A DNA stretch of 63,954 nt, the filler included, from Stramenopiles sp. TOSAG23-6 (Eukaryota), in NCBI GenBank assembly GCA_900128565.1. It is 4 parts of 4 records of this genome, joined end to end, with 100 filler letters (N's around TTAATTAATTAA, not from the genome) between each part and the next. Parts side by side here need not be neighbours in the genome. Positions count along the whole stretch, not along the records: positions 50,787 to 63,954 come from LT636173.1; 3 more parts are not named here. One strand, given 5' to 3'. Under the pieces are notes generated by a model, which worked only from the letters and a program-made list of their open reading frames with translations, ran no database searches and had not been told where the DNA came from. Every line of letters begins with the position of its first letter. The first letter of the stretch is position 1. Shown here one piece after another: positions 1 to 63,954 of the stretch. The position numbers were made by a program, and so were the translations under genes.

Positions 1-53
1 TACGAAATTTTGTACCTAACGATTTTTTTTTGAAATATTTTTCCAAAATACAT
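1..53 (+). other. Family-A non-canonical intron, 3' part
   Basis: TACGAAATTTTGTACCTAAC...TGAAATATTTTTCCAAAATACAT consensus; no AG before the coding sequence resumes. Confidence 0.75.
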
Positions 54-277
54 TGAAAGCGTGTTCCGAAATTCAAAAGACAGCAGGCAAACAACTACGG
101 GACTTTCTACCAGCTGCAAGAGCTATGGTACAAAAAAAAGGTTCCGATTTATGGACCATTCGTCAGGAGGCTTCAAAACTTGCTACGTCATTCCCAATGC
201 CAGGTATAAACACTATGCCAAAAAATCTGCGTTATCAATCGCTGGATCAAGCTGAGGCAGTTCTCCAAGAGCTCTAA
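54..277 (+). CDS. SHMT: Last exon of serine hydroxymethyltransferase (partial)
   Basis: EIQKTAGKQLRDF...LATSFPMPG resembles the eukaryotic SHMT C-terminus; preceded by the 3' part of a family-A intron (1-53). Confidence 0.7.
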
Positions 278-900
278 TTTTATGATGATTTGTTTTTTTT
301 GCTCATTTTGGGATATGAAATCCCTCATTTATACTCTATAATTTGAATTTCCATCAGGATATTAAAAGAATTTTACGATTCAGAATAAAACTTCCTTAGA
401 AATTATTTATAAATTGTATAAATATTGAATAACCAATATAATTCGTATCAATCAACCACTGAAATATGCTATTCTATTTATTGCCGATTTATAATATTAT
501 TGATATATTGATAAGTCTACGTATATTTAGTGTTTTGATTTTTAAAAAATAACAAATCTACTACATCGTTACTTCTTATACACATATTGGCACGGATTTC
601 GTGTCAATATCCTTAATTAATATCCCAAATCGGGCGTTTCTTATAATAAAAAATCAAATTTCCTTTTCAGATCTGATCACACGAAATATTGTCAAGCGAA
701 ACGGTTACATTTTAGACCTTGAATAAAACTAGCAGTCAGTAGCCTATCATAATAATATAGTAGAGTATAAAGTCAAAAATGTTGAGTAGCCAGAATATCA
801 ATGAGTTTTCTCTATAACGAGGCAATGATATGCTAAAAGCCAATTATATGATATCATTGAGAAAAGTCGTAAAGTTAAATAATAGTGTGTACTTTTAAAA

Positions 901-3645
901 ATGAGGCTAGAAACAGACAAAAAGGTTTCGGACATTTCCAATACGTCTTTTACTCGACTTGGGTTTGAGTTACCCAATATAATTCTAAGACCACTTTCCC
1001 GGGATAAAATGGCAGTCATTGATAAAGCAAAGAAATCTCAATCATCTGAAAACCTTATGTTATTGAAGAAATGGAAACCTCCTAGAAGTAATGTAGCTAA
1101 ACGACTCCTTGGAAGTCCATTAATGAAAGGTCGGGTTCCATCAAACCGGAAAAGTCAAACTAAAGTTATTAAAAATATGAAACATAAGACAGTAGACGTC
1201 ATGAAATCGTCGACTACATCGCATAAGTGGCAAAGCATTGCTAAAATGAACGTTTCTAGTCGAAAGAATAAAACTTTGACTCCTCCTATTCCAACACCAA
1301 AAATACCCAATCCTCTCACAGGTAGTGTTTTTGGAGATTGGCAGAGAGAAGTCAAAGATACTCTTCAATCTTTAGAACCAAAATTAAACGTTTCAACTGA
1401 TGTAGATTCAAAATCAGCATACCGACGTGGTGAAAATATTGACGTCCGTGGTGATGTATGGCATATGCAAGGAGGTGGTAAACTTCGACTCAAACCTGCT
1501 CTTCAAAAGCGACGACGAAGAAGACAAGTTATACAAACAACAGTTGGCCCAATGAATAAACATGCAGCTCGATTACTTGGACTTATTTCCCAGGAAACAG
1601 ATGAAGCACGTAATCGTCCAAAGCCAGCTGCCCCAGATTTATATTTTGTACGGAGAGCTTCTGTTCCTTCTAGATTTCCTTCATCGATGCAGAATTTATG
1701 GGAAGATATACCAGATAGAAATCCAATGTGGAAATCTATGCGTCACTGTAAGCCAAAAAAGTATGGAGAATCAGGTTCTTCAACAGCAGTATTTAAAGAT
1801 CAATTAGTTAATGACTTTGACACAAGTCGTATAAACGATTATTACTTGGACACGAAATCGATTCCGCTGGAGTCTACTCATCACAAGAAAAAACTTTTCG
1901 ATGATAATAAAAGAAAAAAGCTAAATGAAGGTGATTTATCTGAGATTAAGGATGCACCAGATTGTTCTGTATCTATCGAAGATTCCCCTGACGAATTATC
2001 AGGTATAAATGAAAAACATAACAAAAATGCAATAAAAACGACAAAAGAAATTATTGAAAGCGTTGAAAAAGCTCATAATAATCAATTAGACAGTATATTT
2101 TGGACAAATTCTGTGCTTTCCCCAATTGCCGCAGCTATGGATCATTCAGCGCTTCTTCCTTCACGATACCAATTAAATAGAACACAAACTAGATTGATGT
2201 ATCAACCTGATCCAATTAAAAGAAAATTTGCCCAAAGTCATAATAGTGGTGAAAGTTTTCCATATGCACCTCATGCCCATGAAGCTGCATTTAAAATTCA
2301 AAGACTTTTCAGGCAAAAGTCAAGACTTCGACACCATCATGTTATTGGTATGCAACGTTTGTTTCGCTCGTATATTATCCGTCGTAAGATACATCAGCGT
2401 CGTATGTATATGATGCATGTTTTACCAAGTATTCAGCGAATGGTTAGAGGTATGCTGGCGAGGAAAAATCTTCGAGAAGACAAATATATTTATAAACAAC
2501 ACAGAGCGGTAATCATACAGAAAAGAATACGTGGCAATTTTGGTAGACAGTTAGCTTTACAGCATGCGAAAGCACGACAACATGATAAAGCAATAGTTAT
2601 ACAATGTGCAATCAGGGGATATATTTGGCGTAAATCTGTCAGAAAAAAACGAGTTGAAGACGCAGCACCAACAGTACAAAGGTATATGCGTGGGCTTACA
2701 ACTAAAGCATCTATAAGAAGACATGTTGAAATGCACTCATACAAAGCTCAATTAATCAAGGCAATGTTCCGTGGAGCACAAGGACGTAGGTGGGCTCGTT
2801 TGAAAAAATTTGAAAGACTTTGTAAAGGTTCTCTACAAATCCAAAGACATTGCCGGGGTCTACTAGCAAGATTGTACGCCAAAGCACGATATAATGCTGT
2901 AATTAAAGCACAAAGTGGAGCTCGGTATTTCCTGGGATTACTTGCATTTGAGAAGATGAGAATGATTGCGGAGAATAAGTTTGTTCATCCAAAAATTGAT
3001 GCTGAACGAGAAAGAATTTTGGAATGGCTGAAGACATTTGAAGGAAAGCGATTTTTCAAACAAAAAAAAATAGAATTAAAACAGAAGCTACGGGAGGAAA
3101 AATTAGCTAGTAAGCTTTTGGACCCTGAAATTAAAGCAAGAAGAGAAATGAGGGAAACTTTTAATATGTTTGATTTAGATGGTTCTGGATTAATTGATCG
3201 ACGAGAATTCAAATCTGTAGTAGATGCAATGGGAGAACCTTTCACTGCCGCTGAATTGGATGCATCTTTTCGTGAAATGGATGAAGATGGGAGTGGTGAA
3301 GTTGACTATGGAGAGTTTAAACATTGGTGGTTGAGTAAAACAAGTAAAAGTGGCGCAAAAATTCAGTTATTAAAGGTGAAATTAAAAGCATATCGAGCAA
3401 TGAGAGTTCTAATTGGCGCAGAAATTAATCAATTAACACATCGTCATATTATGATGGAAAAAACTGCAATTGTTGTAAGGCGTGCACGAATATGGTGGAG
3501 GACAAAACGTCAACAGCCAAAGTATTCATGTAAAACTTGTTTGAGTGGTTTCGTCACCTCGAGGATTCTTCACTACCACATGACTAAAGGTTTATGTAAA
3601 GAAACAGATGTAACACGATTGCCTTGCAGATTCTTTGACGATTAA
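901..3645 (+). CDS. IQ-motif and EF-hand protein with C-terminal C2H2-like motif
   Basis: Many IQxxxRGxxxR repeats; EF-hands DLDGSGLIDRRE and DEDGSGEVDYGE; CKTC...HYH near the end; 914 aa intronless ORF. Confidence 0.85.
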   Translation: MRLETDKKVSDISNTSFTRLGFELPNIILRPLSRDKMAVIDKAKKSQSSENLMLLKKWKPPRSNVAKRLLGSPLMKGRVPSNRKSQTKVIKNMKHKTVDVMKSSTTSHKWQSIAKMNVSSRKNKTLTPPIPTPKIPNPLTGSVFGDWQREVKDTLQSLEPKLNVSTDVDSKSAYRRGENIDVRGDVWHMQGGGKLRLKPALQKRRRRRQVIQTTVGPMNKHAARLLGLISQETDEARNRPKPAAPDLYFVRRASVPSRFPSSMQNLWEDIPDRNPMWKSMRHCKPKKYGESGSSTAVFKDQLVNDFDTSRINDYYLDTKSIPLESTHHKKKLFDDNKRKKLNEGDLSEIKDAPDCSVSIEDSPDELSGINEKHNKNAIKTTKEIIESVEKAHNNQLDSIFWTNSVLSPIAAAMDHSALLPSRYQLNRTQTRLMYQPDPIKRKFAQSHNSGESFPYAPHAHEAAFKIQRLFRQKSRLRHHHVIGMQRLFRSYIIRRKIHQRRMYMMHVLPSIQRMVRGMLARKNLREDKYIYKQHRAVIIQKRIRGNFGRQLALQHAKARQHDKAIVIQCAIRGYIWRKSVRKKRVEDAAPTVQRYMRGLTTKASIRRHVEMHSYKAQLIKAMFRGAQGRRWARLKKFERLCKGSLQIQRHCRGLLARLYAKARYNAVIKAQSGARYFLGLLAFEKMRMIAENKFVHPKIDAERERILEWLKTFEGKRFFKQKKIELKQKLREEKLASKLLDPEIKARREMRETFNMFDLDGSGLIDRREFKSVVDAMGEPFTAAELDASFREMDEDGSGEVDYGEFKHWWLSKTSKSGAKIQLLKVKLKAYRAMRVLIGAEINQLTHRHIMMEKTAIVVRRARIWWRTKRQQPKYSCKTCLSGFVTSRILHYHMTKGLCKETDVTRLPCRFFDD

Positions 3646-3728
3646 GCGATTCGATTTTAAAATGAGGTACATCAGGTATAAATAAATAAATGTTAAAATG
3701 AAGAGTCTACAGAAATAGTTTCATACTT

Positions 3729-4775
3729 TTATTTTACTTCAATGCCAAATGTAAAGTCATAATTTACAGTAGGTATTATTGATTGAATAAATTTTAGAAA
3801 TATGAAAAGATACTGGTCTGTGCGTGCCTGCTTTCCTCCTTGAGCTAAATGTCCTACGATATTTTTCATACAATCAGCGTGCTTACAAGGGTGAATAGAA
3901 GCTGTGAGGATTCCACCCGGTGCATGTGGGTGTGATTCCATAGTCACTGTACGATTAGCATAGTCTTGCATAATATCTTGAAATACTTGTTTTTGTGATA
4001 AAGGCTGTGAATTCTCGTCATATCCAAATAGCCATACTCTTGGTACCTGGTAATATTTGTCATAGGAAATAGAAATATCATACGTACGAGTAGCAAGAAC
4101 ATTATTAACATTAGTTGATATTCTGGATTTGTGCTCTTCCACAGATGTGTCATCCAAAGTGACACCAGCCATAGATGGTACAATATTTTTTTCTACGTTT
4201 GATATTGCAGCAACATCGTCAGTAATTAAATTATCATCTTCGAAGTCTTCCATGTCTGCATACTCATCGCTGTCTTCTGCTGCACCTGACGTAGCTGAAG
4301 CTTCAGATATTTGACGCCCAGCAACACAAGTTGGAGGCACTGGTGGAAGGGTACTCACAATGTCACCAATGTCGTCTATTGTTTCCATCTCCTCGTCAGC
4401 TTCAGCCTTGGAAGTTTCATATGTCAGCAACCAACCATCGTCACCCGAAGTATCAGAGTTCTCGACAGCAGTTTCTTTTACATACTCCTTAGCAAGTCCT
4501 GCAACACGTTGCATACAAGGAACATTTTTTGTAATAAGATATTGTTTCTCTTTTGGTAAATAATCCTTTGCTTTACTTGGATCTCCAGCAGCCCACGACC
4601 ACGTTGGACACTTGAAGACTAACTGATCGCCTGCTTCTACGAACTCTGCAGGTGTAAGAACACCTTCTAATACGCGACTTTCCGTCAAAACTGAAGTACA
4701 ACGATCACGAACTCCATGATAAGCACGTACGGCTGAGTTTTGCATATTTTGCATTATATTGAAGGGATTTGACAT
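3729..4775 (-). CDS. ATG3: Autophagy E2-like enzyme ATG3
   Basis: GVLTPAEFVEAGDQLVFKCPTWSW, RTYDISISYDKYYQVPRVWL, catalytic SIHPCKHA, FLKF. Confidence 0.97.
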   Translation of the reverse strand: MSNPFNIMQNMQNSAVRAYHGVRDRCTSVLTESRVLEGVLTPAEFVEAGDQLVFKCPTWSWAAGDPSKAKDYLPKEKQYLITKNVPCMQRVAGLAKEYVKETAVENSDTSGDDGWLLTYETSKAEADEEMETIDDIGDIVSTLPPVPPTCVAGRQISEASATSGAAEDSDEYADMEDFEDDNLITDDVAAISNVEKNIVPSMAGVTLDDTSVEEHKSRISTNVNNVLATRTYDISISYDKYYQVPRVWLFGYDENSQPLSQKQVFQDIMQDYANRTVTMESHPHAPGGILTASIHPCKHADCMKNIVGHLAQGGKQARTDQYLFIFLKFIQSIIPTVNYDFTFGIEVK

Positions 4776-5054
4776 GGTACAAATAAATCAAAGAAACCAA
4801 TCTCCAAAGGTAATCTATTTATATTTGTGTTTTTCTTCGACGTCGGTCACCCTTTTTGGTTTTCTTGTTTTTCGCTTTTTTTAGAGATTTTTGAAAATTC
4901 ATTTTTCGTGTAAATATTTTTTTGCTACTATTTTGACGACTCTATTTTGACCCATCGATGAAGAACGAACCTTTACCTTTCACCTTTGTGGGGTTTACCT
5001 AATCGATTATCAATACCGTAATAGTTCTCTTAGCATATAACACCCATCGAAATA

Positions 5055-5507
5055 ATGAAGAAACCATTACAGTTTATTTTATTACTTGTGCTAGTTGTCC
5101 AGAGGACATGCTTATCTACAAAGAGCTTGAGATGTTGTGTAAGTAAAGATAGAAGCAAAGATGAAAGGAGAGCCCGTAAAGCAAGGGCTTCCGAAGCACA
5201 AAAAATGGAAGCAAATGAGCCAAAAAGAATGNGAGCAGCAGCAATCGATGATGAGCCAGAAGTAGTTATGAGAGCATCAACAGACATTGATGAGGCAACT
5301 CTGGAACCTGAAGAGGAATTCCTTGCTAGCGTGGGAGTAAAACCAAAACTTCCTTCGCGCACGGGAGTAAATCTTGAACAAGAACCAACAAAGGAAAGTG
5401 AACAAGGTGTTCTTAGTCCAGTTGTTAGTCCAGGATATCAGGGAGATTCTGAAACGGAAGATTCTCTGCCAAGGACATTTACCGAAACGGGAGCAATGCC
5501 AAAATAA
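5055..5507 (+). CDS. Hypothetical protein with predicted signal peptide
   Basis: 150 aa ORF, hydrophobic N-terminus then acidic low-complexity body. Confidence 0.55.
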   Translation: MKKPLQFILLLVLVVQRTCLSTKSLRCCVSKDRSKDERRARKARASEAQKMEANEPKRMXAAAIDDEPEVVMRASTDIDEATLEPEEEFLASVGVKPKLPSRTGVNLEQEPTKESEQGVLSPVVSPGYQGDSETEDSLPRTFTETGAMPK

Positions 5508-5624
5508 AGTTTCTACGAAGATCTCACTTTGAATTTTTTCCAAAGAAATATTAAATACGAATTGAATCAACTACATTTATTGTAATAACTATTGTAATAA
5601 CTTGTGATTTTATTACAAATACCA

Positions 5625-8604
5625 TCATTGACTATCAATAACCTTGTTGCTTTGAACACGGTCCGCGATATCAACACTGCGCATGATTTTAGCAATTTTT
5701 TTTTTCAGATCTTGCTTTCGTCGGCGTATTTGATTTCTTAGTTGCTTTTGGTCTATTTTCCGAAGCATATTTACAGTTTTAGTGTTTGTGGGAGTTCTTC
5801 TACATCGTTCATTCCATCCATCAGCCANAATTTTAACTGCTGTTTCTCTGAGATTTTTATGATCCAACATTCGACTTCGTCGACGTAATCGATGTTTCAG
5901 ATGATTTTGCTTTGCTTTAGAATGCCCTGCCCTAGTTTCTTCTTCTATTTGCAGCATCTCGTCTTCTATTTGCATTATTAATTCGTATTGAATTTGCATC
6001 ATTGTGAAGTCTTCTATATGTCTATATCCTAGGTCTTTTACATCTTTCATCGTCTTTTTAGTTGTTACTTCTTCTATTTTCTTTATCCCTTTAGCTGCTG
6101 TTTCGCGTTCTATTTTCATTGTCCCGTTAGCCGTTGTGCGGTCTATTTTCTCTAATTCGCAACATACATTATCTATAGAACCATCATTAATTGATGCTGT
6201 GAGAATTTGTTTAGCTACAATACGAGCTTCAGGGGTATTAGTGAAGATTAAAAACTGAAGTTTTTCTGCGCGAGCCTGAGCAATCCACTGAGAATAATAA
6301 GTTATCGAGTCTTCCAGTCCTGTAGAAGTATCAAAAGCTCTNTTGACCAATTCATTTGTTGTATCATCAATTGAACCATTGAAACTGTCATAAACATTTC
6401 GTAAATCATTTATCGAACCTTCTATCAATAACATCTGCGCCATTTTGCTATTTGCAGTTTTTAGATCATCGATTCTAAGTGATTGAGATAAATATTTTAC
6501 NTTCTTTTTTTGTTTTTCGTGNATAAACTCTNCAATCAAAGATTGGGCAGAGGCACTAGAAATACACCATTTGTCAATCATTAACTCTAANGCTCCGACA
6601 TGAATTTGTCCTGATTTCAAAAGTTCCTTAAAAAATAAATGAGCACGAATTCGAGATCCGTCTATAAACCCTTGTGTATATGTATTTTGGAAAAATATTT
6701 CAAAAAAAAATCGTTAGGTACGAAATTTAGTACGAAAAAAAATTGAATTTGAAAAAAATAAAACATACATTCTTCGGATGAATCATTTGAGTCAAAAGGT
6801 TCAAGAAGTTGTGACAAAAATAAAGATCTTTTTTTTTCCATATTTTCAATATCTTTCATTGAAGCTGACGAGACGGAAATTCCAGCAGTTTTTGAAGAAG
6901 CAGCCACATCAAATAATAATTGTTTTTTAATAAAAGGTGAAATTGGGATTCCCATCTCTGGTAACTTTTGAATAATAGCCACAGATGCACCAACATGTCC
7001 AAAATTAACTAAATTATCTACAAAGGTATCTACTATTTCTTCTGTGATGATATTATTCGTCAAATAATTATTGTCTGTATTCAACTGAAATAACCCTAAC
7101 CCATCAAACGAATTAGGTGCCGTCAACCCTAACATATTTTGTTTGATCATTGTATTCATCACATTGGTCAAATCAATGACATTCCAACAAAGATGTTTAA
7201 TAATATATAAGCATTCACTAGCTGAAGCTTCACCTGAAAGAATAAGATTTTCCAAGTACGAAATACTTAATTTTCTACAAGAATTACTGAGGAANACTAT
7301 ATTTCGTTTTTTTTTGCTAGGAACTAAATCTATCACACTTTGTCTTGAAGTTAAAGTATCCCGCTTCTGTAATTGAAAGATAACGTCATTTATTGTGTTT
7401 GGAATATAAGACTCGCTACAAAGATAATCACTTTGATATAAAGCTAATTCATTTTTTAGTATTTGGGTGGCAATATTAGGATTACTTTTTTGTTTTTTAT
7501 CTCCTTTTTCATTGAAAATATTTTTTCTTTCAACAGCTGAAAGACACTCATTTTTTTTTACATTTTCAATAAATTCATCAGCTGATGCAAATCGTTTCAG
7601 CTGCTCTCTATTATTCAACATAGTTGCAGCTTTGTTCATATTAATTCCTACGATTGATTCAATCGCTTTTTTACGAGCTTCTATGGTATTCGATTCTGAA
7701 ACATTGATATTTCTCCCAAATATTTTCTCATATTGTTTTTGTAGTATTGGAGTTTTACTAGTCAACCCTAATAAGCACATTCTTTCTATCATCGCAGTAT
7801 ATACATCTTCTGAAATATTATGTTTTCTCGAAGATAACTCTATTAGTAAATCAGATACACCAGACATCTCATTCCATTTATGTGATAGAAAAAAACTATC
7901 CAATATGTATTGTGAAAAAATATTTAAAAAAAAATCGTTAGGTACANAATTTCGTACGAAAAATAAATTCGAAATTGAAAAAAAAATAAAACGTACATTC
8001 TACGCCGTAAAGGAAAATGAATATTAAAGTTAAATAGAATGTTTTCTTTCACAGTTTTAGAATTCGTACTCGATGCTATTTTCTCACTCAAATAAGTATT
8101 TGTTTTAGTCAGATCAACGTCTGTTAATTTCTGTGTTGATGTAGGGTTAGGGTTAATGTCTGTTAATTTCTGTTTTGATTTTTTCTTTTTCAACTTTAGA
8201 GTTAATTTCTGGGCAACTCTGGCTTTTTCACGATCTTCTTTCTTTACCGAAATACCATGTAGTGCACCCATTTGTATATTCAAATTATTAGAAGGATTAT
8301 CTAAAGAGAAATCATTATTTTTTGAGTCTACATTGTTTTGTTTTTTTTTGATTTTTGTCAGACGATGTTTTTCGTTCCAAGCTTTTTTTAACTTTTGAAA
8401 GTTGCTTTCATTTTCATAAAAAAGTGCATTTATATATGATTCAGCGTCTTTTTTATTATGATCATTCTTCTTATATACCAATGACGTAGACTTGTCGGTG
8501 TTACTGAAGTAGCGCAAGATTCCTGCTACTTTTCTTTTCTGCATGCGACTAACACGAAATATATTGAAAGCAGCATACATAGCAGATCTACCAGTTCCTA
8601 TCAT
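5625..8604 (-). CDS. Helical-repeat (PPR-like) protein, 3 exons: 7997-8604, 6769-7904, 5625-6679
   Basis: Three ORFs join in frame on removing family-A introns 7905-7996 and 6680-6768; basic N-terminus like a mitochondrial presequence; VYTAMIERMC is PPR-like. Confidence 0.65.
6680..6768 (-). other. Family-A intron (GT...AT, 89 nt)
   Basis: GTATGTTTT...GTACCTAAC...CCAAAATACAT; removal restores the frame (EEYTQG). Confidence 0.8.
7905..7996 (-). other. Family-A intron (GT...AT, 92 nt)
   Basis: GTACGTTTT...GTACCTAAC...CACAATACAT; removal restores the frame (RRILDS). Confidence 0.8.
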
Positions 8605-8928
8605 ATTCTCTACACATTAAATACTCGCATTAAATGAAAGTATCTAAAATGATATAAGGTAAGTTATGCTACTCGTAGAGATTCACGTTACTTTGTGTAA
8701 CCTAAACAATCCAACCTATACGTAGTTGTAAGCACTACTTCTGTAGTGATCTGAGATCATTTGGTGCCAGTGCATGCGAGTCTCGACGCGAGTCAAAACT
8801 TCCGGTACCGGGTATCGGTCAACACGTGTGCCTTGAATTTTCTCTTTCTGTATACACAATTCCAGGTAATAGCCTTTCTACGTGGTACTTTGTTATATTC
8901 TTCCACATGCTCGTAGTGATTGACTAAA

Positions 8929-11028
8929 ATGTTTATTCGCTATTCGAGATGCTTGATACCCTTAGTAAAGACCCAGCGTATGGCATTACATGCATCTAGT
9001 TTTCGTGTATCCAAGAATAGTCATACAAAAAACAAGTGCAACTCAATTTCTTTGACGTTGCCCCANAACTTTAGTATTGGTAAGGCAAGTAGCACACTTC
9101 AGACGAAATTTAGAAATAAAGATGAAATATATAAGTTTTACAAGATAACAGATATTTCCAAGAACAGTAGATTTGACTGGCGAAAAGCTGTGAATTTGTA
9201 TAAGCAACTTTTGAACAATGGTCTTGCTTGTGAGAAGGCATTAGACAGAATTGTCTTTGTACTGCANAAGGAATATAAGCCAGGTCGTGCCGAACATATT
9301 TTCAATATATCTATCAAACAAGGNATACAGCCATCACCTTGGGCATACTCAAGTATGATCCGTGTTATTGCAATATCCAGTCAAGATAAATTAGTGTCTC
9401 GACTTTCAGATAACTTTATCAAATTCGGTTGTGAGAGTAAAACAAAAAAAAATAGATTGACTTTTGAAACAATTGAAAACGCGCAAAATCAAGATATTGT
9501 GGTGAAGTGGCGCTGTGAGNCTATGTCCTACTTACTTCGAAATGGATCGTCGTATTCTACTCGTGCGCGAGATATTTTCTCCTCGGCACTTCGAGCAGGT
9601 CCAAAACATACAAATTATGCAATGTACGTTTTTATTTTTTTTTTTACAAAAAAATCGAATTTTTTTTTTTTTTTTTGGTAAAAAAATTTTGTACCTAACA
9701 AACTTTTTTAGATTTTTTTTTGAAATATTTTTCCAAAATACATGCTCCAGGTTTTGATACAAAATGAGACAAGTTCTAGAAATNTAGAAAAGTGGATTAG
9801 AGACTTTTTAGATTCGAAAGGAGTATTCGTTGATACTTTTCAAAGTACTTTTGAAAACAAAGACANTATGTTTTTGTCTCCAGTAAACTACGCAACACTT
9901 GCATCTGCATATGCTGTAGAAGGGAAATTTGCACTTGCAGAAGCTGTACTAAAACATATGGGTAGTTTGTACACTTTGTCGGATAGTTTATATTTTAAAA
10001 CACATGGCATGCATATACCTAAACAAAATCTTGCAAAATTAAAGCAGGTCAAGATCGTCGAAGCAGGAAAGATTCGTTATATAAATCAATTGGATAAACA
10101 ACAATCCGAAAGTGCTGAAAATGACACTCTACGATCTAAAGCAGCTGTCACTTTTATAAATATTTTGGATTTGCATCCCGATGGCTCAAGTGGTGTTCGA
10201 AAAAGAATATTAGGTCGAGAAAGTCTAGCTTCTCTTCGAGCTACATATATGAAAAGAATAAATATAGCTTGTAAGAAAGGTAAAACCAATGATTTACCTG
10301 TAAAAAATGCTTCAGATTTTTATAATAATTTATTGACGAAGGGATTAGTCGATAGTAATTTATTTATATATCTTACCAAATTGGTACCATTGGATGCAAC
10401 TGAAACAGAAGAATTATTTTATCGGAGTATAGAAAAAGGTGTGAAACCTTGTGCAGCAATGTGTAATCGGGTTATTCAATATTTTATGTTTGAAGCATTN
10501 AATGCCCGTGCACGGGAGACTCAAATATTTGCAGAAAATTCTACNGATTGTTGTAACACAGAATTGCAACACTTTTTTAAAGAATCTAGTCAACAATTTT
10601 ATAATAATCGAGCAGGATGTAGGTTTTCATTTTTTTTTTTCAATTTTTTTTCAATTTGTTTTTCATACGAAATTTTGTACCTAACATTTTTTTTTTTTTA
10701 AATATTTTTTCATAATCCATACATAGATAGATTTATTAGGAGTAATCGATATACAAAAGCTTTGGAAATATTTCAACGTATAGCTACTGCACGAAATCTA
10801 GATATAAAGATATGTTCATCAATTTTGCGATTTTTAGAGCAACAGAAAACAAAAGGTGTAACATTAGCTTATAAGCCAGACTTTATTATGGCAGCAATTC
10901 ATACTTCTGGGTTTAATATACCTGAAAATGTTTTAAAAGGAAAGGAAAATGTGAAATTTAATTCTAAACAAAGAATGAAAGAAATCAGGGAATATTTATA
11001 TCCCCGTAGGCATAAAAAAACTCTATAA
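8929..11028 (+). CDS. PPR-like helical repeat protein, 3 exons: 8929-9623, 9744-10618, 10721-11028
   Basis: PSPWAYSSMIR, VNYATLASAYAVEG and GVKPCAAMCNRVI are PPR-like; ORFs joined by two family-A introns. Confidence 0.7.
9624..9743 (+). other. Family-A intron (GT...AT, 120 nt)
   Basis: Consensus ends; the nearest downstream CAG gives a frameshift and stop, the CAT end is in frame. Confidence 0.8.
10619..10720 (+). other. Family-A intron (GT...AT, 102 nt; in-frame AG alternative at 10726)
   Basis: GTAGGTTTT...GTACCTAAC...CATAATCCAT. Confidence 0.7.
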
Positions 11029-11095
11029 TAAAAATCTTTCTTGTTTTATAATATTCTAATATTTTTTCACAGTGGAAGATAGATACTTCATTTTG

Positions 11096-14000
11096 TCATA
11101 CCTCAAACCCATTCCTTTCAGATATTTTTTGTCTTTTGGGGGTCTTTTTAGGTTGAATTTGATCTGAAAAATTTGGCTTAAATCCAATACGTTTTAAATT
11201 TTCCCACCAATTTATTCGAGCATACCATAAAGTACATTTCCTCTGTAATTCTGGAGAACGCTCTTTATATGGAATACTACCTTGAGCATCACCAAGTAGC
11301 ACAGGGAATAATTTTGATTTTTCATATTTTGGCTCATTGACAATATTGACGCCGATAATTGCTTCTGCNTGATCTAATAATTCCCACTCCTCTGAGCTTG
11401 GAAATCCTGTCGCACCTTTAGCAAGACGTTGAATATTTACTGGTNTCCCATGTCGCAAAGCCGTTACGTATTGTGAAAAACAATGTCAAATTCGAAATTC
11501 GTTACGAATGAAATTTGGTAAAAAAAAATACAATTTAAATAACTAAGCACAACGTACAATATATGACCAACTACAGTATTCGTTTTAATCATACTTTTCA
11601 TTGCAATACTTTCAACATGTTCTCCAGATTGAAATGCTAAATAACTCACTTCCCAATTATGAAGATTTCCATTTTTTTTTCGCTTATATATCGCATGTTT
11701 CCATGGTTTTTTCGGTACGAGTTCAATGGGAAGTTTTAAAGTTCTCGATCTTTTTTTTGTTACCCATCCATTATTTGAATTTTCCTGTCCCATTCCTAAA
11801 CCAAATTCTTTCAACATACTTTGTAATAATTGAGCTAATTTTTCAACACCTGTAATGCGCACACCCATGGTACGTAATGCATCCACTGATGTAGGTTGAC
11901 AGTAAGCTATTTGCTTCACCACATGATCCGGAATGACCGACACAGGAGCCATATGTAATTCAATCGCTCGTTCATTACGCCAATTGTACACTCTCTGGAT
12001 AAACTCTTTCAGATCTTTAACATATTTTGCAGCATTCATATCTCCCTCCATAGCCTTTTTTTCATATAACTGAATTTTTCGAAACCATTTTTTATGTGAA
12101 TTTGTTACAGGGCCCTCAAAACCAGCATCTTGTTCACTCTTTGGTATTTCATTTATATCTACACCTGCATTTTTTAATTCATTTTGAAGCTTTTNGATTT
12201 TTTCTGCTGCTGCCGCCTCATAGACGCGAATACTTTGTGGAACGGGCAACATGCATTGTGAGAAAATATTTTTTTTTTGGTTAAAACAAATTATATGAAA
12301 AAAATCGAAATTGAAAAAAAAAAAATTAATTTTAAATTGAAATGAATGATGAAAACAAACATAATCGATTCATTAGTTTTGATATATTTTTGACCTTTAC
12401 TTGTTAGAGAATACACATCATATGTGTTTGTATATGTAGTACCATAAATTTGTTTTGAAATTGTCTTTCTTTGTATATATTTTCCATTAAGTAACTCTGG
12501 GAGCAAACAAATTAGAAATTCAACCGATGAATGTTTCGATGGTAAATTCGATCTTTTTGTATCATTTTTGATACACTGTTTCAATCTTGTCTTTGGTAGA
12601 CTAGTGTTTTGAAGATTTTTCAAAACAATTCTTGATTCATCACCAAAGTTACGACAAAGATCATCTGCATGTATTTTGGAAAAATATTTCAAATCAAAAA
12701 AAAATTGTTAGGTACAAAATTTCGTACGAAACAAAAATTCATTTTTAAAAAAAAAAAAAAAAACATACATATTTCTCCTGGAATATACAATTATCACAAG
12801 TACCACACCTATTACCAAATGTAGGATTTTCTCCAAAATAATGCAATAAAAATCGACGTCGGCATCCTTTTGAATCACTTGTAAATGTACGTAAAGCATT
12901 TGTGCTTTTTGCTATTATTTTTTGAACGGCGACAGACTTCCCTCGGGTATAAAAGTCATTACTATACTTAGTAAAATCTGAATCTTTATATAATAAAAGA
13001 CATTCTGCAGTGAAACCATCTCGACCAGCACGACCGATTTGTTGGAAATATGCTTCAACTGTTTGTGGTGGTCCATGTATTGTGAAAAATATTTTACATT
13101 GAAATGTTTTATTAGGTACAAAAGTTCGTATGAAAAAAAAAAATATATATATATATATATATTCAAGTGTTTAAAACTAAAACGTCCATAATGATAAATT
13201 CTACGAATATCAGGTTTGTCAATACCCATACCAAACGCTAACGTTGCAGTCACTACTTGAACAGCACCTGAAAGAAACTTTTGGTGAGTGTCTTCTCGAG
13301 CATTTTTACTCATCTTACCGTGATACGACATACATTTAAACCCTAACCCTAACCTTGAAAAAGCTTTCGATAAACAAGACTGAATTTCATCCACTTCAGC
13401 TGTTGTGGGTGCATAAATGATGGTCGATCCAATTGCCATTTTATTAGAAGAAAGAATCGTATCTAGAAGAATCTGAAGATCAGAGTGAAGGCCATTTTTG
13501 CCTTTTTGTTTGACTGATATTTTTAAGTTAGAACGATCAAATGAATTAATACTCACTTTTACACTTTTTGGGTTCATTCCTAAAACCCTAATGATATCAC
13601 GCTGGACATTTGGAACTGCCGTAGCTGTAAGCGCCATCAGAGGGACATTTGGTATTGACTGGCGAAATTTGCCAAGGGCCATAAAATCTTTTCTAAAGTC
13701 ATGCCCCCATTCGCTCACACAATGAGCTTCATCAACTGCCAATAGTCCCAATTTACCACGTTGAGACAGCATTTGCAGACGAGAAAGAACGTTCCCCGAC
13801 AGCAGCTTCTCTGGAGTCAAGAAAACGACCTTGAAGACACCAGACAAAGCACGTTCGACAGTATAATCATGTTGTGCAGATCCAAGAAAACAAGCCAATG
13901 GTTCTTTTAAAACAGACCCAATGGTATTATTCATATTAATTACTTGATCCTGCATGAGACTGATGAGAGGGGAAACTACTATAGATATCATACCAGACTG

Positions 14001-14309
14001 CAGCGCTGGGAGTTGATAACATATACTTTTACCAGAACCTGTTGCCCAATACACTGCAGTATCACCACCTTTCAATACATTTTGAATGACACTAAGCTGT
14101 TGTCCTCTAAAAGTTTCGTATCCCCAATATTTCTTCAAAGTTAAAGTTAAAGCTTCCTCACTGCTGTCAGTCTTACCATAGTGGCTGGAATTCGAATGAG
14201 CAAAACCTGAGTTTCCTTGTTTGTGTTGAGCTACAACTGATTCCACATCCAAGTTAGCTAACTCACCATCTGAAAAGAAGTCATCACCTAAATCAGAAAA
14301 GTCAGACAT
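11096..14309 (-). CDS. RecQ/WRN-like DNA helicase, 5 exons
   Basis: ATGSGKS, VDEAHCVSEWGHDFR, ALTATA, AFGMGIDKPDIR, HYGPPQTVEAYFQQIGRAGRDG after splicing, Zn-binding, RQC and HRDC-like regions; introns 13075-13187, 12669-12768, 12251-12360, 11466-11557. Confidence 0.93.
11466..11557 (-). other. Family-A intron (GT...GT, 92 nt)
   Basis: GTACGTT...TGACATTGTTTTTCACAATACGT; restores GHILTALRHG. Confidence 0.7.
12251..12360 (-). other. Family-A intron (GT...AT, 110 nt)
   Basis: GTTTGTTTT...CACAATGCAT; restores ESIMLPVP. Confidence 0.75.
12669..12768 (-). other. Family-A intron (GT...AT, 100 nt)
   Basis: GTATG...GTACCTAAC...CCAAAATACAT; restores CDNCIFQEKYADD; the next CAG is out of frame. Confidence 0.8.
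13075..13187 (-). other. Family-A intron (GG...AT, 113 nt; can slide to GT...AC)
   Basis: Length fixed by the conserved RecQ motif HYGPP; ATGGAC direct repeat at the ends. Confidence 0.85.
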
Positions 14310-14690
14310 TATAATTATTTTTTGTGAGACATTTTTTGCTGTTCTGTTTTTTTTTGAGTTTTTGACCGAAAAATCTCGAAAAATCTTGTTGACCACCATC
14401 AAAATTTTCGTTCCAGGCACGTTCCAGCCGCGAATATTTTGCGATATTTTGCAATTTAATTATTTTTGGTGCATCTTTGGCACAAACTTTTGAAGAAAAA
14501 TAAAAAATCAAATCGATCAAATTATTTGATAATTAATATTTTAGTATTTTACTAAGAACTAAATCAATTTATAAGTGATAATCATATTAGTAATTAAAAT
14601 TTAAATCTTAAATATTTGTGTACAATAATTATATCATCATGAGTGATAGAGTGATAAGTTAATTGGTTCAATGCCAGGTAGGTTCAATGT

Positions 14691-15917
14691 TTATGCATCT
14701 GATAAACCATTTTCATTTATGTTCATAGAACCTTCAAGAGCTTTAGATAGATCATTTTCGACGTCATTATCAATTGACAAGTGATGCATCATGTGTTGCA
14801 TCTGTGCCTCTGGGTCATTTATTGTTGATTTTTCGCCAGCATCATTCTCCACAACATCTGAAAAGGAAAAATGCCTTCTTGCTCCACCTGCGGCTGCGGC
14901 TGCTACGGGTGCGCTCTCACTTCTTCCTCTTGGTAGACTTGGAGGGGAGGGGCGGTTGACAATGGCACCAGCTCCAGCCCTGGCATTAGCAGCAGCACCA
15001 CCACCATTAGCAGCAGCACCACCACAATTAGCAGCAGCACCATCACAATTAGCATTAATTGGTGTTTTTGGTGGCGCAGTTGGTGTTGGTTTTACTTCAG
15101 GCAGTGACTGTTCTGGTAGTTCAGGTAGTGGAACTTGTAGCTTACGGAGCGATGGATACGGAGACAAAGCGCCATTCGGGGCACTTCTACTTCTTCCTCT
15201 TGGTAGACTTGGAGGGGAGGGGCGATTTCTGTTGGCAACAGTTCCAGCGGTGGGAACTTGTAGCATACGGAGTCCAAGCATGGTGTTCAAGGGCATGCTG
15301 GCACTTCTTCCTCTGTTCAAATTTCGTGGGGCACCCATAGGTATGCGACCAACTACATCATCTGATGGCAGTTGTATACTCAACAAAGCGCCATTCGGGG
15401 CACTTCTACTTCTTCGACTTGGAGGACGTCGAAGTGGTGCGCGATCATCATCCGATGATACTTGAAGCTGTGCAAAACTAGCCGCTGTGAGAACTTCTGC
15501 ATTTTCATTATCGTTCAATCTAGCGCTAGGTCTAGGTGCACCTAAGCTGGGCCGTCGTTGAGGGGAACTGTCAGAAGGAACAGTAATTCTCCAATTCAAA
15601 AGATCTTCTGGTGCACTGTGACGGCGCCTTGGAGGGCTTGGAGGTACACTGGGTGTCAAGAGAAACTGAGGTGATTCGTTATTGTTGGCTTCAATGCTTG
15701 GGAAAGCTGACGCTGTTTCTGCCAAATCAAAAGATCGTCGTCGTTTATGAGGACTCAAGAGACGACTATTTTCTGGGTTGCGGTTGCCGTCACTTAAATC
15801 ACTTAAATCAAATCCATTAGCACGAGAACGACGAGAACGAACTCGTTTTGCTGCATTGATGCATATAATAAAACATAATGTAAACAAAAATGTCGCTTTT
15901 GATTGATATGTTAACAT
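14691..15917 (-). CDS. Signal-peptide protein, Pro/Ser/Arg-rich with repeated RSxSxP motifs
   Basis: 408 aa ORF; hydrophobic N-terminus; internal repeats NRPSPPSLPRGRSxSAP and RSRSAPNGAL. Confidence 0.7.
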   Translation of the reverse strand: MLTYQSKATFLFTLCFIICINAAKRVRSRRSRANGFDLSDLSDGNRNPENSRLLSPHKRRRSFDLAETASAFPSIEANNNESPQFLLTPSVPPSPPRRRHSAPEDLLNWRITVPSDSSPQRRPSLGAPRPSARLNDNENAEVLTAASFAQLQVSSDDDRAPLRRPPSRRSRSAPNGALLSIQLPSDDVVGRIPMGAPRNLNRGRSASMPLNTMLGLRMLQVPTAGTVANRNRPSPPSLPRGRSRSAPNGALSPYPSLRKLQVPLPELPEQSLPEVKPTPTAPPKTPINANCDGAAANCGGAAANGGGAAANARAGAGAIVNRPSPPSLPRGRSESAPVAAAAAGGARRHFSFSDVVENDAGEKSTINDPEAQMQHMMHHLSIDNDVENDLSKALEGSMNINENGLSDA

Positions 15918-16107
15918 TTTGCTGGAGATTTAAATATATAATACGATTGAAAAAATTGTCGGAAATTTTACCGGCTTTTATTGTCAGCTGACCAATATTT
16001 TAAGTATCAAATTTCGTACCAAATCAAAGGCTAGTTCCTACGATGACGTACTCCATTTCTAAAAAAAAAGTCAAATTTTCGCCCGAATTTCGAATTTATT
16101 TTTAAAA

Positions 16108-16892
16108 TTAACACATTGTTTCACCAACAGCTGGAGACAATGATAAGGCTGCAATACCTTGATGAAACCGAGCAAGCATTGATGTCGTAAACATTAATTG
16201 TCCACCAGGTAGAAACTGCCTAAGTAAAACTTCGATTTCCTCAGGTCTTCTAGCAACTAGTGACGGACAATCAGCGAGGTCAGAGTCTCCTTCTGGATCT
16301 GTCAAGTGAAATGCTAAAATTTGTTCAAACATTTGTAGGAAATGGCAAACAAGGGTTAAATTATCAAATTCATCGCAAATAATTGAATATCCACACTTTC
16401 CAACTTTTCGCCACACAATATACATTGGTTCGGAGAACCATTCACTGATGGAAGTGTTGTGAAAAATATTTTTTTTTATAAAAAAAATCGTTAGATACAA
16501 AATTTTCTATAAAAAAAAATTAGTTAAAAAAATCATGATGAAAACATACGTTGTCGAATTACACCACTCATAATACTAACAGGGAAAGTGGGTTTTAGAG
16601 ATGTTTTTTTTTCAAACGCTTTTGTGTCAAATGAAGTGTTGTATCTAGATTTAGGCATACCCCAATACCAATGAGCATTCTTCAATGAACTTTCTGGTAA
16701 GTTGTACTTTTGATCTAAATTTTCCAAGCCTTCCATAAATGGTTCAAGGATTTCGTTGTGCTTTTGAAAACCATTTGAGTTATTTTTGTTTTTCGAGTTT
16801 TGATTCCCAGGGATATGAATGCTTGGAGGCTTATGATTTTCTCTTTCACTAGCAAGAGTTGCTAAGGCAAGGTTACAGTTCCTCTCAAAGGC
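16108..16892 (-). CDS. AP5S1: AP-5 complex sigma subunit-like, 5'-partial (exons 16550-16892, 16108-16451)
   Basis: FSEPMYIVW...DNLTL...PEEIEVLLRQFLPGGQLMF resembles the AP5S1 C-terminal FLPxGQLLF region. Confidence 0.75.
16452..16549 (-). other. Family-A intron (GT...TT, 98 nt)
   Basis: GTATGTTTT...GTATCTAAC...CACAACACTT; restores GVIRQPISEWF. Confidence 0.75.
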
Positions 16893-16958
16893 ATGTACAA
16901 TGAAAAAATATTTCAAAATTTTTTTTGTTAGGTACAAATTTTTTTTTTTTTTTTTTGA
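16893..16958 (-). other. Family-A intron, 3' part at contig end
   Basis: GTACCTAAC...TGAAATATTTTTTCATTGTACAT. Confidence 0.65.
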
Positions 16959-17058
16959 NNNNNNNNNNNNNNNNNNNNNNNNNNNNNNNNNNNNNNNNNN
17001 NNTTAATTAATTAANNNNNNNNNNNNNNNNNNNNNNNNNNNNNNNNNNNNNNNNNNNN
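16959..17058. other. Artificial contig linker
   Basis: N-run, TTAATTAATTAA, N-run. Confidence 0.99.
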
Positions 17059-17117
17059 TTTCGTACGAAATTTTGTACCTAACGATTTTTTTTTTGAAAT
17101 ATTTTTCCAAAATGCAT
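17059..17117 (+). other. Family-A intron, 3' part at contig start
   Basis: TCGTACGAAATTTTGTACCTAAC...CCAAAATGCAT; a CAG at 17121 is a possible alternative acceptor. Confidence 0.65.
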
Positions 17118-18338
17118 ACAGTTCGAGCGTTTGCTGCAGAAGAACGAGAAGCTGAGAGATATGAAAATTCAACCGGAACACCAGACAATTCATATTTCTG
17201 GCTATGGGAGAATGATAAAAAGGGGGAAAGTAAAACCTATATAAAAAATACTTCAAAAATTGATCTGGGTGAACAAACAACTTATTTTTTAGGTTCAAGA
17301 AGAAGTATAGCCACTGCCACATTTACAACTTTAATATTTGGAGTTGGATTTGGAAGTATGTATTGTTCATTATGGTATGGCTTTGACCTTGTTATTAATA
17401 ATGAGTTGACATTTGGAGATTTGATGGCATTTCAGTCATATATCATTCAAATTGGTGTTGGCATTGGAACGCTTTCCAGAAATATAACAAATTTTATTTC
17501 TTCTATGGGTGCTAGTAGGAGAATATTTGAATTATTAGAACGAGAGCCATTGATTCCTCATCTATCGAAAGGCAGATCTGTAATATCACCTTCACGTTGT
17601 ACTGGTGAGGTAGAATTTAAAGAAGTTTCATTTAGCTATCCATCAAGAACTGATATTATTGTTTTAAAATCGTTTAACTTAAAAGTTCCAGCAAATTCTA
17701 CAGCTGCTATTGTAGGCGCATCAGGATCAGGAAAATCTACAATTGTATCATTATTACAACGTTTTTATGATGTAGATAGCGGGAGTATTAGTATTGATGG
17801 GGTTGATATACGTGACCTCGATCCACTGTGGCTAAGAAATGCATGTGGATTTGTACAACAGGAACCAAACTTATTTGGTTTAACTATTGGCGAAAATATT
17901 AACTATGGTCTAGATCGAAATGTCACGGATGAAGAGCTCAAAGAAGTAGCTATTCAGGCAAATGCATATGACTTTATCCTGAGTTTTCCAGAAGGGTTTA
18001 ATACACTAGTTGGTGAGAGAGGTATTCAACTATCCGGGGGGCAAAAACAACGTATCGCAATTGCCAGAGCTTTATTAGTAAATCCAAAAATTCTATTACT
18101 AGATGAGGCAACAAGTGCATTAGATTCGGCGTCTGAATATTTAGTTCAACAAGCAATTGATAGAGTAATGATTGGCCGAACAACATTCATTGTGGCACAT
18201 AGACTTAGTACAATTCGAAATGCTCAACAAATTATTGTATTAGATAATCAACGAATAGTTAACGTTGGTACACATTTAGAACTAATGTCTAAATGTAAAG
18301 TATATAAAACACTTGTTGAAAATCAAGTTGTTACATAA
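17118..18338 (+). CDS. ABCB-family ABC transporter, 3' part
   Basis: TVRAF, Walker A GASGSGKS, LSGGQKQRIAIARAL, LLLDEATSALD, AHRLST. Confidence 0.95.
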   Translation, partial: TVRAFAAEEREAERYENSTGTPDNSYFWLWENDKKGESKTYIKNTSKIDLGEQTTYFLGSRRSIATATFTTLIFGVGFGSMYCSLWYGFDLVINNELTFGDLMAFQSYIIQIGVGIGTLSRNITNFISSMGASRRIFELLEREPLIPHLSKGRSVISPSRCTGEVEFKEVSFSYPSRTDIIVLKSFNLKVPANSTAAIVGASGSGKSTIVSLLQRFYDVDSGSISIDGVDIRDLDPLWLRNACGFVQQEPNLFGLTIGENINYGLDRNVTDEELKEVAIQANAYDFILSFPEGFNTLVGERGIQLSGGQKQRIAIARALLVNPKILLLDEATSALDSASEYLVQQAIDRVMIGRTTFIVAHRLSTIRNAQQIIVLDNQRIVNVGTHLELMSKCKVYKTLVENQVVT

Positions 18339-18488
18339 TAAATAATGTATCATTTTCTTTATTTATTATTATTATTTTTTTTTGTGCGTGTGTTTTATAT
18401 AGGGTTAGTGTTCGAATTGGAAAAACAAGAAAAGTTAAACCAAGTAGAAAATATATAGTATAAAATAACATTGTTTCTCAATACCACA

Positions 18489-19511
18489 TTAAGTACTGTT
18501 TTCTTCAAATATAAAAGTTCTGGCAAGGGCGCCATGTAAAGAAAAAAGTTCCTGCAACAATTTATTCTTTAGATTCTTCGGCTTTAATTCTGTAAATCCA
18601 ACAAGTATATATCGTGTCCCTTTCTCAACATTTTCTCCACTATGCCACACTTTACTTTGGTGCATTAGAATAGAACCTCGTTTGAGGCGTACAAGTGAAT
18701 CCGAGCGAATGAATCGAGTACCACCACCAGTGAAATCTCCTTCAATAAATGAGTTGAGAGCTATATTAAAGGAAACATGATGACCGTCAACGTGAGGTGC
18801 TAAATATGATTGTCGTTTTGGATTATATCTTACAATAAATGCATCTTTCAGTACTACATTACAATCATCTTCACCGAATACACAAAATCTTTTCACAATT
18901 AGTGGAAATACTTTATCACGTAGTATTGGATTTACAATTTTTGAGACATCAGGAACGTCCTTCATAGGGATATCTTCAGTAGGATGATATCTATGACGTG
19001 TTGTAGTCCATCCAGTAGAATTTGTTGCTGAAAGTGTAGCATCAATAATATCACGGCATACACTATCGCTAAATATAGATTCATTGCTTATTATATATGT
19101 AATTCTGTTATGCGGTACAAGCATAGATATAACTAGAACGAAGAGGAAGCACCACCCAATGATGTTCCAAAGTGGATTACTTTTCTTCTCTTTATTATTG
19201 AGTTTCCAATGTAAAAGACTAATTGTGACTACACACGTGAAAAATACAATAACCACAGGTCTATTCGATGCATACTTGCCAACAGTAGATGTCAGCTCAT
19301 AAATTTCTTCCGTTACTAGCTTGTACAGAAGTGGTGCATTGGTAAAAGAAGGGGCATCGGCAGATAAAAGAACCTTCAAGGTCGATGACAGCCCAACAAC
19401 TAAAATCCAGTATAACCACGAAATTGGTTGGATAGACTTATTTGGCGACTGTAATGCTAAGTTTGGTGCGGGTAATTTTATATTGTGCATGGTGCTCTTT
19501 CTTCGTGGCAT
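18489..19511 (-). CDS. Membrane-anchored 2OG-Fe(II) dioxygenase (prolyl/lysyl hydroxylase-like)
   Basis: HVD...FTGGGTRF...HSG...GTRYILVGF; three N-terminal hydrophobic segments. Confidence 0.85.
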   Translation of the reverse strand: MPRRKSTMHNIKLPAPNLALQSPNKSIQPISWLYWILVVGLSSTLKVLLSADAPSFTNAPLLYKLVTEEIYELTSTVGKYASNRPVVIVFFTCVVTISLLHWKLNNKEKKSNPLWNIIGWCFLFVLVISMLVPHNRITYIISNESIFSDSVCRDIIDATLSATNSTGWTTTRHRYHPTEDIPMKDVPDVSKIVNPILRDKVFPLIVKRFCVFGEDDCNVVLKDAFIVRYNPKRQSYLAPHVDGHHVSFNIALNSFIEGDFTGGGTRFIRSDSLVRLKRGSILMHQSKVWHSGENVEKGTRYILVGFTELKPKNLKNKLLQELFSLHGALARTFIFEENST

Positions 19512-19841
19512 TTCAAAACTTTATTCAAATTTTTTTGATTAATTAATTTTGAGTTCAACAGCATGTTTTTGATTGATGTTTGTTTTGACTCTAGCTGAAC
19601 AAGAGTTTTTTGAAAGAAAAAAATGGAACAAACCTGAGATTGTTGATTGAATTTCAAATTATTATTTTCAAAATGTTTCAAAATCGAAACATAACAGTGA
19701 GATAATATATCCGCTTGGTTTCCCTTTACCCACCCATAGAAGCAGCAATAGGGTGGCGCTACTTGCTTTATCAGAGAATATTGTGTATAGGTTACATTAC
19801 ATCGGGAAACCCACTGGGTAACAATAAAAGGGTAAAAAGAA

Positions 19842-22800
19842 ATGGTACAGATACTATCAGCTGGATTGATATTCGTTCTATCTACCGTACTTTGTGTGAC
19901 CGTGCGTTCGAGTGACAATATAGATGTCGATGATGATGTCGATCTTACGGGCTTGGGTGGTGTCGGCAAAGCCAATTTGATGATAAATAGATCTTCCATT
20001 CATTCGGTTGCTGGAGCTGCTGGAGATGAAGACAAAGGCGAAGGTACGGAAACAACAGAAGCAAACGATAGACTATTGATATCTACTGAAGAATTGAATC
20101 ATCTTACACATTTTCTTACTATCCCAGATGTTGATTTTCAGAATAAATTAAAACATGATATTCAAACGTTCAAGGATCATAGTGAACAAAGAAAATCGTT
20201 TCTAGGAAAAGAGCTGGAAACACAAAAACAAACAACTAAAAAATTTGGGGACCTTGTCAAAAGAATTGATAAACAGATTCAAGATGCTACAAGTCATACT
20301 CAATCTTATGGTGATGATACAGAAATGCAAGAAAACGTGGAAAATGATGATGCCGAGGGAAATGTTGAAACTGCTGAAATTGCTGCAGGTGATGAAGAAG
20401 AACAGGGTGTAGATTCGCCGGGAGTTGGGGGAGTTGGAGAAGAAGAAGAAATAGACCCAGACCTCGGGGGAGAAGAAGAAGTGGAAGATGATGCCGAGGG
20501 AAATGTTGAAACTGCTGCAGACCTCGGAGGAGAAGAAGAAGAAGAAGTGGAAGAAGTGGAAATTGAAGAACATGATGCAGCTGCTGAAGACAAAGACGAA
20601 CGTGCCAGCGAATTTGAAGCTGCTGCAGCTGCTGAAGAAGGACACGACGATGTTATCGAAACACCGGAAGCTGGTGGAGAAGTAGAAGCATTTACAGAAG
20701 TATACAATAAAGATGATTATCCTCTTCTGGCTGACCATCAAGCATTAGCGGTTAAATTAAATATAAACACTGAAGAAAATGGGGAATTTATTCCATTTAA
20801 TTTTATGGTTTCTAGTGCAGCTGAAGCCGATTCTAAAGGAAAAGGGTGGATAACAAAGGACTCCCCTAATATGATAAAGGCTATGGGTGGTATAGCCAAT
20901 CTTGAATCTTTTAGTAACGAAGTAGGTCAACCTTTTACTAAAGAGTGGTTAAAACTATGCGAACAATGGGCTCCAGAAAAAGAGTGGTCCAGCAATGTAG
21001 GTGAAGAAGCAAAACTAGATGATATTAAAAAATTTCAATTACACATAAAATCTGAAGAGGAGGACGACGAGAAGGGAGGGGTGGAAGGACTCATCCTAAA
21101 ATTATTTGAAGAAGAAGGTCCTCCTGAAGAGGAAGGTGCGGTAGATATGAAAATCCATGGTAATCTATGGAGGCTTTATCATAACGCTAAAAAACAATTT
21201 GAAGATTTACTTCCTCAAGAGTACCAAGATTTAAAAAAACTTATAATACCTCTCGAAGATTGGAAAAACAAGTTAACAAATTCCCCTGGAAAACTGGTGA
21301 AAGACGGGGTTTTTAAGAGAGGAATAAAAGGCGATAAAGTTCGACAAGCAAGTATTTTAGTAGGACAACCGACCGGTGGATGGAAATTTTCCAAGGGGGG
21401 TGATGTGTACACGAACCTAGATGACATGAAAAAACAATACACTAAGGCACTAGATGATAATGATAGCAAATTAATGGTAATAAACGAAAACTTTTCTGAC
21501 ATTGATAGTGCACCAGAAGGCTATACCTTTACAAAAATTACTAAGGAATGCGGAGTTTTACATAAAAATGAAATAATAGTTGAGAGATGGTTTCCAAAAG
21601 AAATAAAGCAAAATCCTTCGCAAGAAGAATATGATGAGCAAGTTAAAAAAGTAAAAGAAGAAATTGATATAAAGGGAGATGTTGATTTTATTAAGGTTTC
21701 ATTTTCAACCATAATTGGTGATAAAAGAGTTTTTATTATAGCCAATTGGCATGGCACTAGCAAAAATGCAACTCCCAAAGAACTTGTACGTTTTCAAAAT
21801 CGAATTTCGATTTTGTTTTCGTACCAAATTTTGTACCTAACGAATTTCGAATTTAAAATATTTTTTCACAGAACTTGAGAACTTAATTAATTATTGCAAA
21901 AAATATAACGAACACGCTCTCACCGAAGATGGCATTCTGCTAAAGATAGTTGCTATAAGCGGAGATTCTAATATCACAAAAAGTAAATCCCAAACATCAA
22001 CAAGGGAAGCTTTGGAAAATATTTTGCCCAAAGACGAATTTGAACGTCTCAAAGAGGGTAAAAATTATAGCAATAAAAAAATCGTAAAATATAGATGGGT
22101 AATGAATTGCGAGAAAGATGTATTATTAAATAATCAAATTACAAAGGCTGGTCCGAATCCCAAACTTCAAGGCAGTTGCAAGTCAGAAGCAGAGGAAGAT
22201 GGAATGTTTATTGTAAATTTAATTAAGGGGGAGGCGGACAACAACATATCTAATGAAAGTGCTTCAGAAGCTAAAGGCAATGGTGGGCAGAAAAATTGGT
22301 GGGATGATCCTGAATGGAAGAATGATGATGCATATGACCAACAACAAAGAGGAGGAACACCACCACCACCACCAACAACAACAACACAACGAATACAACA
22401 TGATAAATGGAATGATTATGAGGATTTTAGGTTCAAGACGGCATTGCATCAACTCCATCGTAATCTTAAGGGAAATGATGATCATGATAATGATGATACT
22501 GTTGAGTTACACAAAAGTTCGGATCAAATGAAAAATGCAAATCTTTTAATTCATCTTGTGACAAGTAAGATGCAAGTTGAAAAATTAAAAATCGAATCTG
22601 AAAGACAGGAAGAAATAAAAAAATTGAAATTGGAAATATTCAAAGATAATGAGAAACATAGATTATCCGATCTCGAAGCAGCCCATGAAATGTTAAGAAA
22701 TACACGAATAGCCTTAGCTGCTCAACAAAACAAAATAGATTCTGTAGATCATCAGATGGAAGAAATCTTATCTAAAATGAAGAATCAAAGTTCAAATGGA

Positions 22801-23217
22801 AAAGTAAATACTAATTCCAATGAAGAAGGTCATGGTAATAATGATGAAAGACATGTAAAACTTCAATCTATTGCAAAAGCATTTTCACAAGAAAATGAAG
22901 GTGATCAAAGTGATAGTGGCGATATCACTGGCGATGAAAATGCTAACAGTGAAAGAAGTTTTCGTTTTCGTAGTCTAAGTCAAAAATTTAATTCACAAAA
23001 TACCGCTAGTCAATTTAGGTTCAAATCTAACAAATCCAGAAATTTTCGCCAATCAAAGCCATCATCAGAACCACAAATAATAAGCAATACAGACTTGTTA
23101 AAAATGATGGCGAACGAGTTTTATATCTCTCCGGATGAATATTCCTTTAGTGACCCATATTTGACTGAAGAAGATTTAATTATTGATTGTCTTAAGCATG
23201 ATATGAAGATACCATAA
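19842..23217 (+). CDS. Large secreted acidic protein with possible endonuclease/exonuclease/phosphatase-like domain (exons 19842-21785, 21877-23217)
   Basis: Signal peptide, Glu-rich repeats, IANWHG and ISGDSN motifs, coiled-coil C-terminal half; joined across intron 21786-21876. Confidence 0.65.
21786..21876 (+). other. Family-A intron (GT...TT, 91 nt)
   Basis: GTACGTTTT...GTACCTAAC...CACAGAACTT; using the CAG gives a stop, the CTT end is in frame; AGAACTTG direct repeat. Confidence 0.75.
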
Positions 23218-23384
23218 TTATTAAAAGTGTTATAAAAGTACTTTTGACACATTTAAACTATTTTTTATTTCCATTAAAAAAGAATGAAATCGATCTCAAA
23301 TCAAGGACGAATTTATAATTTAAAACTACTTGTGTCAAGTAATCCAAGTAATTCAATCACAGGCATTTATACTCGAAACATCCC

Positions 23385-24281
23385 CTAATTGAAGAGAAAA
23401 CTAAGCATATGACTGTTACCCTTTGCTAAAATATGAACACGTGGTAGCAATTGACGAATACCATATGGCACTGTATCAGATAAATTGTTATTCCGCAAAT
23501 CCAATGAAATCAGTCTTGTTAGTTGACCAATTTCACTTGGAATTGAACCAGATAGATTGTTCTCCAAAACGTGCAATATAGCTACACGCCCTTGCTCATT
23601 ACATGTAACTCCAATCCATTCACAAATATCAGTATCAGTTTTCCAGTTTTCTTGATTATCCCATTTGCTTCCGTTAGTATTATCATACAATGCAATCAAA
23701 GCTTCCTTTTCGTATAACTTTGTATGTTTTTTCTTGACACGGAGAAACCAATTTATACCACTTTCATTCAAGCTTTCTTTTTTTATCATCAAGCTGTCTT
23801 GTGTAACTTGAAAGTGATTAATCATGTCAACGTATAACATTTTATAGATGTTTTTCACATTGTCAAGGTGTTTCAGAGTAGATTCCGCCGATGTTGCTGT
23901 TGGTGCTGTTGCTGTTGCAAGGACTAGACTTATTTCATCCATGGTCGATTTGTTCCATCCACCAAAATCATTCGCAATTCTTTGTATAATAGCTCCTCTC
24001 TCCTTACGACTATATTCTTGCGCAGCTTTATGCATCTCCTGGCTTACACTTGAAACAGCAGCAATTTCTTTAAGTTTGAGGAAAGAGCTTACGCTCATAA
24101 GTAGGTTTTCAGAAGTAATATCTTTAATAGTTGGGACAAACACTCTACTTCCCCTCGTTCTCCTTTGGATCCTTTGGTTTCCTGGTGTCCCAGCTGCGAC
24201 GACAGTAATAATAAACATTGATAATAAGATAATTGAATTGTATGAAAACATTTTACCATTCAATAGCCTCCCCATGTTCAT
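23385..24281 (-). CDS. Signal peptide + F-box-like segment + plant-type LRR protein
   Basis: EALIALYDNTNG...W...CEWIGVTC LRR N-cap; NNLSGSIPSEIGQLTRL; LLMSVSSFLKLKEIAAVSSVSQEM is F-box-like. Confidence 0.75.
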   Translation of the reverse strand: MNMGRLLNGKMFSYNSIILLSMFIITVVAAGTPGNQRIQRRTRGSRVFVPTIKDITSENLLMSVSSFLKLKEIAAVSSVSQEMHKAAQEYSRKERGAIIQRIANDFGGWNKSTMDEISLVLATATAPTATSAESTLKHLDNVKNIYKMLYVDMINHFQVTQDSLMIKKESLNESGINWFLRVKKKHTKLYEKEALIALYDNTNGSKWDNQENWKTDTDICEWIGVTCNEQGRVAILHVLENNLSGSIPSEIGQLTRLISLDLRNNNLSDTVPYGIRQLLPRVHILAKGNSHMLSFLFN

Positions 24282-24739
24282 ATTTTCTTTTTTTTTTAAT
24301 TTACCCGCTAAAGCGGAAGACTACTGACTCAATTTTACCGGGTAAACTAAAGTCAGCTGACCAATTATTTAGGTATGAAATTCTCTATGAAAAAAAAGGC
24401 AAGTTCCTCTCATTACCTAGGGTTAGGGTTTTGGCAAATGGCATTAATTTTACCCTAAAAAAATGAAACAGGACAGGTTTGCGACATCGTATTTTTATTC
24501 TTTTTTTTGAATTAATTTTTTTGATTTTTGAATTCTCTCATCACAAAAACAAAAAACTCTCTGGAAGAGAAGAAATCTTTTTCTTCCTCCAAGATTTTGG
24601 AGATTCATTCTATTCCATTTGTGGACACAGTACAGGGAGAGACACCTGTGGTCGTCACATTATCATTGAGATTTATAGGTATTACATCATTAGCTTTAAG
24701 ATATAGTAGCTATTTGCAAAATACCAAAAGTCCAATAAA

Positions 24740-27700
24740 ATGACATTGTCCGTTGATCGAACACTCATTTCTTGGGTAAATTCTTTAGAGACTCCTGCGT
24801 GTCTCTCAGTAAAGTCTCTAAATGATTTATGTAATGGCGAGGCTATCATTGATATTCTTATTCGATTTGAACGAAAACATGAAAAGACTCTGATTAAACT
24901 TTGCCGGCGATCAATCTGTTCCTCGTCTTCTCTTTTACAGTCAAGCATAAACTTCCTGGGTAAAAAATATGGGTGGGATAAGTTACCACCGTTTCTTTCT
25001 CGACACAATGCAGCAGAAGCAATAATACTCGGTGAAGAACGCGGAATGAGAGATTTGGTTCAGTTTCTATACTCGGCATATATGCCTTTCACAAATACTT
25101 TAGGAAAAGAGAATTCGCGTGGGAATCGAGTAACGTTCAATACAGACGTGAACGAAAGAAAACCTCAATCTTTCACAGAAAATATACTGTCTTCAAATAG
25201 TAAAACATCGAAAAGTCTCCCATCTCGCAATATTGCAGCATGTCATACAAGTGTTCAGAAGAAAAAGAAAAAAATAGGTAAGAAAAACATTCAAAAGAAA
25301 CCTCAAAATAAATACAAACGACCTCTCTTAGGGAGAGGTAGAGTAGACAGTGCAGGTCTTCATCTAAGTGGAATGATCGATCCTACATATAAATTGGATA
25401 AATCACAACTAAAGAGACTTCAAAATAGCAATACTTCTGAGTTAAAAGGTGCAAGAGTTCAACAATCGAAAAATAAAACTAAATCTTACGTACAATGTCA
25501 AAGAGTATCAACGAAAGAATATCGAACAAAAAATGCTAGAAAAAAATCTTCTTCATCGGCCACACTCGATGTAAATAAAAAACAGGACAAAGCTATAAAT
25601 AATGATATTGTTTCAAGTACATACAATACTCAAACAACGAAAGCAATAGAATATTTAAGTATTTCAAGGAGGCATAAAAAGGAGAATTCCAAGGAAACTT
25701 CTGAAAAATTTCCCGATGAAGAAAAAAAAGCTTATTCAGGTATGGGGATTAGGACTCCAAATAAGTTATTACTAAGGCATCATGGTATTTTGCAATGGGT
25801 TTCGACACTTATTGGTCACCTAGGTCGACCAGTTTTATCAATGCGCGATGCGGGAATTATTTTTCGTGATGGTGTGCTCTTGTGTAACTTAGTAAGCTGT
25901 GTATTTGAAATTCCCAGTTCTGTTAAATATTTTAATTCTCATCCACATACTCAATTAGATTGTCTGCAAAATCTCAATGTAGCTCTATCGGCTCTTCGAT
26001 CTGCAACTGCAAAGAATGCCGGAATGCCACAGCAGTATTTATGGTGTGCTAAAGAATTGGAGAAAGGTAATCCAAAAGTATTATTCGGACTTTTATCGGG
26101 AATACGACATGTTAATAAAAATCTTCAAAATAGTCAATTGCTAAGTGCAGCACGAAAACAACAACAAAACACGTCCTATAACAGTCAATCGTACCAGAAA
26201 GATAATGATGGCAGTACCCAAAACGATGATGTTAGTAACCAAAATGAAGAAAGTATAGATTTGGAAAATGATGCTAACATTCGAGTGCGTAAAATTACGA
26301 ATTGGCTATACTCCATTCAACCAAATTTACTTATCAACGCATCATTATGGGGTCAGGGTGACATCCTTCAAGATAGATTTCGTAATGGTTTACTCCTATG
26401 TGAAATTGCAAGTGAACTTAAACCAGACAGAGGTGTCGAAGTGCCTCACAAGAAACCTGTATCCCTTGCAGCAGTGCGTGAGAATATTGCATTTGCTTTA
26501 GCAGGTATTGACAGTAGTGTTCCACCTCGGCCTCCCTCTCTCACTGAAGCAGATGGCATTCTTCGAGGAGGAGGTGCTGTAATGTGGCGATTGTTATGGT
26601 TATTAATGTCTGCAGGTGGAACTGTTGAAATATGTGAAGATTTTTTATTTGAAATGAAGACGGGAAATCCACCACCAAATGTAGTCACAAAACAGAATGA
26701 TAATATTTCTGATGACTCTACAGAAGTCTGTGATACAGAGACAAGTAGCATACAAGAGAAAAAGAAAAATGAATTCACTTCTTATACCCCAAAAGAGCTT
26801 AATTTGCTTGAACAATCTCTTTTATTATGGTTATGGGATTTGGGAATTTTAGATCGAAAAAGCGATGGTCGTATGCCTCAACATATTAGCAAAAATTGTA
26901 TCGGGGACTCTTTATTGAATGGAACTTTTTTAGGAGAATTAGTTGAAATAGTAACTGATGCGCCAATGCAAGGCATTAATAAGAAACCTCAATCTACAAG
27001 TGTTGCCAAAAGAAATTTTTGTAAATCGCTTCAACAACTCCGCCGACAACCGAGAATGGGAAAGAGATATGTCAATGATGTTCAAACTACATCGGAGCAG
27101 CTTCTTATCGGAAATAGACTAGTCTGGTTACAACTACTTGAGGATTGTCATAGACTAGATTCTGGTGCATATCCCAGACCTGTTCATCCAAAACGCAAAG
27201 AAATGCCATATTTTGGTAGGTTTGTACCTGTGTCTGGACATAGAAAAAATGTGCCTCTTCTATGTACATCAATAATCAACCAAAATAATCCAATCTTAGT
27301 CCCTTCAGAAACGATGAAATCAAAAAAGACGAAAAATACAGGTACGACAATTGGAGAGTGTAATATACCTGAAATATTTCGATCGAATGATGCCGATATA
27401 GTACCCAGGCCATTTTCTTCTATACCAGGATTTCCGGGTGGACCTACAATGTCAGTATCATCTTCTGGTTCAAGAAATAATAGTATAATGAAATCCTCTT
27501 GTAAATCTACAAAAAGTAGATGTATATTGTCTAAGACTTGCTCCATTGAACATTATGAAAAAGAATCATCACATGTAGATTCCACGATAAACACGATAAA
27601 AAAGATAAATCGAGACAAAAATGTTGCAAGACAATCTGCAGCGGAAGAAAAACACATATCGAGAGTGTATGATTCATCAAGAAAGAAATCCAAACCATTA

Positions 27701-28171
27701 GTAAGAGTCTCAGAAAACAGATGGAATACCGAGGCGACAACAACAAATGAAACACATAATACTGTCCTCACAAATTGTCGCAAGAATATTGCATCCGCAC
27801 ATGATGTAGCTGATGCTGCAGTGACAATATGTGAATGGTTTGATAAGCTATGTATTCCACTACCTGATCCAAGTACTTTGACATGTGACAACACCGAGAC
27901 ATTCCGAGATGGCTTATTACTTTGTCGGCTCGTTCAACGATTGGAACATATCCGAGGTACTTTACCAGGTGTTGATCGCAACCCCAAAGCAGGTGCATCT
28001 TGTCTCAATAATATACGTAAAGCACTTGAAGTATTACGCCGAAAGAAGAATATGCCACTCGATTATTTATGGAGCGAAGAAGAGATAAGATCAGGGAATT
28101 GTGATGTTGTTAGAAAATTACTAATGCAGGTGCGTAAAGCATATGGATTTCACTTACGACCATGTTCATAG
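24740..28171 (+). CDS. Multi calponin-homology domain protein
   Basis: Repeated FRDGxLLCxLV...NIxxAL...LW motifs in about five CH-like units; 1143 aa. Confidence 0.8.
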   Translation: MTLSVDRTLISWVNSLETPACLSVKSLNDLCNGEAIIDILIRFERKHEKTLIKLCRRSICSSSSLLQSSINFLGKKYGWDKLPPFLSRHNAAEAIILGEERGMRDLVQFLYSAYMPFTNTLGKENSRGNRVTFNTDVNERKPQSFTENILSSNSKTSKSLPSRNIAACHTSVQKKKKKIGKKNIQKKPQNKYKRPLLGRGRVDSAGLHLSGMIDPTYKLDKSQLKRLQNSNTSELKGARVQQSKNKTKSYVQCQRVSTKEYRTKNARKKSSSSATLDVNKKQDKAINNDIVSSTYNTQTTKAIEYLSISRRHKKENSKETSEKFPDEEKKAYSGMGIRTPNKLLLRHHGILQWVSTLIGHLGRPVLSMRDAGIIFRDGVLLCNLVSCVFEIPSSVKYFNSHPHTQLDCLQNLNVALSALRSATAKNAGMPQQYLWCAKELEKGNPKVLFGLLSGIRHVNKNLQNSQLLSAARKQQQNTSYNSQSYQKDNDGSTQNDDVSNQNEESIDLENDANIRVRKITNWLYSIQPNLLINASLWGQGDILQDRFRNGLLLCEIASELKPDRGVEVPHKKPVSLAAVRENIAFALAGIDSSVPPRPPSLTEADGILRGGGAVMWRLLWLLMSAGGTVEICEDFLFEMKTGNPPPNVVTKQNDNISDDSTEVCDTETSSIQEKKKNEFTSYTPKELNLLEQSLLLWLWDLGILDRKSDGRMPQHISKNCIGDSLLNGTFLGELVEIVTDAPMQGINKKPQSTSVAKRNFCKSLQQLRRQPRMGKRYVNDVQTTSEQLLIGNRLVWLQLLEDCHRLDSGAYPRPVHPKRKEMPYFGRFVPVSGHRKNVPLLCTSIINQNNPILVPSETMKSKKTKNTGTTIGECNIPEIFRSNDADIVPRPFSSIPGFPGGPTMSVSSSGSRNNSIMKSSCKSTKSRCILSKTCSIEHYEKESSHVDSTINTIKKINRDKNVARQSAAEEKHISRVYDSSRKKSKPLVRVSENRWNTEATTTNETHNTVLTNCRKNIASAHDVADAAVTICEWFDKLCIPLPDPSTLTCDNTETFRDGLLLCRLVQRLEHIRGTLPGVDRNPKAGASCLNNIRKALEVLRRKKNMPLDYLWSEEEIRSGNCDVVRKLLMQVRKAYGFHLRPCS

Positions 28172-28290
28172 ATAATTATCTCCTATTATTTACTTTAATA
28201 GTTATTTATACAATATTATGTTTTTTTTACTCTTTTATTACTTTTACATACTATTTTTTCAAGACTCTTAAAGTAGACTATTTAGGCAAT

Positions 28291-29130
28291 TTAGGTACTA
28301 CCTACTACCAAAGATACATCTGCAAGCATGGATAAATTTTGATGATTTACTTTTGCCTTCTTCCTTGAGGTATTATTTTCGAACGTCACTGTTTTCCCTC
28401 TTTTTTTTTTTTGGAGTGTTTTTTTCTTCATTTGTTCATTTGCGGCATAAATGAGCGACGCAGCGCCTCCATGACCAAGACGTATTGCAAGATCAAAAGC
28501 AGTTTCGTTATTGTTTGAACGAGCATGTACGATCTTTTTAAAATCACCTCCAGAGGTTATCGCAGTACGTAAGATATGCTTACATGTGCGTAAGTCATCC
28601 ATAATCACTGCTAAATGTAGAGCAGTTTGTCCAGATATGTTTTTAAGAAATAACTTTGAACCTTGAAGAATTAGTAGATTGATCATTTGTCGATTGCGTT
28701 CTAAGATTGCATAATGAAGTGGGGGATGTTTTGATATATTTACCATATTGATATCTGCTCCAGCATGAATCAATTGATTTGCACGCATTTCGTTTTTATT
28801 TATTGTGGCAAAATGTAGGGGTGTATAACCAAGGCTATCTTGATCATTGACAGAAAAAACAGAAGAATTTCGACTGTCTACGATACCAGCGTGTCTGTTT
28901 TGAGAAGGAAGATGAAAAGCAGTGCGACCATTCACATCCGTATGATTTATGTCACCGTCTTGATGTTGCGCTTGTACTACACGATCAAGTTCACCCGGTT
29001 CAGCAACTGCGTGAAGTAAATTTGTTGCAGAACCTCTCAACTGTTTCGAAAGTTCACTGCCTACGCTGGTGGTTGGTGTTGCTGCGTTACAAATATCGAC
29101 AAGAAGAAAAGTAAAGTACACAAGGAGCAT
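28291..29130 (-). CDS. Ankyrin repeat protein with predicted signal peptide
   Basis: GYTPLHFA, PPLHYA, GQTALHLA, ETAFDLA; likely start MLLVYFTFLL at 29130; basic C-terminal tail. Confidence 0.85.
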   Translation of the reverse strand: MLLVYFTFLLVDICNAATPTTSVGSELSKQLRGSATNLLHAVAEPGELDRVVQAQHQDGDINHTDVNGRTAFHLPSQNRHAGIVDSRNSSVFSVNDQDSLGYTPLHFATINKNEMRANQLIHAGADINMVNISKHPPLHYAILERNRQMINLLILQGSKLFLKNISGQTALHLAVIMDDLRTCKHILRTAITSGGDFKKIVHARSNNNETAFDLAIRLGHGGAASLIYAANEQMKKKTLQKKKRGKTVTFENNTSRKKAKVNHQNLSMLADVSLVVGST

Positions 29131-29470
29131 ATTTATTATCCTTTCTTCGCAATGGTTTATGTTGCTATTGGCGATGCGCAATAATCTTACTGCGGGGTAG
29201 CAAAAAGCTTGATCGTGTCGAGTTACTCGAGTAGTGGCAGATTTTACGGAACACGTGCTCTTCATCAAAAATCCGCAAAAATCTCCGGGAAAATCGCAAA
29301 AGTCGGAAATCTTGTTCAATCTTGTTATATACCTTGGAAATTTTAGATCTTAGCGGTTGCATTCGATTAAATAAATTGTCACCATTATTTAAATGCACGC
29401 GCAAATCAGTGCAAGTGGTTATGAATAAATTAATATTGATATATGATAATGTATTAGTTATAATGATAGT

Positions 29471-30466
29471 TTAATTTGACGTAAAACCTCCTCTAAAGTT
29501 ACTCATTAAGACTTGCCACGCACTAAGTAAGCCTTTACCACTTTTAAACTCTGCCCATCGACTTTCTTGGATTTGGAGTTTTTTGAAGTGCTTCTTTTCA
29601 CTGTTAGACAGTTCTTCATATGGGTTTAGTACTTCACGTAGCATTGTAGCTTCGCGGCGTTCGTCTGGTGATGACATTGATAATTGAGTTGTGTACGACG
29701 GTTTCATCAATTCTATCATGGGAAAATTTATAGTCATACTCTCTGACTCTGACACAACTTTATCACCCCAATAATCGGACCCCTCTATTTTGGAAACAGT
29801 AAATTTTGGTGGAAAATGTTCTACAATAAAATCATGTTCATTACGTTTATCATGTTTTGCATACTTTAGTGGAATGCCTAGCCCAAGTGTAGTTGATAAG
29901 TATGGAACAACATTGTCTTCATCGTTATCATCTTTCATATACTCAACGGTCCAAGATCTTCGATTATTCATTCTTGGAGGCTCCTCCAATTGGTCTCCTC
30001 TAATTATGGGGGAGTTTCTAATACACACGACAGGAAATGCCTTTTTCTGCTCATCCTCCATTTTCCCCAGATCTACATTCATCTCATCCTTCTTGTCATC
30101 CTCCAACCATTTGGAATTTTCTCGAGCTGCCTCCTTCTCCAGACGACATTTACTATCATCTTTCGGCTCCAAACAGAGTAGTAAAGTTCTGACATTGGAC
30201 TCTTTATGCGGTGGATTCAAGCAATGTCGCGGAGCATCTTTATATTCGTAAAAATACCTCTCACAATCTTCAGCAAATATATTGCGGCAAGCTATGTTCG
30301 ATCCATATGTAGGTCTTGGTGGTCTTTTTTTTGTACCTTGCGACCTTTTCTTCAAACCTTGTTGCTCATCGTTTTCAAGAGTCAAGTTAATATCACATTT
30401 TTCACTAACGACTGTACTAGAGAGTGAAATGATTATGATAGCAGATATTGTGTAGTGTGAACACAT
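29471..30466 (-). CDS. Hypothetical secreted protein
   Basis: Long ORF; likely start MCSHYTISAIIIISL with signal peptide; Cys-containing N-terminal part. Confidence 0.6.
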   Translation of the reverse strand: MCSHYTISAIIIISLSSTVVSEKCDINLTLENDEQQGLKKRSQGTKKRPPRPTYGSNIACRNIFAEDCERYFYEYKDAPRHCLNPPHKESNVRTLLLCLEPKDDSKCRLEKEAARENSKWLEDDKKDEMNVDLGKMEDEQKKAFPVVCIRNSPIIRGDQLEEPPRMNNRRSWTVEYMKDDNDEDNVVPYLSTTLGLGIPLKYAKHDKRNEHDFIVEHFPPKFTVSKIEGSDYWGDKVVSESESMTINFPMIELMKPSYTTQLSMSSPDERREATMLREVLNPYEELSNSEKKHFKKLQIQESRWAEFKSGKGLLSAWQVLMSNFRGGFTSN

Positions 30467-30692
30467 TTTAATGTGGTTGTTAAAAGAAACGTAGTAAAAG
30501 AACGTAGAAAAAAAAATAAACAGCTTTGGCCGAGAATAATTATAACGGACATTATCGGATATATGCGACGCCTCGAAAAAACGGGGAAAACACGAAATAA
30601 GAAACCAATTCAGTCCAGGCAAGTAAAAAATCTTCCTGAACATCGTACCCTAAATGATGAAAAAGATAAGTACATATTAGGAGCTTTTATTT

Positions 30693-31742
30693 TTAATTAT
30701 TTTTTTCTTCGCCTTTATCTTTTGCACCTTTTGTTGCAATATGTGCCATATTTACTAAAGCTGCAAGACGTTCTCGAAGTGATGGACCAACACCAAGATC
30801 AAGTAAATCATCATTATTCAATTCGAAGTATTGAGCTCCACTAATTTCGTCTTCCATAAATCTTGAAAATGCAATTTTTGCCAATGGACCACCCCATGAT
30901 GATGTAGGGCTACTACTACTATCACTGTCGTCATTGGATACCATGATTCCATCTCCACACATACCATTATGGCGAAGAAATTCACACCATTTTTTAGAAT
31001 CTAGTAATGTGATATCTTCGCGTTTTTCAAATTCTCCTTTCCAATTACGAAATCTTGGAAGTTTCTCTAATGGTGGTTTCCATCCTGATACTTCAATAGC
31101 ACAGCGGCTTGCATTTGCCGCAGCTATTGTAGCTAGAAGCGCAGTTGCTGCAGCTGGTGTAATAGGAATACCATGTTCATCTTGAATGTGGACTCCATAT
31201 TGTTTTTCGGCCTCTAAAAGAGCTTTCTCAGTTCGTTTAACACGTTGAAGATCCATTTCCCATACACGTAGTGCTGCAGCAGTGTCGTCTTCACTAGGTA
31301 GAAGTTTTTCTGCCTCGCCTAATGCAAAAGGCATCACCAGAGGGTTTCGATATAGAGCAAACCCTAAACTCGACTCAATACGCGGTCCTAATCGGGAATT
31401 AGACACAAAATCAAGATCAGATGGTATCTTAACTAAATAGATTATTCCTCGCCAACGAAAAGTTGAGTCGTCTCCGTTTACGCGGCGTACTTCCTTCCAG
31501 TTTTGTATGGCTTCAACAGTTTCCATTGTCGAAGCTCGCACAAGATCAAGTAAATCATTAACTCGTTTACGTCTATCTTTAAAATCCGTTGTTTCTATGG
31601 CGTGCCTTAGCTGTTGAATTATGCTTTCTCGCAACATTATTCGATGAAGTGCATCTTGCATAAGCTCCATGCAATCAGTTTCTTTGAAAATGATACTTGA
31701 AATACATTTCTTGCCTTTTTTTCGGTGTCCCTTCTTTAACAT
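30693..31742 (-). CDS. Hypothetical protein with C-terminal SAM-like domain
   Basis: FMEDEISGAQYFELNNDDLLDLGV is SAM-like. Confidence 0.65.
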   Translation of the reverse strand: MLKKGHRKKGKKCISSIIFKETDCMELMQDALHRIMLRESIIQQLRHAIETTDFKDRRKRVNDLLDLVRASTMETVEAIQNWKEVRRVNGDDSTFRWRGIIYLVKIPSDLDFVSNSRLGPRIESSLGFALYRNPLVMPFALGEAEKLLPSEDDTAAALRVWEMDLQRVKRTEKALLEAEKQYGVHIQDEHGIPITPAAATALLATIAAANASRCAIEVSGWKPPLEKLPRFRNWKGEFEKREDITLLDSKKWCEFLRHNGMCGDGIMVSNDDSDSSSSPTSSWGGPLAKIAFSRFMEDEISGAQYFELNNDDLLDLGVGPSLRERLAALVNMAHIATKGAKDKGEEKNN

Positions 31743-32133
31743 TTTCTGAAGGTTGGTAGTTTCACTTGTTCAATAGGCTATCATTTCTTTCTGTGGACTA
31801 TGATATATATAACAATTCATAAAATTTCGAGGGATACTTGTACGTCAAGATTCAAGAGTGCAATGAACTTTAGGAAATGCTTAAAAGTATCATAAACTTG
31901 AAGAAAAAAAATAATGATATACCCTTGCCTTATACGGTATCGTGGACTTTTGATGACGTTTTACGGTTTCATATCATCCAATTCGAATGCCGAAGTCCCG
32001 ACGATTTGTTAGGTACGAAATTATCTACGAAAAAAAACAGGGAATTTTAAAACAAAGAAATATAAGATTTCGTGGCATACACTACATATAGTAAAAACAT
32101 GGACTTTTATATTAATAAAAACTACAACTATAT

Positions 32134-33021
32134 TTATGCGCTTACTTTAGAAGCACGGTTCTTTTTTCCTGTCTTTGATTTTTTCACTTGTTTATTAGAA
32201 GTGCTAGCTTTACGCTTCTTTTTAGATGGCATAGAAACAGCGACTGGTTTATCCAAAACTTTTTGTTCTTCTTCAACACTAGTATCAATCGAAGAAGTGT
32301 CGAATGGGAGAGAATTGTATATTGGCAAAGCAATAGAATTAGAAGTTTTAATGTGAATAGCTTGAATACCCTTCATTTTACGTGGTATTTTAAGAGAAAT
32401 CGTTTCCATAGCACCCATAATGTTATCAACGATTGCTTCATGTTCCATATTAGTGAGGCCAATGCGCACCGAACTGCACGCACCCCAACCAAGATAAAGA
32501 TATGTAGCGTTACGCGCACGCTCTACTTGTTTCTTAAGATTTCTTCTACCAATTACTTTGATTGGAATTGGTTGTTTCTTAGCGACAAAGAACTTCTTTC
32601 CGATTGCCTTTGGTAACATAGGTAAGATGCGGTCATCTGTCAAGAAAACGTCGTAAGAGCTCAAGAGCTCGCGTCGTTGCTTATACTGAGCATAGTTTTT
32701 GCGTAGTTTGTTGAGACCAATAACTTTTTTGAGACCATCAACTGGTTCCGCTTCCAATTTTGCTTTCACATCCTTTGCATCACTTTCTTTCACGAATAAA
32801 CACATCTCAGTTGAGTTTTCGTCGAAAAGCGTGTTGGGGATTGGAATGTGAATTGGCTTGTTTGAAGGTTTGTCTGGAATTTTAACCAGAGACAAAATCA
32901 AGGAGATGTTTTCACCATCATCAAGTAGAGATATCTTACTTTGTGCATCCTTCTTTGCCTGTACATATTTCAACAGTGATTTTACTGCTCGGTTAACCTG
33001 GTCACGATCCAAAGAGGCCAT
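32134..33021 (-). CDS. RSL1D1: Ribosomal L1 domain-containing nucleolar protein
   Basis: RRELLSSYDVFLTDDRILPMLPKAIGKKFF, SIALPIY, Lys-rich tail. Confidence 0.9.
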   Translation of the reverse strand: MASLDRDQVNRAVKSLLKYVQAKKDAQSKISLLDDGENISLILSLVKIPDKPSNKPIHIPIPNTLFDENSTEMCLFVKESDAKDVKAKLEAEPVDGLKKVIGLNKLRKNYAQYKQRRELLSSYDVFLTDDRILPMLPKAIGKKFFVAKKQPIPIKVIGRRNLKKQVERARNATYLYLGWGACSSVRIGLTNMEHEAIVDNIMGAMETISLKIPRKMKGIQAIHIKTSNSIALPIYNSLPFDTSSIDTSVEEEQKVLDKPVAVSMPSKKKRKASTSNKQVKKSKTGKKNRASKVSA

Positions 33022-33319
33022 TTTGCGTGACTATTACAATCGCTTTTTAGTACTGAAATACAATGTACAACTGCACACAAAGAAGAAGTCAGCACTGAAT
33101 ACTATTTTTTGATGTTTCTTTAGGTAAAGAATTTATATACGGATAGTACAACACGAAATCATTTTTCGAGGTACCGGGTATCGATATTTTCGAAAACCCT
33201 CTTATTTTTTGATTGATAGGTTTCGACTTATCTCCTTGTTTCGACTCGAGAAACTTATTTTTCTAAAGGTACTATTAAAATCCGTTATATTAGCTTAAAG
33301 GATAAGTGAGTTTTCATTC

Positions 33320-33824
33320 ATGGATATCCGTGGCTTCTTCAAAGGTCCTGCGACGGGAGGGAAAGCAACCCCCAAAAAGTCATCTCCCAAAAAGTCGGAG
33401 TCGTCAAAGAAAAGAAAGAAACAACCTATAATACTTTCTTCAGACGATGAAGGCCCTACTATGAAGAAGAAGAGTCCTGTTAAGCGTTCCAAGAAATCAA
33501 AGAAAAAGCCAGCTTCAGATACTTCAGGTGTTTATAAGTGGCAGTGGTCAAAATCTGGTACTACAGATTTTGTTGATTATACCTCTGACATCAATACTTT
33601 GTTAGAATCAGGTTTCAACAAGTCAGAAAAAATTGTAAGAATCGAAATGGACGGCTTTGAATACACTGTGAATCTCAAGCGTATGAGACAAATCCATGCT
33701 GAAACTGGAGTTGGGCGATCTATTCGTCGTGTAAAAGGCTCCAATAAATTGGACACGTCATCGCCGAAGAAGAAGGCTCCGAAGAAACGAAAGGCTAAAA
33801 AGCAAGTGGTTAGTATCAGTAGTG
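33320..33824 (+). CDS. 3'-partial nuclear protein with WWE domain; N-terminus resembles RFC1
   Basis: MDIRGFF start; WQW...Y...LE...YTVNLKRMRQIHAETGVGRSIRR is WWE-like; cut by linker. Confidence 0.65.
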
Positions 33825-33924
33825 NNNNNNNNNNNNNNNNNNNNNNNNNNNNNNNNNNNNNNNNNNNNTTAATTAATTAANNNNNNNNNNNNNNNNNNNN
33901 NNNNNNNNNNNNNNNNNNNNNNNN
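33825..33924. other. Artificial contig linker
   Basis: N-run, TTAATTAATTAA, N-run. Confidence 0.99.
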
Positions 33925-33925
33925 T

Positions 33926-34295
33926 AAAAAACCATTTAAAATCTCAAGGGGCTTTTTCTAGATTAGTTAATGTTCGTTTTTTAAAAAAGAATTTAGATTC
34001 TTTTGGTTTTGCTAAACCTTTTAAGACTTTATTAAATGGTCTTTTATACATTGCAACAGTAAAATCAGAAAATTTTGATACTTTTAATTTTAGTTTTGAC
34101 AAAAGTTCGAAAAACTATTATTTAATCGGTATTTTTTATCGTAACAAGTTATATTACCCTTCAAATATAAGTTTGTTTAACAAATTGTCCCATGATGGTC
34201 TTTTTTTGAGGTTATTAAATATATTATTATTTAAGCAAAAATTATTAGCTTTTTATTTTAAAAGTTGTAAACTTTTTTTTTATAAAAAAAGTTAA
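33926..34295 (+). CDS. rpl10: Mitochondrial ORF, 5'-partial, probably divergent ribosomal protein L10
   Basis: Open frame ...LVNVRFLKK...FKTLLNGLLYIA...LIGIFYRNKLYYP...; absent from the ORF track (no start). Confidence 0.5.
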
Positions 34296-34329
34296 TATTT
34301 TTCTTTTCATAAAAGTTTTATGTTTTTAT

Positions 34330-36985
34330 TTTAAGCATTTGAAAGGATACCTTGATTTTAAAAATAGGCGTATTAAATTGCGAAAATTTATATATAAGGA
34401 AATTTCTTATATTTATAAGTCCCTAATGTGAAAACAGTAAAAAGTATTTTATTTTATAGTTTATTAATAAAAAAACTTAGTGAATTGAAACATCTAATTA
34501 ACTAAGGAAAAAATCAAACGAGTTGTTGGTAGTAGTGGCGAGCGAAACCAGTAAAAAGTATAAATAACTTATAGTATAGAATTAAGAAAAGGTTTTAATA
34601 TAAATCCTGTATATACTTATAAATTATTTTTTATAGTAAAATAAGTTTTGTGTAATCTTATTTGAAGAAAGAGGAACCATCCTCTAAGCTTAAAATTTTT
34701 TAAAAATCGATAGTGAACTAGTACCGTGAGGGAAAGGGTAAGTATACATTCTTCGTATTGTATTTGAAATTCAATGTTATAAAGCATTTCTTTATTTTTA
34801 TAAAATAAAGTTAGTACCTTTTGTATAATGGTCCAGTGAGTTTTTTTATAAAGCAAGCTTAAATTTTTGTTAATTAGGCGTAATTAAAAGTGATTTTGAA
34901 AAAAATAAGTTTTATAAATATGACCCGAATCCAAGTGATCTAGTTAGGAACAGGTTGAACGTTTAGTAAATTAAACGGGAGGACCGAACACACGTCTGTT
35001 GCAAAAGGCGGTGATGATTTCTAATTAGGGGTGAAAGTCTAATCAAACTTGGTAATAGCTGGTTTTTTGCGAAATCTATTTAAGTAGAGCATAAAACAAT
35101 AAAAATTCAGGTAAAGCACTGCTAAGGTGCGGGGGCTCTTAGAGTTTACCAAACTTATGCAAACTCTGAATTGGATTTTTTATTATTTTATAGACAGTCT
35201 TTAGATGCTAAGGTCTTAAGACAAGAGGGAAACAGCCCTAATTATTTAATAAGGTCTTCAAATAAATTGTAAGTGGAAAAGGAGATAAAATTACGAAAAT
35301 AATCAAAAGGTAGCTTTAGTGGCAAGCATCCTCTAAGAAGTGCGTAACAGCTTATTGATCAAGTTTTTTTTTCAACCAAAAATGTATAGAGGCTTAACAA
35401 TTTATACCGAATTAATAAAATAAATTAAAATATTTTAGTTTATTGGTAGCAAAACGTTTTGTAATTTAAAGAGAAAAGCTGTAAAGTTTTTTGTTAAATC
35501 AAAAGTGAGTATACTGGAATGAGTAATGATAAATAATGTAATGATATAAACATTATCGCCGTAAATTTAAGGTTTCTTGGACGCTGATAAACATTTCAAG
35601 GTAATACGATCTCTAAAAAAAAGGCGAAAGCTGTATTTGATGAGTTATAATTTTTATTTTTATAATATTCTAGTTAACAAATATAAATTAAATTTTATTT
35701 AACATAAAAAATTAAATATATTTATATATATTTCAGGAAAAAGTAGAAAAAATAATCGTACCAAGACCGACACAGGTAAATAAGTATAAATGTACTAAGG
35801 CGCTTGAGATAATTATGTTGAAGGAACTCGGCAAATTGACTCTGTAACTTTGGGATAAAGAGTGCCTTTTGTAAGGTGACATAAAATAGGAGATAGCGAC
35901 TGTTTAATAAAAACACAGGTCTCTGCAAAATCGTAAGATGAAGTATAGGGACTGACGCCTGCCCGGTGCGAAAAAGTTAAGTGGAATTGTTTACGCTTTG
36001 AAACTAAGCTCTCGTAAACGGCGGCTGTAACTCTGACGGTCCTAAGGTAGCAAAATTCCTTGACGGGTAAGTTCCGTCCTGCATGAATGGCGTAACGACT
36101 TTCTCACTGTCTCCAACATAAACTCAATGAAATTGAAATGTCCGTGAAGATGCGGAGTATAAACGGTAAGACGAAAAGACCCTATGAACCTTTACTACAT
36201 TTTTATATTGCTTACAAAAAGACGATGTGTAGCATAGGTGGGAGCTATTGAAATTTAATCGCTAGGTTAAATGGAAGCTTTCTTGAAATACCACCCTTTT
36301 TCTTTTTTGTGGCTAACTTAAATAATGATCTTTATTAAGGACACTTTATAATTGGTAGTTTGGCTGGGGCGGCCGCCTCTTAAATAGTAACGGAGGTGTA
36401 TATAAGGTAAACTCAAAATAATTAAAAAATTATTGGTAGAGTATAATGGTATAAGTTTGCTTGACTGTAAGATTGACAAATCAAGCAGGAACGAAAGTTG
36501 ATCATAGTGATCCGGTAATGGTGTATGGATAAATTATCGCTCAACGGATAAAAGGTACTCTAGGGATAACAGGCTTATGACTCTTGAGAGCTCTTATTGA
36601 TGGAGTTGTTTGGCACCTCGATGTCGACTTTTTGCATCCTGGAGCTGAAGCAGGTTCCAAGGGTTCGGCTGTTCGCCGATTAAAGCAGAACGTGAGTTGG
36701 GTTTAGAACGTTGTGAGACAGTTTGGTTTCTATCTACCGTTTAAGTTTAAAATTGAAAGGTTCAAATCCTAGTACGAAAGGATTGGTGAGGGTAAATCAA
36801 TGGTTTTTCAGTTGTTATATTAATAGCAGCGCTGAGTAGCTACATTTATAATGGATAATTGTTGAAAACATCAATATAAGAAACCATCCTTAAAAAATTT
36901 TAATATACAGTAAAAGATAATTACTTTGCTAAGTTTTAAGTGTAAGATTAGTAATTTTTTAAGCTTAAAAATCTTAATAATTTTC
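34330..36985 (+). rRNA. rnl: Mitochondrial LSU rRNA (ends approximate)
   Basis: AGTACCGTGAGGGAAAG, GGTCCTAAGGTAGC, GGGATAACAGGCT, CACCTCGATGTCG. Confidence 0.95.
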
Positions 36986-37039
36986 ATTTTTTTTAATAAA
37001 AAATTAGATGATTTAGATCTAGTTTCTTAGAATTAAATT

Positions 37040-38003
37040 AAGGATTTGATCCTGGTTCTGAATGAACGCTAGTAGTTTGCTTTTACACATGCAAGTTGAA
37101 TGGTTTAAAAAACCATGGCGTACGGGTGAGTAATTATGTAAAAAAACTATCTTTAAGTTTGGGATAATTTATAAATACCATAAAAAAGTATATTTTGGCA
37201 AGTTTCAAATATATATTGCTTAAAGACGTGTTTACACAGTTTTAGGTGTTTTTACCTTTTAAAGAGGTAAAGCCTTAGATGCTTAGCGGGTTTTAACGAA
37301 TGTACCGCCACACTGGAACTGAGACAAGGTCCAGACTCAATTGAGGCAGCAGTGAGGAATATTGGACAATGGACGAAAGTCTGATCCAGCAAAACTACGT
37401 AAGTGATAGACAGCAACTTAGTTGAAAAGCTTTTTCATCAAAAAAGATAGTGACATTATTTGAAAAAGAAGCCCCGGCAAATTTCTGTGCCAGCAGCCGC
37501 GGTAATACAGAGGGGGCAGGTGTTATTCGTAGTTATTAGGCGTAAAGGGTTCGTAGGTTTCTTAACTAGTTTTCTAAAAAGACCAAGGCTTAACTTTGGT
37601 TCATAGTTTTAACAGTTAAGGTAGAGTTAAGTAAGGGGTGACAGAATTTTTAATGTAGAGATAAAATTTTATGATATTAAAAAGAATTTCAGAGGCGAAG
37701 GCGGTCACCTAGGCTTATACTGACACTGAGGAACGAAAGCATAGGTAGCAAACGGGATTAGAGACCCCGGTAGTCTATGCTGTCAACGATGAATGTTAAA
37801 TCTTGAGGTATCTCAGGATTAAAGTTAACACGTTAAACATTCCGCCTGGGGAGTACGGTCGCAAGATTAAAACTCAAAGGAATTGACGGGAGTTTGGAAC
37901 AGCGGTGGAGCATTTGGTTTAATTCGATAATACGCGGGAAACCTTACCAACTTTTGCTATTTTTTTTATTAAATTTTTATTAAAGTAAAAGAAAAACAGG
38001 TGT

Positions 38004-38036
<33 letters not shown>

Positions 38037-38515
38037 GGTTGGTTAATTCCTCCATAACGAGCGTAACCCTTATTTTTAGTTGTTTAAAACTTTATTGTAT
38101 TTAAGTTTTTAAATTCTTTAAAAAGACAGCTAATGAAAGTTAGAGGAAGGCAAGGATCACGTCAAGTCATCATGGCCCTTACAGGTTGGGCTACACACGT
38201 GCTACAATAGGAAAGACAATAATAAGCAATTATTTGAATAATCGCAAATATTTAAATTTTCCTTAAATTTGGATTATAGGCTGTAATTCGCCTATATAAA
38301 ATTGGAATCGCTAGTAATCGCAAATCATCACGTTGCGGTGAAATTTTAATACAAACTTTGTACAAACCGCCCGTCACGTTAGAAAAGTAAGTTAGGCTTG
38401 AAGTATCTATTAAGTTTTTTTTACATAGTTTAAAATTCTTTAATGGGTATTAAAGTTTAATTTGTGATTGTAATGAAGTCGTAACAAGGTAGTCGTAGGG
38501 GAACCTGTGGCTGAA
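37040..38515 (+). rRNA. rns: Mitochondrial SSU rRNA (ends approximate)
   Basis: TTTGATCCTGG, GTGCCAGCAGCCGCGGTAA, AAACTCAAAGGAATTGACGG, AAGTCGTAACAAGGT. Confidence 0.96.
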
Positions 38516-38604
38516 AGTAAATAAATTATTTATCTTTAATTTTTTTTATATAATCAAGTGTGATTCTTTCATATATTTTTATTAGGTTTTCTTTAAGTTA
38601 TTAA

Positions 38605-38835
<231 letters not shown>

Positions 38836-38967
38836 TAGAATTAATTTTATATAGCCTTAATATTTTAAATATTAATTAAGTTTTATATTGTAAAATAAAC
38901 TATTTATTTGTTTAAAAAATAAGATGGTTTCATATTAAATAATACAACCAGATCTTTATTAAATATT

Positions 38968-40362
38968 ATGTTTGCAAATTTTTGAATTTTTGACTTTAAA
39001 GTTTTTTTCGCAGAAATTTTTATTTTATTATCTATTTTATTTATACTTTTATTTTTTTTTTACATTATAAATAATAAATCTAATAAATACCCGTATTTGG
39101 TTTATGAGTTTTATTATTTGTTATTATTGGTTATATCATTAAGTTTTTTTTTAGTATATAACAATCCGTTAACTAATTTTGTAATTTTTAATAGTTTAGT
39201 TTTTGTAGATGATTTTTTAATATTCATTAAACTAATTATTCTTGCAGCAGTTTTTTGTTGTGTTTTAGTTTCTTTTAATTTTATAAAAAAAGAAAAGTTT
39301 AATAGTTTTGAATTTAATTTATTAATACTATTTTCTCTGCTTGGGCTTTTATGTTTTATATCTTCTTGTGATTTAGTATCAATGTTCTTAGCTTTAGAAG
39401 TACAAAGTCTTGCTTTTTACATTTTAGCAACTCTAAAAAAAGACTCAGCTTTTTCAACTGAAGCTGGTTTAAAATATTTTATTTTAGGTGCACTTTCATC
39501 AGGTTTTTTATTATTTGGTATATCTTTAATTTATGGGGTTACTGGTACAACAAACTTTGAATGTTTAGCTAAATTAGTTATTAACTTTGATTATAACTTA
39601 ATATTTTTGAATACTTCAAGTTTTAGTTTTGAATTCACAGAACGTTTAACTTTAGGTTTAATTTTTTTAATTACAGGTTTTTTATTTAAGATGGCTGCGG
39701 CTCCTTTCCATTTGTGAATTGCAGATGTTTATGAGGGAGCTCCTACAAATGTAGCTCTTATGTTTGCAGTTCTTCCTAAAATTGGTATAGTTTTTGTATT
39801 AGCTCGTTTATTTTACTTTGTATTTTATGATATGATTTTTTTATGACAAAGTATTATTATATTAATTGCGCTAATTTCAATAGGTGTTGGTAGTTTATCA
39901 TCTTTGCGGCAACTACGTATTAAGAGATTTTTAGCTTTCAGTTCAGTAACTCATGTAGGTTTCTTACTTATTGCTTTTGCAACAGGGACTTTTGAAGGTC
40001 TTGTAGGTTTATTTTTTTATTTGATATTTTATGTTTTAATGGCTTTAAATATTTGATCAATTGTATTATTGCTAAAATTTAAAAAAAAGCGTATCAAATA
40101 TATTGTAGATCTTCAAAATTTAGCAAGAGTTAATCCAGTGATTAGTGTGACTTTTTTAGTAAATCTATTTTCAATGGCAGGGATTCCTCCATTAGCTGGT
40201 TTTTACGCAAAGAGTTACGTGTTTTTATCAGCACTAGAATCTTCATTATATTTTTTAGTTATTTTTGCTATATTGTTTAGTGTATTAAGTGCTTTTTATT
40301 ATTTACGTTTTATTAAAGTAATTTATTTTGATAAAGTTTTAGATGCTTTTTATTTTAAGTAA
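38968..40362 (+). CDS. nad2: NADH dehydrogenase subunit 2 (TGA=Trp; C-terminus short)
   Basis: STEAGLKYFILGA, APFHLW, SMAGIPPLAGF, YYLR; in-frame TGAs at Trp sites. Confidence 0.93.
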
Positions 40363-40426
40363 GTTACTTTATTTTAAAGAATTTAAAGGTTGTTTAAGCC
40401 ACCTTGAAAGTGCCTGGTTTTTCCCG

Positions 40427-40955
40427 TTAATTATTTGTAATTTTTGCATAGGGGGTAGTCAGTAAAAAAACACCTAAACTTGATAAACGCACGCTTGCCG
40501 TGGGTAAAACCTAAATGCCTTGTTTTTTGTTTAAGCCGCTTGTAAAGTGCCTAAGTTACGAATATTGGTTTTATGTAAGATTTTTTTTAATAGTTTTTTT
40601 TGTTCTATTTATTTTCGTATAAATATAAAGATATCTATAATATATAGGTAGGTTATAGTTGTAGGGTAGTGGTAAGAGGTTCGGCCGTTTCTTATTAACC
40701 ATCTATATTAGGGATTAAAACTATTTTATCTTAAAAACAGTAAGCCGCTTTTAATGCAGTCTTAAAGTGGTTGATTTTTTCCATTAATTATTTGTAATTT
40801 TTGCATAGGGGGTAGTCAGTAAAAAAACACCTAAACTTGATAAATGCACGCTTGCCGTGGCAAAAAACTAAATGTCTTATTTTTTGTTTAAGCCGCTTGT
40901 AAAGTGCTTAATTTAGAGTTATTAGGTTTTTGTAAATTTTTTTTTAATAGTTTTA
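40427..40955. repeat. Two ~170-bp direct repeats (~40427-40600, ~40784-40955) in mitochondrial noncoding region
   Basis: Shared TTAATTATTTGTAATTTTTGCATAGGGGGTAGTCAGTAAAAAAACACCTAAACTTGATAAA...AAGCCGCTTGTAAAGTGC. Confidence 0.9.
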
Positions 40956-41065
40956 ATTTAGTATTTATTGTTATTTTCTAATGATTTATACTTATGTATA
41001 AATAAAAGAATCTGTCTTTGCATTGCTTAAATTTTGTTTAATAAAAACTTAGTTATATTCTAAAT

Positions 41066-42313
41066 TTATTTTAGATGTATGTAACTGATATAATTTAAAT
41101 TTGCACTATTATTTGCGTATTCTAAATTTTTTTTATTAGCTACATTTTCTAAAAGTATACAAGTAAAATTATTATAATCTATATGTAAAAAATTATAAAT
41201 TTGCTTGTTATTTTTAATTTTATTAATAAAATTATATGCATTATACTTTATAAAATTATAAAATAAATGTTCTAATTTAATAATTTTTTTCAATAACATA
41301 GTATTTTTATTTTTTTTTAAAATAGTTTTTAATTTTTGTATTCAAATTAGTTTAGTTTTTATCTTATTAAATTTATAAAATAACTTTATTTTTTTTTTGA
41401 TACTATGGGTTATTTTTTTTGATAAGATATAAAATTTATCAAAATTAATATTTGTTGTATAGTTTGAAAAATAATCAAATTTAAAACTTTCAAATAAGTA
41501 TTCTATGTATTTGAAATATTTTAAGATACCTTTTAAATTTTTCATATTAATTTTATTTAAATTTTTATAGAGGTATTGGGTTGCTTTTTGTCTAAACTTC
41601 TTTCTTATTGAAAGAAATAGGTATAAACGTTTTTGTAATTTTTTTTTACGGTATTCTTGTAAGATATATAATTGCTTATGAAAATATTTTAATCAGTTAC
41701 AGAACCGTGTTTTAAATAATAAAAGTATAATATTTAATTTTGGTTCTTTAGGTAATTCTATAATATCATTCGGTTTAATTTGTGTATTTGGGTTTTTACA
41801 TAATTTATTATTAATTAGCATACCTTTATACAAAATAAATTTTCGTAGTTGGTGAAAACTTTTAAAAATATTTAAATGATATAAAAAATGGTATACAACA
41901 GCGTCCAACCTTGTGTTCAATTTTTTCAAAAAAATAAAATTACTTAGGTTTTTAGTACGGCTTTTAAAAAAAAGTTTTTTTAATTGTTTATTTTTTAAAA
42001 AACTATATGAATTTTTTAAAAGATGTCTTAAAAATAAGCAATTAACATAAAAAAATTTATAGAAACGTTTGTTTTTTTGACTAAAATTATTATTAAAAAT
42101 ATTATTTTTTGATTGTCTTCGGTTTTTACTTAAAAATGAAGTAAAAATAGAAGCTCTATTTGAAAATTGTCATTTTTTTTGTTGATTCTGTGAAAATTTA
42201 AAACGGAATCAATTTCATTTACGTTTTTTAAAATTATTAATTTTGTTAAAATTACTTAAAACTGTCTTTAATTTGGCTGAAAGTTTATGTTTATAATGAA
42301 AAGGTTTAACCAT
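41066..42313 (-). CDS. rps4: Ribosomal protein S4 (TGA=Trp)
   Basis: KKRKWNW; RLDAVV...QLRKFILYKGMLINNK...IKPNDII S4 domain; ORF pieces share one frame and end in TGA. Confidence 0.8.
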
Positions 42314-42317
42314 ATTT

Positions 42318-43052
42318 TTATTTAAAAAATCTTAGTGTTTTTTTTATTAAAGTTAAATAAAATTTAATAAAAATGATTGATTGATTATTACAAAAGATAG
42401 GAAAATCTATATATTTGTTATAGTTAGCATTTTTAACTAAGGCAATACTTGGTATATCTAGTCTAATAATTTCTTTTAAAAGTTCATTATTACCTTCTTG
42501 TGTACTAAAATTATTAAGTAATAATAAAAGATTGGGTAAAAAATATAATTTTTCTAAGATATCAAATCTATCAAAAAATAAATTAATTTGTTGCTTTCTT
42601 TTCTTTTTCAATTTTGAGATAATTAACTTAGTATAATAGGTTTTAACAGGTAATTTTGGGTTATATCGAAAATCATTAAATGTTTTTTTTAAACCAAAAA
42701 TATTGGTTAAAAGTCCACCTGATCATTCTTTATTAATAATACAAATATTATATTTTTCAAATAAGGATGTTATATTTTGTATTCATTTTTTATTTTCAAT
42801 TTTAAATCCAGTAATTATTAATATAAAACCACCGTTTGATATTATCTTTTTAATAAAAAACAAACTTTGTTTTAGGTCTCTAATGATTCTTTTTATATTG
42901 AAAAAATATATTTTTTTTTCTATAAAAAAAATAAAAGAGTTTGTTTTTGTATTTTTTAAATCTGTTAATTTTGAACCGATATGGGCTCCCATAAAAATTA
43001 GGGTGTTTAATATTAATGATTTTTTATTTTTAATATTTTTGTTAAAAGCCAT
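42318..43052 (-). CDS. rps2: Ribosomal protein S2
   Basis: GAHIG, WSGGLLTN, IPSIALV, IDFPIFCNN. Confidence 0.88.
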
Positions 43053-43616
43053 TTAAATTTTTTTCTTATTACTTTCTTTTAAAGTTGGGTTTTCATTTAG
43101 ATATAAAAGACCTTTTCCTTTATAACTATCTAATTTTCTAATTTTTTTCATAGATGTGCTTATATGCTTTAAACATAAAAGGTCATTACTATATAAAGTT
43201 ATTAGTGTTGCTTTTTGTATAACAACCTTAATATTTTTGGGTATTTTAAAATCAATAATATTTGAAAAACCTACACGTAGTTTTAGAATATTATCAATAA
43301 AAGAAATGAAACGGTAACCAATACCAACCAGCTTTAATTGTAAAAAAAATTGAAATGTTATAGTTTTTAAACTTCGGTTTAGTTGGATTGTGTAATTAGC
43401 AAATTTTTTTTCAAAATCAACCTTAGATTTGTTCATTAAATTATTTTTTTTGAAAGTTACTGTTAATTTATTTAATGTACGGTCATGGTTTAGTTTGATA
43501 TAGCTTTTATTTTTTAATATAACACAACCACAAGGTCCATTTAATTTTATAAAATTATGGAATACTTTTATATCAATATTTTTAGGAATCAGTATTTCTT
43601 CTTTTAAAATTTGCAT
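43053..43616 (-). CDS. rpl6: Ribosomal protein L6
   Basis: LKLVGIGYR, RVGFS, DSYKGKG. Confidence 0.93.
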   Translation of the reverse strand: MQILKEEILIPKNIDIKVFHNFIKLNGPCGCVILKNKSYIKLNHDRTLNKLTVTFKKNNLMNKSKVDFEKKFANYTIQLNRSLKTITFQFFLQLKLVGIGYRFISFIDNILKLRVGFSNIIDFKIPKNIKVVIQKATLITLYSNDLLCLKHISTSMKKIRKLDSYKGKGLLYLNENPTLKESNKKKI

Positions 43617-43622
43617 TATTTT

Positions 43623-44006
43623 TTATAGGATAAAACAAATTGCTTCTCCACCTAGTCCAAGCTTCAAAGCTTTTTTATGAGTCATTAGTCCTTTAGGTGT
43701 GCTTATTAAAAATATACCTGCATTAAAATTTAAACTTGCTAAAAACTTTAATGAAAAAAAAACACGACGGCTTGGTTTTGATATTCTTTTAATTTTTTTA
43801 ATAAAAATAGTATTATTGTTATATCTTAAAAATGTTTTAATCATCTTTTTTGAAGAATCTATACTAAAACCTCGAATAAATCCTTCATCTTGTAAAATTT
43901 TTACAATATTAAGGCTAATTTTTGTATAGTTTAAAAATGTAAAAGATTGTTTAGACATTTGGGCATTACGAATCCTTGAAAAATGATCTCCTATATAATC
44001 AGTCAT
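43623..44006 (-). CDS. rps8: Ribosomal protein S8
   Basis: RIRNA, EGFI, RISKPSRR, STPKGLMT, GGE. Confidence 0.96.
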   Translation of the reverse strand: MTDYIGDHFSRIRNAQMSKQSFTFLNYTKISLNIVKILQDEGFIRGFSIDSSKKMIKTFLRYNNNTIFIKKIKRISKPSRRVFFSLKFLASLNFNAGIFLISTPKGLMTHKKALKLGLGGEAICFIL

Positions 44007-44009
44007 AAT

Positions 44010-44312
44010 TTATCAACTAATTTTTGAAAGTCCAGTAATTAAACCATAACTGGCTTTTTCTCTTAACACAACTCTTGATATTTTAAATTTTTGAAATACC
44101 GATCTTGGCCGCCCAGATATAACACACCGGTTGTTAATTTTAACTTTAAGGCCTTTACGGTTAGTTTTTAAGCTTTTTGAAGCGTCTTGGTTTATAAAAT
44201 CAAACATTTTATCATCGTTTAGGATTGATAGTCCTTTTTTGATAAAATTTGTTTTTTCATTTTTTAAGTATAGGTTTCGTCTTTTTTGTTCTTTATAAAT
44301 GTTACTTTTCAT
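44010..44312 (-). CDS. rps14: Ribosomal protein S14
   Basis: NRCVISGRPR...ISRVVLRE...KISW (TGA=Trp, then TAA). Confidence 0.95.
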
Positions 44313-44451
44313 TTAAATTTTTTGTATTAGGTTTATTATATAAATCATTTTCAAAACGTTGGAATTTTTTAAAATTGTTTATTTTCAAAAATGATATTGA
44401 ACCGTTAGTGAATAGAATTTTTTTTAAAAATTTATTATTAAATTTTTTCAT
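44302..44451 (-). CDS. rpl31: Short ORF, probable ribosomal protein L31
   Basis: 49 aa MKKFNNKFLKKILFTNGSIS...ENDLYNKP filling the tatC-rps14 gap. Confidence 0.55.
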   Translation of the reverse strand: MKKFNNKFLKKILFTNGSISFLKINNFKKFQRFENDLYNKPNTKNLNEK

Positions 44452-45163
44452 TTTTTTGTTTATAATTTTTTAATAAGATTATAAGTTTTAAAGTTATTTC
44501 AAAAAATAATATAAAAGGTATAATCATAATTATTTGGCTTATTAAATCTGGAGGTGTTATAAGTGCTGCTAATATTAGAAAAATAAAATAAAATATTTTT
44601 CTATGATTAGATAACATTTCAATATTCAAAATATTTATAGTAAAAAAAAAATAAATTCATATAGGAAATTGAAATATTATAAGGAACATATAATATATTT
44701 TAATAAAAAAACTTAAATAAGTATCAATACGCCCTTCAAAAAAAATATTGAAAGGGTATTGTGTTATCTCAAATTTAAAAAAAAATGTTAATAAGTTTGG
44801 TAGGAATATTAAGTTTATAAAGAAAAATGTAAATAAAAATAAACTTAAAGATATAAATAATAAGTTTTTAATAATAGAATGTTCATATTTATATAGGCTA
44901 GGAGTTAAAAAATAAAAAATATTCAATATCAAGAAAGGTAACGTTAAAAGTAAGCTATAGATTACAAGTAGGTTTAAATAACATGTGAAAGCATTACTTA
45001 TTTCAGTAAAAATGAAATTAAAACCTTTAAATTTACTGATTGGTTTTGTTGATATATATAATAATATTTCTAAGTTGCTTGTACAAAAAATAAGATTGAA
45101 AATAAAAGCATATATTAGTATAAAAATTCGATTTTTTAATTCTGTAATATAACTAAAAAACAT
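44438..45163 (-). CDS. tatC: Twin-arginine translocase TatC
   Basis: ELKNR, FLTPSLYKYE, FQFP, ALITPPDLISQ; one internal TGA. Confidence 0.93.
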
Positions 45164-45165
45164 AT

Positions 45166-45741
45166 TTATATATTATTATTATTTCAACTTGAAAGTGAGT
45201 TGAATATTCTAAATTCTTGTGCAAATTCATTTTTTTCAAAACATACTCGCTTGATCAAATCATTATACCTTGCTGAAAGGAAACCACTTAAAGGAAAATC
45301 TTTTCGAAAAGGGTGTCCAGTAAAACCGTAATCTGTTAAAATTCGCCTTAAATCTTTATGTTTCGTAAAATTTATACCATACAAATCAAAAATTTCTCTT
45401 TCTAATCAATTACTTGATTTAAATATTTCTGAAATTGTTTGTATTGTAGAAAGTTCACTTAAGGTTGTTTTAACTCGAATTTTTGTATTAAAATTAAAAC
45501 TTGTTAATTGTAAAACTAATTCAAAACGGTTTTTTTATTCAGGGTAGTCTACACATGTATAGTCATTCACCACTCTAAATAGAGCTAATGCAAATAATTT
45601 GAGAAATTGAATAAAGTGGATAAAGCTATCTTTAAACACTTTAAAAACTAATTCACCTGTTCTTGTAAAGGCGACGGTTATTATAGAAAATCTTAAAACA
45701 TTTACTAAAGAAGCGCTGTAATTTTTAAAAACAGTATGCAT
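45166..45741 (-). CDS. nad9: NADH dehydrogenase subunit 9, with one in-frame TAA at 45535-45537
   Basis: [39 protein letters not shown]. Confidence 0.9.
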
Positions 45742-45742
45742 T

Positions 45743-46117
45743 TTATTTAAATTTAGAACTTAAAGTTAAAATTTTTTAATATTTTTTTTGCTTTAATTCT
45801 TTAGGTAAAACACCAAAAACTCTATTCCCAATAAAATTCTTCTTTTTAGTTAAGAGTATACAATTATTTGCCCCAAAATAAAAAGAATTACTTTGATTTC
45901 GTGTTTTATTTCTTTTGGTTTGTGTAATTAAACCTAAACATATTTCTTTTTTTTTTACTTTTATATTACCTTTTTTACGTAACTTTTTTACAGAAACAAC
46001 AATAAGGTCACCTATTGTTCCGTAACTGTGGTTAGCTTTACCTAAGATTTTGATGCATTCAACGGATTTAGCACCTGAATTATCTGAAATATTTAATAAA
46101 GTTCCTGGTTGTATCAT
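45743..46117 (-). CDS. rpl14: Ribosomal protein L14, with in-frame TAA at 45776-45778
   Basis: DNSGAK, GDLIVVSVK, GNRVFG; conserved tail KILTLS lies after the first TAA. Confidence 0.9.
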
Positions 46118-46118
46118 T

Positions 46119-46634
46119 TTACTTTATAAGTATGTTATGTATTTTAAAAAAAAATAAATTTTCTATTATATTGTTATTAGATAATAAAAAATCAATTTTT
46201 AGGTTTTTCAATAGTAGAAAGTGTTCAAATTCACTTTCAAGTTCAGTAAATATAGAAATATCTTCTATATTACAACTGTATAAGTTATTAGTTTTATTGG
46301 GGTTTAATCCTTTAAAAAATTGTATTTGTGGTAAATATATATGTAAAAATTTATTAAAAAAATCATTTAAATCTTTTTTAATTAAAGATGTAGAACATCC
46401 AGTAATTTTGGGTTTTAAACTTTTATTTTTATTTTTTGTTTCTTTTTGTAAAACAGGTTTTGTGTTTGTTATTAATTTTAGTGCTACCAATGCTGGTAAT
46501 GTAGTTTTCCCATTTTTAATATCAAATTTAAAATCAATTCTATTTAAATTTGGTATTTCTTTTGGGTGTTTATAACTAAATTTTTCTAGATATAATATAC
46601 GAATTCGTTGGTTAAAAAAATCTATGTTATCCAT
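46119..46634 (-). CDS. rpl5: Ribosomal protein L5
   Basis: IPNLNRI, LITNTKP, GCSTSL, IFTELE; next to rpl14. Confidence 0.85.
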   Translation of the reverse strand: MDNIDFFNQRIRILYLEKFSYKHPKEIPNLNRIDFKFDIKNGKTTLPALVALKLITNTKPVLQKETKNKNKSLKPKITGCSTSLIKKDLNDFFNKFLHIYLPQIQFFKGLNPNKTNNLYSCNIEDISIFTELESEFEHFLLLKNLKIDFLLSNNNIIENLFFFKIHNILIK

Positions 46635-46697
46635 GTATTGTATTTAAGTTTTTCTTTATTGTTGTATTTCTAAGTTCTAAATTATAAAAAAAATTAA

Positions 46698-47003
46698 TTA
46701 AAATCTTATAATCATTGAATTTACTGCTATATTATTACGTATTCTATAAAACATTACAACAAGTCCTAAACCTATAGCAGATTCTGCTGCTCCTAAAGTT
46801 AAAAAATGTAATGAAAATAGTTGTCCTAAAATATCATCTAAAAACCTTGAATATATTATAAAGTTATAATTAATGCTTAAAAGCATTAATTCAATAGATA
46901 TGAAAATAATTATTATAGATGTTCTATTTAAAATTATACCTAAAAAAGAAATTGTTAAAAGTGAAATTGAGATTATTAAATACTTAGTTAAACTTATAGG
47001 CAT
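46698..47003 (-). CDS. nad4L: NADH dehydrogenase subunit 4L
   Basis: SIELMLL, GQLFSL, AAESAIGL. Confidence 0.95.
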   Translation of the reverse strand: MPISLTKYLIISISLLTISFLGIILNRTSIIIIFISIELMLLSINYNFIIYSRFLDDILGQLFSLHFLTLGAAESAIGLGLVVMFYRIRNNIAVNSMIIRF

Positions 47004-47011
47004 TTTAAAAA

Positions 47012-48019
47012 TTAAAGGTAAAAAATATTATATAAACTATCAAATCCTATTAGGATCCCCGCGATAAAAAACAACCATCCTAAAGTTAAAGGTACAAATA
47101 CTTTTCAACCTAAATACATTAGTTGGTCATAACGGAATCTTGGTAGCATTGCTCGGGCAAGTATAAATAATGAAGCAAAAAATAAAATTTTTAAACTAAA
47201 TCAGAAAGGTCCAGGTATAATATTTAAAAAGTCTAAAGGTGCAAATCAACCTCCTAAAAAGAAAATAGAGATAACCCCACACATTGTTAAAATATTACTA
47301 TATTCACCTAAAAAAAACAAAGCAAACCCCATAGCGGAATATTCAACACTATAACCTGAAACTAACTCAGCTTCAGCTTCTGGTAGATCAAAAGGGTGCC
47401 GGTTAGTTTCAGCTAAAGCTGAAACAAAAAATACCAAAAACATTGGGAATAGGGGTAAAACATACCATACTTGTTTTTGTGCGAAGACTATATCTGTTAA
47501 GTTTAATGAACCTGCACATAAAAAAACTGTTAATACAGTAAAACTTATAGCAATTTCATAAGAAATCATTTGTGCTGCAGAACGTAATGCCCCTAAAAAA
47601 GCATATTTTGAATTACTAGATCACCCTGCCATAATTATTGTATATACACTTAAAGATGATATAGCAAAAAAATAAAGTACACCTAAATTTAAATTAGCTA
47701 TAACCGCATTGTTACCAAAAGGGATTACAACTCAGGCAAGTAGTGCTAGTATAAATGTAAAGATTGGTGAAAGGACAAAAATAATAGGGTTACTAGAACT
47801 AGGTATGATTGTTTCTTTTAATATAAGTTTAACACCATCAGCAATAGCTTGTAATAACCCAAAAAAACCTATAACATTAGGTCCTCGACGTCGTTGTACA
47901 GAAGACATTAATTTTCTTTCTAATAAAGTAAAAAATGCTACAGTAACTAATAAAAGAATTATTAAAATAAGGCTTTTTAAGATAATTGAAATAACAAAAA
48001 GTGTCAGTTTTGATAGCAT
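47012..48019 (-). CDS. nad1: NADH dehydrogenase subunit 1
   Basis: ERK...[40 protein letters not shown]=Trp. Confidence 0.97.
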
Positions 48020-48035
48020 CAAAATATTTTTTGTA

Positions 48036-50090
48036 TTAGTTGAAATTAATTTTAGTAGTGCTTAATGAGGTTTTATTCATAATTCTTGAATTTTTGGTAA
48101 GAATATCTGTTACATAAAAATCTCGTATGTTTGGCTTAGATACATAATTATTTTTATAATTTGTTTCTAAATTAGAATTGATTAGTATTGTTTCTTTAAC
48201 ATATTTCTTTGTCAATAAAAATTTATAATTATTTTCAAAAGTTTTCATTAAAGTTTTTTGATTTGTTATTTTAACATCATAGTTTAAATATTGTAGAAGC
48301 GCTGTAAAAATTTTTCAATCTTGTCGTGATTCTTTTTTCCCTGCATGGGCTTTTTTAGTTTTTTGCAGAAAACTATTAATATTTAAAAAATGGTTTTCTG
48401 ATTCAGTAGTTGTAAGGCTTGGTAAAAAAAGATTAATGTTATTAATATCATTAGTACCATGAGAACCTATATAAATTACTTTAGTTTTTTTATTTAAAAG
48501 GTTTAAATTTATTTTATCTGTATTTAGTAAAAATACAGTATGAAGTTGTTGTAACTTTTTTAAATTAATAGATTGTAAACCTAATTCACAAGCATTAATA
48601 AGGCCCATGTTTGTTGTTAGGTGGTTTATTGCATTATAATCTTTGGTATACAATGAATTTAGATTTCTTTTTAAAATAGAATAAGTTGCATTTGTATTTT
48701 TACTTACTTCATTATTACCAAAAATTATTATTGGTGTTTTAGCTTTTTGTAGGTTTTTAACAGCTAAATTAGATCCTTCTAAAAATTGGTAATTATTATT
48801 TAAATTTAAACCTAAAGACTTTGATTCATAACCAAGGTTTTGGAATGGTCCAGTATAGTAAACTTTCATACGACCATTATAAACATTTTTACGTAATCTT
48901 ATTTGTAAGGCAGATGCCTCTTTTTTAGGGTTAGCTTCTATAAGGTAACAAAAATCAGTATATTCTAATAATTTTAATGTTGTATTAAATTTATAATTAA
49001 AAGGTAAATTTAAATTATATTGTGACTTTGTAATAAGCTCATCATTAAATAATAATGAACTTCCATTTAAATTTAAAAATGTTTTTGCAATCAATAAAGT
49101 TTCTAAACTTGTAAATTTACTTGAAACAATACCTATTTTATTATTTGCTGCCTTTGTAGACAGTTTTATAAACTTAAAAACATCTTTTCAACTTTTTGTT
49201 TCAAAGGTGTTATTAACTGTTTTATATTTTGGAAAAACTAGTCTTTGGATATTTAAACTATCATAATAAAACCGTGTTTTATCAGAAATTCATTCTTCAT
49301 TTATAGAATTATTAAAACAAGGTGTTATATTGATTATTTCATTACCTTTTAAATTTAAAGCAACGTTGGACCCAACGCTATCTAAAACATCAATACTTTC
49401 AACTTGTTCAAGTTCTCATAAACGTCCTTGAAATGCTGATGGTTTTGCTGTTAGAGCACCTAATAATTGAAAGTTTATTTTTTTTGTAAAATTACTTACA
49501 GGGCATAAATCTATAACATTTCCAGAAAGTTCAGATTGAAGTATACTTTTAATGTATGAACCAATTTCAGTTTTTTTACCTCGACCGGTAGTACCTAATG
49601 TAGTTACACCTGCAATTTCATGAGCGAAACGTATACATCTAGTACAATGGATACAACGTGTCATAATAGTTTTTATTAACGGACCACCTATCTTATCTTC
49701 AACACTTCTTTTTTCATTGTAAAACCTACCGCTATCAGAACTATAAAAAAATGATTGATCTTGTAAGTCACATTGCCCACCTTGATCACAAATAGGACAA
49801 TCTAACGGGTGATTTAATAATAAGAATTCCATAACGGCTTCTCTTGCTTTTTGAACCGTTGGTGTATTTGTAAAAATTTTAATACCTTCCATTACTGGAA
49901 AGGTACATCCTGTTACAGGTTTTGGAGACTTTTCTATTTCAACTAAACACATTCGACAATTTCCTGCTATTAATAAACGTTCGTGGAAACAAAAACGGGG
50001 TAGGTCGATACCTACTTGAGTACAAGCTTGCAATACTGTTGTATTGTTAGAAACTTTAAACGAAATACCATCAATTTCAATATTTACCAT
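48036..50090 (-). CDS. nad11: NADH dehydrogenase subunit 11, unsplit (TGA=Trp)
   Basis: [51 protein letters not shown]; one frame throughout. Confidence 0.95.
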
Positions 50091-50121
50091 TGATTTTTTA
50101 ATTTATATTATGGTTATTTTA

Positions 50122-50208
50122 CGGAAAGGGTGGGGTTCGAACCCACGAAGCAGCAATTGCTGCGTTAGTTTAGCAAACTAATACTTTAAACCACTCAGTC
50201 ACCTTTCC
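50122..50208 (-). tRNA. trnS: tRNA-Ser(GCT)
   Basis: Cloverleaf, long variable arm, anticodon loop TTGCTAA, GGTTCGAAC. Confidence 0.92.
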
Positions 50209-50210
50209 TT

Positions 50211-50283
50211 CGAGAACGACAGGACTTGAACCTGCACAAACCGGTTCGACAAACCGGTACTCTACCAATTAAGCTACGCTCCC
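50211..50283 (-). tRNA. trnD: tRNA-Asp(GTC)
   Basis: Anticodon arm CCGGT-TTGTCGA-ACCGG; GGTTCAAGTCC. Confidence 0.92.
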
Positions 50284-50686
50284 TTTTTCATAAATAAAGA
50301 ATATTAATAAAGAAGTTACTAATATATTCAAATCTAAGAAATAAAAAATAAAATCATTAAAACCTACAAAAGTTATTAAACATACTACACTAATTAACAT
50401 TACAAAAGTGTAATGGTATATTAGCCCAGTTTGTAGTTTTAATGCGTTAAAATGTTTATTATATAATAAGCTAGATAATCCAAAAGGTCCAAAAAATTCA
50501 ATAAAACCACGATCTACTAGTTTATAAGTACCATTATACCCTATTTTTAGTGTAAATTGGTTAATAGTTTTATTATATAATTTATCTATAAATCACTTTC
50601 GATTAAAAAAATTATAAAATTGTAGACCAAAAGATGTTATCTTAAATTCATAAATATTTTTAATTTTTAATTGATAATATAAAATA
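50269..50686 (-). CDS. nad5: NADH dehydrogenase subunit 5, 3' part
   Basis: NRKWFIDKLYN, DRGFIEFFGP, LQTGLIYHY. Confidence 0.92.
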
Positions 50687-50786
50687 NNNNNNNNNNNNNN
50701 NNNNNNNNNNNNNNNNNNNNNNNNNNNNNNTTAATTAATTAANNNNNNNNNNNNNNNNNNNNNNNNNNNNNNNNNNNNNNNNNNNN
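50687..50786. other. Artificial contig linker
   Basis: N-run, TTAATTAATTAA, N-run. Confidence 0.99.
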
Positions 50787-50866
50787 AAAAAAAAAAAAAA
50801 AAAAATTGTTAGGTACAAAATTTCGTATGAAAAAAAAAATTAAAAAATTCATGATGAAAAAAGTAC
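50787..50866 (-). other. Family-A intron, 5' part at contig edge
   Basis: GTACTTTTTT...CATACGAAATTTTGTACCTAAC. Confidence 0.7.
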
Positions 50867-51660
50867 ATTTTTTCGTGTACTTGTCTCAATGACAATGTTA
50901 AATACTCCATCTGATGTATATATTCCATTCAAATTAAGTGAACTGTCGCCAAATATTGTAAAATAATATTTCAAAAAATTGATTTTTTTGTTGGGTATAT
51001 AATTGTATAGGAAAAAAAAAATTCAATTTTGAAAACGTATATATGAAATAGACACTTTTAAAAAAAAAAAAAAAAAAATCGTTAGGTACGAAATTTCGTA
51101 GGAAAAAAAATAAAATTCATTCTACAAAAACATACATTTGAACCATCATCATTTCCATGAATAGAATGTGTTGATTGTGTTGGGACACCAACAAATAATA
51201 TTAATTCAATATCGTATAATGGATTATTTTTGTTTTTTACATTCTTGGATGTATTGTCAGATGATATATCTTTTGCCCAGGAGCATTCTACAGAAAATTG
51301 AGCGTTACTTAAATCACTTTTTAGACCTTTTACAGTGACTTTTTTACTACGACATAATTTTTCCAACTCTGGCTCTGAATCTACCATTTCATTTACAATA
51401 AAAGACATCACTTTATCTACATATGTTACTACTTGCTTTTGTCGAGAAAGTTTTGGAAGGTCTTCCTTCATGCACCAGAAAGGTAGCCTGTGTTGTTGAG
51501 TTTCAAATAAAGGTAACATATCAGTAGCGATTACGGGATATTCACCAACATTGACATCACCTTTATGACAATAATTTCCAAGTATAAAGAATGCATTTGA
51601 ATTAACTATTGTACTTTTTGATTCAACTACAGGCTTAAATAATACGTAGATGGAACGCAT
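50867..51660 (-). CDS. Hypothetical protein, 3'-partial (exons 51136-51660 and 50867-50950)
   Basis: ORF MRSIYVLF...DDGSN continues in phase 0 as GDSSLNLNG... after two tandem family-A elements. Confidence 0.55.
50951..51135 (-). other. Two tandem family-A introns, probably flanking a micro-exon
   Basis: Two core motifs; donors GTATG (51135) and ATACG (51040); final end TACAATATTT. Confidence 0.6.
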
Positions 51661-52131
51661 TTTTTTTTTTTTTTTTTTTTTTAAAGGAAATTCCGCACAG
51701 TTATTCAACAAAAACGTTTACCGCAACTCACCAAAAAAAAAAAAAGATGATCTCTATACCGTCGTTGATGATTAATACAATGAATTATCCAAAGAGTTGA
51801 TGATGCTTCACTTTGGTCTATGTAGAATCGTAATCTGATGAAATATTTTGGTTGCTTTTGTGGTGCAGAAAAGAGCGCCCTTTGTTTTTTTGCTCTCACA
51901 CAGCAGTCGGTTATAATTTTTAAAAAACCCTAACCCTAGTAAATATAAGCGATCTAGATCCAATAATAAATATTTAACGGTTGTTCATTTTTCATTTGCG
52001 CAACGTATCCTATATGTAATAATAATAATCGATTATTAAAGAAGATCACTGTATTAAACCATTTTACTTCATCACGTACATACTACATTTTCACTACAGC
52101 TATATCAAAGTAAATTCATTCACTGTGCAGA

Positions 52132-55100
52132 ATGCTGTCTCATGAAATAGCATCAGGAACGAATAAAGAAGTTCAGCAGAAGACAAATGCTTTAAAGGAT
52201 AAAGTGAGTGTGAAAATTGTTGCTCAGAACACCAAAAATCGTAAACCTCAACTTTCAAAGACATCTCCAAATGATGTGCATGTTGAATATGGAAATTACG
52301 AAATGGATGAAAGACAGGAAGTTCAATCTGGGTGCTTTTTACTGTTTTTACTCATAATTATTTTGGTCACTTTTCTTTTAACGTGGTCAACATATTCAAT
52401 CATTGAGTATGCAGATGGAAACGTGAATGATACATACATTTTTGGGTCGAGTGCACCTGCTTTACTCCTAATTATACTGGGTATCATGATCTACATTCTC
52501 CGAATTCGTAATAAGTCTTCGAAAAACGTCATTAATAATACAACATTATGTATTATTATGATACTATTAATGAGTGGCGCAGCTGTTGGAGGTTATTTTT
52601 CGATTAAAGAATTGTATGGTAAAAATTCATTTTGTGAGTATATGCGAAGCTTTCAAGTGAACATAAATCCCAATGAAATTTGTCAACGAAAACAACTGCT
52701 TGAAGAAATGGATAATAACATCAACGCCCATAATTCAAGTAATACAGAATGTTCAGCTAGTCAATCTAAATTAAGTCATCAAACGGAACTTGAAGTATTG
52801 CACTCACTTGGACTTCATGATGCTGAAGGTCTGTACAAACAATTTTTTGGCGGTTACTCTAGTACCCTGTCGTTGACCAATTATGATGCATGTACAAAAA
52901 TCGATTGGTCCGATGGAACAAAGAATGCAGAATGTACAGCTAAAGTTTCTCAAGCTGTAACACCTCCAAAACACCAAGGCGATTGCTCATCATCTTGGGC
53001 AATGGTGACAGTTGCACTTATTGAATCAGCGTATGTCATCCAAAGAGACGTAAAAGATGTCGTACCTTTTTCCGTTGAACATATTGTCAATTGTCAACCT
53101 ACTGTAAACGTAAATGGTAAAGATTATCATGGTTGTCATGGTGGGAATGCCGTATTTGCTTTACAGCAACTGAAATCTGAGGGTATCTGCACTGCTGAAA
53201 AGTATCCTTATTCATACTATAATCCAGCTGAAGTAACGAAATGCCTTGACAGCTCAAACTGTGATAAGTCTGTTGAAGCTCTTGAAACTAAAGCATTTGA
53301 GTATGAAACAGGAAAGGCGTGCAAAAATGAAATCACAGAGAAATGTACAGATGTGAGTGTAAAAAACATTTATAAAGTGGCAGAAGATGGGACAATGACA
53401 GAGGCTCAAATAAAAAAGGTACTTGCAAACAAAGGTCCAATTGCTATTGGGCTAAGTATAGACATTGCAAATGTGGGCGATTTTATGAAGAAACATACCT
53501 GCATCATTACTCCAACATGTGGCAATGTCACAGAATCCGGTTTAATTGTTGGTTACGATGAAACTGATTCTAATAACAAATATTGGAAAGTAAAAATGTC
53601 ATGGGGTGAGGAAATTGGTACTTTCTTGTCATACATTTTCATTTTTTTTTTCTTTTACCAAAAATAGTACCTAACAAATTGTATTACTGTAAAACATATC
53701 TTTTTTCATAATAGGTGAAGGTGGATTCATAAAACTCAAAATGGGAAGTGAAAAGTGTTTATATGATGGGTATTTTGTGGAAATAAATGATATTTCAGTA
53801 AAAACTCCGCCACCTACGGATCCAGTAAAAAAGCAACAAGTGGAGGCTGCGATAAAAACGGCAAGCGAAGGACACAAAAGTGTATTTTTTTTTCATGCAA
53901 ACATGAATGATTTTAGGTTTTAAATGATCATTTTTTATTTATTTTAAATATGTATGACATATTGTAAAGATTATTTACAGTATTTTCGGCTTATCTTCAA
54001 AAGATGAATGATTTTTGCTTTTACATGATAAAAGTTGTTATTCATTTGCAATACTATTTTGACATATTGTGTAGATTATTGCAAGTATTTTGGTTTTTCT
54101 TGCAAACATGAATTAGGGTTAGCTATTAAATGATAACAATGATTTTTTATATACAATATAATTGACATATTGTACAGATTATTGGATGTATTTTTGCTCT
54201 TCTTGCAAACATGAGTTAGCGTTAGCTATTAAATTATAATAGTATTTATTTATTTGAAGTACTCTTGACATATTGTGCAGATTATTTGCTGTATTTTTGT
54301 TTTTTCTTGCAATGATGGATGATGATTACTTTAGAATGATGAAAATGTTGATTTATTTCAAAAACCATTGACATATTGTATAGATTATTGAATGTATTTT
54401 TTTTTATTCAAAAGATGAATGATGATTACTTTTAAATGATAATAATGTTGATTTATTTCATATACTATTGACATATTGTACAGATTACTTGCTGCATTTT
54501 ATTTTTCTTGCAAAGATTATTAATGTTAGATTTTAAAATAACGATGTAAATTCATTTGAAGTACTATTGACATATTGTACAAATTATTGGTTATATTTTT
54601 GTTTTTCTTGCAATGATGGATGATGATTACTTTTACATGATAATAATGTTGATTTATTTCATATACTATTGACATATTGTACAGATTATTTGCTGTATTT
54701 TTGTTTTTCTTGCAATGATGGATGATGATTACTTTTAAATGATAAAAATGTTGATTTATTTCAAAAACCATTGGCATATTGTATAGATTATTGTTTGTAT
54801 TTTTGTTTTTCTTGTAATGACGGATGATGATTGCTTTTAAATGATAATAGTGTTGATTTATTTCATAAACTATTGACATATTGTACAATTTTTTTAACAT
54901 ATTTTTGTTTTTCTTGCAATGATGGATGATGATTACTTTTAAATGATAATAATGTTGATTTATTTCAAAAACCATTGACATATTGTATAGATTATTTGCT
55001 GTATTTTTGTTTTTCTTGCAATGACGGATGATGATTACTTTTAAATGATAATAATGTTGATTTATTTCAAATACTATTGACATATTGTATAGATTATTGT

Positions 55101-58100
55101 GCGTATTTTTGTTTTATTCAAAAGATGAATAATGTTNGCTTTTAGATGATAACAATATTTTATCATTTACAATATCTATGACATATTGTACAGATTATAG
55201 GATGTATTTTTGATTTTAATCAAAAGATGAATGATTTAGCTTTGAAATGATAATAATGCTTATTCATGTACAATATCCATGACATATTGTACAAATTATT
55301 GAAGGTATTTTTGTTTTTCTTGCAAAGATAAATTATGCTAGATTTTCAATAATATCAATGTTGATTCATTTTAGATACTTTTGATATATTGTACATATGA
55401 TTTTGTGTATCGTTGCTTTTCTTGCAAATATGAATAATGTATGCTTTGAAGAAACAACGTTGATTCATTTAAACTGCTAGTAACATATTGTACAAATTAT
55501 TGAAGGTATTTTTGTTGTTATTCAAAAGATGAATTATATTTGGTTTTAAATGATATCAATGCTTATTGATTTGAAATACTAGTGACANATTATGTAGATA
55601 ATTGGCAGTATTTTTGGCTTTATGCAAAAGATGAATGATGTTTGATTTTAAATGATAATATTTTTTATTCATTTTAAATACTATTGACATATTGTAGAGA
55701 TTATTGAGCGTATTTTTGAATTTGTGGAAAAGATGAATGAAGTTTGATTTTAAATAATAATATGTTTTATTTGTTTAAATACTATTGACATATTGTACAG
55801 ATTATTGGCAGTATTTTTGGATTTATGGAAAAGATTGATGGCGTTAACATTTAAATGATAATTAAATGATGATTTATTTTAAATACTATTGATATATTGT
55901 ACAGATTATTGTGGGTATTTTTGTTTTTGTTGCAAAGATGAATATTGTTTGCATTTTATTGATAACAATGTTCATTCATTGAAAATATTATTGACATATT
56001 GTAGAGATTATTGTACGACAAATGGATAAATTTGGTATTTTTGTTTTTATTCAAAAGATGAATAATGTTTGCATTTATATGATACAATATTTATTTATTT
56101 CAAATACTAGTGACATATTGTAGAGATTATTGGCCGTATTTTTGTTTTTGTGGAAAAGATGAATAATGTTTGCTTTTATATGAAAAAAATGTTGATTTAT
56201 TTAAAATACTATTGACATATTGTACAGATTATTTCCAGTATTTTTGTTTTTCTTGCAAATTTGAATGATGTTTGCTTTTATATGAAAAAAATGTTTCTCA
56301 TTTCAAATACTATTGACATATTGTGTAGATTATTTCAAGTATTTTTGTCTTTATTCAAAAGATGAATAATGTTTGCTTTTATATGATAAAAATGTTTATT
56401 TATTTAAAATATTAGTGACATATTGTAGAGATTATTGTCTGTATTTTTGTTTTTATTCAAAAGGTTGAATGATGTTTGCTTTTTAATGATGAAAATGCTT
56501 ATCTATTTCATATACTATTGACATATTGTAGAGATTATGGACTGTATTTTTGTTTTTGATCAAAAGATGAATAATGTTTGCTTTTTAATGATACTAATAT
56601 TTATTTTGTATACTAGTGACATATTGTACATATTATTTAATGTATTTTTGTTTTTAATCAAAAGATGAATACTGTTTTCTTTCAAATTACACCAATGTTT
56701 AATCATTTCCAATACTGAGGACATATTGTAGACATTATTAGACGTATTTTTGTTTTTATTCAAAAGGTTGAATGATGTTTGCTTTTTAATGATGAAAATG
56801 CTTATCTATTTCATATACTATTGACATATTGTAGAGATTATGGACTGTATTTTTGTTTTTGATCAAAAGATGAATAATGTTTGCTTTTATCTGAAAAAAA
56901 ATGTATATTTATTTCAAACAATATTGACATATTGTATGGATTATTGGAAGTATTTTTGTTTTTATTCAAATGATGAATGATGTTTGCTTTTACATGATAA
57001 AAATATTTATTTATTTCATATACTATTGACGTATTGTAGACATTATTGTACGTATTTTTTTTTTATTCAAAAGATGAATACTGTTTAGGGTTAGAATGAT
57101 ATAAATGTTGATTCATTTCAAATACTATTGACATATTGTAGAGATTATTGATGGTATTTTTGTTTTTATTCAAAAGATGAATAATGTTTGCTTTTATATG
57201 ATGAAAATGTTGATTTATTTCATATACTATTGACATATTGTACAAAATATTGACAGTATTTCTGTTTTTATTCAAAAGATGAATAATGTTTGCCTTTATA
57301 TGATGAAAATGTTGATTTATTTAAAATATTAGTGACATATTGTATAGATTATTGCTTGTATTTTGTTTTTATTCAAAAGATGAATGGTGTTTGCTTTAGA
57401 ATGATATCAATGTTTATTTATTTTGTATACTATTGACATATTATACAGATTATTGGACGTATTTTTGTTTTTCTTGCAAATTTGAATGATTTTTGCTTTA
57501 GAATGATAAAAATGTTTATTTATTTCATATATTATTGACATATTGTAGACATTATTGCAAGTATTTTTGTTTTCTTGCAAAGATGAATTATTTTAACTTT
57601 TACTTGATAACAATGTTTATTCATTAAAAATACTATTGACATATTGTAGAGATTATTTCGAGTATTTTTGTTTTCATTCAAAAGATGAATGATGTTTGCG
57701 TTTTAATGATAAAACTGTTTATTCATTTCATACACTAGTGACATATTGTAGACATTATTGATCGTATTTTTCTTTTATTCAAAAGGTTGAATGGTGTTTG
57801 CTTTTTAATGATAAAATTGCTTATTTATTTTGTATACTATTGACATATTGTACAGATTATTTCGAGTATTTTTGTTTTTTTTCAAAAGATGAATGATGTT
57901 TGCTTTGAAATGATAAATATGTTGATTTATTTCATATACTAGTGACATATTGTAGGCATTATTGAACGTATTTTTGGTTTTATTCAAAAGGTTGAATGAT
58001 GTTTGCTTTTGCATGATGAAAATATTTATTTATTTCAAATACTATTGACATATTGTACAGATTATTGCAAGTATCTTTGTTTGTATTCAAAAGATGAATG

Positions 58101-61100
58101 GTTTTAGCATTTTAATGATAATAATGATTATTTATTTCAAATACTATTCACATATTGTACAGATTATTGCCTGTATTTTGGTTTTATTCAAAAGATGAAT
58201 GATGTTTGCTTTAGAATGATATCAATGTTAATTTATTTAAAATACTATTGGAATATTTTACAGAGTATTGTATGTATTTTTGTTTTTATTCAAAAGATGA
58301 ATGATGTTTGCTTTTGCATGATGAAAATGTTTATTTATTTCAAATACTATTAACATATTGTATATATTATTGGCTGTATTTTTGTTTTATTCAAAAGATG
58401 AATGATGTTTACTTTAGAATGATATCAATGTTTATTTATTGAAAATAGTATTGAAAATATTGTAGAGATTATTGACCGTATTTTTGTTTTTATTCAAAAG
58501 ATGAATGATTTTAGCTTTTAAATGATAAAAATGTTGATTTAATTTGTATACTATTGACATATTGTACAGATTATTTAATGTATTTGTTTTTATTTAAAAG
58601 ATGAATGATTTTAGCTTTTAAATGATAAAAATGTTGATTTATTTTGTATACTATTGACATATTGTAGATATTATTTGAAGTATTTGTTTTTATTTAAAAG
58701 ATGAATGATTTTAGCTTTTAAATGATAAAAATGTTGATTTATTTCAAATACTGTTGACATATTGAATAGATTATTGACTGTATTTTTGTTTTTATTCAAA
58801 CAAAGAAAGATGTTTGATTTTGACATGATAAAAATGTTTATTTATTTCAAATACTGTTGACATATTGTAGAGATTATTAAAAGTATTTTTGTTTTTGTTC
58901 AAAAAATGAATACTTCTAGTTTTTAAATGATGTCAATGACTGTTTATTTCATATACTATTGACGTATTGTAGACATTATTGTTTGTATTTTTCTTTTATT
59001 CAAAAGGTTGAATGGTGTTTGCTTTTTAATGATAAACTGTTTATTTATTTATTTTGTATACTAGTGACATATTGTAGAGATTACTGGAAGTATTTTGTTT
59101 TTATTTGAAAGATTAATAATTTTAGGTTTAAATGATAACAATTGTTATTAATTTAAAATAGAATTGACATATTGTACAGATAATGCACCATATTTTGGTT
59201 TTTCTTACAAAGATGAATAATGTTTGCTTTTCAATGATAATAATGTTTATTCATTGAAAATACTATTGATATATTCTGAAGATTTTTTTGTGTATTGTTG
59301 TCTTTCTTGCTCTGGCAGATACTGATTTTTACTAAATATCAATATGTATTTATTTCATACACAAGTTACATATTGTAGAGATTATTGGCTGTATTTTTGT
59401 TTTTCTTACTATGATAAATGATGTTGGCTTTTGAATACAAAGAATGTGTTTTCATTTCCAATACAATTGACATATTGTACAGATTACTTGATGTATTTTT
59501 ACATTGGTGTAAAGATGAATAATATCAACTTTTAAATGATAAACATGTTCATTTATTTCAAATACTATTGACATATAGTTCAAATTTTTGTTTGTATTTT
59601 TACTCTTCTTGAAAAGATTAGTGATGGTTGCTTTTATATGATATTAATGTTTATTCATTTGTAAATACTATTGGCATATTCTCCAGATTATTGCGAGTAT
59701 TTTTATTCTTCTTGCATAGATGAATGATGGTTGGGTTTAATTGATAGTAATGATCATTTATTAATAATACTATTGACATATTGTAGACATTATTGACTGT
59801 ATTTTTGGTTTTATTCAAACAATGAATGATGTTTGCGCTTAAAGGATCATAATTATTATTTATTAATAATATTATTGACATATTCTAAAGATAATTTGAA
59901 GTATTGGGATTTTCCCTGCAGAAATGATTCATGTTTGCTTTGAAAATAACAATGTTTATTTATTTACAAAACTATTGACATATTCTAAAGATAATTGTGT
60001 GTATTTTTAATGTTGTGCCTATTCCAATATTGTTGGCTTTGAAAATAAAAACGGTTATTCATTTCAAATACTATTTGCATATTGTACAGGTCATTTGAAG
60101 TATTTTTGGTTTTCCTGCAAATATGAATATTATAACTTTTTCAATGATATCAATGTTTATTTATGTCAAATACGTTTGACATATTGTACAGATTATTGCG
60201 GGTAAATTTGTAGTTCTTACAAAGATAAATGATGCTAACTTTTGAAATAATGTTTATTTATGTCAAATACATTTGAGATATTGTATAGAGTATTGGCAGT
60301 ATTTTGGTAGTTCTTGCAGAGATGAATGATTTTAACTTTTAAAAAAAGGTTGATTCATTCGAAATACTATTGACATATTGTATAAATTATTGAAAGTATT
60401 TTTGAATTTTTTCCGAAGATGAATGATGTTCAATTTTTAAAGAATGTTTGTTTGTCCATTTCAAATACATTTGACATATTGTATGGATTATTGGCCGTAT
60501 TTTTGTTTTTATTCAAACGATGAGTGATGTTTTCTTTAGAATGATCACAATGTTTATTTATTTCAAATACAATTGATATATTGTATAGATTATTGACCGT
60601 ATTTTTGTTTTTCTTGAAAAGATGAATAATGTTTGCTTTAAAGTGATGAAACATTGATTCATTTTAGATACTATTGACATATTTTATAGATTATTGTTTG
60701 TATTTTTGTCGTTCTTGCAATGATGAATGATTTCACCTTAAATGATGGCAATATTTATTCATTTGAAATACGATTGACATATTGTTCAGATTTTTGTGCG
60801 TATTTTTGTTTTTCTGCATATATATGAATGGATTGTCCTTGTAAAGATTTAATTATATATTCATTTACAAAACAAGTGACATATTGTGTAGATTATTTCG
60901 AGTATTTTTGTTTTTTTGCATAGATGAATGATTTGTCCTTGTAAAGATTACATTATATATTCATTTCAAATACTATTGACATATTGTAGAGATTATTGTC
61001 AGTATTTTGTTTCTATTCAAAGGATGAATGGTGTTTGCTTTAAAATGATATCAATATTTATTTATTTCATATACTATTGACATATTGTAGACATTATTGA

Positions 61101-63943
61101 CTGTATTTTTGTTTTTATTCAAAAGATGAATGGTTTGAGCATTTTAATGATAATTAAATGATTATTTATTTCAAATACTATTGACATATTGTAGAGATTA
61201 TTGGCGGTATTTTTGTTTTTATTCAAAAGATGAAAAGTTTTTGCTTTAGAATGATAAAAATGTTGATTTATTTTGTATACTAGTGACATATTGTATAGAT
61301 TATTGGACGTATTTTTATTTTTATTCAAAAGATGAATGATGTTTGCTTTAGAATGATAAAACTGTTTATTTATTCAAAATACTGTTGACATATTGTACAG
61401 ATTATTGAAAGTATTTTTGTTTGTATTCAAAAGATGAATTATGTTTGCTTTTATATGATAATAATGTTTATTTAGTTAAAATATTAGTGACATATTGTAC
61501 ATATTATTGGGCGTATTTTTGTTTTTATTCCAAAGATGAATAATGTTTGCTTTTTAATGATAACAATGTTTATTTATTTTGTATACTAGTGACATATTGT
61601 ACATATTATTTGATGTATTTTTGTTTTTATTCAAAAGATGAATGATGTTTGCTTTAGAATGATATCAATGATTGTTCATTTAAAATACTATTGACATATT
61701 GTATAGATTATTGGATGTATTTTTATTTTTATTCAAACGATGAATAATGTTTAGTATGATAACAATGTTTATTTATTTCAAATAATGCTGACATATTGTA
61801 CAGATTATTTGTGGTATTTTGATTTTATTCAAAATATGAATAATGTTTGCTTTTAAATAATGACAGTGTTTATTCATTCAAAATATTACTGACATATTGA
61901 ATAGATTATTGAGAGTATCTTTGTTGTTTATGAAAAGATACCAAATTTATAGTTTGTAAAGATAATGTTATTTATGCATGTATAATACTATTGACATATT
62001 AGAAACATTATTATTGGGAGTATTTTGTGCTTTCTCTCAAAAATGGATGATCTTTGCTCGAAATAAAGTCAATATTGATTCATTTGAAAGATTGTTAATG
62101 TATTGTGCAAATTATGTTTAGTAATTTTGTTTCTCTTGGAAAGATAAATTATCTAAGCTTTCAAAAAAAATGTTTATTCATTTCAAATACTAGTGACATA
62201 TTGTATAGATTATTCAAGGTATGTTTTGTTTTTCTTTAAAAGATGAATAATGGTAGGTTTGAAGTGATAACAATATTTATTCATTTAAAATACAATTGAA
62301 ATATTGTATAGATTTTGATGTGTATTTTTGTTTTTGTTGTAAAGATGAATGATGATAGGTTTGAAGTGATAAAAANAATTATTCATTTGAAACACTAGTG
62401 ATATATTGTATAGATTATTTGNTGTATTTTTNTTTTTCTTNAAAAGATAACAATGTTTCCTTTTAAATGATAACAATATTTATTTCTTTCACTAGTGATA
62501 TATTGTTGAGATTATTGTTGGTACCTTTGCCTTTCTTGCAAAGTTTTGATTATTTTTTCTTTGGTATGATAAGAATAGTTATTTATTTGAAACACTATTG
62601 ATATATTGTATAGATTATTGGATGTATTTCTGTTTTTTTCAAAAAGAATGAATAATTTTTGTTTTTAAATGATATCAATGATTATTCATTTCAAATACTA
62701 GGGACATATTGTATAGATTATTTGACGTATTGGAATGTTCCTTGCAGAAAAAAATTGTGTTTACTTTGAAAATAACAATGTGTATCTATTTACAATACTA
62801 TTGACATATTCCAAAGATAATTGTGTGTATTTTTTTTTTGTGCTCCTTTTAATACTGTTGGTTTTGAAAATTAAAATGGTTATTTATTTAAAATACTTTT
62901 GACATATTGTATAGATTCTTGACAGTATTTTTGCTTTTCTTCAAAAGATGAATACTGTTGACTTTACAATGATAAAAATATTTTTTCATTTTAAATAGTA
63001 TTGACATATTGTAGAGATTATTGCAAGTATTTTTGTTTTTATTCAAAAGATGAATGATGTCTGCTTTTTTACATGAGAAAAATGTTTATTCATTTAAAAT
63101 AGTTTTGACATATTGTAGAGATTACTGTTGGTATTTTTGTTTTTATTCAAAAGATGTATTATGTGTGCTTTAGAATGATATCAATGTTTATTTATTTCAA
63201 ATACTATTAAACTATTGTAGGCATTATTGGGCGTATTTTTGTTTTTATTCAAAAGATGAATAATTTTAGTTTTTAAATGATATCAATGATTGTTCATTTC
63301 AAATACTATTGACATATTTTACAGAATATTGTGTGTATTTTAGTTTTGGTACAAATATGAGTGATGTTTACTTTTGAAAAGCAAAATAAGTCATTGAAAA
63401 TCTCTTTTGACATATTGCACAGATTATTGGTTGTATTTTTTTTTTATTCAAAAGGTTGAATGGTGTTTTCTTTGAAATGATAATAATGTTTATTTATTTC
63501 AAATACAATTGACATATTGTAGAGATTATTGGTTGTATTTGTGTTTTTATTCAAAAGATGAATAATGTTTGCTTTTATATGATAAAACTGTTTATTCATT
63601 CAAAATACTATTGACATATTGTAGAGAGTATTGAACGTATTTTTATTTTTATTCAAAAGATGAATACTGTTTGCTTTAGAATGATATCAATGTTTATTTA
63701 TTTCAAATACTAAGTGACATATTGTAGACATTATTGGGTGTATTTTATTTTTATTCAAAAGATGAATAATGTTTAGGGTTAGAATGATATAAATGTTTAT
63801 TTATTTCAAATACTACTGACATATTGTAGACATTATTGGCGGTATTTTTGTTTTTATTCAAAAGATGAATGATGTTTGCTTTTAGATGCTAAAAATGTTT
63901 ATTTATTTCCTACACCAGTGACATATTTTACAGATTATTGAAT
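52132..63943 (+). CDS. Membrane-anchored papain-family (C1A) pseudoprotease with micro-exon-encoded C-terminal extension; runs off window
   Basis: Exons 52132-53617 and 53715-53881 are well supported (QGDCSSSWA, SVEHIVNC, GCHGG, IVGY, YWKVKMSWG, GEGGFIKL). The 99 micro-exons from 53977 on are inferred. Confidence 0.75.
53618..53714 (+). other. Canonical GT-AG intron carrying the family-A core
   Basis: GTACTT...GTACCTAAC...CATAATAG; restores SWGEEIGEGGF. Confidence 0.88.
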
Positions 63944-63954
63944 GTATTTTCAAT
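53882..63954 (+). repeat. Array of ~99 ~102-bp units: ~99-nt conserved intron-like unit (family B) plus 3-nt variable exon
   Basis: Consensus GTATTTTTGTTTTTATTCAAAAGATGAAT...TACTATTGACATATTGTAsAGATTATTk followed by NNN; the repeat itself is certain, the intron reading is inferred. Confidence 0.9.

What the first reader, a model, noticed from the sequence alone, without database searches (positions are those of the whole stretch)
1..21876. Dispersed introner-like family A: non-AG introns in conserved housekeeping genes
At least 13 copies here and 3 more at 50787-51135 share donor GTAYGTTTT, core TCGTACGAAATTTTGTACCTAAC and end TGAAATATTTTTCMMAATACAT. Frame restoration requires ends CAT (most), CGT, CTT or TTT. 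Nearby AGs are out of frame at 9750, ~12665 and 21871. The RecQ HYGPP motif fixes one intron length exactly. Flanking AT repeats make GT...AT, TG...CA and AT...AC formally equivalent for many copies. G...T is the only register invariant in all complete copies and matches family B. The 5' end is not the U12 ATATCCTT.
Basis: partly seen in the sequence, partly recalled or inferred. Interest (0 to 1): 0.88.

Follow-up and report, generated by a model that had tools for sequence, protein, structure and literature searches.

The report
Repeated gene-interrupting introns without AG ends
A family of about 100-base repeated inserts interrupts many genes of a marine stramenopile, and the reading frames close only if each insert is cut out from a normal GT start to an abnormal, non-AG (mostly CAT) end, which would make it a transposon-like intron family with an unusual 3' splice site, although no spliced RNA was seen.

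Summary
16 related copies lie in the nuclear parts of the window, 13 of them in 1-21876 and 3 in 50787-51135. All sit inside ORFs in sense orientation, and four contig or window ends break inside a copy.

Twelve introns have both ends: 11 in the window and 1 on metagenome contig L001. Removing each from the family's first G (GTAYGT) to its last T joins the flanking frames in 12 of 12. The first AG behind the branch motif is in frame in only 4 of 12, which is the chance rate.

RecQ with its four introns removed is one ORF and aligns without gaps to 12 homologs at all four junctions. In AP-5 sigma, the copy without terminal redundancy yields a Pro found in 10 of 15 homologs only in the GT...TT register.

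Each copy carries GTAYGT, a TACCTAAC branch-like motif and a T tract. The 3' ends are C-N-T, with T in 15 of 15. A GT-AG intron of similar build lies in a papain gene.

My reading is a transposon-like introner family whose 3' end comes from a likely 2-bp AT target duplication instead of AG. It is a new variant of the non-canonical introners known from Amoebophrya and Fritillaria.

No spliced RNA was found. Two low-depth RNA contigs run unspliced into one copy. The splicing machinery is inferred.

The parts
1..53 (+). 3' part of a family copy, cut by the start of the window; ends ...CCAAAATACAT
6680..6768 (-). complete copy, 89 nt, GT..AT, phase 1, in an unknown gene (8616->5625)
7905..7996 (-). 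complete copy, 92 nt, GT..AT, phase 2, same gene
9624..9743 (+). complete copy, 120 nt, GT..AT, phase 2, in an unknown gene (8920-11028); the internal AG and the AG at +7 are both out of frame
10619..10720 (+). complete copy, 102 nt, GTAGGT..CCAT, phase 1; an AG at +6 is also in frame
11466..11557 (-). complete copy, 92 nt, GT..GT, RecQ intron 4; the AT..AC register would create a stop codon
12251..12360 (-). variant copy, 110 nt, GTTTGT..GCAT, RecQ intron 3; same termini as the family but a diverged core
12669..12768 (-). complete copy, 100 nt, GT..AT, RecQ intron 2 (zinc-binding domain); the AG at +4 is out of frame with the GT donor
13075..13187 (-). complete copy, 113 nt, GG..AT, RecQ intron 1 between HY and GPP; a 6-nt direct repeat ATGGAC lies at both borders
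16452..16549 (-). complete copy, 98 nt, GT..TT, in AP-5 sigma; no terminal redundancy; register fixed by a conserved Pro
16893..16958 (-). 3' part of a copy at the end of contig 1 (a linker follows), in AP-5 sigma
17059..17117 (+). 3' part of a copy at the start of contig 2, in front of an ABC transporter exon (TVRAFAAEE...)
21786..21876 (+). complete copy, 91 nt, GT..TT, phase 0, in an unknown gene (19836-23217); the 8-nt direct repeat AGAACTTG spans both borders
50951..51135 (-). compound intron, 185 nt: copy 1 (93 nt, ends CAT) + AT + copy 2 (90 nt, first base A instead of G, ends TTT); only removal of all 185 nt keeps the frame
50787..50866 (-). 5' part of a copy (GTACTTTTTTCATCAT...) at the start of contig 4
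53618..53714 (+). related intron of similar build (GTACTT..., GTACCTAAC, T tract) that ends in a canonical AG, in a papain-family protease gene; an internal control

Best explanation
Family A is a non-autonomous, transposon-like 'introner' family of about 90-120 nt. It has inserted, in sense orientation, into the coding exons of many nuclear genes of a stramenopile whose closest labelled protein relative carries a MAST-3-like label. Each copy brings a strong U2-type 5' splice site (GTAYGT), a branch-site-like TACCTAAC and a T tract. The pre-mRNA is most likely cut from the G of GTAYGT to the T of the terminal C-N-T (usually CAT), 30-45 nt behind the branch motif. In 9 of 12 copies the last two intron bases (AT) repeat the last two exon bases. 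That is what a 2-bp target duplication would give: removing the element plus one copy of the duplication restores the original coding sequence exactly. This is the logic described for Micromonas introners, except that the duplicated bases are not AG. What is shown: the family exists, it sits inside ORFs, the exact removed length is fixed, the ends are non-AG, and a GT-AG intron coexists with it. What is inferred: removal at the RNA level, the use of the major spliceosome with a relaxed or re-targeted 3' site, and the transposon mode of spread.
For: The repeat family is far above chance. All 16 copies lie in ORFs in sense orientation, and 4 contig or window ends fall inside copies. Removal in the G..T register joins the long flanking frames in 12 of 12 complete copies, with phases 4/4/4. 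10 of the 12 lengths are not multiples of 3, and read-through meets a stop in 11 of 12. Spliced RecQ is one ORF and aligns without gaps to 12 homologs at all 4 junctions. At the AP-5 sigma junction, register 0 gives Pro, which 10 of 15 homologs share; a shift of -1 gives Ser (1 of 15) and shifts of +1 or +2 give Arg (0 of 15). The first AG at least 8 nt behind the branch motif is in frame in 4 of 12, and one of those four is rejected by the RecQ alignment. The 3' ends of 15 copies have T at -1 in 15 of 15 and C at -3 in 14 of 15; the 5' exon ends in AT in 9 of 12. The papain-gene intron 53618-53714 has the same branch motif and T tract and ends in AG. There is precedent for transposon-derived introns with non-canonical ends: Amoebophrya (PMC7789003, passages read) and Fritillaria, as reviewed in PMC11282704 (passages read).
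Against: No spliced junction was seen. Two of them (X8 record 16, X9 record 24) run from the exon 35 nt into copy 11466-11557. That means unspliced RNA or DNA carry-over. The same organism splices, by sequence, a GT-AG intron of similar build, so AG is not abandoned. Copy 13075-13187 starts with GG, not GT. For 3 copies an in-frame AG 6-9 nt downstream is possible. The terminal inverted repeat is only 5-6 nt. Direct repeats at the borders vary from 0 to 8 nt, which is untidy for a transposase. The register cannot be proven from DNA for the redundant copies.
Confidence: 0.7

Rival explanations
1. They are U12-type (minor spliceosome) introns. That machinery is known to tolerate GT-AT and AT-AN ends.
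For: GT-AT ends are documented as spliceable U12-type variants (PMC1557818, passages read). The 5' end GTATGTTTT shares 7 of 9 positions with GTATCCTTT, and CCTAAC resembles CCTTAAC (my own comparison with recalled consensus sequences).
Against: None of the 12 complete-copy 5' ends aligned has the conserved CC at +5 and +6. The branch motif lies 30-45 nt from the 3' end, whereas the distance recalled for U12-type introns is about 10-20 nt. The GT-AG papain intron uses the same branch motif. AT-AC reproduces the same mRNA in only 9 of 12 copies and would actually read AT-AC in only 6.
Confidence: 0.08
2. They are removed without the spliceosome. One route would be pairing of the two ends, as in euglenid nonconventional introns or as proposed for Amoebophrya introners. 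Another would be excision at the DNA level.
For: The ends are non-canonical. A short terminal palindrome ATGTAT/ATACAT is present, and direct repeats overlap the borders in 11 of 12 copies.
Against: Folding 8 copies with their flanks gave no shared end-to-end stem. The z-scores ran from -3.85 to +0.88, and the only significant fold is an internal A/U stem. The copies do carry a consensus 5' splice site, a branch motif and a T tract, which such introns lack (PMC11282704, passages read). The copies are present in three DNA sources (X1, X3 and the window).
Confidence: 0.07
3. They are ordinary GT-AG introns, and the reader set the borders wrongly.
For: An in-frame AG lies 6-18 nt downstream of 4 of 12 copies. 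Copy 12669-12768 allows GT(TTTT)...AG if both cuts are shifted by +4.
Against: 4 of 12 is the chance rate. The AG at +18 of RecQ intron 3 would delete the conserved MLPVPQ, and the +4 register of intron 2 replaces the conserved A-D-D with V-Y-D. 8 of 12 copies have no in-frame AG as the first AG, and RecQ introns 1 and 4 and the AP-5 sigma intron have none within 40 nt.
Confidence: 0.03
4. The inserts are retained, so the genes are pseudogenes, or the inserts are assembly or amplification artefacts.
For: RNA contigs read into one copy. The assembly is fragmented and breaks at copies.
Against: The 12 complete copies (11 in the window, in 6 genes, and 1 on L001) leave long open frames on both sides that join exactly. 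RecQ and AP-5 sigma remain fully alignable to homologs. An independent seawater metagenome (X3) has contigs that break at the same repeats, and it carries the first 17 nt of copy 13075-13187 with no difference among those listed (28 differences were not shown).
Confidence: 0.04

Closest known systems
Introner elements of Micromonas pusilla and of a stramenopile (MITE-like DNA transposons that become introns), as reviewed in PMC11282704
   Same: A short, non-coding, high-copy family inside genes. One splice site is carried by the element and the other end is formed with the target-site duplication, so that removal restores the exon. Sense-strand splice signals are present.
   Different: There the co-opted 3' end is AG and the introns are canonical. 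Here the duplicated bases are AT, so the intron ends in CAT. The TIR here is only 5-6 nt, and the border repeats vary from 0 to 8 nt.
Amoebophrya introner elements and non-canonical introns (PMC7789003)
   Same: Repeated intron families with non-GT-AG ends, with direct repeats overlapping the borders and with ambiguous registers. They are likewise from a marine protist.
   Different: Amoebophrya shows no conserved terminal dinucleotides, has 8-20 nt inverted repeats that form hairpins, and appears to lack U1. Here the 5' site is a textbook GTAYGT, a branch motif and a T tract are present, no hairpin is shared, and only the 3' end deviates.
Fritillaria borealis MITE-derived non-canonical introns (Henriet et al. 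2019, known to me through the review PMC11282704 and the listing of PMC13326754)
   Same: Transposon-derived introns with non-canonical ends. Rare GT-AG introns persist beside them, and the 3' site is formed from sequence at the insertion site.
   Different: In Fritillaria the prevalent ends are AG-AC and AG-AT, so the 5' end is non-canonical too. It is an animal and the families are different. Here the 5' end is canonical.
Rare GT-AT introns of animals, both U12-type and U2-type (PMC1557818)
   Same: The same terminal dinucleotides.
   Different: Those are isolated single introns. Here a whole repeat family accounts for 16 of the 17 introns recognised in the window.

Membership tests
Introners (transposon-derived spliceosomal introns) | Many related copies at unrelated positions in different genes | tested here: met
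   16 copies in at least 7 genes. Median pairwise identity is 67% (range 49-90%). The core has 9 matches against 0 in shuffles.
Introners (transposon-derived spliceosomal introns) | Each copy is a whole intron, and its removal restores the reading frame | tested here: met
   12 of 12 are in frame in one homologous register. Alignments are gapless in RecQ and AP-5 sigma.
Introners (transposon-derived spliceosomal introns) | Removal from RNA (spliced transcripts) | tested here: inconclusive
   One search showed no spliced joint in the RNA contigs. Two low-depth contigs run 35 nt into copy 11466-11557.
Introners (transposon-derived spliceosomal introns) | Hallmarks of a transposon (TIR, TSD, autonomous partner) | tested here: inconclusive
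   There is a 5-6 nt terminal palindrome. The AT direct repeat is present in 9 of 12 copies, but border repeats vary from 0 to 8 nt. No transposase was seen in the window.
Introners (transposon-derived spliceosomal introns) | Intron positions are lineage-specific (absent from orthologs) | not tested
   No genomic DNA of orthologs was available. The one metagenome scan returned a single unrelated locus.
Canonical U2-type GT-AG introns | 3' terminal AG | tested here: not met
   0 of 15 3' ends are AG in the homologous register. The first downstream AG is in frame in 4 of 12, and one of those is rejected by alignment.
Canonical U2-type GT-AG introns | GT at the 5' end with the GTAYGT/GTRAGT consensus, a YNYURAY branch site and a pyrimidine tract | tested here: met
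   GT is present in 11 of 12 complete copies. TACCTAAC or a close variant lies 30-45 nt from the 3' end. The sense strand is 52% T.
U12-type introns | 5' splice site RTATCCTT | tested here: not met
   None of the 12 complete-copy 5' ends aligned has CC at +5 and +6.
U12-type introns | Branch site close to the 3' end (about 10-20 nt; a recalled criterion) | tested here: not met
   30-45 nt in the 11 copies that have a recognisable motif.
U12-type introns | Minor snRNAs present in the genome | not testable with these tools
   No genome is held for the window. Rfam finds only organellar rRNA and tRNA in the window.
Euglenid-type nonconventional or hairpin-assisted introns | A stable stem that brings the intron ends together, and no pyrimidine tract | tested here: not met
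   No shared end-to-end stem in 8 folded copies. A strong T tract is present.

The most novel reading that the evidence does not exclude
In this MAST-3-like stramenopile lineage the major spliceosome no longer needs AG at the 3' splice site. The dominant intron class, 16 of the 17 introns recognised in the window, is a mobile family with a textbook 5' site and branch site that ends in C-N-T. The 3' cut would then be set by element-borne context rather than by the AG dinucleotide. As a side effect, standard gene finders would break many genes of such genomes, which could make them look gene-poor or full of pseudogenes.
Probability: 0.45. Interest if true: 0.8.

Novelty: new variant of a known kind. 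Interest (0 to 1): 0.62.

Why it matters
If RNA data confirm it, this would be a case where only the 3' splice-site rule is broken, while the 5' site, the branch site and the T tract stay canonical. A GT-AG intron of the same build sits beside it. That makes it a cleaner natural experiment on how the second splicing step picks its site than Amoebophrya or Fritillaria, where both ends vary.

It would also extend non-canonical introners to heterotrophic stramenopiles. It would show an introner using a non-AG target duplication as its 3' end.

It also warns that annotation pipelines which assume GT-AG, and introner surveys which discard unfamiliar splice sites when no RNA supports them (PMC12130899, methods passage read), miss such families. 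Their gene counts for such genomes would then be too low.

Tried and rejected
- **Whole genome.** None is held for the window, so no genome-wide count and no snRNA search were possible.
- **Sequencing runs.** The search found DNA holders and two metatranscriptome runs from one sample.
- **Read-laying.** RNA cover of the unique parts was sparse (depth 2-6). Parts without cover say nothing. The summed depth over the repeat core is very high (about 800,000 in X1 and 36,000 in X3, against about 5-7 on unique sequence). The tool warns that this is not a copy number, so I take it only as 'many copies'.
- **Metagenome scan.** The scan for the 20-nt core returned a single locus, L001. It holds one more in-frame copy but is too little for a logo.
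- **Protein searches.**
  - Atg3 gave the taxonomic hint.
  - RecQ found no relative closer than 54%.
  - The word-index search with the AP-5 sigma exon found nothing.
  - The full HMMER search then gave 66 homologs.
- **RNA folding.** It showed no shared terminal stem.
- **Earlier findings of this scan.** Nothing was returned.
- **Literature, 6 searches.**
  - 'introner' together with 'MAST-3' returned 0 papers.
  - The main text of the MAST single-cell genome paper PMC5778133 contains neither 'splice' nor 'non-canonical'.
  - Supplements were not readable and may bear on this.
- **Readings rejected.**
  - AT-AC register, which creates a stop in copy 11466-11557 and would give AT-CC and AT-GC in two other copies.
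  - TG-CA register, which gives Ser instead of the conserved Pro in AP-5 sigma.
  - Translational read-through or bypass, because of the lengths, the stops and the splice-like motifs.
Full report
**What the window is.** The window is four contigs joined by N44-TTAATTAATTAA-N44 linkers at 16959-17058, 33825-33924 and 50687-50786.
- Contigs 1, 2 and 4 are nuclear and eukaryotic. Pfam finds an IQ/EF-hand protein, Atg3, a RecQ helicase, AP-5 sigma, an ABC transporter, a CH-domain protein, ankyrin and LRR proteins, ribosomal protein L1 and a papain-type protease.
- Contig 3 (33925-50686) is AT-rich and carries bacterial-type LSU and SSU rRNA and two tRNAs, so it is organellar.
- 53881-63950 is a 102-bp satellite of about 99 units.
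- The best Atg3 hit (88% identity) carries the source label 'GSMAST32...'. The next named hits are mostly stramenopiles, chiefly oomycetes, mixed with dictyostelids and fungi. No whole genome is held for the window.

**The observation.**
- The 23-nt core has 9 matches within 3 mismatches, against none in 100 shuffles.
- A profile built from five copies finds 13 hits with E below 1e-4, plus weaker ones.
- The 3' motif as typed is a compromise between two subtypes that differ by one indel. It matches only one site, while the two real subtypes match 6 and 11 sites against 0.01 and 0.21 expected.
- Four contig or window ends lie inside copies: position 1, 16958, 17059 and 50787. The repeat core collects thousands of contigs and very high summed depth in the DNA runs. 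This points to a high-copy family, although the tool warns that the figure is not a copy number.

**The copies must be removed, and by an exact length.** Twelve introns have both ends: 11 in the window and 1 on the metagenome contig L001 found with the core pattern.
- I took as borders the positions homologous to the family's first G and last T. The long open frames upstream and downstream (33 to 178 or more codons on each side) are then joined in 12 of 12.
- Intron phases are 4/4/4.
- Ten of the twelve lengths are not multiples of three, and reading through meets a stop in 11 of 12.
- RecQ with its four introns removed (113, 100, 110 and 92 nt) is a single ORF. It aligns without gaps to 12 homologs at all four junctions: IYHY|GPPQTVEAYFQQIGRAGR, EKY|ADD, NESI|MLPVP and GHI|LTAL.
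- The 185-nt insert at 51135-50951 is two copies head to tail. Only removal of the whole 185 nt keeps the frame; removing 93, 184 or 186 nt does not.

**The 3' end is not AG.**
- With the donor at GT, the first AG at least 8 nt behind the branch motif is in frame in 4 of 12 copies, which is what chance gives.
- One of those four, at +18 in RecQ intron 3, would delete the conserved MLPVPQ.
- For RecQ introns 1, 2 and 4, the AP-5 sigma intron and 21786-21876, no AG within 40 nt of the 3' end is in frame.
- For three copies in genes without homologs (6680-6768, 7905-7996, 10619-10720), an in-frame AG 6-9 nt downstream cannot be excluded.

**Which register.** Sliding both cuts together leaves the mRNA unchanged wherever the flanks repeat.
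- Shift 0 works for all 12: GT-AT in 7, GT-TT in 3, GT-GT in 1 and GG-AT in 1.
- Shift -1 (TG-CA) gives the same mRNA in 11 of 12.
- Shift -2 gives the same mRNA in 9 of 12, but only 6 of those would actually be AT-AC.
- In copy 11466-11557 the AT..AC cut gives CAT ATG TAA, a stop (read from the sequence).
- Copy 16452-16549 has no terminal redundancy. Shift 0 gives Q-P-I, and Pro is found at that column in 10 of 15 AP-5 sigma homologs, in the motif EG[VI]FR[VI]|P. Shift -1 gives Ser (1 of 15), and shifts +1 or +2 give Arg (0 of 15).
- Register 0 therefore rests on three things: this junction, the perfect GTAYGT 5' consensus, and the only invariant termini (G in 12 of 12 at the first base, T in 15 of 15 at the last).
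- Across 15 3' ends, position -3 is C in 14, and position -2 is A in 11, G in 1 and T in 3.

**Anatomy.** A copy reads, in order: GTAYGTTTT, a T-rich spacer, a small palindrome CGTACGAAATTT(T/C)GTAC that overlaps TACCTAAC, a T run, (G)AAATATTTTT, then C(C/A)(A/C)A(A)ATACAT.
- The sense strand is 52% T.
- AG occurs 0-2 times per copy: none in four copies, once in seven, and twice in the 185-nt compound intron.
- The branch-like motif lies 30-45 nt from the 3' end.
- Folding eight copies with their flanks showed no common stem joining the ends. Only one copy folded significantly better than shuffles, and through an internal A/U stem.
- The termini ATGTAT...ATACAT form a 5-6 nt inverted repeat if the two exonic bases AT are included. 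Those two bases equal the last two intron bases in 9 of 12 copies.
- The simplest reading is an element GTAY...ATAC with a 2-bp AT target duplication. The excised unit is then the element plus one copy of the duplication. This mirrors the Micromonas model, in which the 5' site comes with the element and the 3' AG comes from the duplication (PMC11282704, passages read). The difference is that AT, not AG, is duplicated.
- All 16 copies are in genes and in sense orientation. For copies inside coding sequence this is what selection would leave, so it does not tell a DNA mode of spread from an RNA mode.

**A canonical control.** In the papain-type protease gene, a 97-nt intron at 53618-53714 has GTACTT at its 5' end, the same GTACCTAAC, a T tract and TTTTTTCATAATAG at its 3' end. 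It is a weak hit to the family profile. Cutting after AG gives SWGEEIGEGGFIKLK. Cutting two bases later, at the family-homologous position, gives a frameshift with stops. By sequence, then, this organism has both GT-AG and GT-(A/G/T)T introns of similar build.

**RNA.** One run search and one read-laying were allowed.
- Two metatranscriptome runs from one sample hold a small share of the stretch.
- Laid on 11446-16958, they gave no joint across any copy. Two contigs at depth about 3-4 run from the RecQ exon 35 nt into copy 11466-11557 (X8 record 16, 11522-11785; X9 record 24, 11521-11687).
- This is either unspliced RNA or DNA in the library. It counts weakly against efficient splicing and leaves the central inference untested.

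**Things I cannot explain.**
- Copy 13075-13187 begins with GG and has the 6-nt repeat ATGGAC at both borders.
- The last seven bases of copy 21786-21876 differ from the consensus at three positions, each time towards the sequence of the upstream exon, which produces an 8-nt border repeat AGAACTTG.
- The second unit of the tandem pair starts with A instead of G and is separated from the first unit by an extra AT.

**Comparison with known systems and novelty.**
- Transposon-derived introns with non-canonical ends are known from Amoebophrya and Fritillaria. Amoebophrya has no conserved termini, 8-20 nt inverted repeats, 3-5 nt direct repeats and no detectable U1 (PMC7789003, passages read). In Fritillaria the prevalent ends are AG-AC and AG-AT (PMC11282704, passages read).
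- GT-AT introns exist as isolated cases in animals, mostly U12-type (PMC1557818, passages read).
- The family here fails the U12 tests that I could apply (5' motif and branch distance) and the hairpin test. It passes the sequence tests for U2-type 5' and branch signals.
- I found no paper that reports introners or non-AG introns in MAST lineages. 'introner' together with 'MAST-3' returned 0 papers. The main text of PMC5778133 has no 'splice' or 'non-canonical'. Supplements could not be read.
- The large introner surveys start from annotated introns, and the 2025 survey discards families with unfamiliar splice sites unless RNA supports them (PMC12130899, methods passage). A family like this one would be missed.
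- I therefore rate it a new variant of a known kind: real as a sequence feature, well supported as an intron family with non-AG 3' ends, and unproven at the RNA level.

Noticed in passing
window 16959-17058, 33825-33924, 50687-50786: N44-TTAATTAATTAA-N44 blocks look like linkers that join separate contigs. Contig ends on both sides fall inside family copies.
   Followed up: partly
window 33925-50686: An AT-rich organellar contig with bacterial-type LSU rRNA (34319-36990), SSU rRNA (37034-38526) and two tRNAs (50122-50283). It is probably mitochondrial.
   Followed up: partly
window 53881-63950: A satellite of about 99 units of 102 bp (75% matches) directly downstream of the papain-type protease gene.
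   Followed up: no
window 15983-16060 and 24352-24398 (- strand): A second short repeat shares ATTGGTCAGCTGAC...CCGGTAAAATT (2 exact copies against 0 in shuffles). It appears to lie between the listed ORFs, with a family-A-like GTACGAAATTTGATAC piece beside it.
   Followed up: partly
window 13075-13187 and 21786-21876: Two copies have long direct repeats across their borders (ATGGAC, 6 nt; AGAACTTG, 8 nt). One of them has GG instead of GT at its 5' end. No model that I tested explains this.
   Followed up: partly
window 50951-51135: Two family copies lie head to tail and are separated by AT. The second has lost its 5' G, so the pair must be removed as one 185-nt intron.
   Followed up: yes
window 5232-12195: About 20 isolated single N bases (ambiguous calls) are scattered through this stretch, including one inside copy 7905-7996.
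   Followed up: no
literature (PMC5778133): The published MAST-3 single-cell assemblies are reported with few predicted genes (about 2,700-3,300 in 19-21 Mb) and with 'pseudogenised' dynein genes. If non-AG introns like these are common in that lineage, part of this could be an annotation effect. This is speculation and was not tested.
   Followed up: no
L001 (metagenome contig, 3221 bp): It carries one more family copy (104 nt, AT|GTATG...ATACAT|GG) that joins a 181-codon frame to 47 further codons. A GTAAGT-type donor follows further downstream.
   Followed up: partly

What the first reader, a model, noticed from the sequence alone, without database searches (positions are those of the whole stretch)
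53882..63954. A 10-kb 'satellite' is a gene written one codon at a time: ~99 introns separating 3-nt exons
Seen: each ~102-bp unit is conserved except for exactly 3 nt between ...GATTATT(G/T) and GTATTTTT. The first GT follows codon AGT (53879-53881) of the papain-like ORF in phase 0. Triplets read by hand in order (53977 ACA, 54082 CAA, 54185 GAT, 54288 GCT ... 63941 AAT), with the single 21-nt spacer at 56014-56034, give TQDANAVAFNACDKCKASAW-YDKWINL-APQSTNDTEYMTLDQRIRNQPYATNETKFETCADFRTECERAKATFCRSTADKGDDVRGLKCXLDDCTQLGCVVNGAN. None of the 98 triplets is a stop (about 1% expected for uniform random triplets). They are much more GC-rich than the repeat, and the peptide has 8 Cys plus NDT/NET sequons, fitting an extracellular domain. 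Inference: an intron after nearly every codon, ~97% intron over 10 kb. I know of no described gene like this.
Basis: partly seen in the sequence, partly recalled or inferred. Interest (0 to 1): 0.98.

Follow-up and report, generated by a model that had tools for sequence, protein, structure and literature searches.

The report
Gene tail written one codon per exon?
Behind a protease-like gene of an unnamed marine protist lies a 10-kb run of about 99 look-alike intron-like units separated by three variable letters that behave statistically like codons of one reading frame, which would be an unheard-of gene layout, but no RNA evidence could be obtained to show that the pieces are really joined.

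Summary
From 53882 to the window end there are 99 head-to-tail units of 94-102 nt. Each starts GTATTT and ends ...GATTATT(G/T). They are separated by 98 slots of 3 nt and one of 21 nt. The three slot columns are the most variable in the unit and vary independently of their flanks.

The triplets behave like codons. None of 97 defined triplets is a stop (P 0.002-0.007). They fit the window's own codon usage best in frame. Position 3 is AT-enriched (p 0.0025) and Cys is over-represented (p 0.003). The frame continues from the upstream exon.

The units end in TG or TT, not AG. That is less damaging than it looks: another intron family in this genome is demonstrably not GT-AG.

Nothing shows splicing. 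RNA contigs did not cover the junction. No relative of the peptide and no second array was found.

Verdict: a codon-per-exon gene tail is the best reading, at about 0.55. A non-coding repeat or a dead relic remain open.

The parts
52132..53626 (+). Exon 1 of the papain-like gene. It has an N-terminal part with hydrophobic stretches, then a Peptidase_C1 domain.
   Evidence: Open frame. Pfam PF00112, E 2.6e-29, residues 273-496. Aligned to papain-family structures.
53627..53716 (+). Ordinary GT...AG intron, phase 1, with a GTACCTAAC branch-like motif.
   Evidence: Read from the sequence. The frames of the two exons join as ...EEIG|EGGF. The motif is hit at 53659.
53717..53881 (+). Exon 2: the end of the papain fold plus a Pro-rich linker. 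It ends on a complete codon AGT directly before the first GT of the array.
   Evidence: If read through, the frame stops at 53921-53923.
53882..63954 (+). Array of 99 complete intron-like units plus the start of a 100th. It runs off the window end.
53882..53976 (+). First unit (95 nt). It begins with GT directly after coding sequence, not with a partial unit.
53977..53979 (+). First variable triplet (ACA). 97 further 3-nt slots follow at about 102-nt steps.
   Evidence: One search lists all positions.
56014..56034 (+). The only longer slot, 21 nt, open in the same frame (YDKWINL).
63941..63943 (+). Last triplet in the window (AAT). It is followed at 63944 by the donor of the next unit.
13072..13189 (-). 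Comparison piece, not part of the array: an intron of the dispersed repeat-intron family in a RecQ-like gene. Its borders lie inside a direct repeat ATGGA and cannot be GT-AG.

Best explanation
The 10-kb array is the 3' part of the papain-like gene. It is a chain of at least 99 short introns (94-102 nt) that are copies of one another. Each carries its own 5' signal (GTATTTTT) and a conserved block near its 3' end (TATTGACATATTGTA.AGATTATT). That block plausibly holds the branch site and whatever marks the 3' cut.

Between successive introns lies one codon, and once seven codons. Removing the introns one after another would join these codons to the exon ending at 53881. Each removal recreates a 5' site for the next, as in recursive splicing. 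The product would be a tail of at least 105 residues, rich in cysteine, with NDT and NET sequons, on a membrane-anchored, probably catalytically dead protease-like protein.

Shown: the anatomy, the codon-like statistics of the triplets, and the existence of non-GT-AG introns elsewhere in this genome.

Inferred: that splicing happens, its order, the exact exon borders (3 nt, or 6 nt with a constant GT+N Val codon), and the origin. The likely origin is copying of one intron within its own gene, or duplication of intron-plus-codon units followed by fast change of the codons.
For: (1) Zero stops in 97 defined triplets. P = 0.00165 with bases shuffled and 0.0071 with column composition kept. The concatenated 315 nt has 0 stops in frame 0, against 4 and 17 in the other frames and 2, 1 and 7 on the reverse strand.

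(2) Log-likelihood under the in-frame codon table of 19 ORFs of the same window is -558.9 bits. Uniform gives -582.0, the other frames and antisense -576.8 to -618.4, and the array's own intron trinucleotides -641.6. 0 of 20000 base shuffles reach the observed value.

(3) Synonymous codon choice: observed -139.4. Simulation from the window's own usage gives -127.1 +- 7.5, and uniform choice gives -176.6 +- 9.1, with 0 of 5000 reaching the observed value.

(4) GC is 30/97 at position 3 against 97/194 at positions 1+2, Fisher p = 0.0025. Cys codons are 8 against 2.5 expected, p = 0.0034, and there is no TGA.

(5) The first GT follows a complete codon of the upstream exon. The only non-3 slot is 21 nt and open.

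(6) Of 338 exon-border combinations, only 5 are stop-free, and all keep the triplet in codon phase. The GT-AG readings give stops.

(7) Conservation is concentrated where splicing signals sit. 96 of 100 donors are GT and 86 of 100 are GTATTT. The last ~25 nt are nearly invariant. The window's other introns begin GTAYGTTTT or GTACTTTC.

(8) Triplets are uncoupled from their flanks. Slots whose two flanking introns are >= 90% identical still differ at 1.89 of 3 positions (n = 9). Those at 85-90% differ at 2.15 (n = 230), against 2.13-2.23 for the less similar pairs.

(9) Non-AG 3' ends are not disqualifying here. The RecQ-like gene's exon ends at ...IYHYG, which aligns to WRN G341. The next piece resumes at P, aligned to residue 342. 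This leaves six possible border pairs, none GT-AG.

(10) 97 of 99 units carry an in-frame stop if read through, so the frame can only be kept by removing them.
Against: - No RNA evidence. In four runs laid on 52000-54300, no contig covers 53848-53924, no joint was reported, and one polyA-library contig even keeps part of the ordinary intron.
- The 3' ends are TG (67), TT (23) or other (9, only 1 AG) of 99. This is a splice site not known from other organisms, and it differs from the ends of this genome's dispersed intron family (...ACAT).
- Given column composition and no stops, the codon-table fit alone is not significant (P = 0.12).
- Observed synonymous usage sits at the 5.7th percentile of what the genome's usage predicts.
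- The 12 most variable intron columns are also ~50% GC, so GC richness proves nothing.
- The papain fold is already complete in exon 2, so a stop at 53923 would still give a whole domain (reading).
- No protein in two large libraries contains exon 2 or a close relative of the gene. The array peptide has no significant match among the 151 proteins fetched (best E 0.018-0.06).
- No second array was found in the collections scanned.
- All statistical tests are post hoc on a pattern chosen by eye.
Confidence: 0.55

Rival explanations
1. A non-coding tandem repeat (satellite or repetitive 3' UTR) that arose by amplification of an intron-like 102-bp unit behind the gene. The gene ends at the stop at 53923. 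The three hypervariable columns reflect an unknown mutational hot spot or constraint, and their codon-like look is chance.
For: The array is head-to-tail with a regular period. The protease fold is complete before the array. No transcript evidence for joining exists. Other single columns are almost as variable and equally GC-rich. There is no AG acceptor. Unit k-mers stand at high depth in DNA and RNA libraries, as expected of any repeat.
Against: - It needs several independent coincidences: no stops (P 0.002-0.007), a position-3 AT bias (p 0.0025) and a Cys excess (p 0.003), phase continuity with the exon, and a 21-nt open exception.
- Slot length is fixed at 3 in 94-97 of 98 slots, unlike a repair or slippage hot spot.
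- Neighbouring units are hardly more alike than distant ones (0.79 against 0.77), which is unlike usual satellite homogenisation.
- Triplets do not co-vary with near-identical flanks.
Confidence: 0.22
2. The triplets are or were codons, but the run is no longer, or only partly, productive. One possibility is an exon overrun by copies of one intron and now decaying. Another is a region normally removed as a whole, or heavily skipped, so that little or none of the 105-residue tail is made.
For: The same codon-like statistics as the best explanation would persist for some time in a relic. With about 12% divergence of units from their consensus (23% pairwise), I estimate about a one-in-four chance of seeing no stop even without selection. 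That is my own rough calculation, not a tool result. The host protein has lost all three catalytic residues. 3 of 100 donors are AT and 1 is GC, and some units are degenerate, e.g. 54896, 59898 and 62724.
Against: Splice-signal blocks are still strongly conserved in nearly all 99 units (92 matches of the 22-nt 3' block with at most 3 mismatches). That argues for ongoing selection on the units. The complete absence of stops is easier to explain with selection.
Confidence: 0.15
3. Something else: an array of intron-hosted small RNAs (snoRNA-host type), a repetitive protein read unspliced on the minus strand, or an assembly or amplification artefact.
For: ATGATG- and TTGA-like motifs in the unit recall C and D boxes. 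A 195-residue repetitive frame is open on the minus strand at 54526-55113. The window is a chain of contigs joined by N linkers and has 290 N.
Against: - RUGAUGA is present in 18 of 99 units, CUGA in 7, and both in order in 0.
- There is no Rfam match at gathering score, and only chance-level hits at E up to 5 in 56900-58700.
- RNAalifold predicts 0 conserved pairs in 48 units.
- The minus-strand frame is open over only 5.7 of 99 units. The other frames of 50 aa or more are at most 85 aa, and unit lengths are a multiple of 3 in only 52 of 99.
- Unit-like contigs occur in an independent seawater DNA run and in RNA libraries, so the repeat is not an artefact of one assembly.
Confidence: 0.05

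Closest known systems
Micro-exon genes (MEGs) of Schistosoma
   Same: Coding sequence is built from very short symmetric exons whose lengths are multiples of 3 and which encode secreted or surface proteins. The abstract of bioRxiv 10.1101/2023.06.21.545858 (seen only as the start of the abstract in the listing) gives exon sizes of 3-81 bp.
   Different: MEG introns are long (up to 5 kb by that abstract) and are not described there as copies of one another. Here about 99 introns of ~99 nt are homologous, almost every exon is exactly 3 nt, and the 3' ends lack AG.
Same-gene intron duplications and introner-like elements (fungi), introners (algae and others)
   Same: Near-identical introns multiplied within a genome. 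PMC3609843 (passages read) describes 'same gene duplications'. Half of them lack duplicated flanking exon and are interpreted as intron transposition within one transcript.
   Different: At most 16 such introns per fungal species are reported there, they are not in tandem, and they have canonical sites. Here there are 99 in one gene, 3 nt apart. The unit was not found outside the array in this window. It lacks the terminal inverted and direct repeats of the window's dispersed family.
Recursive splicing at ratchet points (Drosophila)
   Same: Stepwise removal of intron segments, in which each step recreates a 5' splice site next to the exon already joined. Seen only as starts of abstracts in the listing: bioRxiv 10.1101/006163 and PMC8605326.
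   Different: Ratchet points are juxtaposed AG|GT with a zero-length exon and add nothing to the mRNA. Here 3 nt would be kept at each step, and there is no AG.
Non-canonical introns of Amoebophrya, euglenids and some diplonemids
   Same: These are genomes in which most introns escape GT-AG. They often have short direct repeats over the borders and inverted repeats at the ends (PMC7789003 and PMC12621601, passages read). The window's dispersed intron family looks like this: ends ATGTAY...RTACAT, with border repeats ATGGA, GAACTT and ATG.
   Different: The array units show no end-to-end pairing (0 conserved pairs) and no border repeat. They keep a GT donor. The named relatives of the window's RecQ-like protein are from a haptophyte and diatoms, not from euglenozoans or dinoflagellates.
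Satellite DNA
   Same: A head-to-tail array of ~100-bp AT-rich units over more than 10 kb.
   Different: It starts exactly at an exon's end in phase 0. It carries a 3-column block that behaves like codons. It shows almost no local homogenisation.

Membership tests
U2-type GT-AG spliceosomal intron | GT (or GC) at the 5' end with an extended donor consensus | tested here: met
   96 of 100 donors are GT, 1 is GC and 3 are AT. 86 of 100 are GTATTT. This resembles the window's other introns, GTAYGTTTT and GTACTTTC.
U2-type GT-AG spliceosomal intron | AG at the 3' end | tested here: not met
   1 of 99 units ends in AG; TG 67, TT 23. 14 of 99 have no AG at all in the last 18 nt. Using the internal AG gives 10- or 12-nt exons with stops.
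U2-type GT-AG spliceosomal intron | Branch-site motif 10-40 nt before the 3' end | tested here: inconclusive
   A conserved TTGAC (YTNAY-like) lies 19 nt before the end, inside the best conserved block. The window's other introns use GTACCTAAC. The pairing to U2 is my own reading and was not tested.
Introner / introner-like element | Many near-identical copies in unrelated genes | tested here: not met
   All 92 matches of the 3' block lie in the array, and none in the other ~45 kb of nuclear sequence. The whole genome is not held, so this is limited to the window.
Introner / introner-like element | Terminal inverted repeats and target-site duplications (DNA-transposon type) | tested here: not met
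   There is no border repeat and no end pairing in the array units. Both are present in the dispersed family. The array consensus is not significantly similar to 7 dispersed copies (z -0.5 to 2.4).
Same-gene intron duplication (non-segmental) | Homologous introns in one gene without duplication of the flanking exon | tested here: met
   Introns are 77% identical on average. The triplets between them are unrelated even where the flanks are >= 85% identical. This holds only if the units are introns, which is not shown.
Micro-exon gene | Run of symmetric exons (multiples of 3) forming most of a coding region | tested here: inconclusive
   98 slots of 3 nt and one of 21 nt, all open in one frame. 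Their inclusion in mRNA is not shown.
Satellite DNA (non-coding) | Tandem units homogenised locally, with no reading frame | tested here: inconclusive
   Tandem: yes. Local homogenisation is weak: 0.792 at lag 1 against 0.770 overall. A reading frame through the slots exists.
Intron-hosted C/D snoRNA array | C box RUGAUGA and D box CUGA in order, with a terminal stem | tested here: not met
   0 of 99 units have both boxes in order. RNAalifold finds 0 conserved pairs. There is no Rfam match.
Structure-dependent non-conventional intron (euglenid type) | [quoted passage not shown] | tested here: not met
   RNAalifold on 48 of 96 units, flanking triplets included, predicts 0 pairs.

The most novel reading that the evidence does not exclude
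A protein segment of more than 100 residues is encoded one codon per exon. About 99 homologous ~99-nt introns with GT...T(G/T) borders are removed one after another by a spliceosome that does not need AG. The layout arose because a single intron copied itself 3 nt downstream again and again along its own gene. Since every exon is one phase-0 codon, any subset could be skipped without breaking the frame. The locus could therefore produce a very large family of cysteine-rich surface tails from one gene.
Probability: 0.3. Interest if true: 0.97.

Novelty: new variant of a known kind. Interest (0 to 1): 0.8.

Why it matters
If the triplets are really joined, this would be the most intron-dense coding stretch known: about 97% intron, with one intron per codon. 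It would test several things at once.

- How short an exon a spliceosome can handle repeatedly.
- How 3' sites are chosen without AG.
- How introns multiply inside a gene.

It would also show that gene finders and protein databases can miss whole domains in little-known marine protists. If it is instead a non-coding repeat, the hypervariable, codon-like 3-nt block still needs an explanation. It would then stand as a warning about reading frames seen in repeats.

Tried and rejected
RNA evidence
- The look-up of sequencing runs listed 9 runs, 8 of which hold part of the stretch. I laid 4 (X3 DNA; X4, X7, X8 RNA) on 52000-54300.
- No contig covers 53848-53924 and no joints were reported, so nothing can be said about splicing.
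- I did not lay the whole array, because the tool turns away long repeats.

Homologues
- The 498-aa exon found 1 weak hit (E 2.2e-4) among 5841 candidates.
- Exon 2 searched against longer proteins found 0.
- A full HMMER scan gave 2843 hits at E <= 0.001, the best at 87 bits, all ordinary papain relatives.
- The array peptide, computed inside a script, had no significant match among the 151 fetched proteins.
- I did not send the joined peptide or joined mRNA to any search, fold or family tool. Its homology outside those 151 proteins is untested.

Other arrays
- A 28-nt pattern that matches 42 of 99 units found 4 single matches in metagenome contigs. L001 was read, and L002-L004 were scanned for tandem repeats; none has the array.
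- It found 2 single matches in bacterial MAGs, which I did not examine further, and 0 in viral contigs.
- The whole genome is not held.
- Earlier notes of this scan hold nothing on this genome or on look-alikes.

Rejected readings
- Structured RNA or ribozyme.
- snoRNA host.
- Rfam families.
- Minus-strand repeat protein.
- Canonical GT-AG exons of 10 or 12 nt.
- Common origin with the dispersed intron family.

Other
- The bacterial promoter/terminator scan is not meaningful for a eukaryote.
- GC richness of the triplets was dropped as an argument.
- The literature searches found no description of a run of single-codon exons. This covers only the held library, and no supplementary files were consulted.


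Full report
WHAT IS THERE

The window is not one molecule. It is a chain of contigs joined by N...TTAATTAATTAA...N linkers (seen; 290 N in all).

- 1-33.9 kb holds nuclear genes with long open frames.
- 34.3-50.6 kb is a mitochondrial contig with large and small rRNA, two tRNAs and a NuoG/Nad11-like frame.
- The last contig, from about 50.74 kb to the window end, holds the finding.

On that contig the + strand carries a papain-like gene.

- Exon 52132-53626 has Peptidase_C1, E 2.6e-29.
- An ordinary GT...AG intron lies at 53627-53716.
- Exon 53717-53881 completes the fold and adds a Pro-rich stretch.

Directly after the complete codon AGT (53879-53881) the repeat begins with GT.

THE OBSERVATION

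Tandem Repeats Finder reports one array at 53881-63950, period 102, 99.1 copies, 75% matches. No comparable array lies in the first 53.9 kb.

I located the slots from the two flanking motifs only. In 94 of 98 slots no other register fits as well. Only 54896 is truly ambiguous.

Unit (intron) lengths are 94-102 nt, and 99 nt in 45 of 99. In a MAFFT alignment of the 99 units, intron columns have a mean entropy of 0.67 bits. The three slot columns have 1.91, 1.93 and 1.87 bits. The most variable intron columns reach 1.81, 1.77 and 1.70.

So the block is real and stands out. The statement that the rest is 'conserved' is too strong, since introns are 77% identical pairwise.

Conservation is concentrated at the first 8 nt (GTATTTTT) and the last ~25 nt (TTGACATATTGTA.AGATTATT). 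The 22-nt 3' block matches 92 times with at most 3 mismatches, always inside the array.

ARE THE TRIPLETS CODONS?

- None of the 97 defined triplets is TAA, TAG or TGA. P = 0.00165 if all 291 bases are shuffled and 0.0071 if each column keeps its composition.
- The concatenated 315 nt has 0 stops in frame 0, 4 and 17 in the other frames, and 2, 1 and 7 on the other strand.
- I built a codon table from 19 long ORFs of the same window (7789 codons). Under it the triplets score -558.9 bits in frame. Uniform gives -582.0, the out-of-frame or antisense tables -576.8 to -618.4, and the array's own intron trinucleotides -641.6.
- Position-specific composition mirrors real codons: G/A-rich first position and T/A-rich third. 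GC at position 3 is 30/97 against 97/194 at positions 1+2, p = 0.0025.
- Given the encoded residues, synonymous choice follows the genome's bias. Observed is -139.4, simulated from the genome's usage -127.1 +- 7.5, and simulated uniform -176.6 +- 9.1.
- Cys codons are 8 against 2.5 expected, p = 0.0034.

Caveats:
- Once column composition and absence of stops are granted, the codon-table fit adds little (P = 0.12).
- The observed synonymous score lies at the low edge of expectation (5.7th percentile).
- GC richness is shared by the most variable intron columns.
- All tests were made after the pattern had been seen.

WHICH EXON BORDERS?

I tried 338 combinations that extend the exon 0-12 nt to the right and 0-25 nt to the left. 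Five give no stop. They are the bare triplet and four that add one or two constant codons (GT+G/T, GTA, GTA TTT). All keep the triplet in codon phase.

The GT-AG reading is not open. It would use the internal AG, which 85 of 99 units have somewhere in their last 18 nt.

In the 6-nt variant the variable last base of the unit would be the third position of a Val codon: GTG 69, GTT 21, GTA 3, GTC 2, ATT 3, GCG 1. I cannot exclude this X-Val-X-Val reading. I prefer the 3-nt reading because GTATTT matches the 5' consensus of the window's other introns.

IS A NON-AG 3' END CREDIBLE IN THIS ORGANISM?

The window holds a dispersed family of ~90-120-nt introns that share GAAATTTYGTACCTAAC. There are 19 matches against 1.6 expected (sequences).

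In a RecQ-like gene on the minus strand, the exon ends ...IYHYG, aligned to WRN 9mjs_A up to G341. The next open piece reads ...HGPPQTVEAYFQQIGRAGRDG, with G aligned to 341 and P to 342. The intervening sequence therefore lies within a direct repeat ATGGA (13189-13185 and 13076-13072). Its possible borders are AT-AC, TG-CA, GG-AT, GA-TG, AC-GG or CG-GA, never GT-AG.

Other copies show border repeats (ATG, AT, GAACTT) and ends ATGTAY...RTACAT. Such introns, with direct and inverted repeats and non-canonical borders, are documented with RNA-seq in Amoebophrya (PMC7789003, passages). They are also described in euglenids and some diplonemids (PMC12621601, passages).

So this genome removes introns without AG. 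That takes away the strongest a priori objection. The array units, however, are a different family: z = -0.5 to 2.4 against 7 dispersed copies. They have no end pairing (0 conserved pairs in 48 units) and different 3' ends (TG 67, TT 23 of 99).

HOW THE ARRAY EVOLVED

Identity between units hardly depends on distance: 0.792 at lag 1, 0.77 overall, with no higher-order diagonal. This star-like pattern suits a burst of copying, or strong selection toward a consensus, better than ordinary satellite turnover.

Triplets are uncoupled from their flanks. Slot pairs whose two flanking introns are >= 90% identical differ at 1.89 of 3 positions (n = 9, 2 identical). Pairs at 85-90% differ at 2.15 (n = 230). 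The background is 2.13-2.23.

Two histories fit. Either the introns were copied into a pre-existing frame, or intron-plus-codon units duplicated and the codons then changed much faster than the constrained introns. A few recent duplications that keep the codon are visible (GCT/GCT, ACT/ACT, GAC/GAT).

Copying of an intron within its own gene, without the flanking exon, is known on a small scale in fungi (PMC3609843, passages).

WHAT I COULD NOT SHOW

RNA:
- Eight public runs hold part of 52132-54300.
- In the four laid, exon 1 is covered in pieces. A polyA-library contig covers 53661-53797, including intron sequence.
- Unit-like short contigs occur in DNA (X3) and in one RNA library (X7).
- Nothing covers 53848-53924, and no joint or informative loose end was reported.

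Proteins:
- No close relative of the gene exists in the libraries.
- The joined peptide could only be compared locally with the 151 fetched proteins, without a significant hit.

DNA:
- No second array was found in the metagenome, genome or viral contig collections at the sensitivity of an exact 28-nt pattern.

REJECTED ALTERNATIVES

- C/D snoRNA host array: 0 of 99 units have both boxes in order.
- Known RNA families.
- A conserved RNA fold.
- A minus-strand repeat protein. A 195-residue frame is open over only 5.7 units where lengths happen to be 102. Elsewhere the frames are at most 85 aa.

VERDICT

The sequence facts are confirmed and are far from chance. The best explanation is that the array is a chain of homologous short introns, with the triplets as in-frame codons of a Cys-rich C-terminal tail (0.55). 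The other possibilities are a non-coding repeat with an unexplained codon-like block (0.22), a relic that is no longer productively spliced (0.15), and others (0.05).

My searches of the held literature found no described gene with a long run of single-codon exons. The nearest kinds are micro-exon genes, same-gene intron duplications and recursive splicing.

Noticed in passing
window 16930-17060, 33870-33930, 50600-50740 and other N runs: The window is a pseudomolecule: contigs joined by N...TTAATTAATTAA...N linkers. Contig ends often fall in the dispersed repeat-intron, so neighbouring pieces need not be linked in the genome.
   Followed up: partly
window 34319-50600: A mitochondrial contig of 20-26% GC. 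It holds full-length large and small rRNA, tRNA-Ser and tRNA-Asp, a NuoG/Nad11-like frame, and ribosomal-protein-like and tatC-like frames. Whether it belongs to the same organism as the nuclear contigs is not shown.
   Followed up: partly
window 4-20, 6713, 7937, 9683, 10669, 12707, 13111, 16490, 17067, 21825, 50808, 51081 (motif positions): A dispersed family of ~90-120-nt introns sharing GAAATTTYGTACCTAAC. Their ends are ATGTAY...RTACAT, with short direct repeats over the borders. At least the copy in the RecQ-like gene (13072-13189, minus strand) cannot be GT-AG. It looks like a MITE-type introner with non-canonical splicing.
   Followed up: partly
window 52900-53881: The papain-like domain seems to have lost all three catalytic residues. 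In the alignment to 1s4v_A, CSSSWA stands for CGSCWA, TESGL for LDHGV and KMSWG for KNSWG. It is probably a pseudo-protease. Three hydrophobic stretches precede the domain.
   Followed up: partly
window 54593-54691, 54899-54997, 59190-59288: The three units that begin with AT instead of GT all end in T rather than the usual G (T-ending overall 23 of 99, chance about 0.013). This could mean that the first and last intron nucleotides interact. In the 6-nt-exon reading it could instead mean that Ile (ATT) rather than Met replaces Val.
   Followed up: no
window 53996-54286 in runs X3 and X7: Short unit-like contigs stand at much higher depth than the single-copy exon both in a seawater DNA run (about 30-80 against 3-5) and in one metatranscriptome (up to 50 against 2.2). 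This may mean intron RNA or DNA carry-over; contig depths cannot decide.
   Followed up: no
window 54526-55113, minus strand: A 195-residue repetitive open frame (34-residue period) across 5.7 nearly identical 102-nt units. It is not continued in the rest of the array.
   Followed up: yes
window 51925-51940: A short CCCTAA CCCTA telomere-like motif lies upstream of the papain-like gene.
   Followed up: no

What the first reader, a model, noticed from the sequence alone, without database searches (positions are those of the whole stretch)
53882..63940. Array introns lack AG acceptors; 3' site appears set by distance from a TGAC motif
Inferred 3' ends are mostly TG, often TT, rarely TA/GG/GC/TC/GA, and AG only once (55199-55200). 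Donors are GT except GC (54494) and AT (54593, 54899, 59190). The end lies almost always 18 nt after a branch-like TAyTGAC/TAGTGAC motif. Many units have an AG 7 nt upstream that is not conserved (CAT, GAC, CAA variants). Inference: a ruler-type, AG-independent 3' splice-site choice, or a non-spliceosomal or DNA-level excision.
Basis: partly seen in the sequence, partly recalled or inferred. Interest (0 to 1): 0.88.

Follow-up and report, generated by a model that had tools for sequence, protein, structure and literature searches.

The report
Gene tail built from one-codon exons
Behind the last normal exon of a papain-like protease gene lie at least 99 near-identical introns of about 99 bases, each followed by what looks like a single codon, and none can be spliced by the usual AG rule; if RNA confirms it, this is the most finely chopped coding sequence known.

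Summary
Positions 53882-63954 (+) are 99 head-to-tail units of about 102 bp. Each unit has a GTATTTT start, a TTGAC motif, a conserved 18-nt spacer, then three hypervariable bases. Unit ends are TG 66, TT 23, AG 1 of 99.

The triplets behave like codons:
- The array is entered in phase 0 from the last ordinary exon of a C1 peptidase gene.
- There is no stop in 106 codons.
- The only two longer inserts are 6 and 21 nt.
- Triplet composition fits this genome's codon usage.
- Triplets stay saturated with differences where flanking introns are 90-96% identical.
- Every reading with larger exons, or with the upstream AG, meets stops.

AG-independence is not special to the array. Ordinary transposon-like introns of other genes in the window also end without AG. 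A RecQ helicase intron shows this by alignment to solved WRN and RecQ structures.

A pure distance ruler is not shown. The spacer sequence is itself conserved, and ordinary introns have 32-44 nt between branch motif and 3' end.

No RNA contig crossed the junction, so splicing is inferred, not seen. Best reading, at 0.55: a chain of single-codon exons removed by a spliceosome with relaxed 3' site rules.

The parts
52114..53617 (+). Large ordinary exon of a papain-like (C1) cysteine peptidase gene. The frame is open from 52114; the start codon was not fixed. A hydrophobic segment lies near the N-terminus.
   Evidence: Open frame 52114..53667. Pfam PF00112 Peptidase_C1, E 1.4e-29, residues 279-503 of the 508-aa translation. 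Nearest of 1.84 billion representatives is only 34% identical.
53618..53714 (+). Ordinary 97-nt GT-AG intron with a TACCTAAC branch-like motif (starting 53668), phase 1.
   Evidence: Read from the sequence. It joins ...WGEEI-G-EGGFIK... in frame.
53715..53881 (+). Last ordinary exon. It ends with codon AGT (53879-53881), so the array is entered in phase 0.
   Evidence: Frame of ORF 53693..53923 and sequence. No Pfam family. No relative in two protein searches.
53882..63954 (+). Array of 99 units: an intron-like 94-102 nt stretch plus one hypervariable triplet. It runs off the end of the window.
53977..53979 (+). First one-codon exon (ACA). The others follow each core end listed: 54082-84, 54185-87, 54288-90 ... 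63941-43.
   Evidence: table; 97 of 99 inserts are 3 nt.
54163..54184 (+). Example of the 3' module: TGAC (branch-like) plus the conserved 18-nt spacer ending TG.
56014..56034 (+). The one 21-nt insert (7 codons, no stop) in place of a triplet.
62014..62019 (+). A 6-nt insert. Alternatively, a 3-nt exon 62017-62019 behind a spacer lengthened by ATT to 21 nt. This unit could tell a ruler from sequence recognition once RNA is available.
   Evidence: reading of the sequence.
55199..55200 (+). The only unit whose last two letters are AG. In any reading that adds the preceding TTG position to the exon, this is a TAG stop.
62316..62318 (+). TGA just before the triplet of unit 84. It closes the 6-, 9- and 12-nt exon readings.
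   Evidence: core ...GATTTTGA then TGT.
13075..13187 (-). Ordinary introner-type intron in a RecQ/WRN-like helicase gene. It lies between direct repeats ATGGAC and has no possible AG end.
50687..50786 (.). Artificial linker (N run, TTAATTAATTAA, N run). The contig that carries the array starts at 50787.

Best explanation
The array is the 3' part of the papain-like peptidase gene. Each unit is an intron of about 99 nt followed by one codon (once 2 codons, once 7).

Proposed mechanism: the introns are removed from the pre-mRNA one after another, defined across the intron. The signals would be a 5' site GTATTTTTG, a branch-like TAYTGAC, and a conserved 18-nt 3' module whose last letters are TG or TT instead of AG. 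The codons are thereby joined into a hydrophilic, cysteine-rich tail of at least 106 residues.

The machine is most likely the cell's ordinary spliceosome. In this organism it does not need AG at the 3' end, because the transposon-like introns of other genes also end without AG.

Shown: the anatomy, the codon-like behaviour of the triplets, and the non-AG ends of ordinary introns.

Inferred: that the array is transcribed and spliced, that the TGAC adenosine is the branch point, and how the 3' end is chosen.
For: 1. Phase. The preceding exon ends on a full codon at 53881.

2. No stop in 106 codons: 97 triplets plus 7 plus 2, one of them GNT. By my hand calculation this has a chance of about 0.02 with the triplets' own per-position composition. 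With the array's base composition it is about 1e-4.

3. The only two length variants are 6 and 21 nt.

4. Codon-likeness. The log-likelihood of 105 triplets is -605 bits under the codon usage of the window's long open frames. It is -630 under a uniform model, -648 and -629 under the two off-frames, and -687 under the array introns' 3-mers. Synonymous choice scores -148 against -161 uniform. G+C at the three positions is 0.51, 0.48 and 0.31, against 0.22 for the array as a whole.

5. Uncoupling. Unit pairs with 90-96% identical introns (29 pairs) differ at 67-80% of triplet sites. Pairs with 60-85% identical introns differ at about 72%. Only the one pair with identical introns shares its downstream triplet. 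Something keeps the triplets different while the introns are kept alike.

6. All other frames close.
- Exons extended by TTG, TTATTG or AGATTATTG meet TAG at 55198-55200 and TGA at 62316-62318.
- 10-nt exons from the upstream AG meet TGA in unit 5.
- A 27-nt exon meets TAG wherever position -10 is G.
These are read by hand.

7. The genome context allows non-AG ends.
- The RecQ exon pieces align to WRN chain 9rti_A up to G326 and from G326/A327 onward without a gap. The intron must therefore be cut inside the direct repeat ATGGAC, where none of the 7 equivalent cuts ends in AG.
- With the 5' end at G[TG]AYGT, the end '...ATACAT' is in frame in 6 of 6 introner-type introns.
- The nearest AG is in frame in only 2 of 6, and 3 of 6 have no in-frame AG nearby.

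8. An independent seawater DNA run holds a contig with a further unit (triplet GGT) that matches none of the 99 in the window (table 7).
Against: - No RNA evidence. None of the 3 RNA runs laid has a contig that reaches 53881 or shows a joint or loose end there.
- The one RNA contig over the ordinary intron's 3' end (X8, 53661-53797) is unspliced. These libraries may therefore carry DNA or precursor RNA.
- In RNA run X7 a 31-letter contig of the array intron has depth 50 where the exon contig has 2.2. That ratio is no lower than in DNA run X3 (65 against 4.9). There is thus no sign that the intron is depleted in RNA. This is weak, because the word is multicopy.
- The joined peptide has no significant match among the 150 nearest representative relatives of the peptidase (best E 0.019). 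Those relatives are at most 34% identical to the query.
- The branch-like motif differs from the TACCTAAC of all ordinary introns seen.
- Position -10 is nearly as variable as the triplets.
- More than 99 successive removals at poor 3' sites should be inefficient.
- The reference codon set held 108 in-frame stops in 7110 codons, so some reference frames were wrong.
Confidence: 0.55

Rival explanations
1. Untranslated satellite. The gene reads through 53882 and ends at the stop 53921-53923, 13 codons into the first unit. The rest is a tandem repeat in the 3' untranslated or intergenic DNA. The triplet is a mutation-prone or otherwise selected spot with no coding role.
For: - Head-to-tail array with higher-order period 204.
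- No RNA joint seen; array words are as abundant relative to the exon in an RNA run as in a DNA run.
- No consensus RNA structure, and units fold no better than shuffles (z -0.13 to +2.04 in 10 of 10).
- No precedent for one-codon exon chains in two literature searches.
Against: It does not explain the following:
- Absence of stops.
- Codon-like, position-specific composition.
- G+C twice that of the surroundings.
- Inserts of 6 and 21 nt only.
- Phase-0 entry.
- Triplets staying saturated between units whose introns are 90-96% identical.

A satellite homogenised by conversion should homogenise the triplets too.
Confidence: 0.2
2. Ordinary AG-dependent splicing at the AG 7 nt upstream (or the first AG after the branch motif). 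This gives 10- or 12-nt exons, so the protein ends shortly after the array begins and the rest is spliced non-coding RNA.
For: AG at -9/-8 in 71 of 99 units, and some AG after TGA in 85 of 99. The ordinary intron just upstream is GT-AG.
Against: - 14 of 99 units have no AG at all.
- The frame closes at a TGA in unit 5, by hand. About 94 further introns would then lie behind a stop codon.
- The 7 conserved exon letters and 3 variable ones get no explanation.
- Ordinary introns of this genome demonstrably do not need AG.
Confidence: 0.08
3. The units are removed, but not by the spliceosome. Either they are cut out of the DNA in the expressed nucleus, as in ciliate internal eliminated sequences, or a different RNA-processing route removes them.
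For: Non-AG ends. The ordinary introns carry short direct repeats and terminal inverted repeats like transposon remnants. This is the pattern discussed for Amoebophrya introners, where a distinct mechanism was proposed (PMC7789003, passages read).
Against: - Array units have no terminal inverted repeat or flanking direct repeat.
- They do have a yeast-like GTAT 5' end in 95 of 99 and a U2-compatible branch-like motif.
- Standard genetic code and long open frames.
- No DNA contig lacking units was seen; no joint in DNA run X3.
- No stable fold brings the ends together.
Confidence: 0.07

Closest known systems
Micro-exon genes (MEGs) of schistosomes
   Same: A run of very short symmetric exons, each a multiple of 3, between ordinary exons of genes for secreted proteins. 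Skipping any of them keeps the frame.
   Different: MEG exons are 6-36 nt with ordinary GT-AG introns that are not copies of each other. Here the exons are 3 nt, there are at least 99 in a row, the introns are a homogenised tandem repeat, and they do not end in AG.
Non-canonical introner elements of Amoebophrya (PMC7789003; abstract and passages read)
   Same: A marine protist genome in which repeated, transposon-like introns with short direct repeats and inverted repeats are removed without GT-AG ends. The window's ordinary introns look like this.
   Different: The array units are tandem, not dispersed (0 of 88 core matches outside the array). They lack inverted and direct repeats and keep GT in 95 of 99. 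The window's organism also comes with a gene-rich mitochondrial contig. Amoebophrya is reported as possibly lacking a mitochondrial genome.
Non-GT/AG introns of the tunicate Fritillaria borealis (bioRxiv 10.1101/2025.08.15.670264; abstract read)
   Same: A major-type spliceosome that has been retuned to accept 3' ends other than AG genome-wide.
   Different: An animal. There the 5' ends are non-GT as well, and no tandem one-codon exons are described in the abstract. U2AF duplication was not testable here.
U12-type (minor) introns (recalled)
   Same: The 3' site may be non-AG and is set largely by a short distance from the branch site.
   Different: The defining 5' site RTATCCTT and branch site TCCTTAAC are absent. 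The distance here is 19 nt rather than about 10-15.
Recursive splicing at ratchet points, and isolated 3-nt exons of animals (search listings only: PMC8632122, PMC8042270)
   Same: Stepwise removal in which a new 5' site follows a 3' site directly or after a few nucleotides. Single 3-nt exons exist.
   Different: Those are single sites with AG/GT. No tandem chain was found in the two literature searches.

Membership tests
U2-type GT-AG spliceosomal intron | GT (or GC) at the 5' end | tested here: met
   GT 95, GC 1, AT 3 of 99.
U2-type GT-AG spliceosomal intron | Branch-site motif able to pair with U2 (YNYTRAY) | tested here: inconclusive
   TGAC sits at the fixed place in 70 of 99 units, and TATTGAC fits YNYTRAY. 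It differs from the TACCTAAC of every ordinary intron seen. Branch use is not testable.
U2-type GT-AG spliceosomal intron | AG at the 3' end | tested here: not met
   AG in 1 of 99 units, if the exon is the triplet. Using the upstream AG closes the frame (by hand).
U2-type GT-AG spliceosomal intron | Removal from RNA | not testable with these tools
   No RNA contig reaches the junction.
U12-type intron | 5' site RTATCCTT and branch site TCCTTAAC about 10-15 nt from the 3' end | tested here: not met
   The consensus is GTATTTTTG, with TATTGAC 19 nt from the end. The defining motifs are recalled.
Introner (transposon-derived intron) | Near-identical copies dispersed in unrelated genes | tested here: not met
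   For the array unit: 88 of 88 core matches lie in the array; the rest of the genome is not held. For the ordinary family GTAYGTTTT...TACCTAAC...AATACAT: met, with about 14 copies in several genes.
Introner (transposon-derived intron) | Terminal inverted repeats and target-site duplication | tested here: not met
   The array unit has neither at its ends. An inner AAATAC complementary to the GTATTT start lies 25 nt before the 3' end. Ordinary family: AT or longer direct repeats, and GTAY...RTAC ends.
Micro-exon gene | Series of symmetric exons whose length is a multiple of 3, between ordinary exons | tested here: met
   97 inserts of 3 nt, one of 6, one of 21; phase 0. The downstream ordinary exon is not in the window.
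Micro-exon gene | Exons joined in mRNA, with alternative use | not testable with these tools
   One search gave no joint.
Non-coding satellite DNA | Homogenised tandem units without position-specific selection | tested here: not met
   Triplets escape homogenisation and are codon-like.
Eliminated DNA (ciliate-type IES) | Conserved boundary repeats (such as TA), and a DNA form without the element | tested here: not met
   No boundary repeat. No joint in DNA run X3, though it covers only the first units.

The most novel reading that the evidence does not exclude
The array is a splicing-based diversity generator. All introns carry the same 5' and 3' modules and every exon is one phase-0 codon. 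Any 5' site can therefore be joined to any later 3' site without losing the frame. Each transcript would then carry a different ordered subset of about 100 or more codons, giving a membrane-bound or secreted protease a variable cysteine-rich tail. New coding sequence would also be added one codon at a time by unit duplication.
Probability: 0.15. Interest if true: 0.95.

Novelty: new variant of a known kind. Interest (0 to 1): 0.8.

Why it matters
If RNA confirms it, this would be the extreme case for how small and how many exons can be. Current models of exon and intron definition do not foresee 99 or more consecutive 3-nt exons.

It would also be a natural test bed with about 100 near-identical introns for two questions. 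One is how a 3' splice site is chosen without AG. The other is whether distance or sequence sets it: units such as 62014-62019 and 56014-56034 are built-in variants.

It shows that standard gene finders will truncate such genes. It adds an organism outside dinoflagellates and tunicates to those with widespread non-AG splicing. It also offers a visible route by which coding sequence could grow codon by codon.

Tried and rejected
- RNA and DNA runs: 4 runs laid on 52114-54090. No contig covers 53830-53961, and there is no joint and no loose end at 53881, so there is no verdict on splicing.
- Whole genome: not held.
- Metagenome scan for the unit: one hit, L001. It is a chance match in an AT-rich contig with no array.
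- Scan of prokaryote genome contigs: 0 hits.
- Protein searches with the last ordinary exon: no relative among longer proteins or proteins of similar length.
- Blastp of the in-silico joined peptide against the 150 representative relatives of the peptidase: nothing significant.
- Rfam on the whole window: nothing in the array. tRNA scan: nothing in the array. I had considered an anticodon reading of the triplet. I rejected it because TCA and TTA occur among the triplets while TAA, TAG and TGA do not.
- Hairpin-defined excision of array introns: no consensus structure, and z-scores of -0.13 to +2.04 in 10 of 10 units.
- Hairpins in ordinary introner-type introns: only weak end pairing (4 bp in 2 of 5; z -0.17 to -2.31).
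- Exon readings of 6, 9, 10, 12, 26 and 27 nt: rejected for stops (by hand).
- Covariation of first and last intron letters: the 3 AT-starting introns all end in TT. Two of them are near-duplicates, so I give this no weight.
- Earlier scan notes: nothing relevant.
- Two scripts gave no result and the script machine was then lost. These would have covered the first/last letter table, a direct-repeat test at array junctions, and an automated AG-scanning model. The AG-model result given in this report is by hand.
Full report
WHAT IS THERE

The window is not one piece of DNA. Three linkers (N run, TTAATTAATTAA, N run) at 17003, 33869 and 50731 join at least four contigs. The contig of interest starts at 50787 and runs off the window's end.

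It carries, on the + strand, a gene for a papain-like cysteine peptidase:
- an open frame from 52114, with Pfam Peptidase_C1 at E 1.4e-29;
- an ordinary 97-nt GT-AG intron at 53618-53714, with a TACCTAAC motif;
- a last ordinary exon at 53715-53881, which ends on the full codon AGT.

Directly behind it begins a tandem array with period 102, 99.1 copies and 75% matches.

CHECK OF THE OBSERVATION

I located 99 units by their 23-nt core. None has an insertion or deletion in that core.

Each unit reads, in order:
- GTATTTTTG;
- about 60 less conserved A+T-rich letters;
- (C)TAYTGAC;
- ATATTGTAnAGATTATT(G/T);
- three hypervariable letters.

- Starts: GT 95, AT 3, GC 1.
- Ends: TG 66, TT 23, TA 3, GG 2, and AG, GC, GT, TC, GA once each. 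The single AG is at 55199-55200.
- An AG lies 7 nt upstream in 71 of 99 units.

TGAC plus 18 nt plus a triplet plus GTAT occurs 73 times in the window, against 1.65 expected. Of these, 70 are in the array. The core with up to 3 mismatches occurs 88 times, all in the array.

Entropy is 1.91, 1.98 and 1.86 bits at the triplet, against 0.4 or less at most neighbours. Positions -10 (1.78), -8 (1.22) and -1 (1.13) also vary. In a 91-unit alignment only the triplet reaches 1.8 bits three times in a row.

ARE THE TRIPLETS CODONS?

Several independent lines say yes.

1. The array is entered in phase 0.

2. The 97 triplets, the 6-nt insert and the 21-nt insert give 106 codons without a stop. By hand, from the per-position composition, the chance is about 0.02. 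From the array's base composition it is about 1e-4.

3. The only two length variants at this spot are multiples of three. Elsewhere in the unit, lengths drift (units of 97-105).

4. The triplets fit the codon usage of the window's long open frames.
- Codon usage: -605 bits.
- Uniform model: -630 bits.
- The two off-frames: -648 and -629 bits.
- The array's own 3-mers: -687 bits.
- Synonymous choice also fits: -148 against -161 uniform.
My reference set was not clean (108 in-frame stops in 7110 codons). That should blur the signal, not create it.

5. The triplets are uncoupled from their introns.
- Pairs of units with 90-96% identical introns differ at 67-80% of triplet sites.
- Unrelated pairs differ at about 72%.
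- Only the one pair of identical introns shares its downstream triplet.
Introns are therefore kept alike while the triplets are kept different. That is what purifying or diversifying selection on a coded peptide would give. A neutral satellite would not.

6. Other exon definitions fail (read by hand).
- Adding TTG, TTATTG or AGATTATTG to the exon brings in TAG (55198-55200) and TGA (62316-62318).
- The 10-nt exons from the upstream AG run into TGA in unit 5.
- 26- and 27-nt exons meet TGA or TAG.

The joined peptide is hydrophilic and rich in Ala, Thr and Asp. It has 8 cysteines where about 2 are expected.

WHAT SPEAKS AGAINST

There is no RNA evidence.
- Of 9 runs listed I laid 3 RNA runs and 1 DNA run on 52114-54090. 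RNA contigs cover parts of the peptidase exons at depth about 2. None reaches 53881, and there is no joint or loose end there.
- The RNA contig of X8 (53661-53797) crosses the ordinary 3' splice site unspliced. These libraries may therefore hold DNA or precursor RNA.
- A 31-letter array word has depth 50 in RNA run X7 against 2.2 for the exon. DNA run X3 shows a similar ratio (65 against 4.9). This gives no sign that the introns are depleted in RNA.
- X3 does show an independent unit (triplet GGT) that is not among the window's 99.

The joined peptide has no significant match in the 150 nearest representatives of the peptidase. These are at most 34% identical to the query. The last ordinary exon has no relatives at all.

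THE GENOME CONTEXT CHANGES THE READING

Most ordinary introns in the window belong to one transposon-like family. Its layout is GTAYGTTTT ... TTTGTACCTAAC ... AAAATAC, followed by AT. The ends are inverted repeats and there is a short direct repeat.

For the RecQ/WRN-like gene:
- The upstream piece aligns to WRN chain 9rti_A up to ...HYG (G326).
- The downstream piece aligns from G326/A327 (G-PPQTVE against G-APKDME) with no gap.
- The intron (13187-13075, minus strand) must therefore be cut inside the direct repeat ATGGAC.
- None of the seven equivalent cuts ends in AG. The two AGs nearby are out of frame.

Across six such introns:
- The end '...ATACAT' is in frame in 6 of 6.
- The nearest AG is in frame in 2 of 6.
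- A second AG is in frame in one more.
- 3 of 6 have no usable AG.

This organism therefore removes ordinary introns that do not end in AG.

RULER OR SEQUENCE?

The distance TGAC-to-triplet is fixed. But the 18-nt spacer is itself one of the best conserved parts of the unit, which a pure ruler would not require. In ordinary introns the distance from TACCTAAC to the inferred end is 32-44 nt.

Structure does not define the ends either.
- No consensus fold.
- Ten of ten units fold no better than shuffles.
- Ordinary introns show at most a 4-bp end helix, in 2 of 5.

Unit 82 is a natural test case. It reads either as a 6-nt exon at 18 nt, or as a 3-nt exon behind a spacer lengthened by ATT to 21 nt.

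COMPARISON AND NOVELTY

Non-GT/AG splicing on a genomic scale is known from two places:
- Amoebophrya, whose introners have direct and inverted repeats (PMC7789003, passages read);
- Fritillaria (bioRxiv 10.1101/2025.08.15.670264, abstract read).

Micro-exon genes, U12-type distance dependence and recursive splicing are recalled, not read.

Single 3-nt exons are in print (listings). Two full-text searches found no tandem chain of one-codon exons. Supplements were not available and might hold such cases.

I file it as a new variant of known kinds (micro-exon gene plus non-canonical introns), extreme in degree.

VERDICT

- The best explanation is a chain of one-codon exons with non-AG introns, at confidence 0.55. 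It stays inferred until a single cDNA read is seen.

Noticed in passing
window 17003-17014, 33869-33880, 50731-50742: The window is an artificial concatenation. Three linkers of about 44 N, TTAATTAATTAA and about 44 N join separate contigs, so neighbours across them are not physically linked.
   Followed up: yes
window about 33925-50686: One of the joined contigs is mitochondrial DNA. It holds LSU rRNA (34319-36990), SSU rRNA (37034-38526), atp9, several nad genes including an nad11-like one, ribosomal protein genes, a tatC-like frame, and tRNA-Ser and tRNA-Asp (50122-50283). G+C is about 0.21-0.27. This gene-rich layout is of the kind seen in stramenopiles and some other protists (recalled).
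   Followed up: partly
window, e.g. 9624-9743(+), 21786-21876(+), 13187-13075(-), 12768-12669(-), 7996-7905(-), 6768-6680(-), 51135(-), 50815(-), 16934(-), 17076(+): A family of about 90-120-nt transposon-like introns sits in many unrelated genes. The layout is GTAYGTTTT..CGTACGAAATTTTGTACCTAAC..AAAATAC plus AT, with inverted ends and short direct repeats (AT; once GAACTT; once ATGGAC). Their inferred 3' ends are not AG. This deserves a report of its own.
   Followed up: partly
window 16959-17058, 33825-33924, 50687-50786: Contigs often break inside or next to these introner copies and their long T or A runs. The element family probably limits the assembly.
   Followed up: no
window 56438-56590 and 56741-56890: One array unit, with its downstream triplet ACT, is duplicated exactly three units apart. 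It is the only pair with 100% identical introns. The array also has a two-unit higher-order period of 204 bp.
   Followed up: partly
window 52114-53617: The peptidase is very divergent. The best of 1.84 billion representative proteins is 34% identical (E 4.8e-20), and its own sequence is not in the library.
   Followed up: partly
L001 (metagenome contig, 3517 bp): A chance pattern hit: a very A+T-rich contig with long open frames and no array, possibly viral. Not examined.
   Followed up: no

Follow-up and report, generated by a model that had tools for sequence, protein, structure and literature searches.

What does a gene encode when its 3' part passes into a tandem array in which a 99-nt element alternates with slots of three nucleotides? 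The question is raised by a locus of the uncultured marine protist Stramenopiles sp. TOSAG23-6 (GenBank assembly GCA_900128565.1), where such an array follows a papain-like gene. The window, i.e. the whole stretch of DNA analysed, comprises 63,954 nucleotides (filler included) from four parts of this genome joined end to end; positions 50,787 to 63,954, which hold the array, come from LT636173.1. An earlier, sequence-only reading described the elements as introns that form local subfamilies while the codons between them differ.

Very short exons are known from the micro-exon genes of schistosomes, and single 3-nt micro-exons from animals and dinoflagellates; known micro-exon genes comprise a few to some tens of exons, 6-36 nt in length, set between unrelated canonical introns. 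A run of dozens of one-codon exons is, to our knowledge, without precedent, and a search of the openly accessible literature, by main text, found no paper on tandem intron arrays with exons of this size. Introner elements are reportedly the subject of Huff et al. 2016. As described in PMC7789003, introners are transposon-like introns of Micromonas, Aureococcus and many aquatic protists, with non-canonical representatives in Amoebophrya, and 3-nt exons are mentioned in PMC12584245.

Results

A papain-like gene precedes the array

The gene upstream of the array is represented by a large exon (52132..53617, plus strand; its start is uncertain, the frame being open from 52114 to 53667) that matches Pfam PF00112 (E 2.6e-29). 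In an alignment to chain 1s4v_A, the catalytic Cys and the catalytic His are each replaced by Ser (...CSSSW... in the query vs ...CGSCW..., and ...ESGL... vs ...DHGV...), and the encoded papain-like protein is, to judge from these residues, catalytically dead. The exon is followed by a 97-nt GT-AG intron (53618..53714, plus strand), a diverged copy, as aligned, of the dispersed introner family of this genome, IE-1, that holds the motif GTACCTAAC; its excision restores the frame SWGEEIG|EGGFIKL. The last ordinary exon (53715..53881, plus strand) encodes the end of the domain and a Pro-rich tail (...TPPPTDPVKKQQVEAAIKTASEGHKS), and its final complete codon is, in translation, AGT. In the protein database, the large exon was without a match, as were the last exon among longer proteins and residues 300-498 among shorter ones; an exhaustive HMMER search returned distant papain relatives only (top E 6.8e-20; identity at most 43% among the 150 matches listed).

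Immediately 3' of this complete codon (...AAA AGT|GTATTT), at the first base of an element, the array begins (53882..63954, plus strand), and it reaches the end of the window. It consists of 99 head-to-tail units of ~102 nt, each a 99-nt element (GTATTTTTG...TTGACATATTGTAnAGATTATT[G/T]), with the 3' end ATTATT[G/T], plus a 3-nt slot; a 100th element starts at 63944. A profile search recovers the 99 units, and Tandem Repeats Finder places the repeat at 53881-63950, with a period of 102, 99.1 copies and 75% matches. Unit length departs from 102 nt in 56 of the 99, owing to indels outside the slots. Among the 36 units that diverge most, identity to the consensus is 0.84-0.87 at the element ends vs 0.66-0.78 in the interior.

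Outside the array, a profile search of the whole window found no copy of the element at E < 1, and neither copies nor end motifs occur in ~37 kb of other nuclear DNA. A pattern scan of metagenomes with the 3' block of the element gave 95 loci, none with real units, among which nhmmer detected a single 39-nt partial match (E 7.7e-4). Inspection of the consensus revealed no inverted ends; structure prediction gave no consensus fold (mean z -0.14 over 33 units), Rfam no match in 50787-63954 at E up to 1, and the array contains no tRNA.

The slots have codon-like statistics

From ATTATT[G/T] to the GTAT that follows, 98 of the 99 junctions measure 3 nt and the remaining one 21 nt (56014..56034, plus strand). 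This sole long slot (TAC GAC AAA TGG ATA AAT TTG) is open in the slot frame and is spanned without gaps by a metagenome contig (X4 record 29, 55914-56071, 8 differences). No columns of the unit vary more than the three contiguous ones of the slot (1.91, 1.92 and 1.88 bits of entropy), whose flanks stay below 0.5 bit. The slot frame is that of the upstream papain-like gene, and once all elements are removed, 105 stop-free codons remain in that frame. Phase 0 had been claimed for all units, and the spacing is consistent with this, in that the first element follows a complete codon and all junctions but one have the 3-nt gap; 'intron', 'codon' and 'phase 0' are nevertheless statistical designations here. 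As also claimed, there is no target duplication: the triplets flanking an element are identical in 2 of 98 cases, which we estimate to be about chance level.

Stop codons are absent from the 98 readable triplets (one triplet containing an N was left out) vs a mean of 4.29 in column shuffles (P=0.005), and a control frame one base to the left has 9 stops in 99 triplets vs 7.0 expected. Part of this avoidance is due to a general scarcity of TA in the slots; given the first two letters, it has P ~0.016 (hand calculation). GC content by codon position is 0.50/0.49/0.32 (overall 0.44 over 294 bases), as compared with 0.48/0.38/0.27 in the long open frames of the window (7426 codons) and 0.23 in the array as a whole. 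The codon-usage fit of the slots among stop-free shuffles has P=0.10. Identical triplets two units apart occur six times, an estimated twofold of chance, and no lag in the triplet series is significant after correction. The conceptual slot peptide has no significant match among the 150 distant papain homologues (best E 0.006; best of 20 shuffles 0.012) or to a profile of the papain-like domain (106 of 200 shuffles score equally high). On these statistics, the slots would appear to behave like codons, and we tentatively favour, at somewhat less than an even chance, an array in which intron-like elements alternate with single in-frame codons.

A substantial possibility, if well short of even, is that the array is a non-coding 102-nt satellite that overlaps or follows the 3' end of the gene. 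The slot would then be a linker without a coding role, the frame would end 14 codons into unit 1 (...GHKSVFFFHANMNDFRF*), and the codon-like traits would reflect chance or an unknown junction process. As in satellite DNA, AT-rich monomers of ~100 nt are arranged head-to-tail in a long array of a single monomer that evolves in concert locally, with neighbours more alike, blocks of different age, and 99 copies running to the contig end; a 204-nt period scores slightly above that of 102 nt. The unspliced frame closes quickly, the slot border lacks an AG, no branch motif of the local kind is present, the element is not dispersed, and the shortage of TA accounts for some of the missing stops. Satellites, however, have neither defined element ends nor a hypervariable linker of fixed length, whereas here an element's first base opens the array, in the frame of a gene. 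We know of no mechanism for an exact 3-nt linker saturated with change between bases that are more than 90% conserved, and a neutral linker would be expected to drift to the GC content of the array rather than to hold nearly twice that value with a codon-like positional gradient. Nor would a satellite linker be expected to avoid stop codons (0 vs 4.3 expected), to share the frame of the gene, or to be open in its only long instance, of 21 nt.

The ends of the element are only partly those of a canonical intron

If single codons are indeed the exons of the array, its elements have a canonical U2-type 5' end (GT in 95 of 99, AT in three and GC in one), but not the canonical AG at the 3' end (TG in 67, TT in 23 and AG in one of 99). 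An AG is found 7 nt upstream of the slot in 70 of the 99 units and is absent there in the other 29. As regards a branch site, the motif GTACCTAAC of the other introns of the window is missing from the array (0 CCTAAC), in which TTGAC occurs 66 times, 19 nt before the slot.

These borders might instead be those of ordinary GT-AG introns of ~92 nt (GTATTTTTG...TTGTAnAG) separated by 10-nt exons (ATTATTGNNN), or the whole array might form one long intron or untranslated region; the protein would end in a short tail, and the slots would be the least constrained bases of the exons. We regard this as unlikely. It would account for the conserved 5' and 3' blocks without unusual chemistry, given that GT opens nearly all elements and that the AG, where present, is placed conventionally, behind TTGAC and a T-rich stretch. 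Yet more than a quarter of the units have no such AG, and with 10-nt exons translation would meet a stop after 15 codons, with 15 stops in 330 codons, so that some 95 further micro-exons would be spliced behind a stop. It also leaves unexplained the junction of a near-invariant ATTATT with three variable bases, the avoidance of stops and the in-frame slot of 21 nt.

Removal of elements at unusual borders has a parallel within this genome. IE-1, which has GTA...TAC ends and an AT direct repeat, interrupts reading frames, and excision of the element together with one AT restores the frame in 5 of 5 cases inspected (a RecQ-like gene near 13071-13183, and copies at 12715, 7945, 6721 and 9691). The Helicase_C match of the RecQ-like gene breaks off where the IE-1 border falls, at profile position 91 of 110. 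Borders in the five cases are AT..AC or GT..AT, not GT..AG, and the restored frames show, as far as conceptual translation can, that this genome removes these other elements at non-GT-AG borders. The motif GTACCTAAC of IE-1 occurs at 13 sites in the ~37 kb of other nuclear DNA. On these contigs of an uncultured marine protist, introners with non-GT-AG borders form a very abundant family. Homology between IE-1 and the array element was considered and found not to be significant (z=2.0; 21 of 500 shuffles score as high).

A coding repeat on the minus strand, in which each unit would specify 34 residues (...KNKNTxNNLYNMSIVFEINKHFYHLKANIIHLLN) and the slot the hypervariable residue x, is very improbable and largely refuted. 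One consensus frame is open over the 34 codons, an open frame of 195 residues is present at 54526-55113, and third positions are somewhat more variable (0.81 vs 0.60 and 0.62 bits), an effect of phase that is not significant (P=0.13). Substitutions carry no sign of purifying selection: synonymous changes have an observed-to-expected value of 1.05 and non-synonymous ones of 1.01 (non-synonymous to synonymous ratio 0.97), and stop-creating changes one of 0.99 (67 observed vs 67.5 expected). Moreover, the frame is free of stops in 18 of the 41 units of exactly 102 nt, and most of the lengths found in the 56 other units would break it.

Least probable of all, to the point of being hardly credible, is that assembly or amplification of a repeat produced the array, or its unit order, as an artefact, for although the likely source runs are small, conserved blocks fall into short contigs and alternative unit joins are seen, 8994 of the 9394 distinct 31-mers of the array are single-copy and none occurs more than 5 times, independent re-assembly yields a 2668-nt contig over the gene and the first 4.4 units with 0 differences (X1 record 2, X2 record 10), diverged units are matched exactly by contigs of 242-739 nt, two later marine metagenomes from other studies cover parts of the array at ~87-99% identity, and the slot with its flanks fits in one read. 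Read depth was dropped as a sign of further arrays, in that units cross-map at 85% likeness and 31-mers recur up to 5 times within the array.

Neighbouring elements form local subfamilies, largely uncoupled from the triplets

The local subfamilies posited by the sequence-only reading are borne out. For 29 of the 99 units the nearest relative lies at most three units away (0/5000 permutations), identity is raised at lags 1-4 (0, 1, 20 and 29 of 5000 permutations reach the observed values), and in a tree of the units 11 of the 34 cherries join members within three units of each other (null mean 2.05; 0/5000). Similarity is thus correlated with position locally, but not across the array (Spearman -0.045; 224 of 2000 permutations as low).

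The youngest local subfamily (u5-u12; 54291..55102, plus strand) carries the variant GCAATGATGGATGATGATTACTT that had been attributed to this stretch, exactly at 54309, 54610, 54712 and 54916 and with at most two mismatches at 55018; these sites correspond to units u5, u8, u9, u11 and u12. By eye, u10 has the variant with three changes, u6 only its 3' half, and u7 lacks it. The six carriers have a mean identity of 0.909 vs 0.746 array-wide, and GCT occupies four of the nine junctions from u4|u5 to u12|u13. The elements u46-u48 (58478..58779, plus strand), noted as near-identical with differing codons, have identities of 0.919, 0.918 and 0.869, the slots after them reading AAT, GAA and ACT, with a 65-nt exact repeat in u47 and u48 that starts at the first base of the element. 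Two blocks perceived as more diverged, u51-u70 (58985..61001, plus strand) and u80-u90 (61915..63026, plus strand), are 0.67-0.90 identical to the consensus, as compared with mostly 0.82-0.94 for u21-u50, u71-u79 and u91-u99. Element ends are better kept than interiors in the former block, and in the latter u88-u89 are an old copy of u60-u61, the elements being 0.87 and 0.76 identical and the inner triplet, TGT, unchanged.

That codons differ between similar elements is also upheld: in 31 pairs of elements at least 0.90 identical, the agreement of triplets per site is 0.24 for the following and 0.28 for the preceding slot, with 0.27 as the baseline. Slot triplets vary largely independently of element similarity and are therefore not simply fast-decaying copies. 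The uncoupling is incomplete, as sister units share the following triplet in 4 of 34 pairs (null 0.90, P=0.011). A 145-nt tract (56441..56585, plus strand), running from the first base of one element to 42 nt inside its successor, is exactly identical to 56744-56888, including its slot, ACT. Gene conversion that spares the exons, one of the processes suggested earlier, is consequently not strict, because this tract carries its own triplet and some sister pairs share theirs; duplication of element plus codon followed by codon divergence, another suggestion, fits no more than a minority of units.

Discussion

With the exons taken to be single codons, we infer the transcription, splicing and translation of the array, as well as its origin, as follows. 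The 3' part of the papain-like gene would contain 99 or more copies of a single discrete intron-like element of 99 nt, with exactly one sense codon between adjacent elements. Transcription would continue from the exon at 53715-53881 into the array, and the elements would be removed singly, from GT through the G/T that closes ATTATT[G/T], joining ...GGACACAAAAGT to ACA, CAA, GAT and GCT in turn by 99-nt skips. Together, the triplets and the 21-nt slot would encode a tail, at least 105 residues long and containing 8 Cys, that follows a Pro-rich hinge. We propose that neighbouring elements form subfamilies because short events of copying or conversion renew the elements locally, and that these events tend to begin at the first base of the element. 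The triplets would mostly be kept, either as coding sequence that is, or recently was, under selection, or as relics of a continuous frame into which elements were set at 3-nt steps. A fuller proposal, which we consider on balance doubtful, is that the C-terminal residues, at least 105, are encoded one codon at a time between at least 99 paralogous non-AG introns that arose by copying of an element beside a resident copy, at a fixed 3-nt step, through a once continuous frame, their order being kept by element-wise gene conversion from the first base of the element.

Among known systems, introners resemble the array element in being near-identical short introns, some with non-GT-AG borders, whose removal restores the frame. 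They are dispersed singly over many genes and have target duplications or inverted ends, whereas the array element occurs only head-to-tail at 3-nt spacing, with no dispersed copy in the ~37 kb of other nuclear DNA examined and with neither duplications nor inverted ends. Micro-exon genes share with the slots very short, symmetric exons, multiples of three (3 nt 98 times and 21 nt once in the array), between introns; the array differs in that it would contain at least 99 consecutive one-codon exons, paralogous introns and a non-AG end in place of the canonical acceptor. The nonconventional introns of euglenids and diplonemids likewise lack GT-AG borders and are precisely removed, their two ends being brought together by base pairing, unlike the array element, which has no conserved structure.

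Should the single-codon triplets be spliced together, they would constitute a gene structure not described before, and should the elements be spliced out, no split gene that we know of would be as extreme. An intron-definition spliceosome would then be able to join dozens of one-codon exons and to use TG and TT ends, and intron gain by local, ruler-like copying would be readable from sequence, with a bearing on how introns multiply. Even a non-coding array would, as a satellite whose elements have defined ends and whose hypervariable, stop-avoiding linker is fixed at 3 nt, call for a junction mechanism not described so far.

Anatomy of the array

The repeat array lies on the last of four contigs (50787 to the window end). 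These are joined by artificial spacers at 16959-17058, 33825-33924 and 50687-50786 (each 44 N, TTAATTAATTAA and 44 N); genes on either side of a spacer are not linked. The contig at 33925-50686 is mitochondrial-type (GC about 0.22), with frames named by eye from their translations as rps8, rps14, tatC-like, nad9, rpl14, rpl5, nad4L, nad1 and nad11, as well as tRNA-Ser and tRNA-Asp; nad11 is open only if TGA, which occurs at four of its codons, is read as Trp.

Tandem Repeats Finder places the array at 53881-63950 (period 102, 99.1 copies, 75% matches), scoring a 204-nt period slightly above the 102-nt one. A search profile made from 35 clean units returned 99 units (u1-u99), which were then aligned. 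All consist of an intron-like element, GTATTTTTG ... AAAGATGAATGATG ... TACTATTGACATATTGTAnAGATTATT[G/T], followed by three bases, here termed the slot. The slot columns are contiguous and have the three highest entropies in the unit (1.91, 1.92 and 1.88 bits), flanked by six preceding bases below 0.45 bit and eight subsequent bases at or below 0.49 bit. Of the 99 junctions, 98 have a slot of 3 nt; the remaining slot (56014-56034) measures 21 nt.

Several features proposed in an earlier, sequence-only reading were borne out. The shared 23-nt variant has exact copies at 54309, 54610, 54712 and 54916 plus a near-exact one at 55018; units u46-u48 are 0.87-0.92 identical, yet are followed by AAT, GAA and ACT; and the more diverged blocks correspond to u51-u70 and u80-u90. 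Triplets flanking an element are identical in only 2 of 98 cases, so target duplication is absent, as suggested. Three elements start with A rather than G (u8, 54593; u11, 54899; u53, 59190), all with T before the slot, a final base found in 25 of 99 elements overall; since two of them are closely related, the pattern hints at most at first and last bases varying in concert. In both runs of the probable source sample, the depth of contigs exactly matching diverged units (59146-62370) is about twice that of the gene region (51089-54330): 34-50 vs. 23-25 in one run, and 24-26 vs. 14-15 in the other. Either two copies of the array or uneven amplification may account for this.

Possible codon character of the slots

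Upstream of the array is a papain-like gene (52132-53881, plus strand), comprising a large open frame to 53617 (Pfam PF00112, E 2.6e-29), a 97-nt GT-AG intron (53618-53714) that is a diverged, GT-AG-ended copy of the dispersed introner-like family IE-1, and a last exon (53715-53881) ending ...TPPPTDPVKKQQVEAAIKTASEGHKS. When aligned to a plant cysteine endopeptidase of solved structure, the protein has Ser at both the catalytic Cys and catalytic His positions, and it is probably a pseudo-protease rather than an active cysteine protease. The domain lies between a hydrophobic stretch on its N-terminal side and a Pro-rich hinge on its C-terminal side.

The first array repeat starts right behind the AGT codon closing the last exon, and the slot frame is that of the gene. 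None of the 98 readable triplets (one containing N was excluded) is a stop, vs. a mean of 4.29 when letters are shuffled within columns (zero stops in 0.5% of 20000 trials); the frame one base further left contains 9 stops among 99 triplets, where 7.0 would be expected. TA is generally rare in slots, and a hand calculation from triplet counts puts the absence of stops, given the first two letters, at ∼0.016. The 21-nt slot is also open, and all slots joined yield 105 codons with no stop and 8 Cys. Slot GC by position is 0.50/0.49/0.32, compared with 0.48/0.38/0.27 in the long open frames of the window (7426 codons) and 0.23 for the array as a whole; a linker evolving neutrally would be expected to be AT-rich. 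When only shuffles lacking stops are considered, the match to codon usage reaches just P=0.10. The slot triplets are putative codons, a designation with statistical support.

Copying of units

Similarity across the whole array shows no gradient with distance (Spearman -0.045; 224 of 2000 permutations as low), so the predicted correlation with position failed globally while holding for local subfamilies. Mean identities at lags 1-4 are 0.770, 0.759, 0.756 and 0.755, vs. 0.746 overall (reached by 0, 1, 20 and 29 of 5000 permutations, respectively), and the best match lies at most three units away for 29 of 99 units (0/5000 permutations). A maximum-likelihood tree of the elements (117 columns) has 34 cherries, 11 of them joining units no more than three apart (null 2.05), with a median cherry distance of 12 units vs. 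29.5 (P=0.0004). Old long-range copies are also present: u60-u61, for example, pair with u88-u89 (support 0.999 and 0.86), and the inner triplet TGT is preserved between them.

Sister units mostly do not share triplets: for the 31 pairs at least 0.90 identical, per-site triplet identity is 0.24 following and 0.28 preceding the element, against a baseline of 0.27. Some do, as the following triplet is common to both sisters in 4 of 34 cherries (null 0.90, P=0.011), and within the youngest subfamily (u5-u12, 54291-55102) GCT is the triplet at 4 of 9 junctions. An exact 145-nt tract (56441-56585 = 56744-56888) opens at an element's first base, includes the slot ACT and ends 42 nt inside the next element; a 65-nt exact repeat shared by u47 and u48 likewise opens at the first base. 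Copy events therefore work on elements, can take in a slot and seem to begin at the element's 5' border. Slot triplets are not generally hypermutable. Duplication of whole units followed by codon divergence, one of the origins first proposed, suits no more than a minority of units. Two models fit better, equally so on present data: element-wise conversion with the triplets under selection, or insertions made step by step, spaced 3 nt apart, into a reading frame that predates them.

Interpretation of the array

We tentatively read the array as intron-like elements with one in-frame codon between neighbours, a possibility we rate somewhat short of even. The observations of the sequence-only reading are confirmed, and its interpretation is supported in part: for local subfamilies and, on statistical grounds, for the putative codons, but not for a global gradient. 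A non-coding satellite, which we rate somewhat less likely, would account for the anatomy and local homogenisation, but does not explain why the 3-nt linker is fixed and saturated, has the composition it has and avoids stops, why the array starts in frame, or why one slot is 21 nt; other rivals together carry the remaining probability. A minus-strand coding repeat looked attractive, as one minus-strand frame runs open through all 34 codons of the consensus unit and the youngest subfamily contains a 195-residue frame (54526-55113, minus strand), but that frame is free of stops in only 18 of 41 exact-length units, and no constraint was found (synonymous, non-synonymous and stop-creating changes at 1.05, 1.01 and 0.99 of expectation). 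An assembly artefact is unlikely, given that 8994 of 9394 distinct 31-mers of the array occur once, that re-assembly of the probable source runs covers the gene and 4.4 units without differences, and that two later marine metagenomes from other studies contain array pieces, 21-nt slot included. Among the papers listed in literature searches, nothing resembling the array was found.

Element borders and the IE-1 family

At its 3' border the element has TG in 67 of 99 units and TT in 23 rather than AG. A conventional AG is present 7 nt farther upstream in 70 of the 99, but its use closes the frame after 15 codons. The element has no detectable relatedness to IE-1 (z=2.0), no dispersed copies elsewhere in the window and no conserved fold, and CCTAAC is absent from the array.

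IE-1 itself (∼99 nt; [AT]GTAYGTTTT...TTTCGTACGAAATTTTGTACCTAAC...GAAATATTTTTCCAAAATAC[AT]) is very abundant and fills the other nuclear contigs, with copies in 1-33824 and 50787-53714, including 13071-13183 and near 12690-12790 (minus strand), and 9640-9760 and 53618-53714 (plus strand). Its ends are GTA...TAC, accompanied by an AT direct repeat, and its interior carries GTACCTAAC, found at 13 sites, several at contig ends. Contigs break inside IE-1, where depth is 15278 vs. about 23 alongside (about 600 times the neighbouring gene). In all 5 copies that were read through, excising IE-1 together with one AT recovers the reading frame. In a RecQ-like gene, the Helicase_C match breaks off at the IE-1 border, having reached position 91 of the 110-position profile, and beyond the border translation resumes with the motif ...QQIGRAGRDG; by our reading, the closest GT..AG alternative would remove four of its residues. 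The borders restoring the frame are AT..AC or GT..AT, not GT..AG; at least one family of introns in this genome is therefore removed at borders other than GT-AG.

What the first reader, a model, noticed from the sequence alone, without database searches (positions are those of the whole stretch)
56014..56034. One 21-nt spacer (7 codons) acts as an internal control for the micro-exon model
The only long spacer, TACGACAAATGGATAAATTTG, is a multiple of 3, stop-free (YDKWINL), unlike the repeat, and bounded by the same GATTATTG| and |GTATTT ends. It fixes the register of all other exons. It may be a stretch never invaded, or one where six consecutive introns were lost precisely by recombination with cDNA.
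Basis: partly seen in the sequence, partly recalled or inferred. Interest (0 to 1): 0.8.

Follow-up and report, generated by a model that had tools for sequence, protein, structure and literature searches.

The report
Codon-sized gaps between 99 repeat copies
A protease gene of a marine protist runs straight into about a hundred copies of a 99-base element that are separated by exactly three variable bases (once by 21), and these gaps read like an unbroken coding frame, which could mean a gene cut codon by codon, though no RNA data exist to show the copies are ever removed.

Summary
TACGACAAATGGATAAATTTG lies at 56014-56034 between GATTATTG and GTATTT. It is the only long gap among 99 gaps of a 102-bp tandem array (53882-63954, running off a contig end); the other 98 are exactly 3 nt. 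An independent marine metagenome contig spans it without gaps. As an "internal control" it is weak: 5 of its 6 frames are open, and the register comes from the flanks, not from it.

The array itself is strange.
- It starts at the first base of the element, directly after the last codon of exon 2 of a papain-family protease gene.
- The gaps are near-random in sequence and unlinked to how similar the surrounding copies are.
- They are much GC-richer than the array.
- Read as codons in phase with the gene, they hold 0 stops in 105 codons (P about 0.003-0.05, depending on the null).

Against splicing:
- The elements end in TG/TT, not AG.
- They lack the TACCTAAC motif shared by the window's other introns and read here as their branch site.
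- No RNA run holds the locus.

My best reading (0.45) is that the gaps are present or former coding sequence split by element copies. A satellite with a free 3-nt slot remains a serious rival (0.33).

The parts
52132..53617 (+). Exon 1 of a papain-family (Peptidase_C1) cysteine protease gene with N-terminal hydrophobic stretches
   Evidence: ORF 52132-53667. Pfam PF00112, E 1e-29, residues 273-497, profile positions 11-196 of 220. The 5' splice site AAATTG|GTACTT lies at 53617/53618.
53618..53714 (+). Canonical GT-AG intron of the protease gene (97 nt, with TACCTAAC 39 nt before the AG)
   Evidence: This is an in-frame GT...AG solution. Joining the exons inside a script raises the phmmer score against 144 of 151 fetched homologues, by 9.7 bits on average, and alignments then reach residues 505-513.
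53715..53881 (+). Exon 2: end of the peptidase domain plus a 30-residue tail, ending ...AAA AGT in phase 0
   Evidence: Read directly from the sequence. Score gain of the joined model. If read straight on, the frame stops at TAA 53921-53923, 13 codons into the first element.
53882..63954 (+). Chain of 99 copies of a ~99-nt element (GTATTTTTG...CATATTGTANAGATTATTG), each followed by a 3-nt variable slot; runs off the contig end
   Evidence: Local alignments of exon 2 plus the first unit against three later regions start at 53881 or 53882 in 3 of 3 cases. The 40 nt before the last codon are 23% identical to the element's 3' end, against a mean of 87% at 63 internal junctions.
55915..56013 (+). 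Element copy immediately upstream of the long slot
   Evidence: Alignment row u55959_56078 and motif positions.
56014..56034 (+). The 21-nt slot (7 codons, YDKWINL in the slot register)
   Evidence: Spanned without gaps by X4 record 29.
56035..56132 (+). Element copy immediately downstream of the long slot, followed by slot GCC (56133-56135)

Best explanation
The 21-mer is the single long gap in a chain of at least 99 discrete ~99-nt elements. The chain begins at the last codon of exon 2 of a protease gene. Its copies are spaced by exactly one codon-sized gap (98 of 99) or by seven codons (1 of 99).

I read the gaps as pieces of unique, present or former coding sequence of the gene's 3' part, and not as part of the repeated unit. 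On this reading the 21-mer is a stretch that carries no element.

Shown:
- The elements are discrete units whose first base is the array's edge.
- The gaps vary independently of the copies around them.
- Together the gaps form an open frame in phase with the gene.

Inferred:
- Copies of one element spread to neighbouring positions in 3-nt steps, or the element-plus-codon unit was duplicated and the elements later homogenised.
- For the tail to be made, each copy would have to be cut out of the pre-mRNA at GT...TG/TT borders.

If the copies are not removed, the protein simply ends 13 codons into the first element and the gaps are a fossil of the old reading frame.
For: 1. Array edge. Homology to the element starts at 53881/53882, directly after codon AGT, in 3 of 3 local alignments. 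Upstream identity is 0.23, against 0.87 at 63 internal junctions. A satellite with an internal variable triplet has no reason to start there (about 1-3 chances in 102).

2. Decoupling from unit relatedness. Unit pairs that are 90-95% identical elsewhere (n=90) share 0.81 of 3 slot positions. Pairs at 50-70% (n=520) share 0.77. Columns 73, 76 and 77 track relatedness, rising from about 0.3 to 0.7-0.8; slot columns stay at 0.24-0.32. Slot columns share no mutual information with any other column beyond the shuffle level.

3. Open frame. There are 0 stops in 105 slot codons, against 4.3 expected (P 0.012). Only 0.74% of column shuffles are stop-free (n=97 slots). Pair-preserving shuffles give 0.013, 0.003 and 0.046. 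The other five frames of the joined slots hold 4, 18, 2, 1 and 7 stops.

4. Phase. Exon 2 ends in phase 0 at the first element.

5. Composition. Slot GC by position is 0.51/0.49/0.31, against 0.22 for the array. The window's genes have 0.47/0.37/0.27, computed.

6. The large insertion. The only large insertion in the array lies exactly in a slot, is 18 nt long and leaves the frame open.

7. Independent support for local structure. An independent metagenome contig spans the 21-mer without gaps. Separate contigs of runs X1 and X2 (2668 nt) bridge the gene into the first four units.
Against: 1. Splice borders. As introns the elements are poor. The last two bases are TG in 70% and TT in 24% of units.

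2. Branch site. They have no CTAAC. All 10 introns I examined carry a (C/G)TAAC motif, and 8 of the 10 carry TACCTAAC. They were picked by that motif, so this is not an independent sample, and reading the motif as the branch site is my inference. An in-frame GT...AG solution was found for 6 of those 10.

3. Alternative splice site. Using the AG at columns 47-48 (71 of 99 units) gives 10-nt exons with 15-17 stops per frame.

4. Codon usage. The codon-usage likelihood does not separate the slots from AT-rich non-coding triplets. The observed value is -387.7. In-frame gene samples give -378.3 +/- 9.7. Array non-slot triplets give -396.1 +/- 11.5, and 24% of those reach the observed value. Among stop-free shuffles the observed likelihood is only at P 0.046.

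5. Other biases. Part of the lack of stops comes from few A after T in the slot, and from 8 TGY slots that extend a flanking TG run. Two of those eight appear to be duplicates by eye.

6. Other odd columns. Columns 46 and 48 are also variable and GC-rich without being coding under any model, although they co-vary with each other and with column 43.

7. No precedent. No known process inserts copies at 3-nt steps.

8. No homology. The joined slot peptide matched none of 151 fetched protease relatives better than shuffles did.

9. Unit order. The order of units in the assembly is not secure, because contigs of X1 and X2 join distant units (table 5). Only order-free statistics can be trusted.
Confidence: 0.45

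Rival explanations
1. An ordinary satellite next to a gene. The 102-bp unit carries two conserved boxes (CATATTGTANAGATTATTG and GTATTTTTG), for example for a DNA-binding protein. The three bases between them are not contacted and drift freely. The protease ends 13 codons into the first unit. The codon-like look is chance plus local mutation bias.
For: - The array is a head-to-tail repeat with 75% matches and a 204-bp higher-order signal.
- The core (columns 34-66) is the most conserved and nearly indel-free part, which would also keep the slot at 3 nt.
- The peptidase domain is complete without any extension.
- The codon-usage likelihood does not tell the slots from AT-rich non-coding triplets.
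- The TGY excess can come from the flanking TG run.
- TTAGGGTTAG occurs in 3 units, as might be seen in a subtelomeric repeat.
Against: - It does not explain why the array starts exactly at the base after a slot.
- It does not explain why slots are at chance similarity even between units 95% alike. Homogenisation should carry them along.
- It does not explain why free positions sit at 31-51% GC in a 22% GC array.
- It does not explain why no stop occurs in phase with the ORF.
- An 18-nt insertion between two half-sites would be the most disruptive place for it.
- Selection on about 90 positions in each of 99 satellite units is hard to justify.
Confidence: 0.33
2. A concatemer with filler bases. 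Copies of a ~99-nt molecule were joined end to end, each junction receiving about three untemplated bases. This could be an excised RNA copied by a template-jumping reverse transcriptase, or DNA pieces joined by end joining. The product then landed at the 3' end of the gene.
For: - It accounts for discrete elements, for the array edge at an element end, and for slots unrelated to the copies beside them.
- The element begins with GTAT like an intron 5' end.
- That reverse transcriptases add a few untemplated bases when jumping templates is recalled knowledge, not from a call.
Against: - Filler length would be expected to vary, yet 98 of 99 are exactly 3 nt.
- Filler has no reason to avoid stops in phase with the upstream ORF.
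- Filler has no reason to show GC falling at the third position.
- The units differ by 22% on average, so the copies are not one recent product.
Confidence: 0.1
3. A tandem cluster of small RNA genes, for example spliced-leader-like or guide-like RNAs, each with its own 3-nt variable part.
For: The units are conserved over most of their length, and GTATTTTTG contains an AUUUUUG string like an Sm site (the Sm consensus is recalled).
Against: - No Rfam family and no tRNA lies in the array.
- No consensus structure was found on either strand. The fold energy of 40 units is no better than shuffles, z +0.23.
- A 102-bp unit leaves no room for a promoter.
Confidence: 0.03
4. An assembly or amplification artefact.
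For: The source runs are small (16-18 million letters of contigs). The window carries single N bases. Contigs of X1 and X2 join distant units.
Against: - Contigs from two other studies (X3, X4) match array units. One spans the 21-mer without gaps.
- Independent contigs of 663-739 nt match the array with 0 differences (table 8).
- Only the long-range order of units is in doubt.
Confidence: 0.02

Closest known systems
Single 3-nt micro-exons in animals (RPS24, MAP4K5, PICALM)
   Same: An exon of one codon flanked by introns, kept in frame. Source: PMC12686416, PMC8632122 and PMC4148152, of which I saw only the search listing and the start of each abstract.
   Different: Those are isolated exons between ordinary, unrelated GT-AG introns. 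Here there would be about 98 in a row, between copies of one element that do not end in AG.
Introners (intron-generating mobile elements of marine protists and algae; recalled from the literature, not read here)
   Same: A family of near-identical intron-sized elements inside genes. This same window holds another such family (TACCTAAC type) in many genes, at very high read depth.
   Different: Introners are dispersed, one per intron, and use GT-AG. The array element was found nowhere else in the window. It sits in tandem at 3-nt spacing and lacks both AG and the TACCTAAC motif.
Satellite DNA with conserved protein-binding boxes (recalled)
   Same: Head-to-tail units of about 100 bp, with conserved and variable positions and a higher-order period.
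   Different: The variable triplet is unlinked to unit relatedness. It is in phase with an adjoining ORF and stop-free. The array edge coincides with the slot border.
CRISPR-type repeat-spacer arrays (formal likeness only)
   Same: Homogeneous repeats alternate with unique inserts of fixed length.
   Different: This is a eukaryotic nuclear contig with a spliceosomal intron. The repeat is 99 nt and the 'spacer' 3 nt. No palindromic repeat structure was found.
Internal eliminated sequences of ciliates (recalled)
   Same: Many short elements interrupt coding DNA and must be removed precisely.
   Different: The ends are not TA. Long ORFs under the standard code and a mitochondrial contig with a nad11-like molybdopterin oxidoreductase gene do not suggest a ciliate; that rests on recalled gene content. 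No DNA contig with a 99-nt skip in the array appeared among the 15 joints shown, with 79 more not shown.

Membership tests
Spliceosomal GT-AG introns flanking micro-exons | GT at the 5' end | tested here: met
   Column 59 is G in 97% and column 60 is T in 99% of 99 units.
Spliceosomal GT-AG introns flanking micro-exons | AG at the 3' end | tested here: not met
   Columns 54-55 read TG (70%) or TT (24%). The nearest AG (columns 47-48, in 71 of 99 units) gives 10-nt exons with 15-17 stops per frame.
Spliceosomal GT-AG introns flanking micro-exons | Branch site like the organism's own introns | tested here: not met
   8 of the 10 introns aligned in the window carry TACCTAAC. That this is the branch site is inferred. 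The element has no CTAAC, only TTGAC at columns 33-37.
Spliceosomal GT-AG introns flanking micro-exons | Removal from transcripts | not testable with these tools
   No RNA run was listed among 5 runs. Only DNA contigs could be laid.
Spliceosomal GT-AG introns flanking micro-exons | The joined exons keep the reading frame | tested here: met
   0 stops in 105 codons, in phase with exon 2.
Introner-type mobile introns | Dispersed copies in many genes | tested here: not met
   All 99 profile hits lie in the array and none in the other 53 kb. Only this window could be searched, because no genome is held.
Introner-type mobile introns | Homology to the window's own introner-like family | tested here: not met
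   The unit profile hits none of the TACCTAAC-type introns at E 0.01. The MAFFT alignment shows only T-rich likeness.
Satellite DNA | Head-to-tail repeats of one unit | tested here: met
   99.1 copies with a 102-bp period.
Satellite DNA | All positions of a unit are inherited together when units are copied | tested here: not met
   Slot similarity stays at chance (0.24-0.32 per column) at every level of unit relatedness. A few near-identical or locally related unit pairs do share a slot, for example ACT/ACT and GCT/GCT, so some duplication with the slot has occurred.
Structured small RNA gene cluster | Conserved secondary structure or a match to a known family | tested here: not met

The most novel reading that the evidence does not exclude
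The protease carries a C-terminal tail of at least 105 residues that is encoded one codon at a time. About a hundred homologous ~99-nt introns with GT...TG/TT borders would be cut out of one pre-mRNA, leaving 3-nt exons. The 21-mer would be the one place where seven codons are still contiguous. That would require either a splicing mode that does not need AG and can define 3-nt exons in series, or another precise excision system. It would also require a way for an intron to spread in one-codon steps.
Probability: 0.15. Interest if true: 0.97.

Novelty: categorically new. Interest (0 to 1): 0.72.

Why it matters
If the gaps are coding, this is a gene architecture without precedent. An intron-like element would have colonised a reading frame at every codon, which bears directly on how introns spread and how small an exon the splicing machinery can handle.

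Even if the elements are never removed, the array needs explaining. It consists of discrete elements with fixed 3-nt unique spacers that start at a codon border, and current models of satellite evolution and of introner insertion do not predict such a thing.

The locus is short and well defined, and it occurs in marine metagenomes. One long cDNA read or a targeted RT-PCR would settle the question.

Tried and rejected
- RNA evidence: no RNA holder was listed among 5 runs. Only DNA contigs could be laid.
- Whole genome: none is held, so other copies of the element or of the 21-mer outside the window could not be sought.
- Metagenome scan with the junction motif: 5 loci, each with a single match. 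Three of them gave only weak partial hits of the unit profile, with E values of 3e-4 to 4e-3. No array was found.
- Orthologues of the protease: the word-index search gave 1 weak hit. The exhaustive search gave 2655 hits at E up to 0.001, the best at 34% identity and E 2e-19, all remote papain-family relatives.
- Joined slot peptide, built only inside a script, against the 151 fetched proteins: best E 0.018, against 0.042-0.96 for 10 shuffles, so nothing.
- Wider homology or fold searches with the joined peptide were not made, because joined sequence is not accepted by those tools.
- 10-nt exon model with canonical AG: rejected, 15-17 stops.
- Straight translation of the units: + strand frames of the consensus hit stops within 9-14 codons, read by eye. 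One minus-strand frame of the consensus is open, but only one ORF of at least 120 aa (54526-55083) exists because unit lengths vary.
- RNA structure: none.
- Rfam and tRNA searches: nothing in the array.
- Block duplications that could show synonymous change: no true diagonals, because consensus-like units resemble each other at all offsets.
- Codon-usage likelihood: not discriminating.
- Exon 2 alone against Pfam and one homologue: too short.
- Earlier notes of this scan: none.
- Literature: searches for introner, tandem and microexon terms, introner and single-cell terms and 3-nt exon phrases found isolated 3-nt exons but no chain of them. I did not read any paper beyond the listing and abstract starts. 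Supplements are closed.
Full report
**Setting**

The window is not one molecule. Three spacers of 44 N, TTAATTAATTAA and 44 N join four contigs.
- Contigs 1 and 2 (1-16958, 17059-33824) carry eukaryotic nuclear genes: EF-hand/IQ, calponin-homology, DEAD-box helicase and ABC transporter.
- Contig 3 (33925-50686) is mitochondrial. It has large and small rRNA, two tRNAs, a molybdopterin oxidoreductase (Pfam Molybdopterin, nad11-like) fragment and a NADH-quinone oxidoreductase membrane-subunit fragment (Pfam Proton_antipo_M).
- Contig 4 (50787-63954) holds the finding.

The DNA is found in two small runs of one sample and, in part, in two marine metagenomes from other studies. The organism is therefore a marine protist. 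I did not try to name it.

**The observation**

It lies in a 102-bp tandem array at 53881-63950 with 99.1 copies and 75% matches.

A profile built from the units finds 99 copies, all on the + strand and none outside the array. In their alignment:
- Columns 56-58 carry 1.91, 1.92 and 1.87 bits.
- The six columns before them (ATTATT) and the first four after them (GTAT) are 93-100% conserved.
- 98 of 99 slots are exactly 3 nt and one is 21 nt.

The motif ATTATTKNNNGTATT occurs 64 times in the array and once elsewhere, against 0.19 expected. Of 17 internal insertions in the whole array, 14 are of 1 nt, and there is one each of 2, 3 and 18 nt. The 18-nt one is this slot.

An independent metagenome contig (X4 record 29) covers 55914-56071 with 8 mismatches and no gap, so the long slot is not an assembly error. 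It has no significant likeness to anything else in the window.

**Weight of the 21-mer as a control**

The weight is small. Five of its six frames are open, and a random 21-mer of this composition is open in a given frame about half the time. Being a multiple of three has one chance in three.

The register of the slots is set by their flanks and by the junction with the gene, not by the 21-mer. Its position is worth more: the only large insertion in 10 kb falls exactly in a slot.

**The gene next door**

ORF 52132-53667 is a papain-family protease (PF00112, E 1e-29), but its Pfam match stops at profile position 196 of 220.
- A 97-nt GT-AG intron (53618-53714) with the motif TACCTAAC restores the end of the domain.
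- The joined model scores better against 144 of 151 remote homologues, by 9.7 bits on average.
- Exon 2 ends ...AAA AGT at 53881 in phase 0, and the next base is the G of the first GTATTT.
- Read straight on, the frame stops after 13 codons (TAA at 53921-53923).

**The array edge**

Local alignments of exon 2 plus the first unit against three later regions all begin at 53881 or 53882, opposite the first base of an element. The 40 nt before the last codon are 23% identical to the element's 3' end. The 63 internal junctions average 87%.

So the repeated thing is a discrete ~99-nt element, GTATTTTTG...GATTATTG. The slots lie between copies.

**The slots are not inherited with the units**

Unit pairs 90-95% identical over the other 97 columns (n=90) share 0.81 of 3 slot positions. 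Pairs at 50-70% (n=520) share 0.77. Pairs at 95.8% identity carry TGC against GTT or ATG.

Columns 73, 76 and 77 follow relatedness; the slot columns do not. They share no mutual information with any other column beyond the shuffle level.

Columns 46 and 48 are also variable, but they co-vary with each other and with column 43. They mark unit variants.

A few near-identical or locally related unit pairs do share slots: ACT/ACT at 99% unit identity and GCT/GCT at 94.8%. GCT also recurs in units 4, 6, 8 and 11. So some units have been duplicated together with their slot.

**Do the slots read as codons?**

In phase with exon 2 the 99 slots give 105 codons without a stop.
- Column frequencies predict 4.3 stops (P 0.012).
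- 0.74% of column shuffles are stop-free (n=97).
- Shuffles that keep any two positions together give 0.013, 0.003 and 0.046.
- The other five frames of the joined slots hold 4, 18, 2, 1 and 7 stops.
- Slot GC is 0.51, 0.49 and 0.31 by position in an array of 0.22. The window's genes have 0.47, 0.37 and 0.27.

Results that weaken this:
- The codon-usage likelihood (-387.7) lies inside the range of real in-frame samples (-378.3 +/- 9.7). It is also reached by 24% of samples of non-slot array triplets and by 5.6% of inter-ORF triplets.
- Among stop-free shuffles it stands only at P 0.046.
- The excess of TGY (8, P 0.001) extends a flanking TG run, and by eye two of the eight look like duplicates of each other.

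Taken together, the lack of stops, the phase and the length of the long slot come to roughly one in a thousand under a non-coding model. That is suggestive, not proof.

**Can the elements be introns?**

Their 5' end is GT in nearly all units. Their 3' end is TG (70%) or TT (24%).

The window's own introns look different. A high-copy family has 5' GTAYGT, the motif TACCTAAC (which I take to be the branch site) and a downstream AG. Word depth there is 9689-15278, against 14-25 on the gene. An in-frame GT...AG solution was found for 6 of 10 examined, and the other four were out of frame by simple ORF continuity. These ten were picked by the TACCTAAC-type motif, so they are not an unbiased sample.

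The element has no CTAAC. TTGAC at columns 33-37 is the only branch-like string. Using the AG at columns 47-48 (71 of 99 units) gives 10-nt exons with 15-17 stops per frame. No RNA structure is conserved on either strand, and no Rfam family or tRNA lies in the array.

**What could not be done**

- No RNA run holds the locus.
- No genome is held.
- The metagenome scan found no second array.
- No orthologue of the protease exists in either protein collection.
- The joined peptide could be compared only with the 151 fetched relatives, without result.
- The long-range order of the units is uncertain, because contigs of the source runs join distant units. I therefore rely only on order-free statistics.

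**Reading**

The best-supported statement (0.45) is that the slots are pieces of present or former coding sequence of the protease's 3' part, separated by copies of one element. The 21-mer is seven codons that carry no copy.

The rest is a fossil frame in a gene that now ends in the first element.

A satellite with an unconstrained 3-nt spacer (0.33) explains the fixed length and the conserved core. It does not explain the edge, the decoupling, the GC content or the open frame. A concatemer with filler bases (0.10), small RNA genes (0.03) and an artefact (0.02) are weaker.

**Comparison and novelty**

Single 3-nt exons are known in animals (listing and abstract starts only). Chains of them are not in the papers those three searches returned. 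Introners, satellites, CRISPR arrays and ciliate eliminated sequences each share one trait and fail on others (see the membership table). Whichever reading is right, the architecture itself is not one I can file under a known kind.

Noticed in passing
window 13, 6720, 7944, 9692, 10678, 11505, 12714, 16497, 16934, 17076, 21834, 50815, 51088 (positions of the TACCTAAC-type motif; 11505 has GTAAC, 16497 TATCTAAC): A very high-copy introner-like intron family of about 100-130 nt. It runs from 5' GTAYGTTTT, through a T-rich stretch and ...CGTACGAAATTTTGTACCTAACGATTTTTTTTTGAAATATTTTTCCAAAATACAT, to a nearby AG. Four contig ends fall inside copies. Word depth at 50787-51173 is 9689-15278, against 14-25 on the neighbouring gene. 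The ends look like short inverted repeats (ATGTAYGTTTT / AAAATACAT), judged by eye only.
   Followed up: partly
window 16959-17058, 33825-33924, 50687-50786: The window is four contigs joined by N44-TTAATTAATTAA-N44 spacers: two nuclear, one mitochondrial and one nuclear. Neighbourhood across these points means nothing.
   Followed up: yes
window 34319-38526: On the mitochondrial contig the large-subunit rRNA lies directly upstream of the small-subunit rRNA, 43 nt apart. The contig also holds a molybdopterin oxidoreductase fragment (nad11-like; 48315-49094, minus strand). ORFs under table 11 are short, so another code (for example TGA=W) or editing may apply.
   Followed up: no
window 54113, 57085, 63773 (array units); 51928 (upstream of the protease gene): TTAGGGTTAG, a telomere-like string, replaces part of three array units. 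AACCCTAACCCTAG lies about 200 nt upstream of the protease start codon.
   Followed up: no
window 54526-55083, minus strand: A 185-aa ORF runs through five exactly 102-nt units. One minus-strand frame of the consensus unit has no stop, but elsewhere unit-length changes break it. I take it to be an effect of composition.
   Followed up: partly
window 50787-51711: A minus-strand ORF (51082-51711, no Pfam family at E 0.001) appears to continue through two introner-like copies towards the contig start. Contigs of the runs show many alternative joints here, as expected for a dispersed repeat.
   Followed up: no
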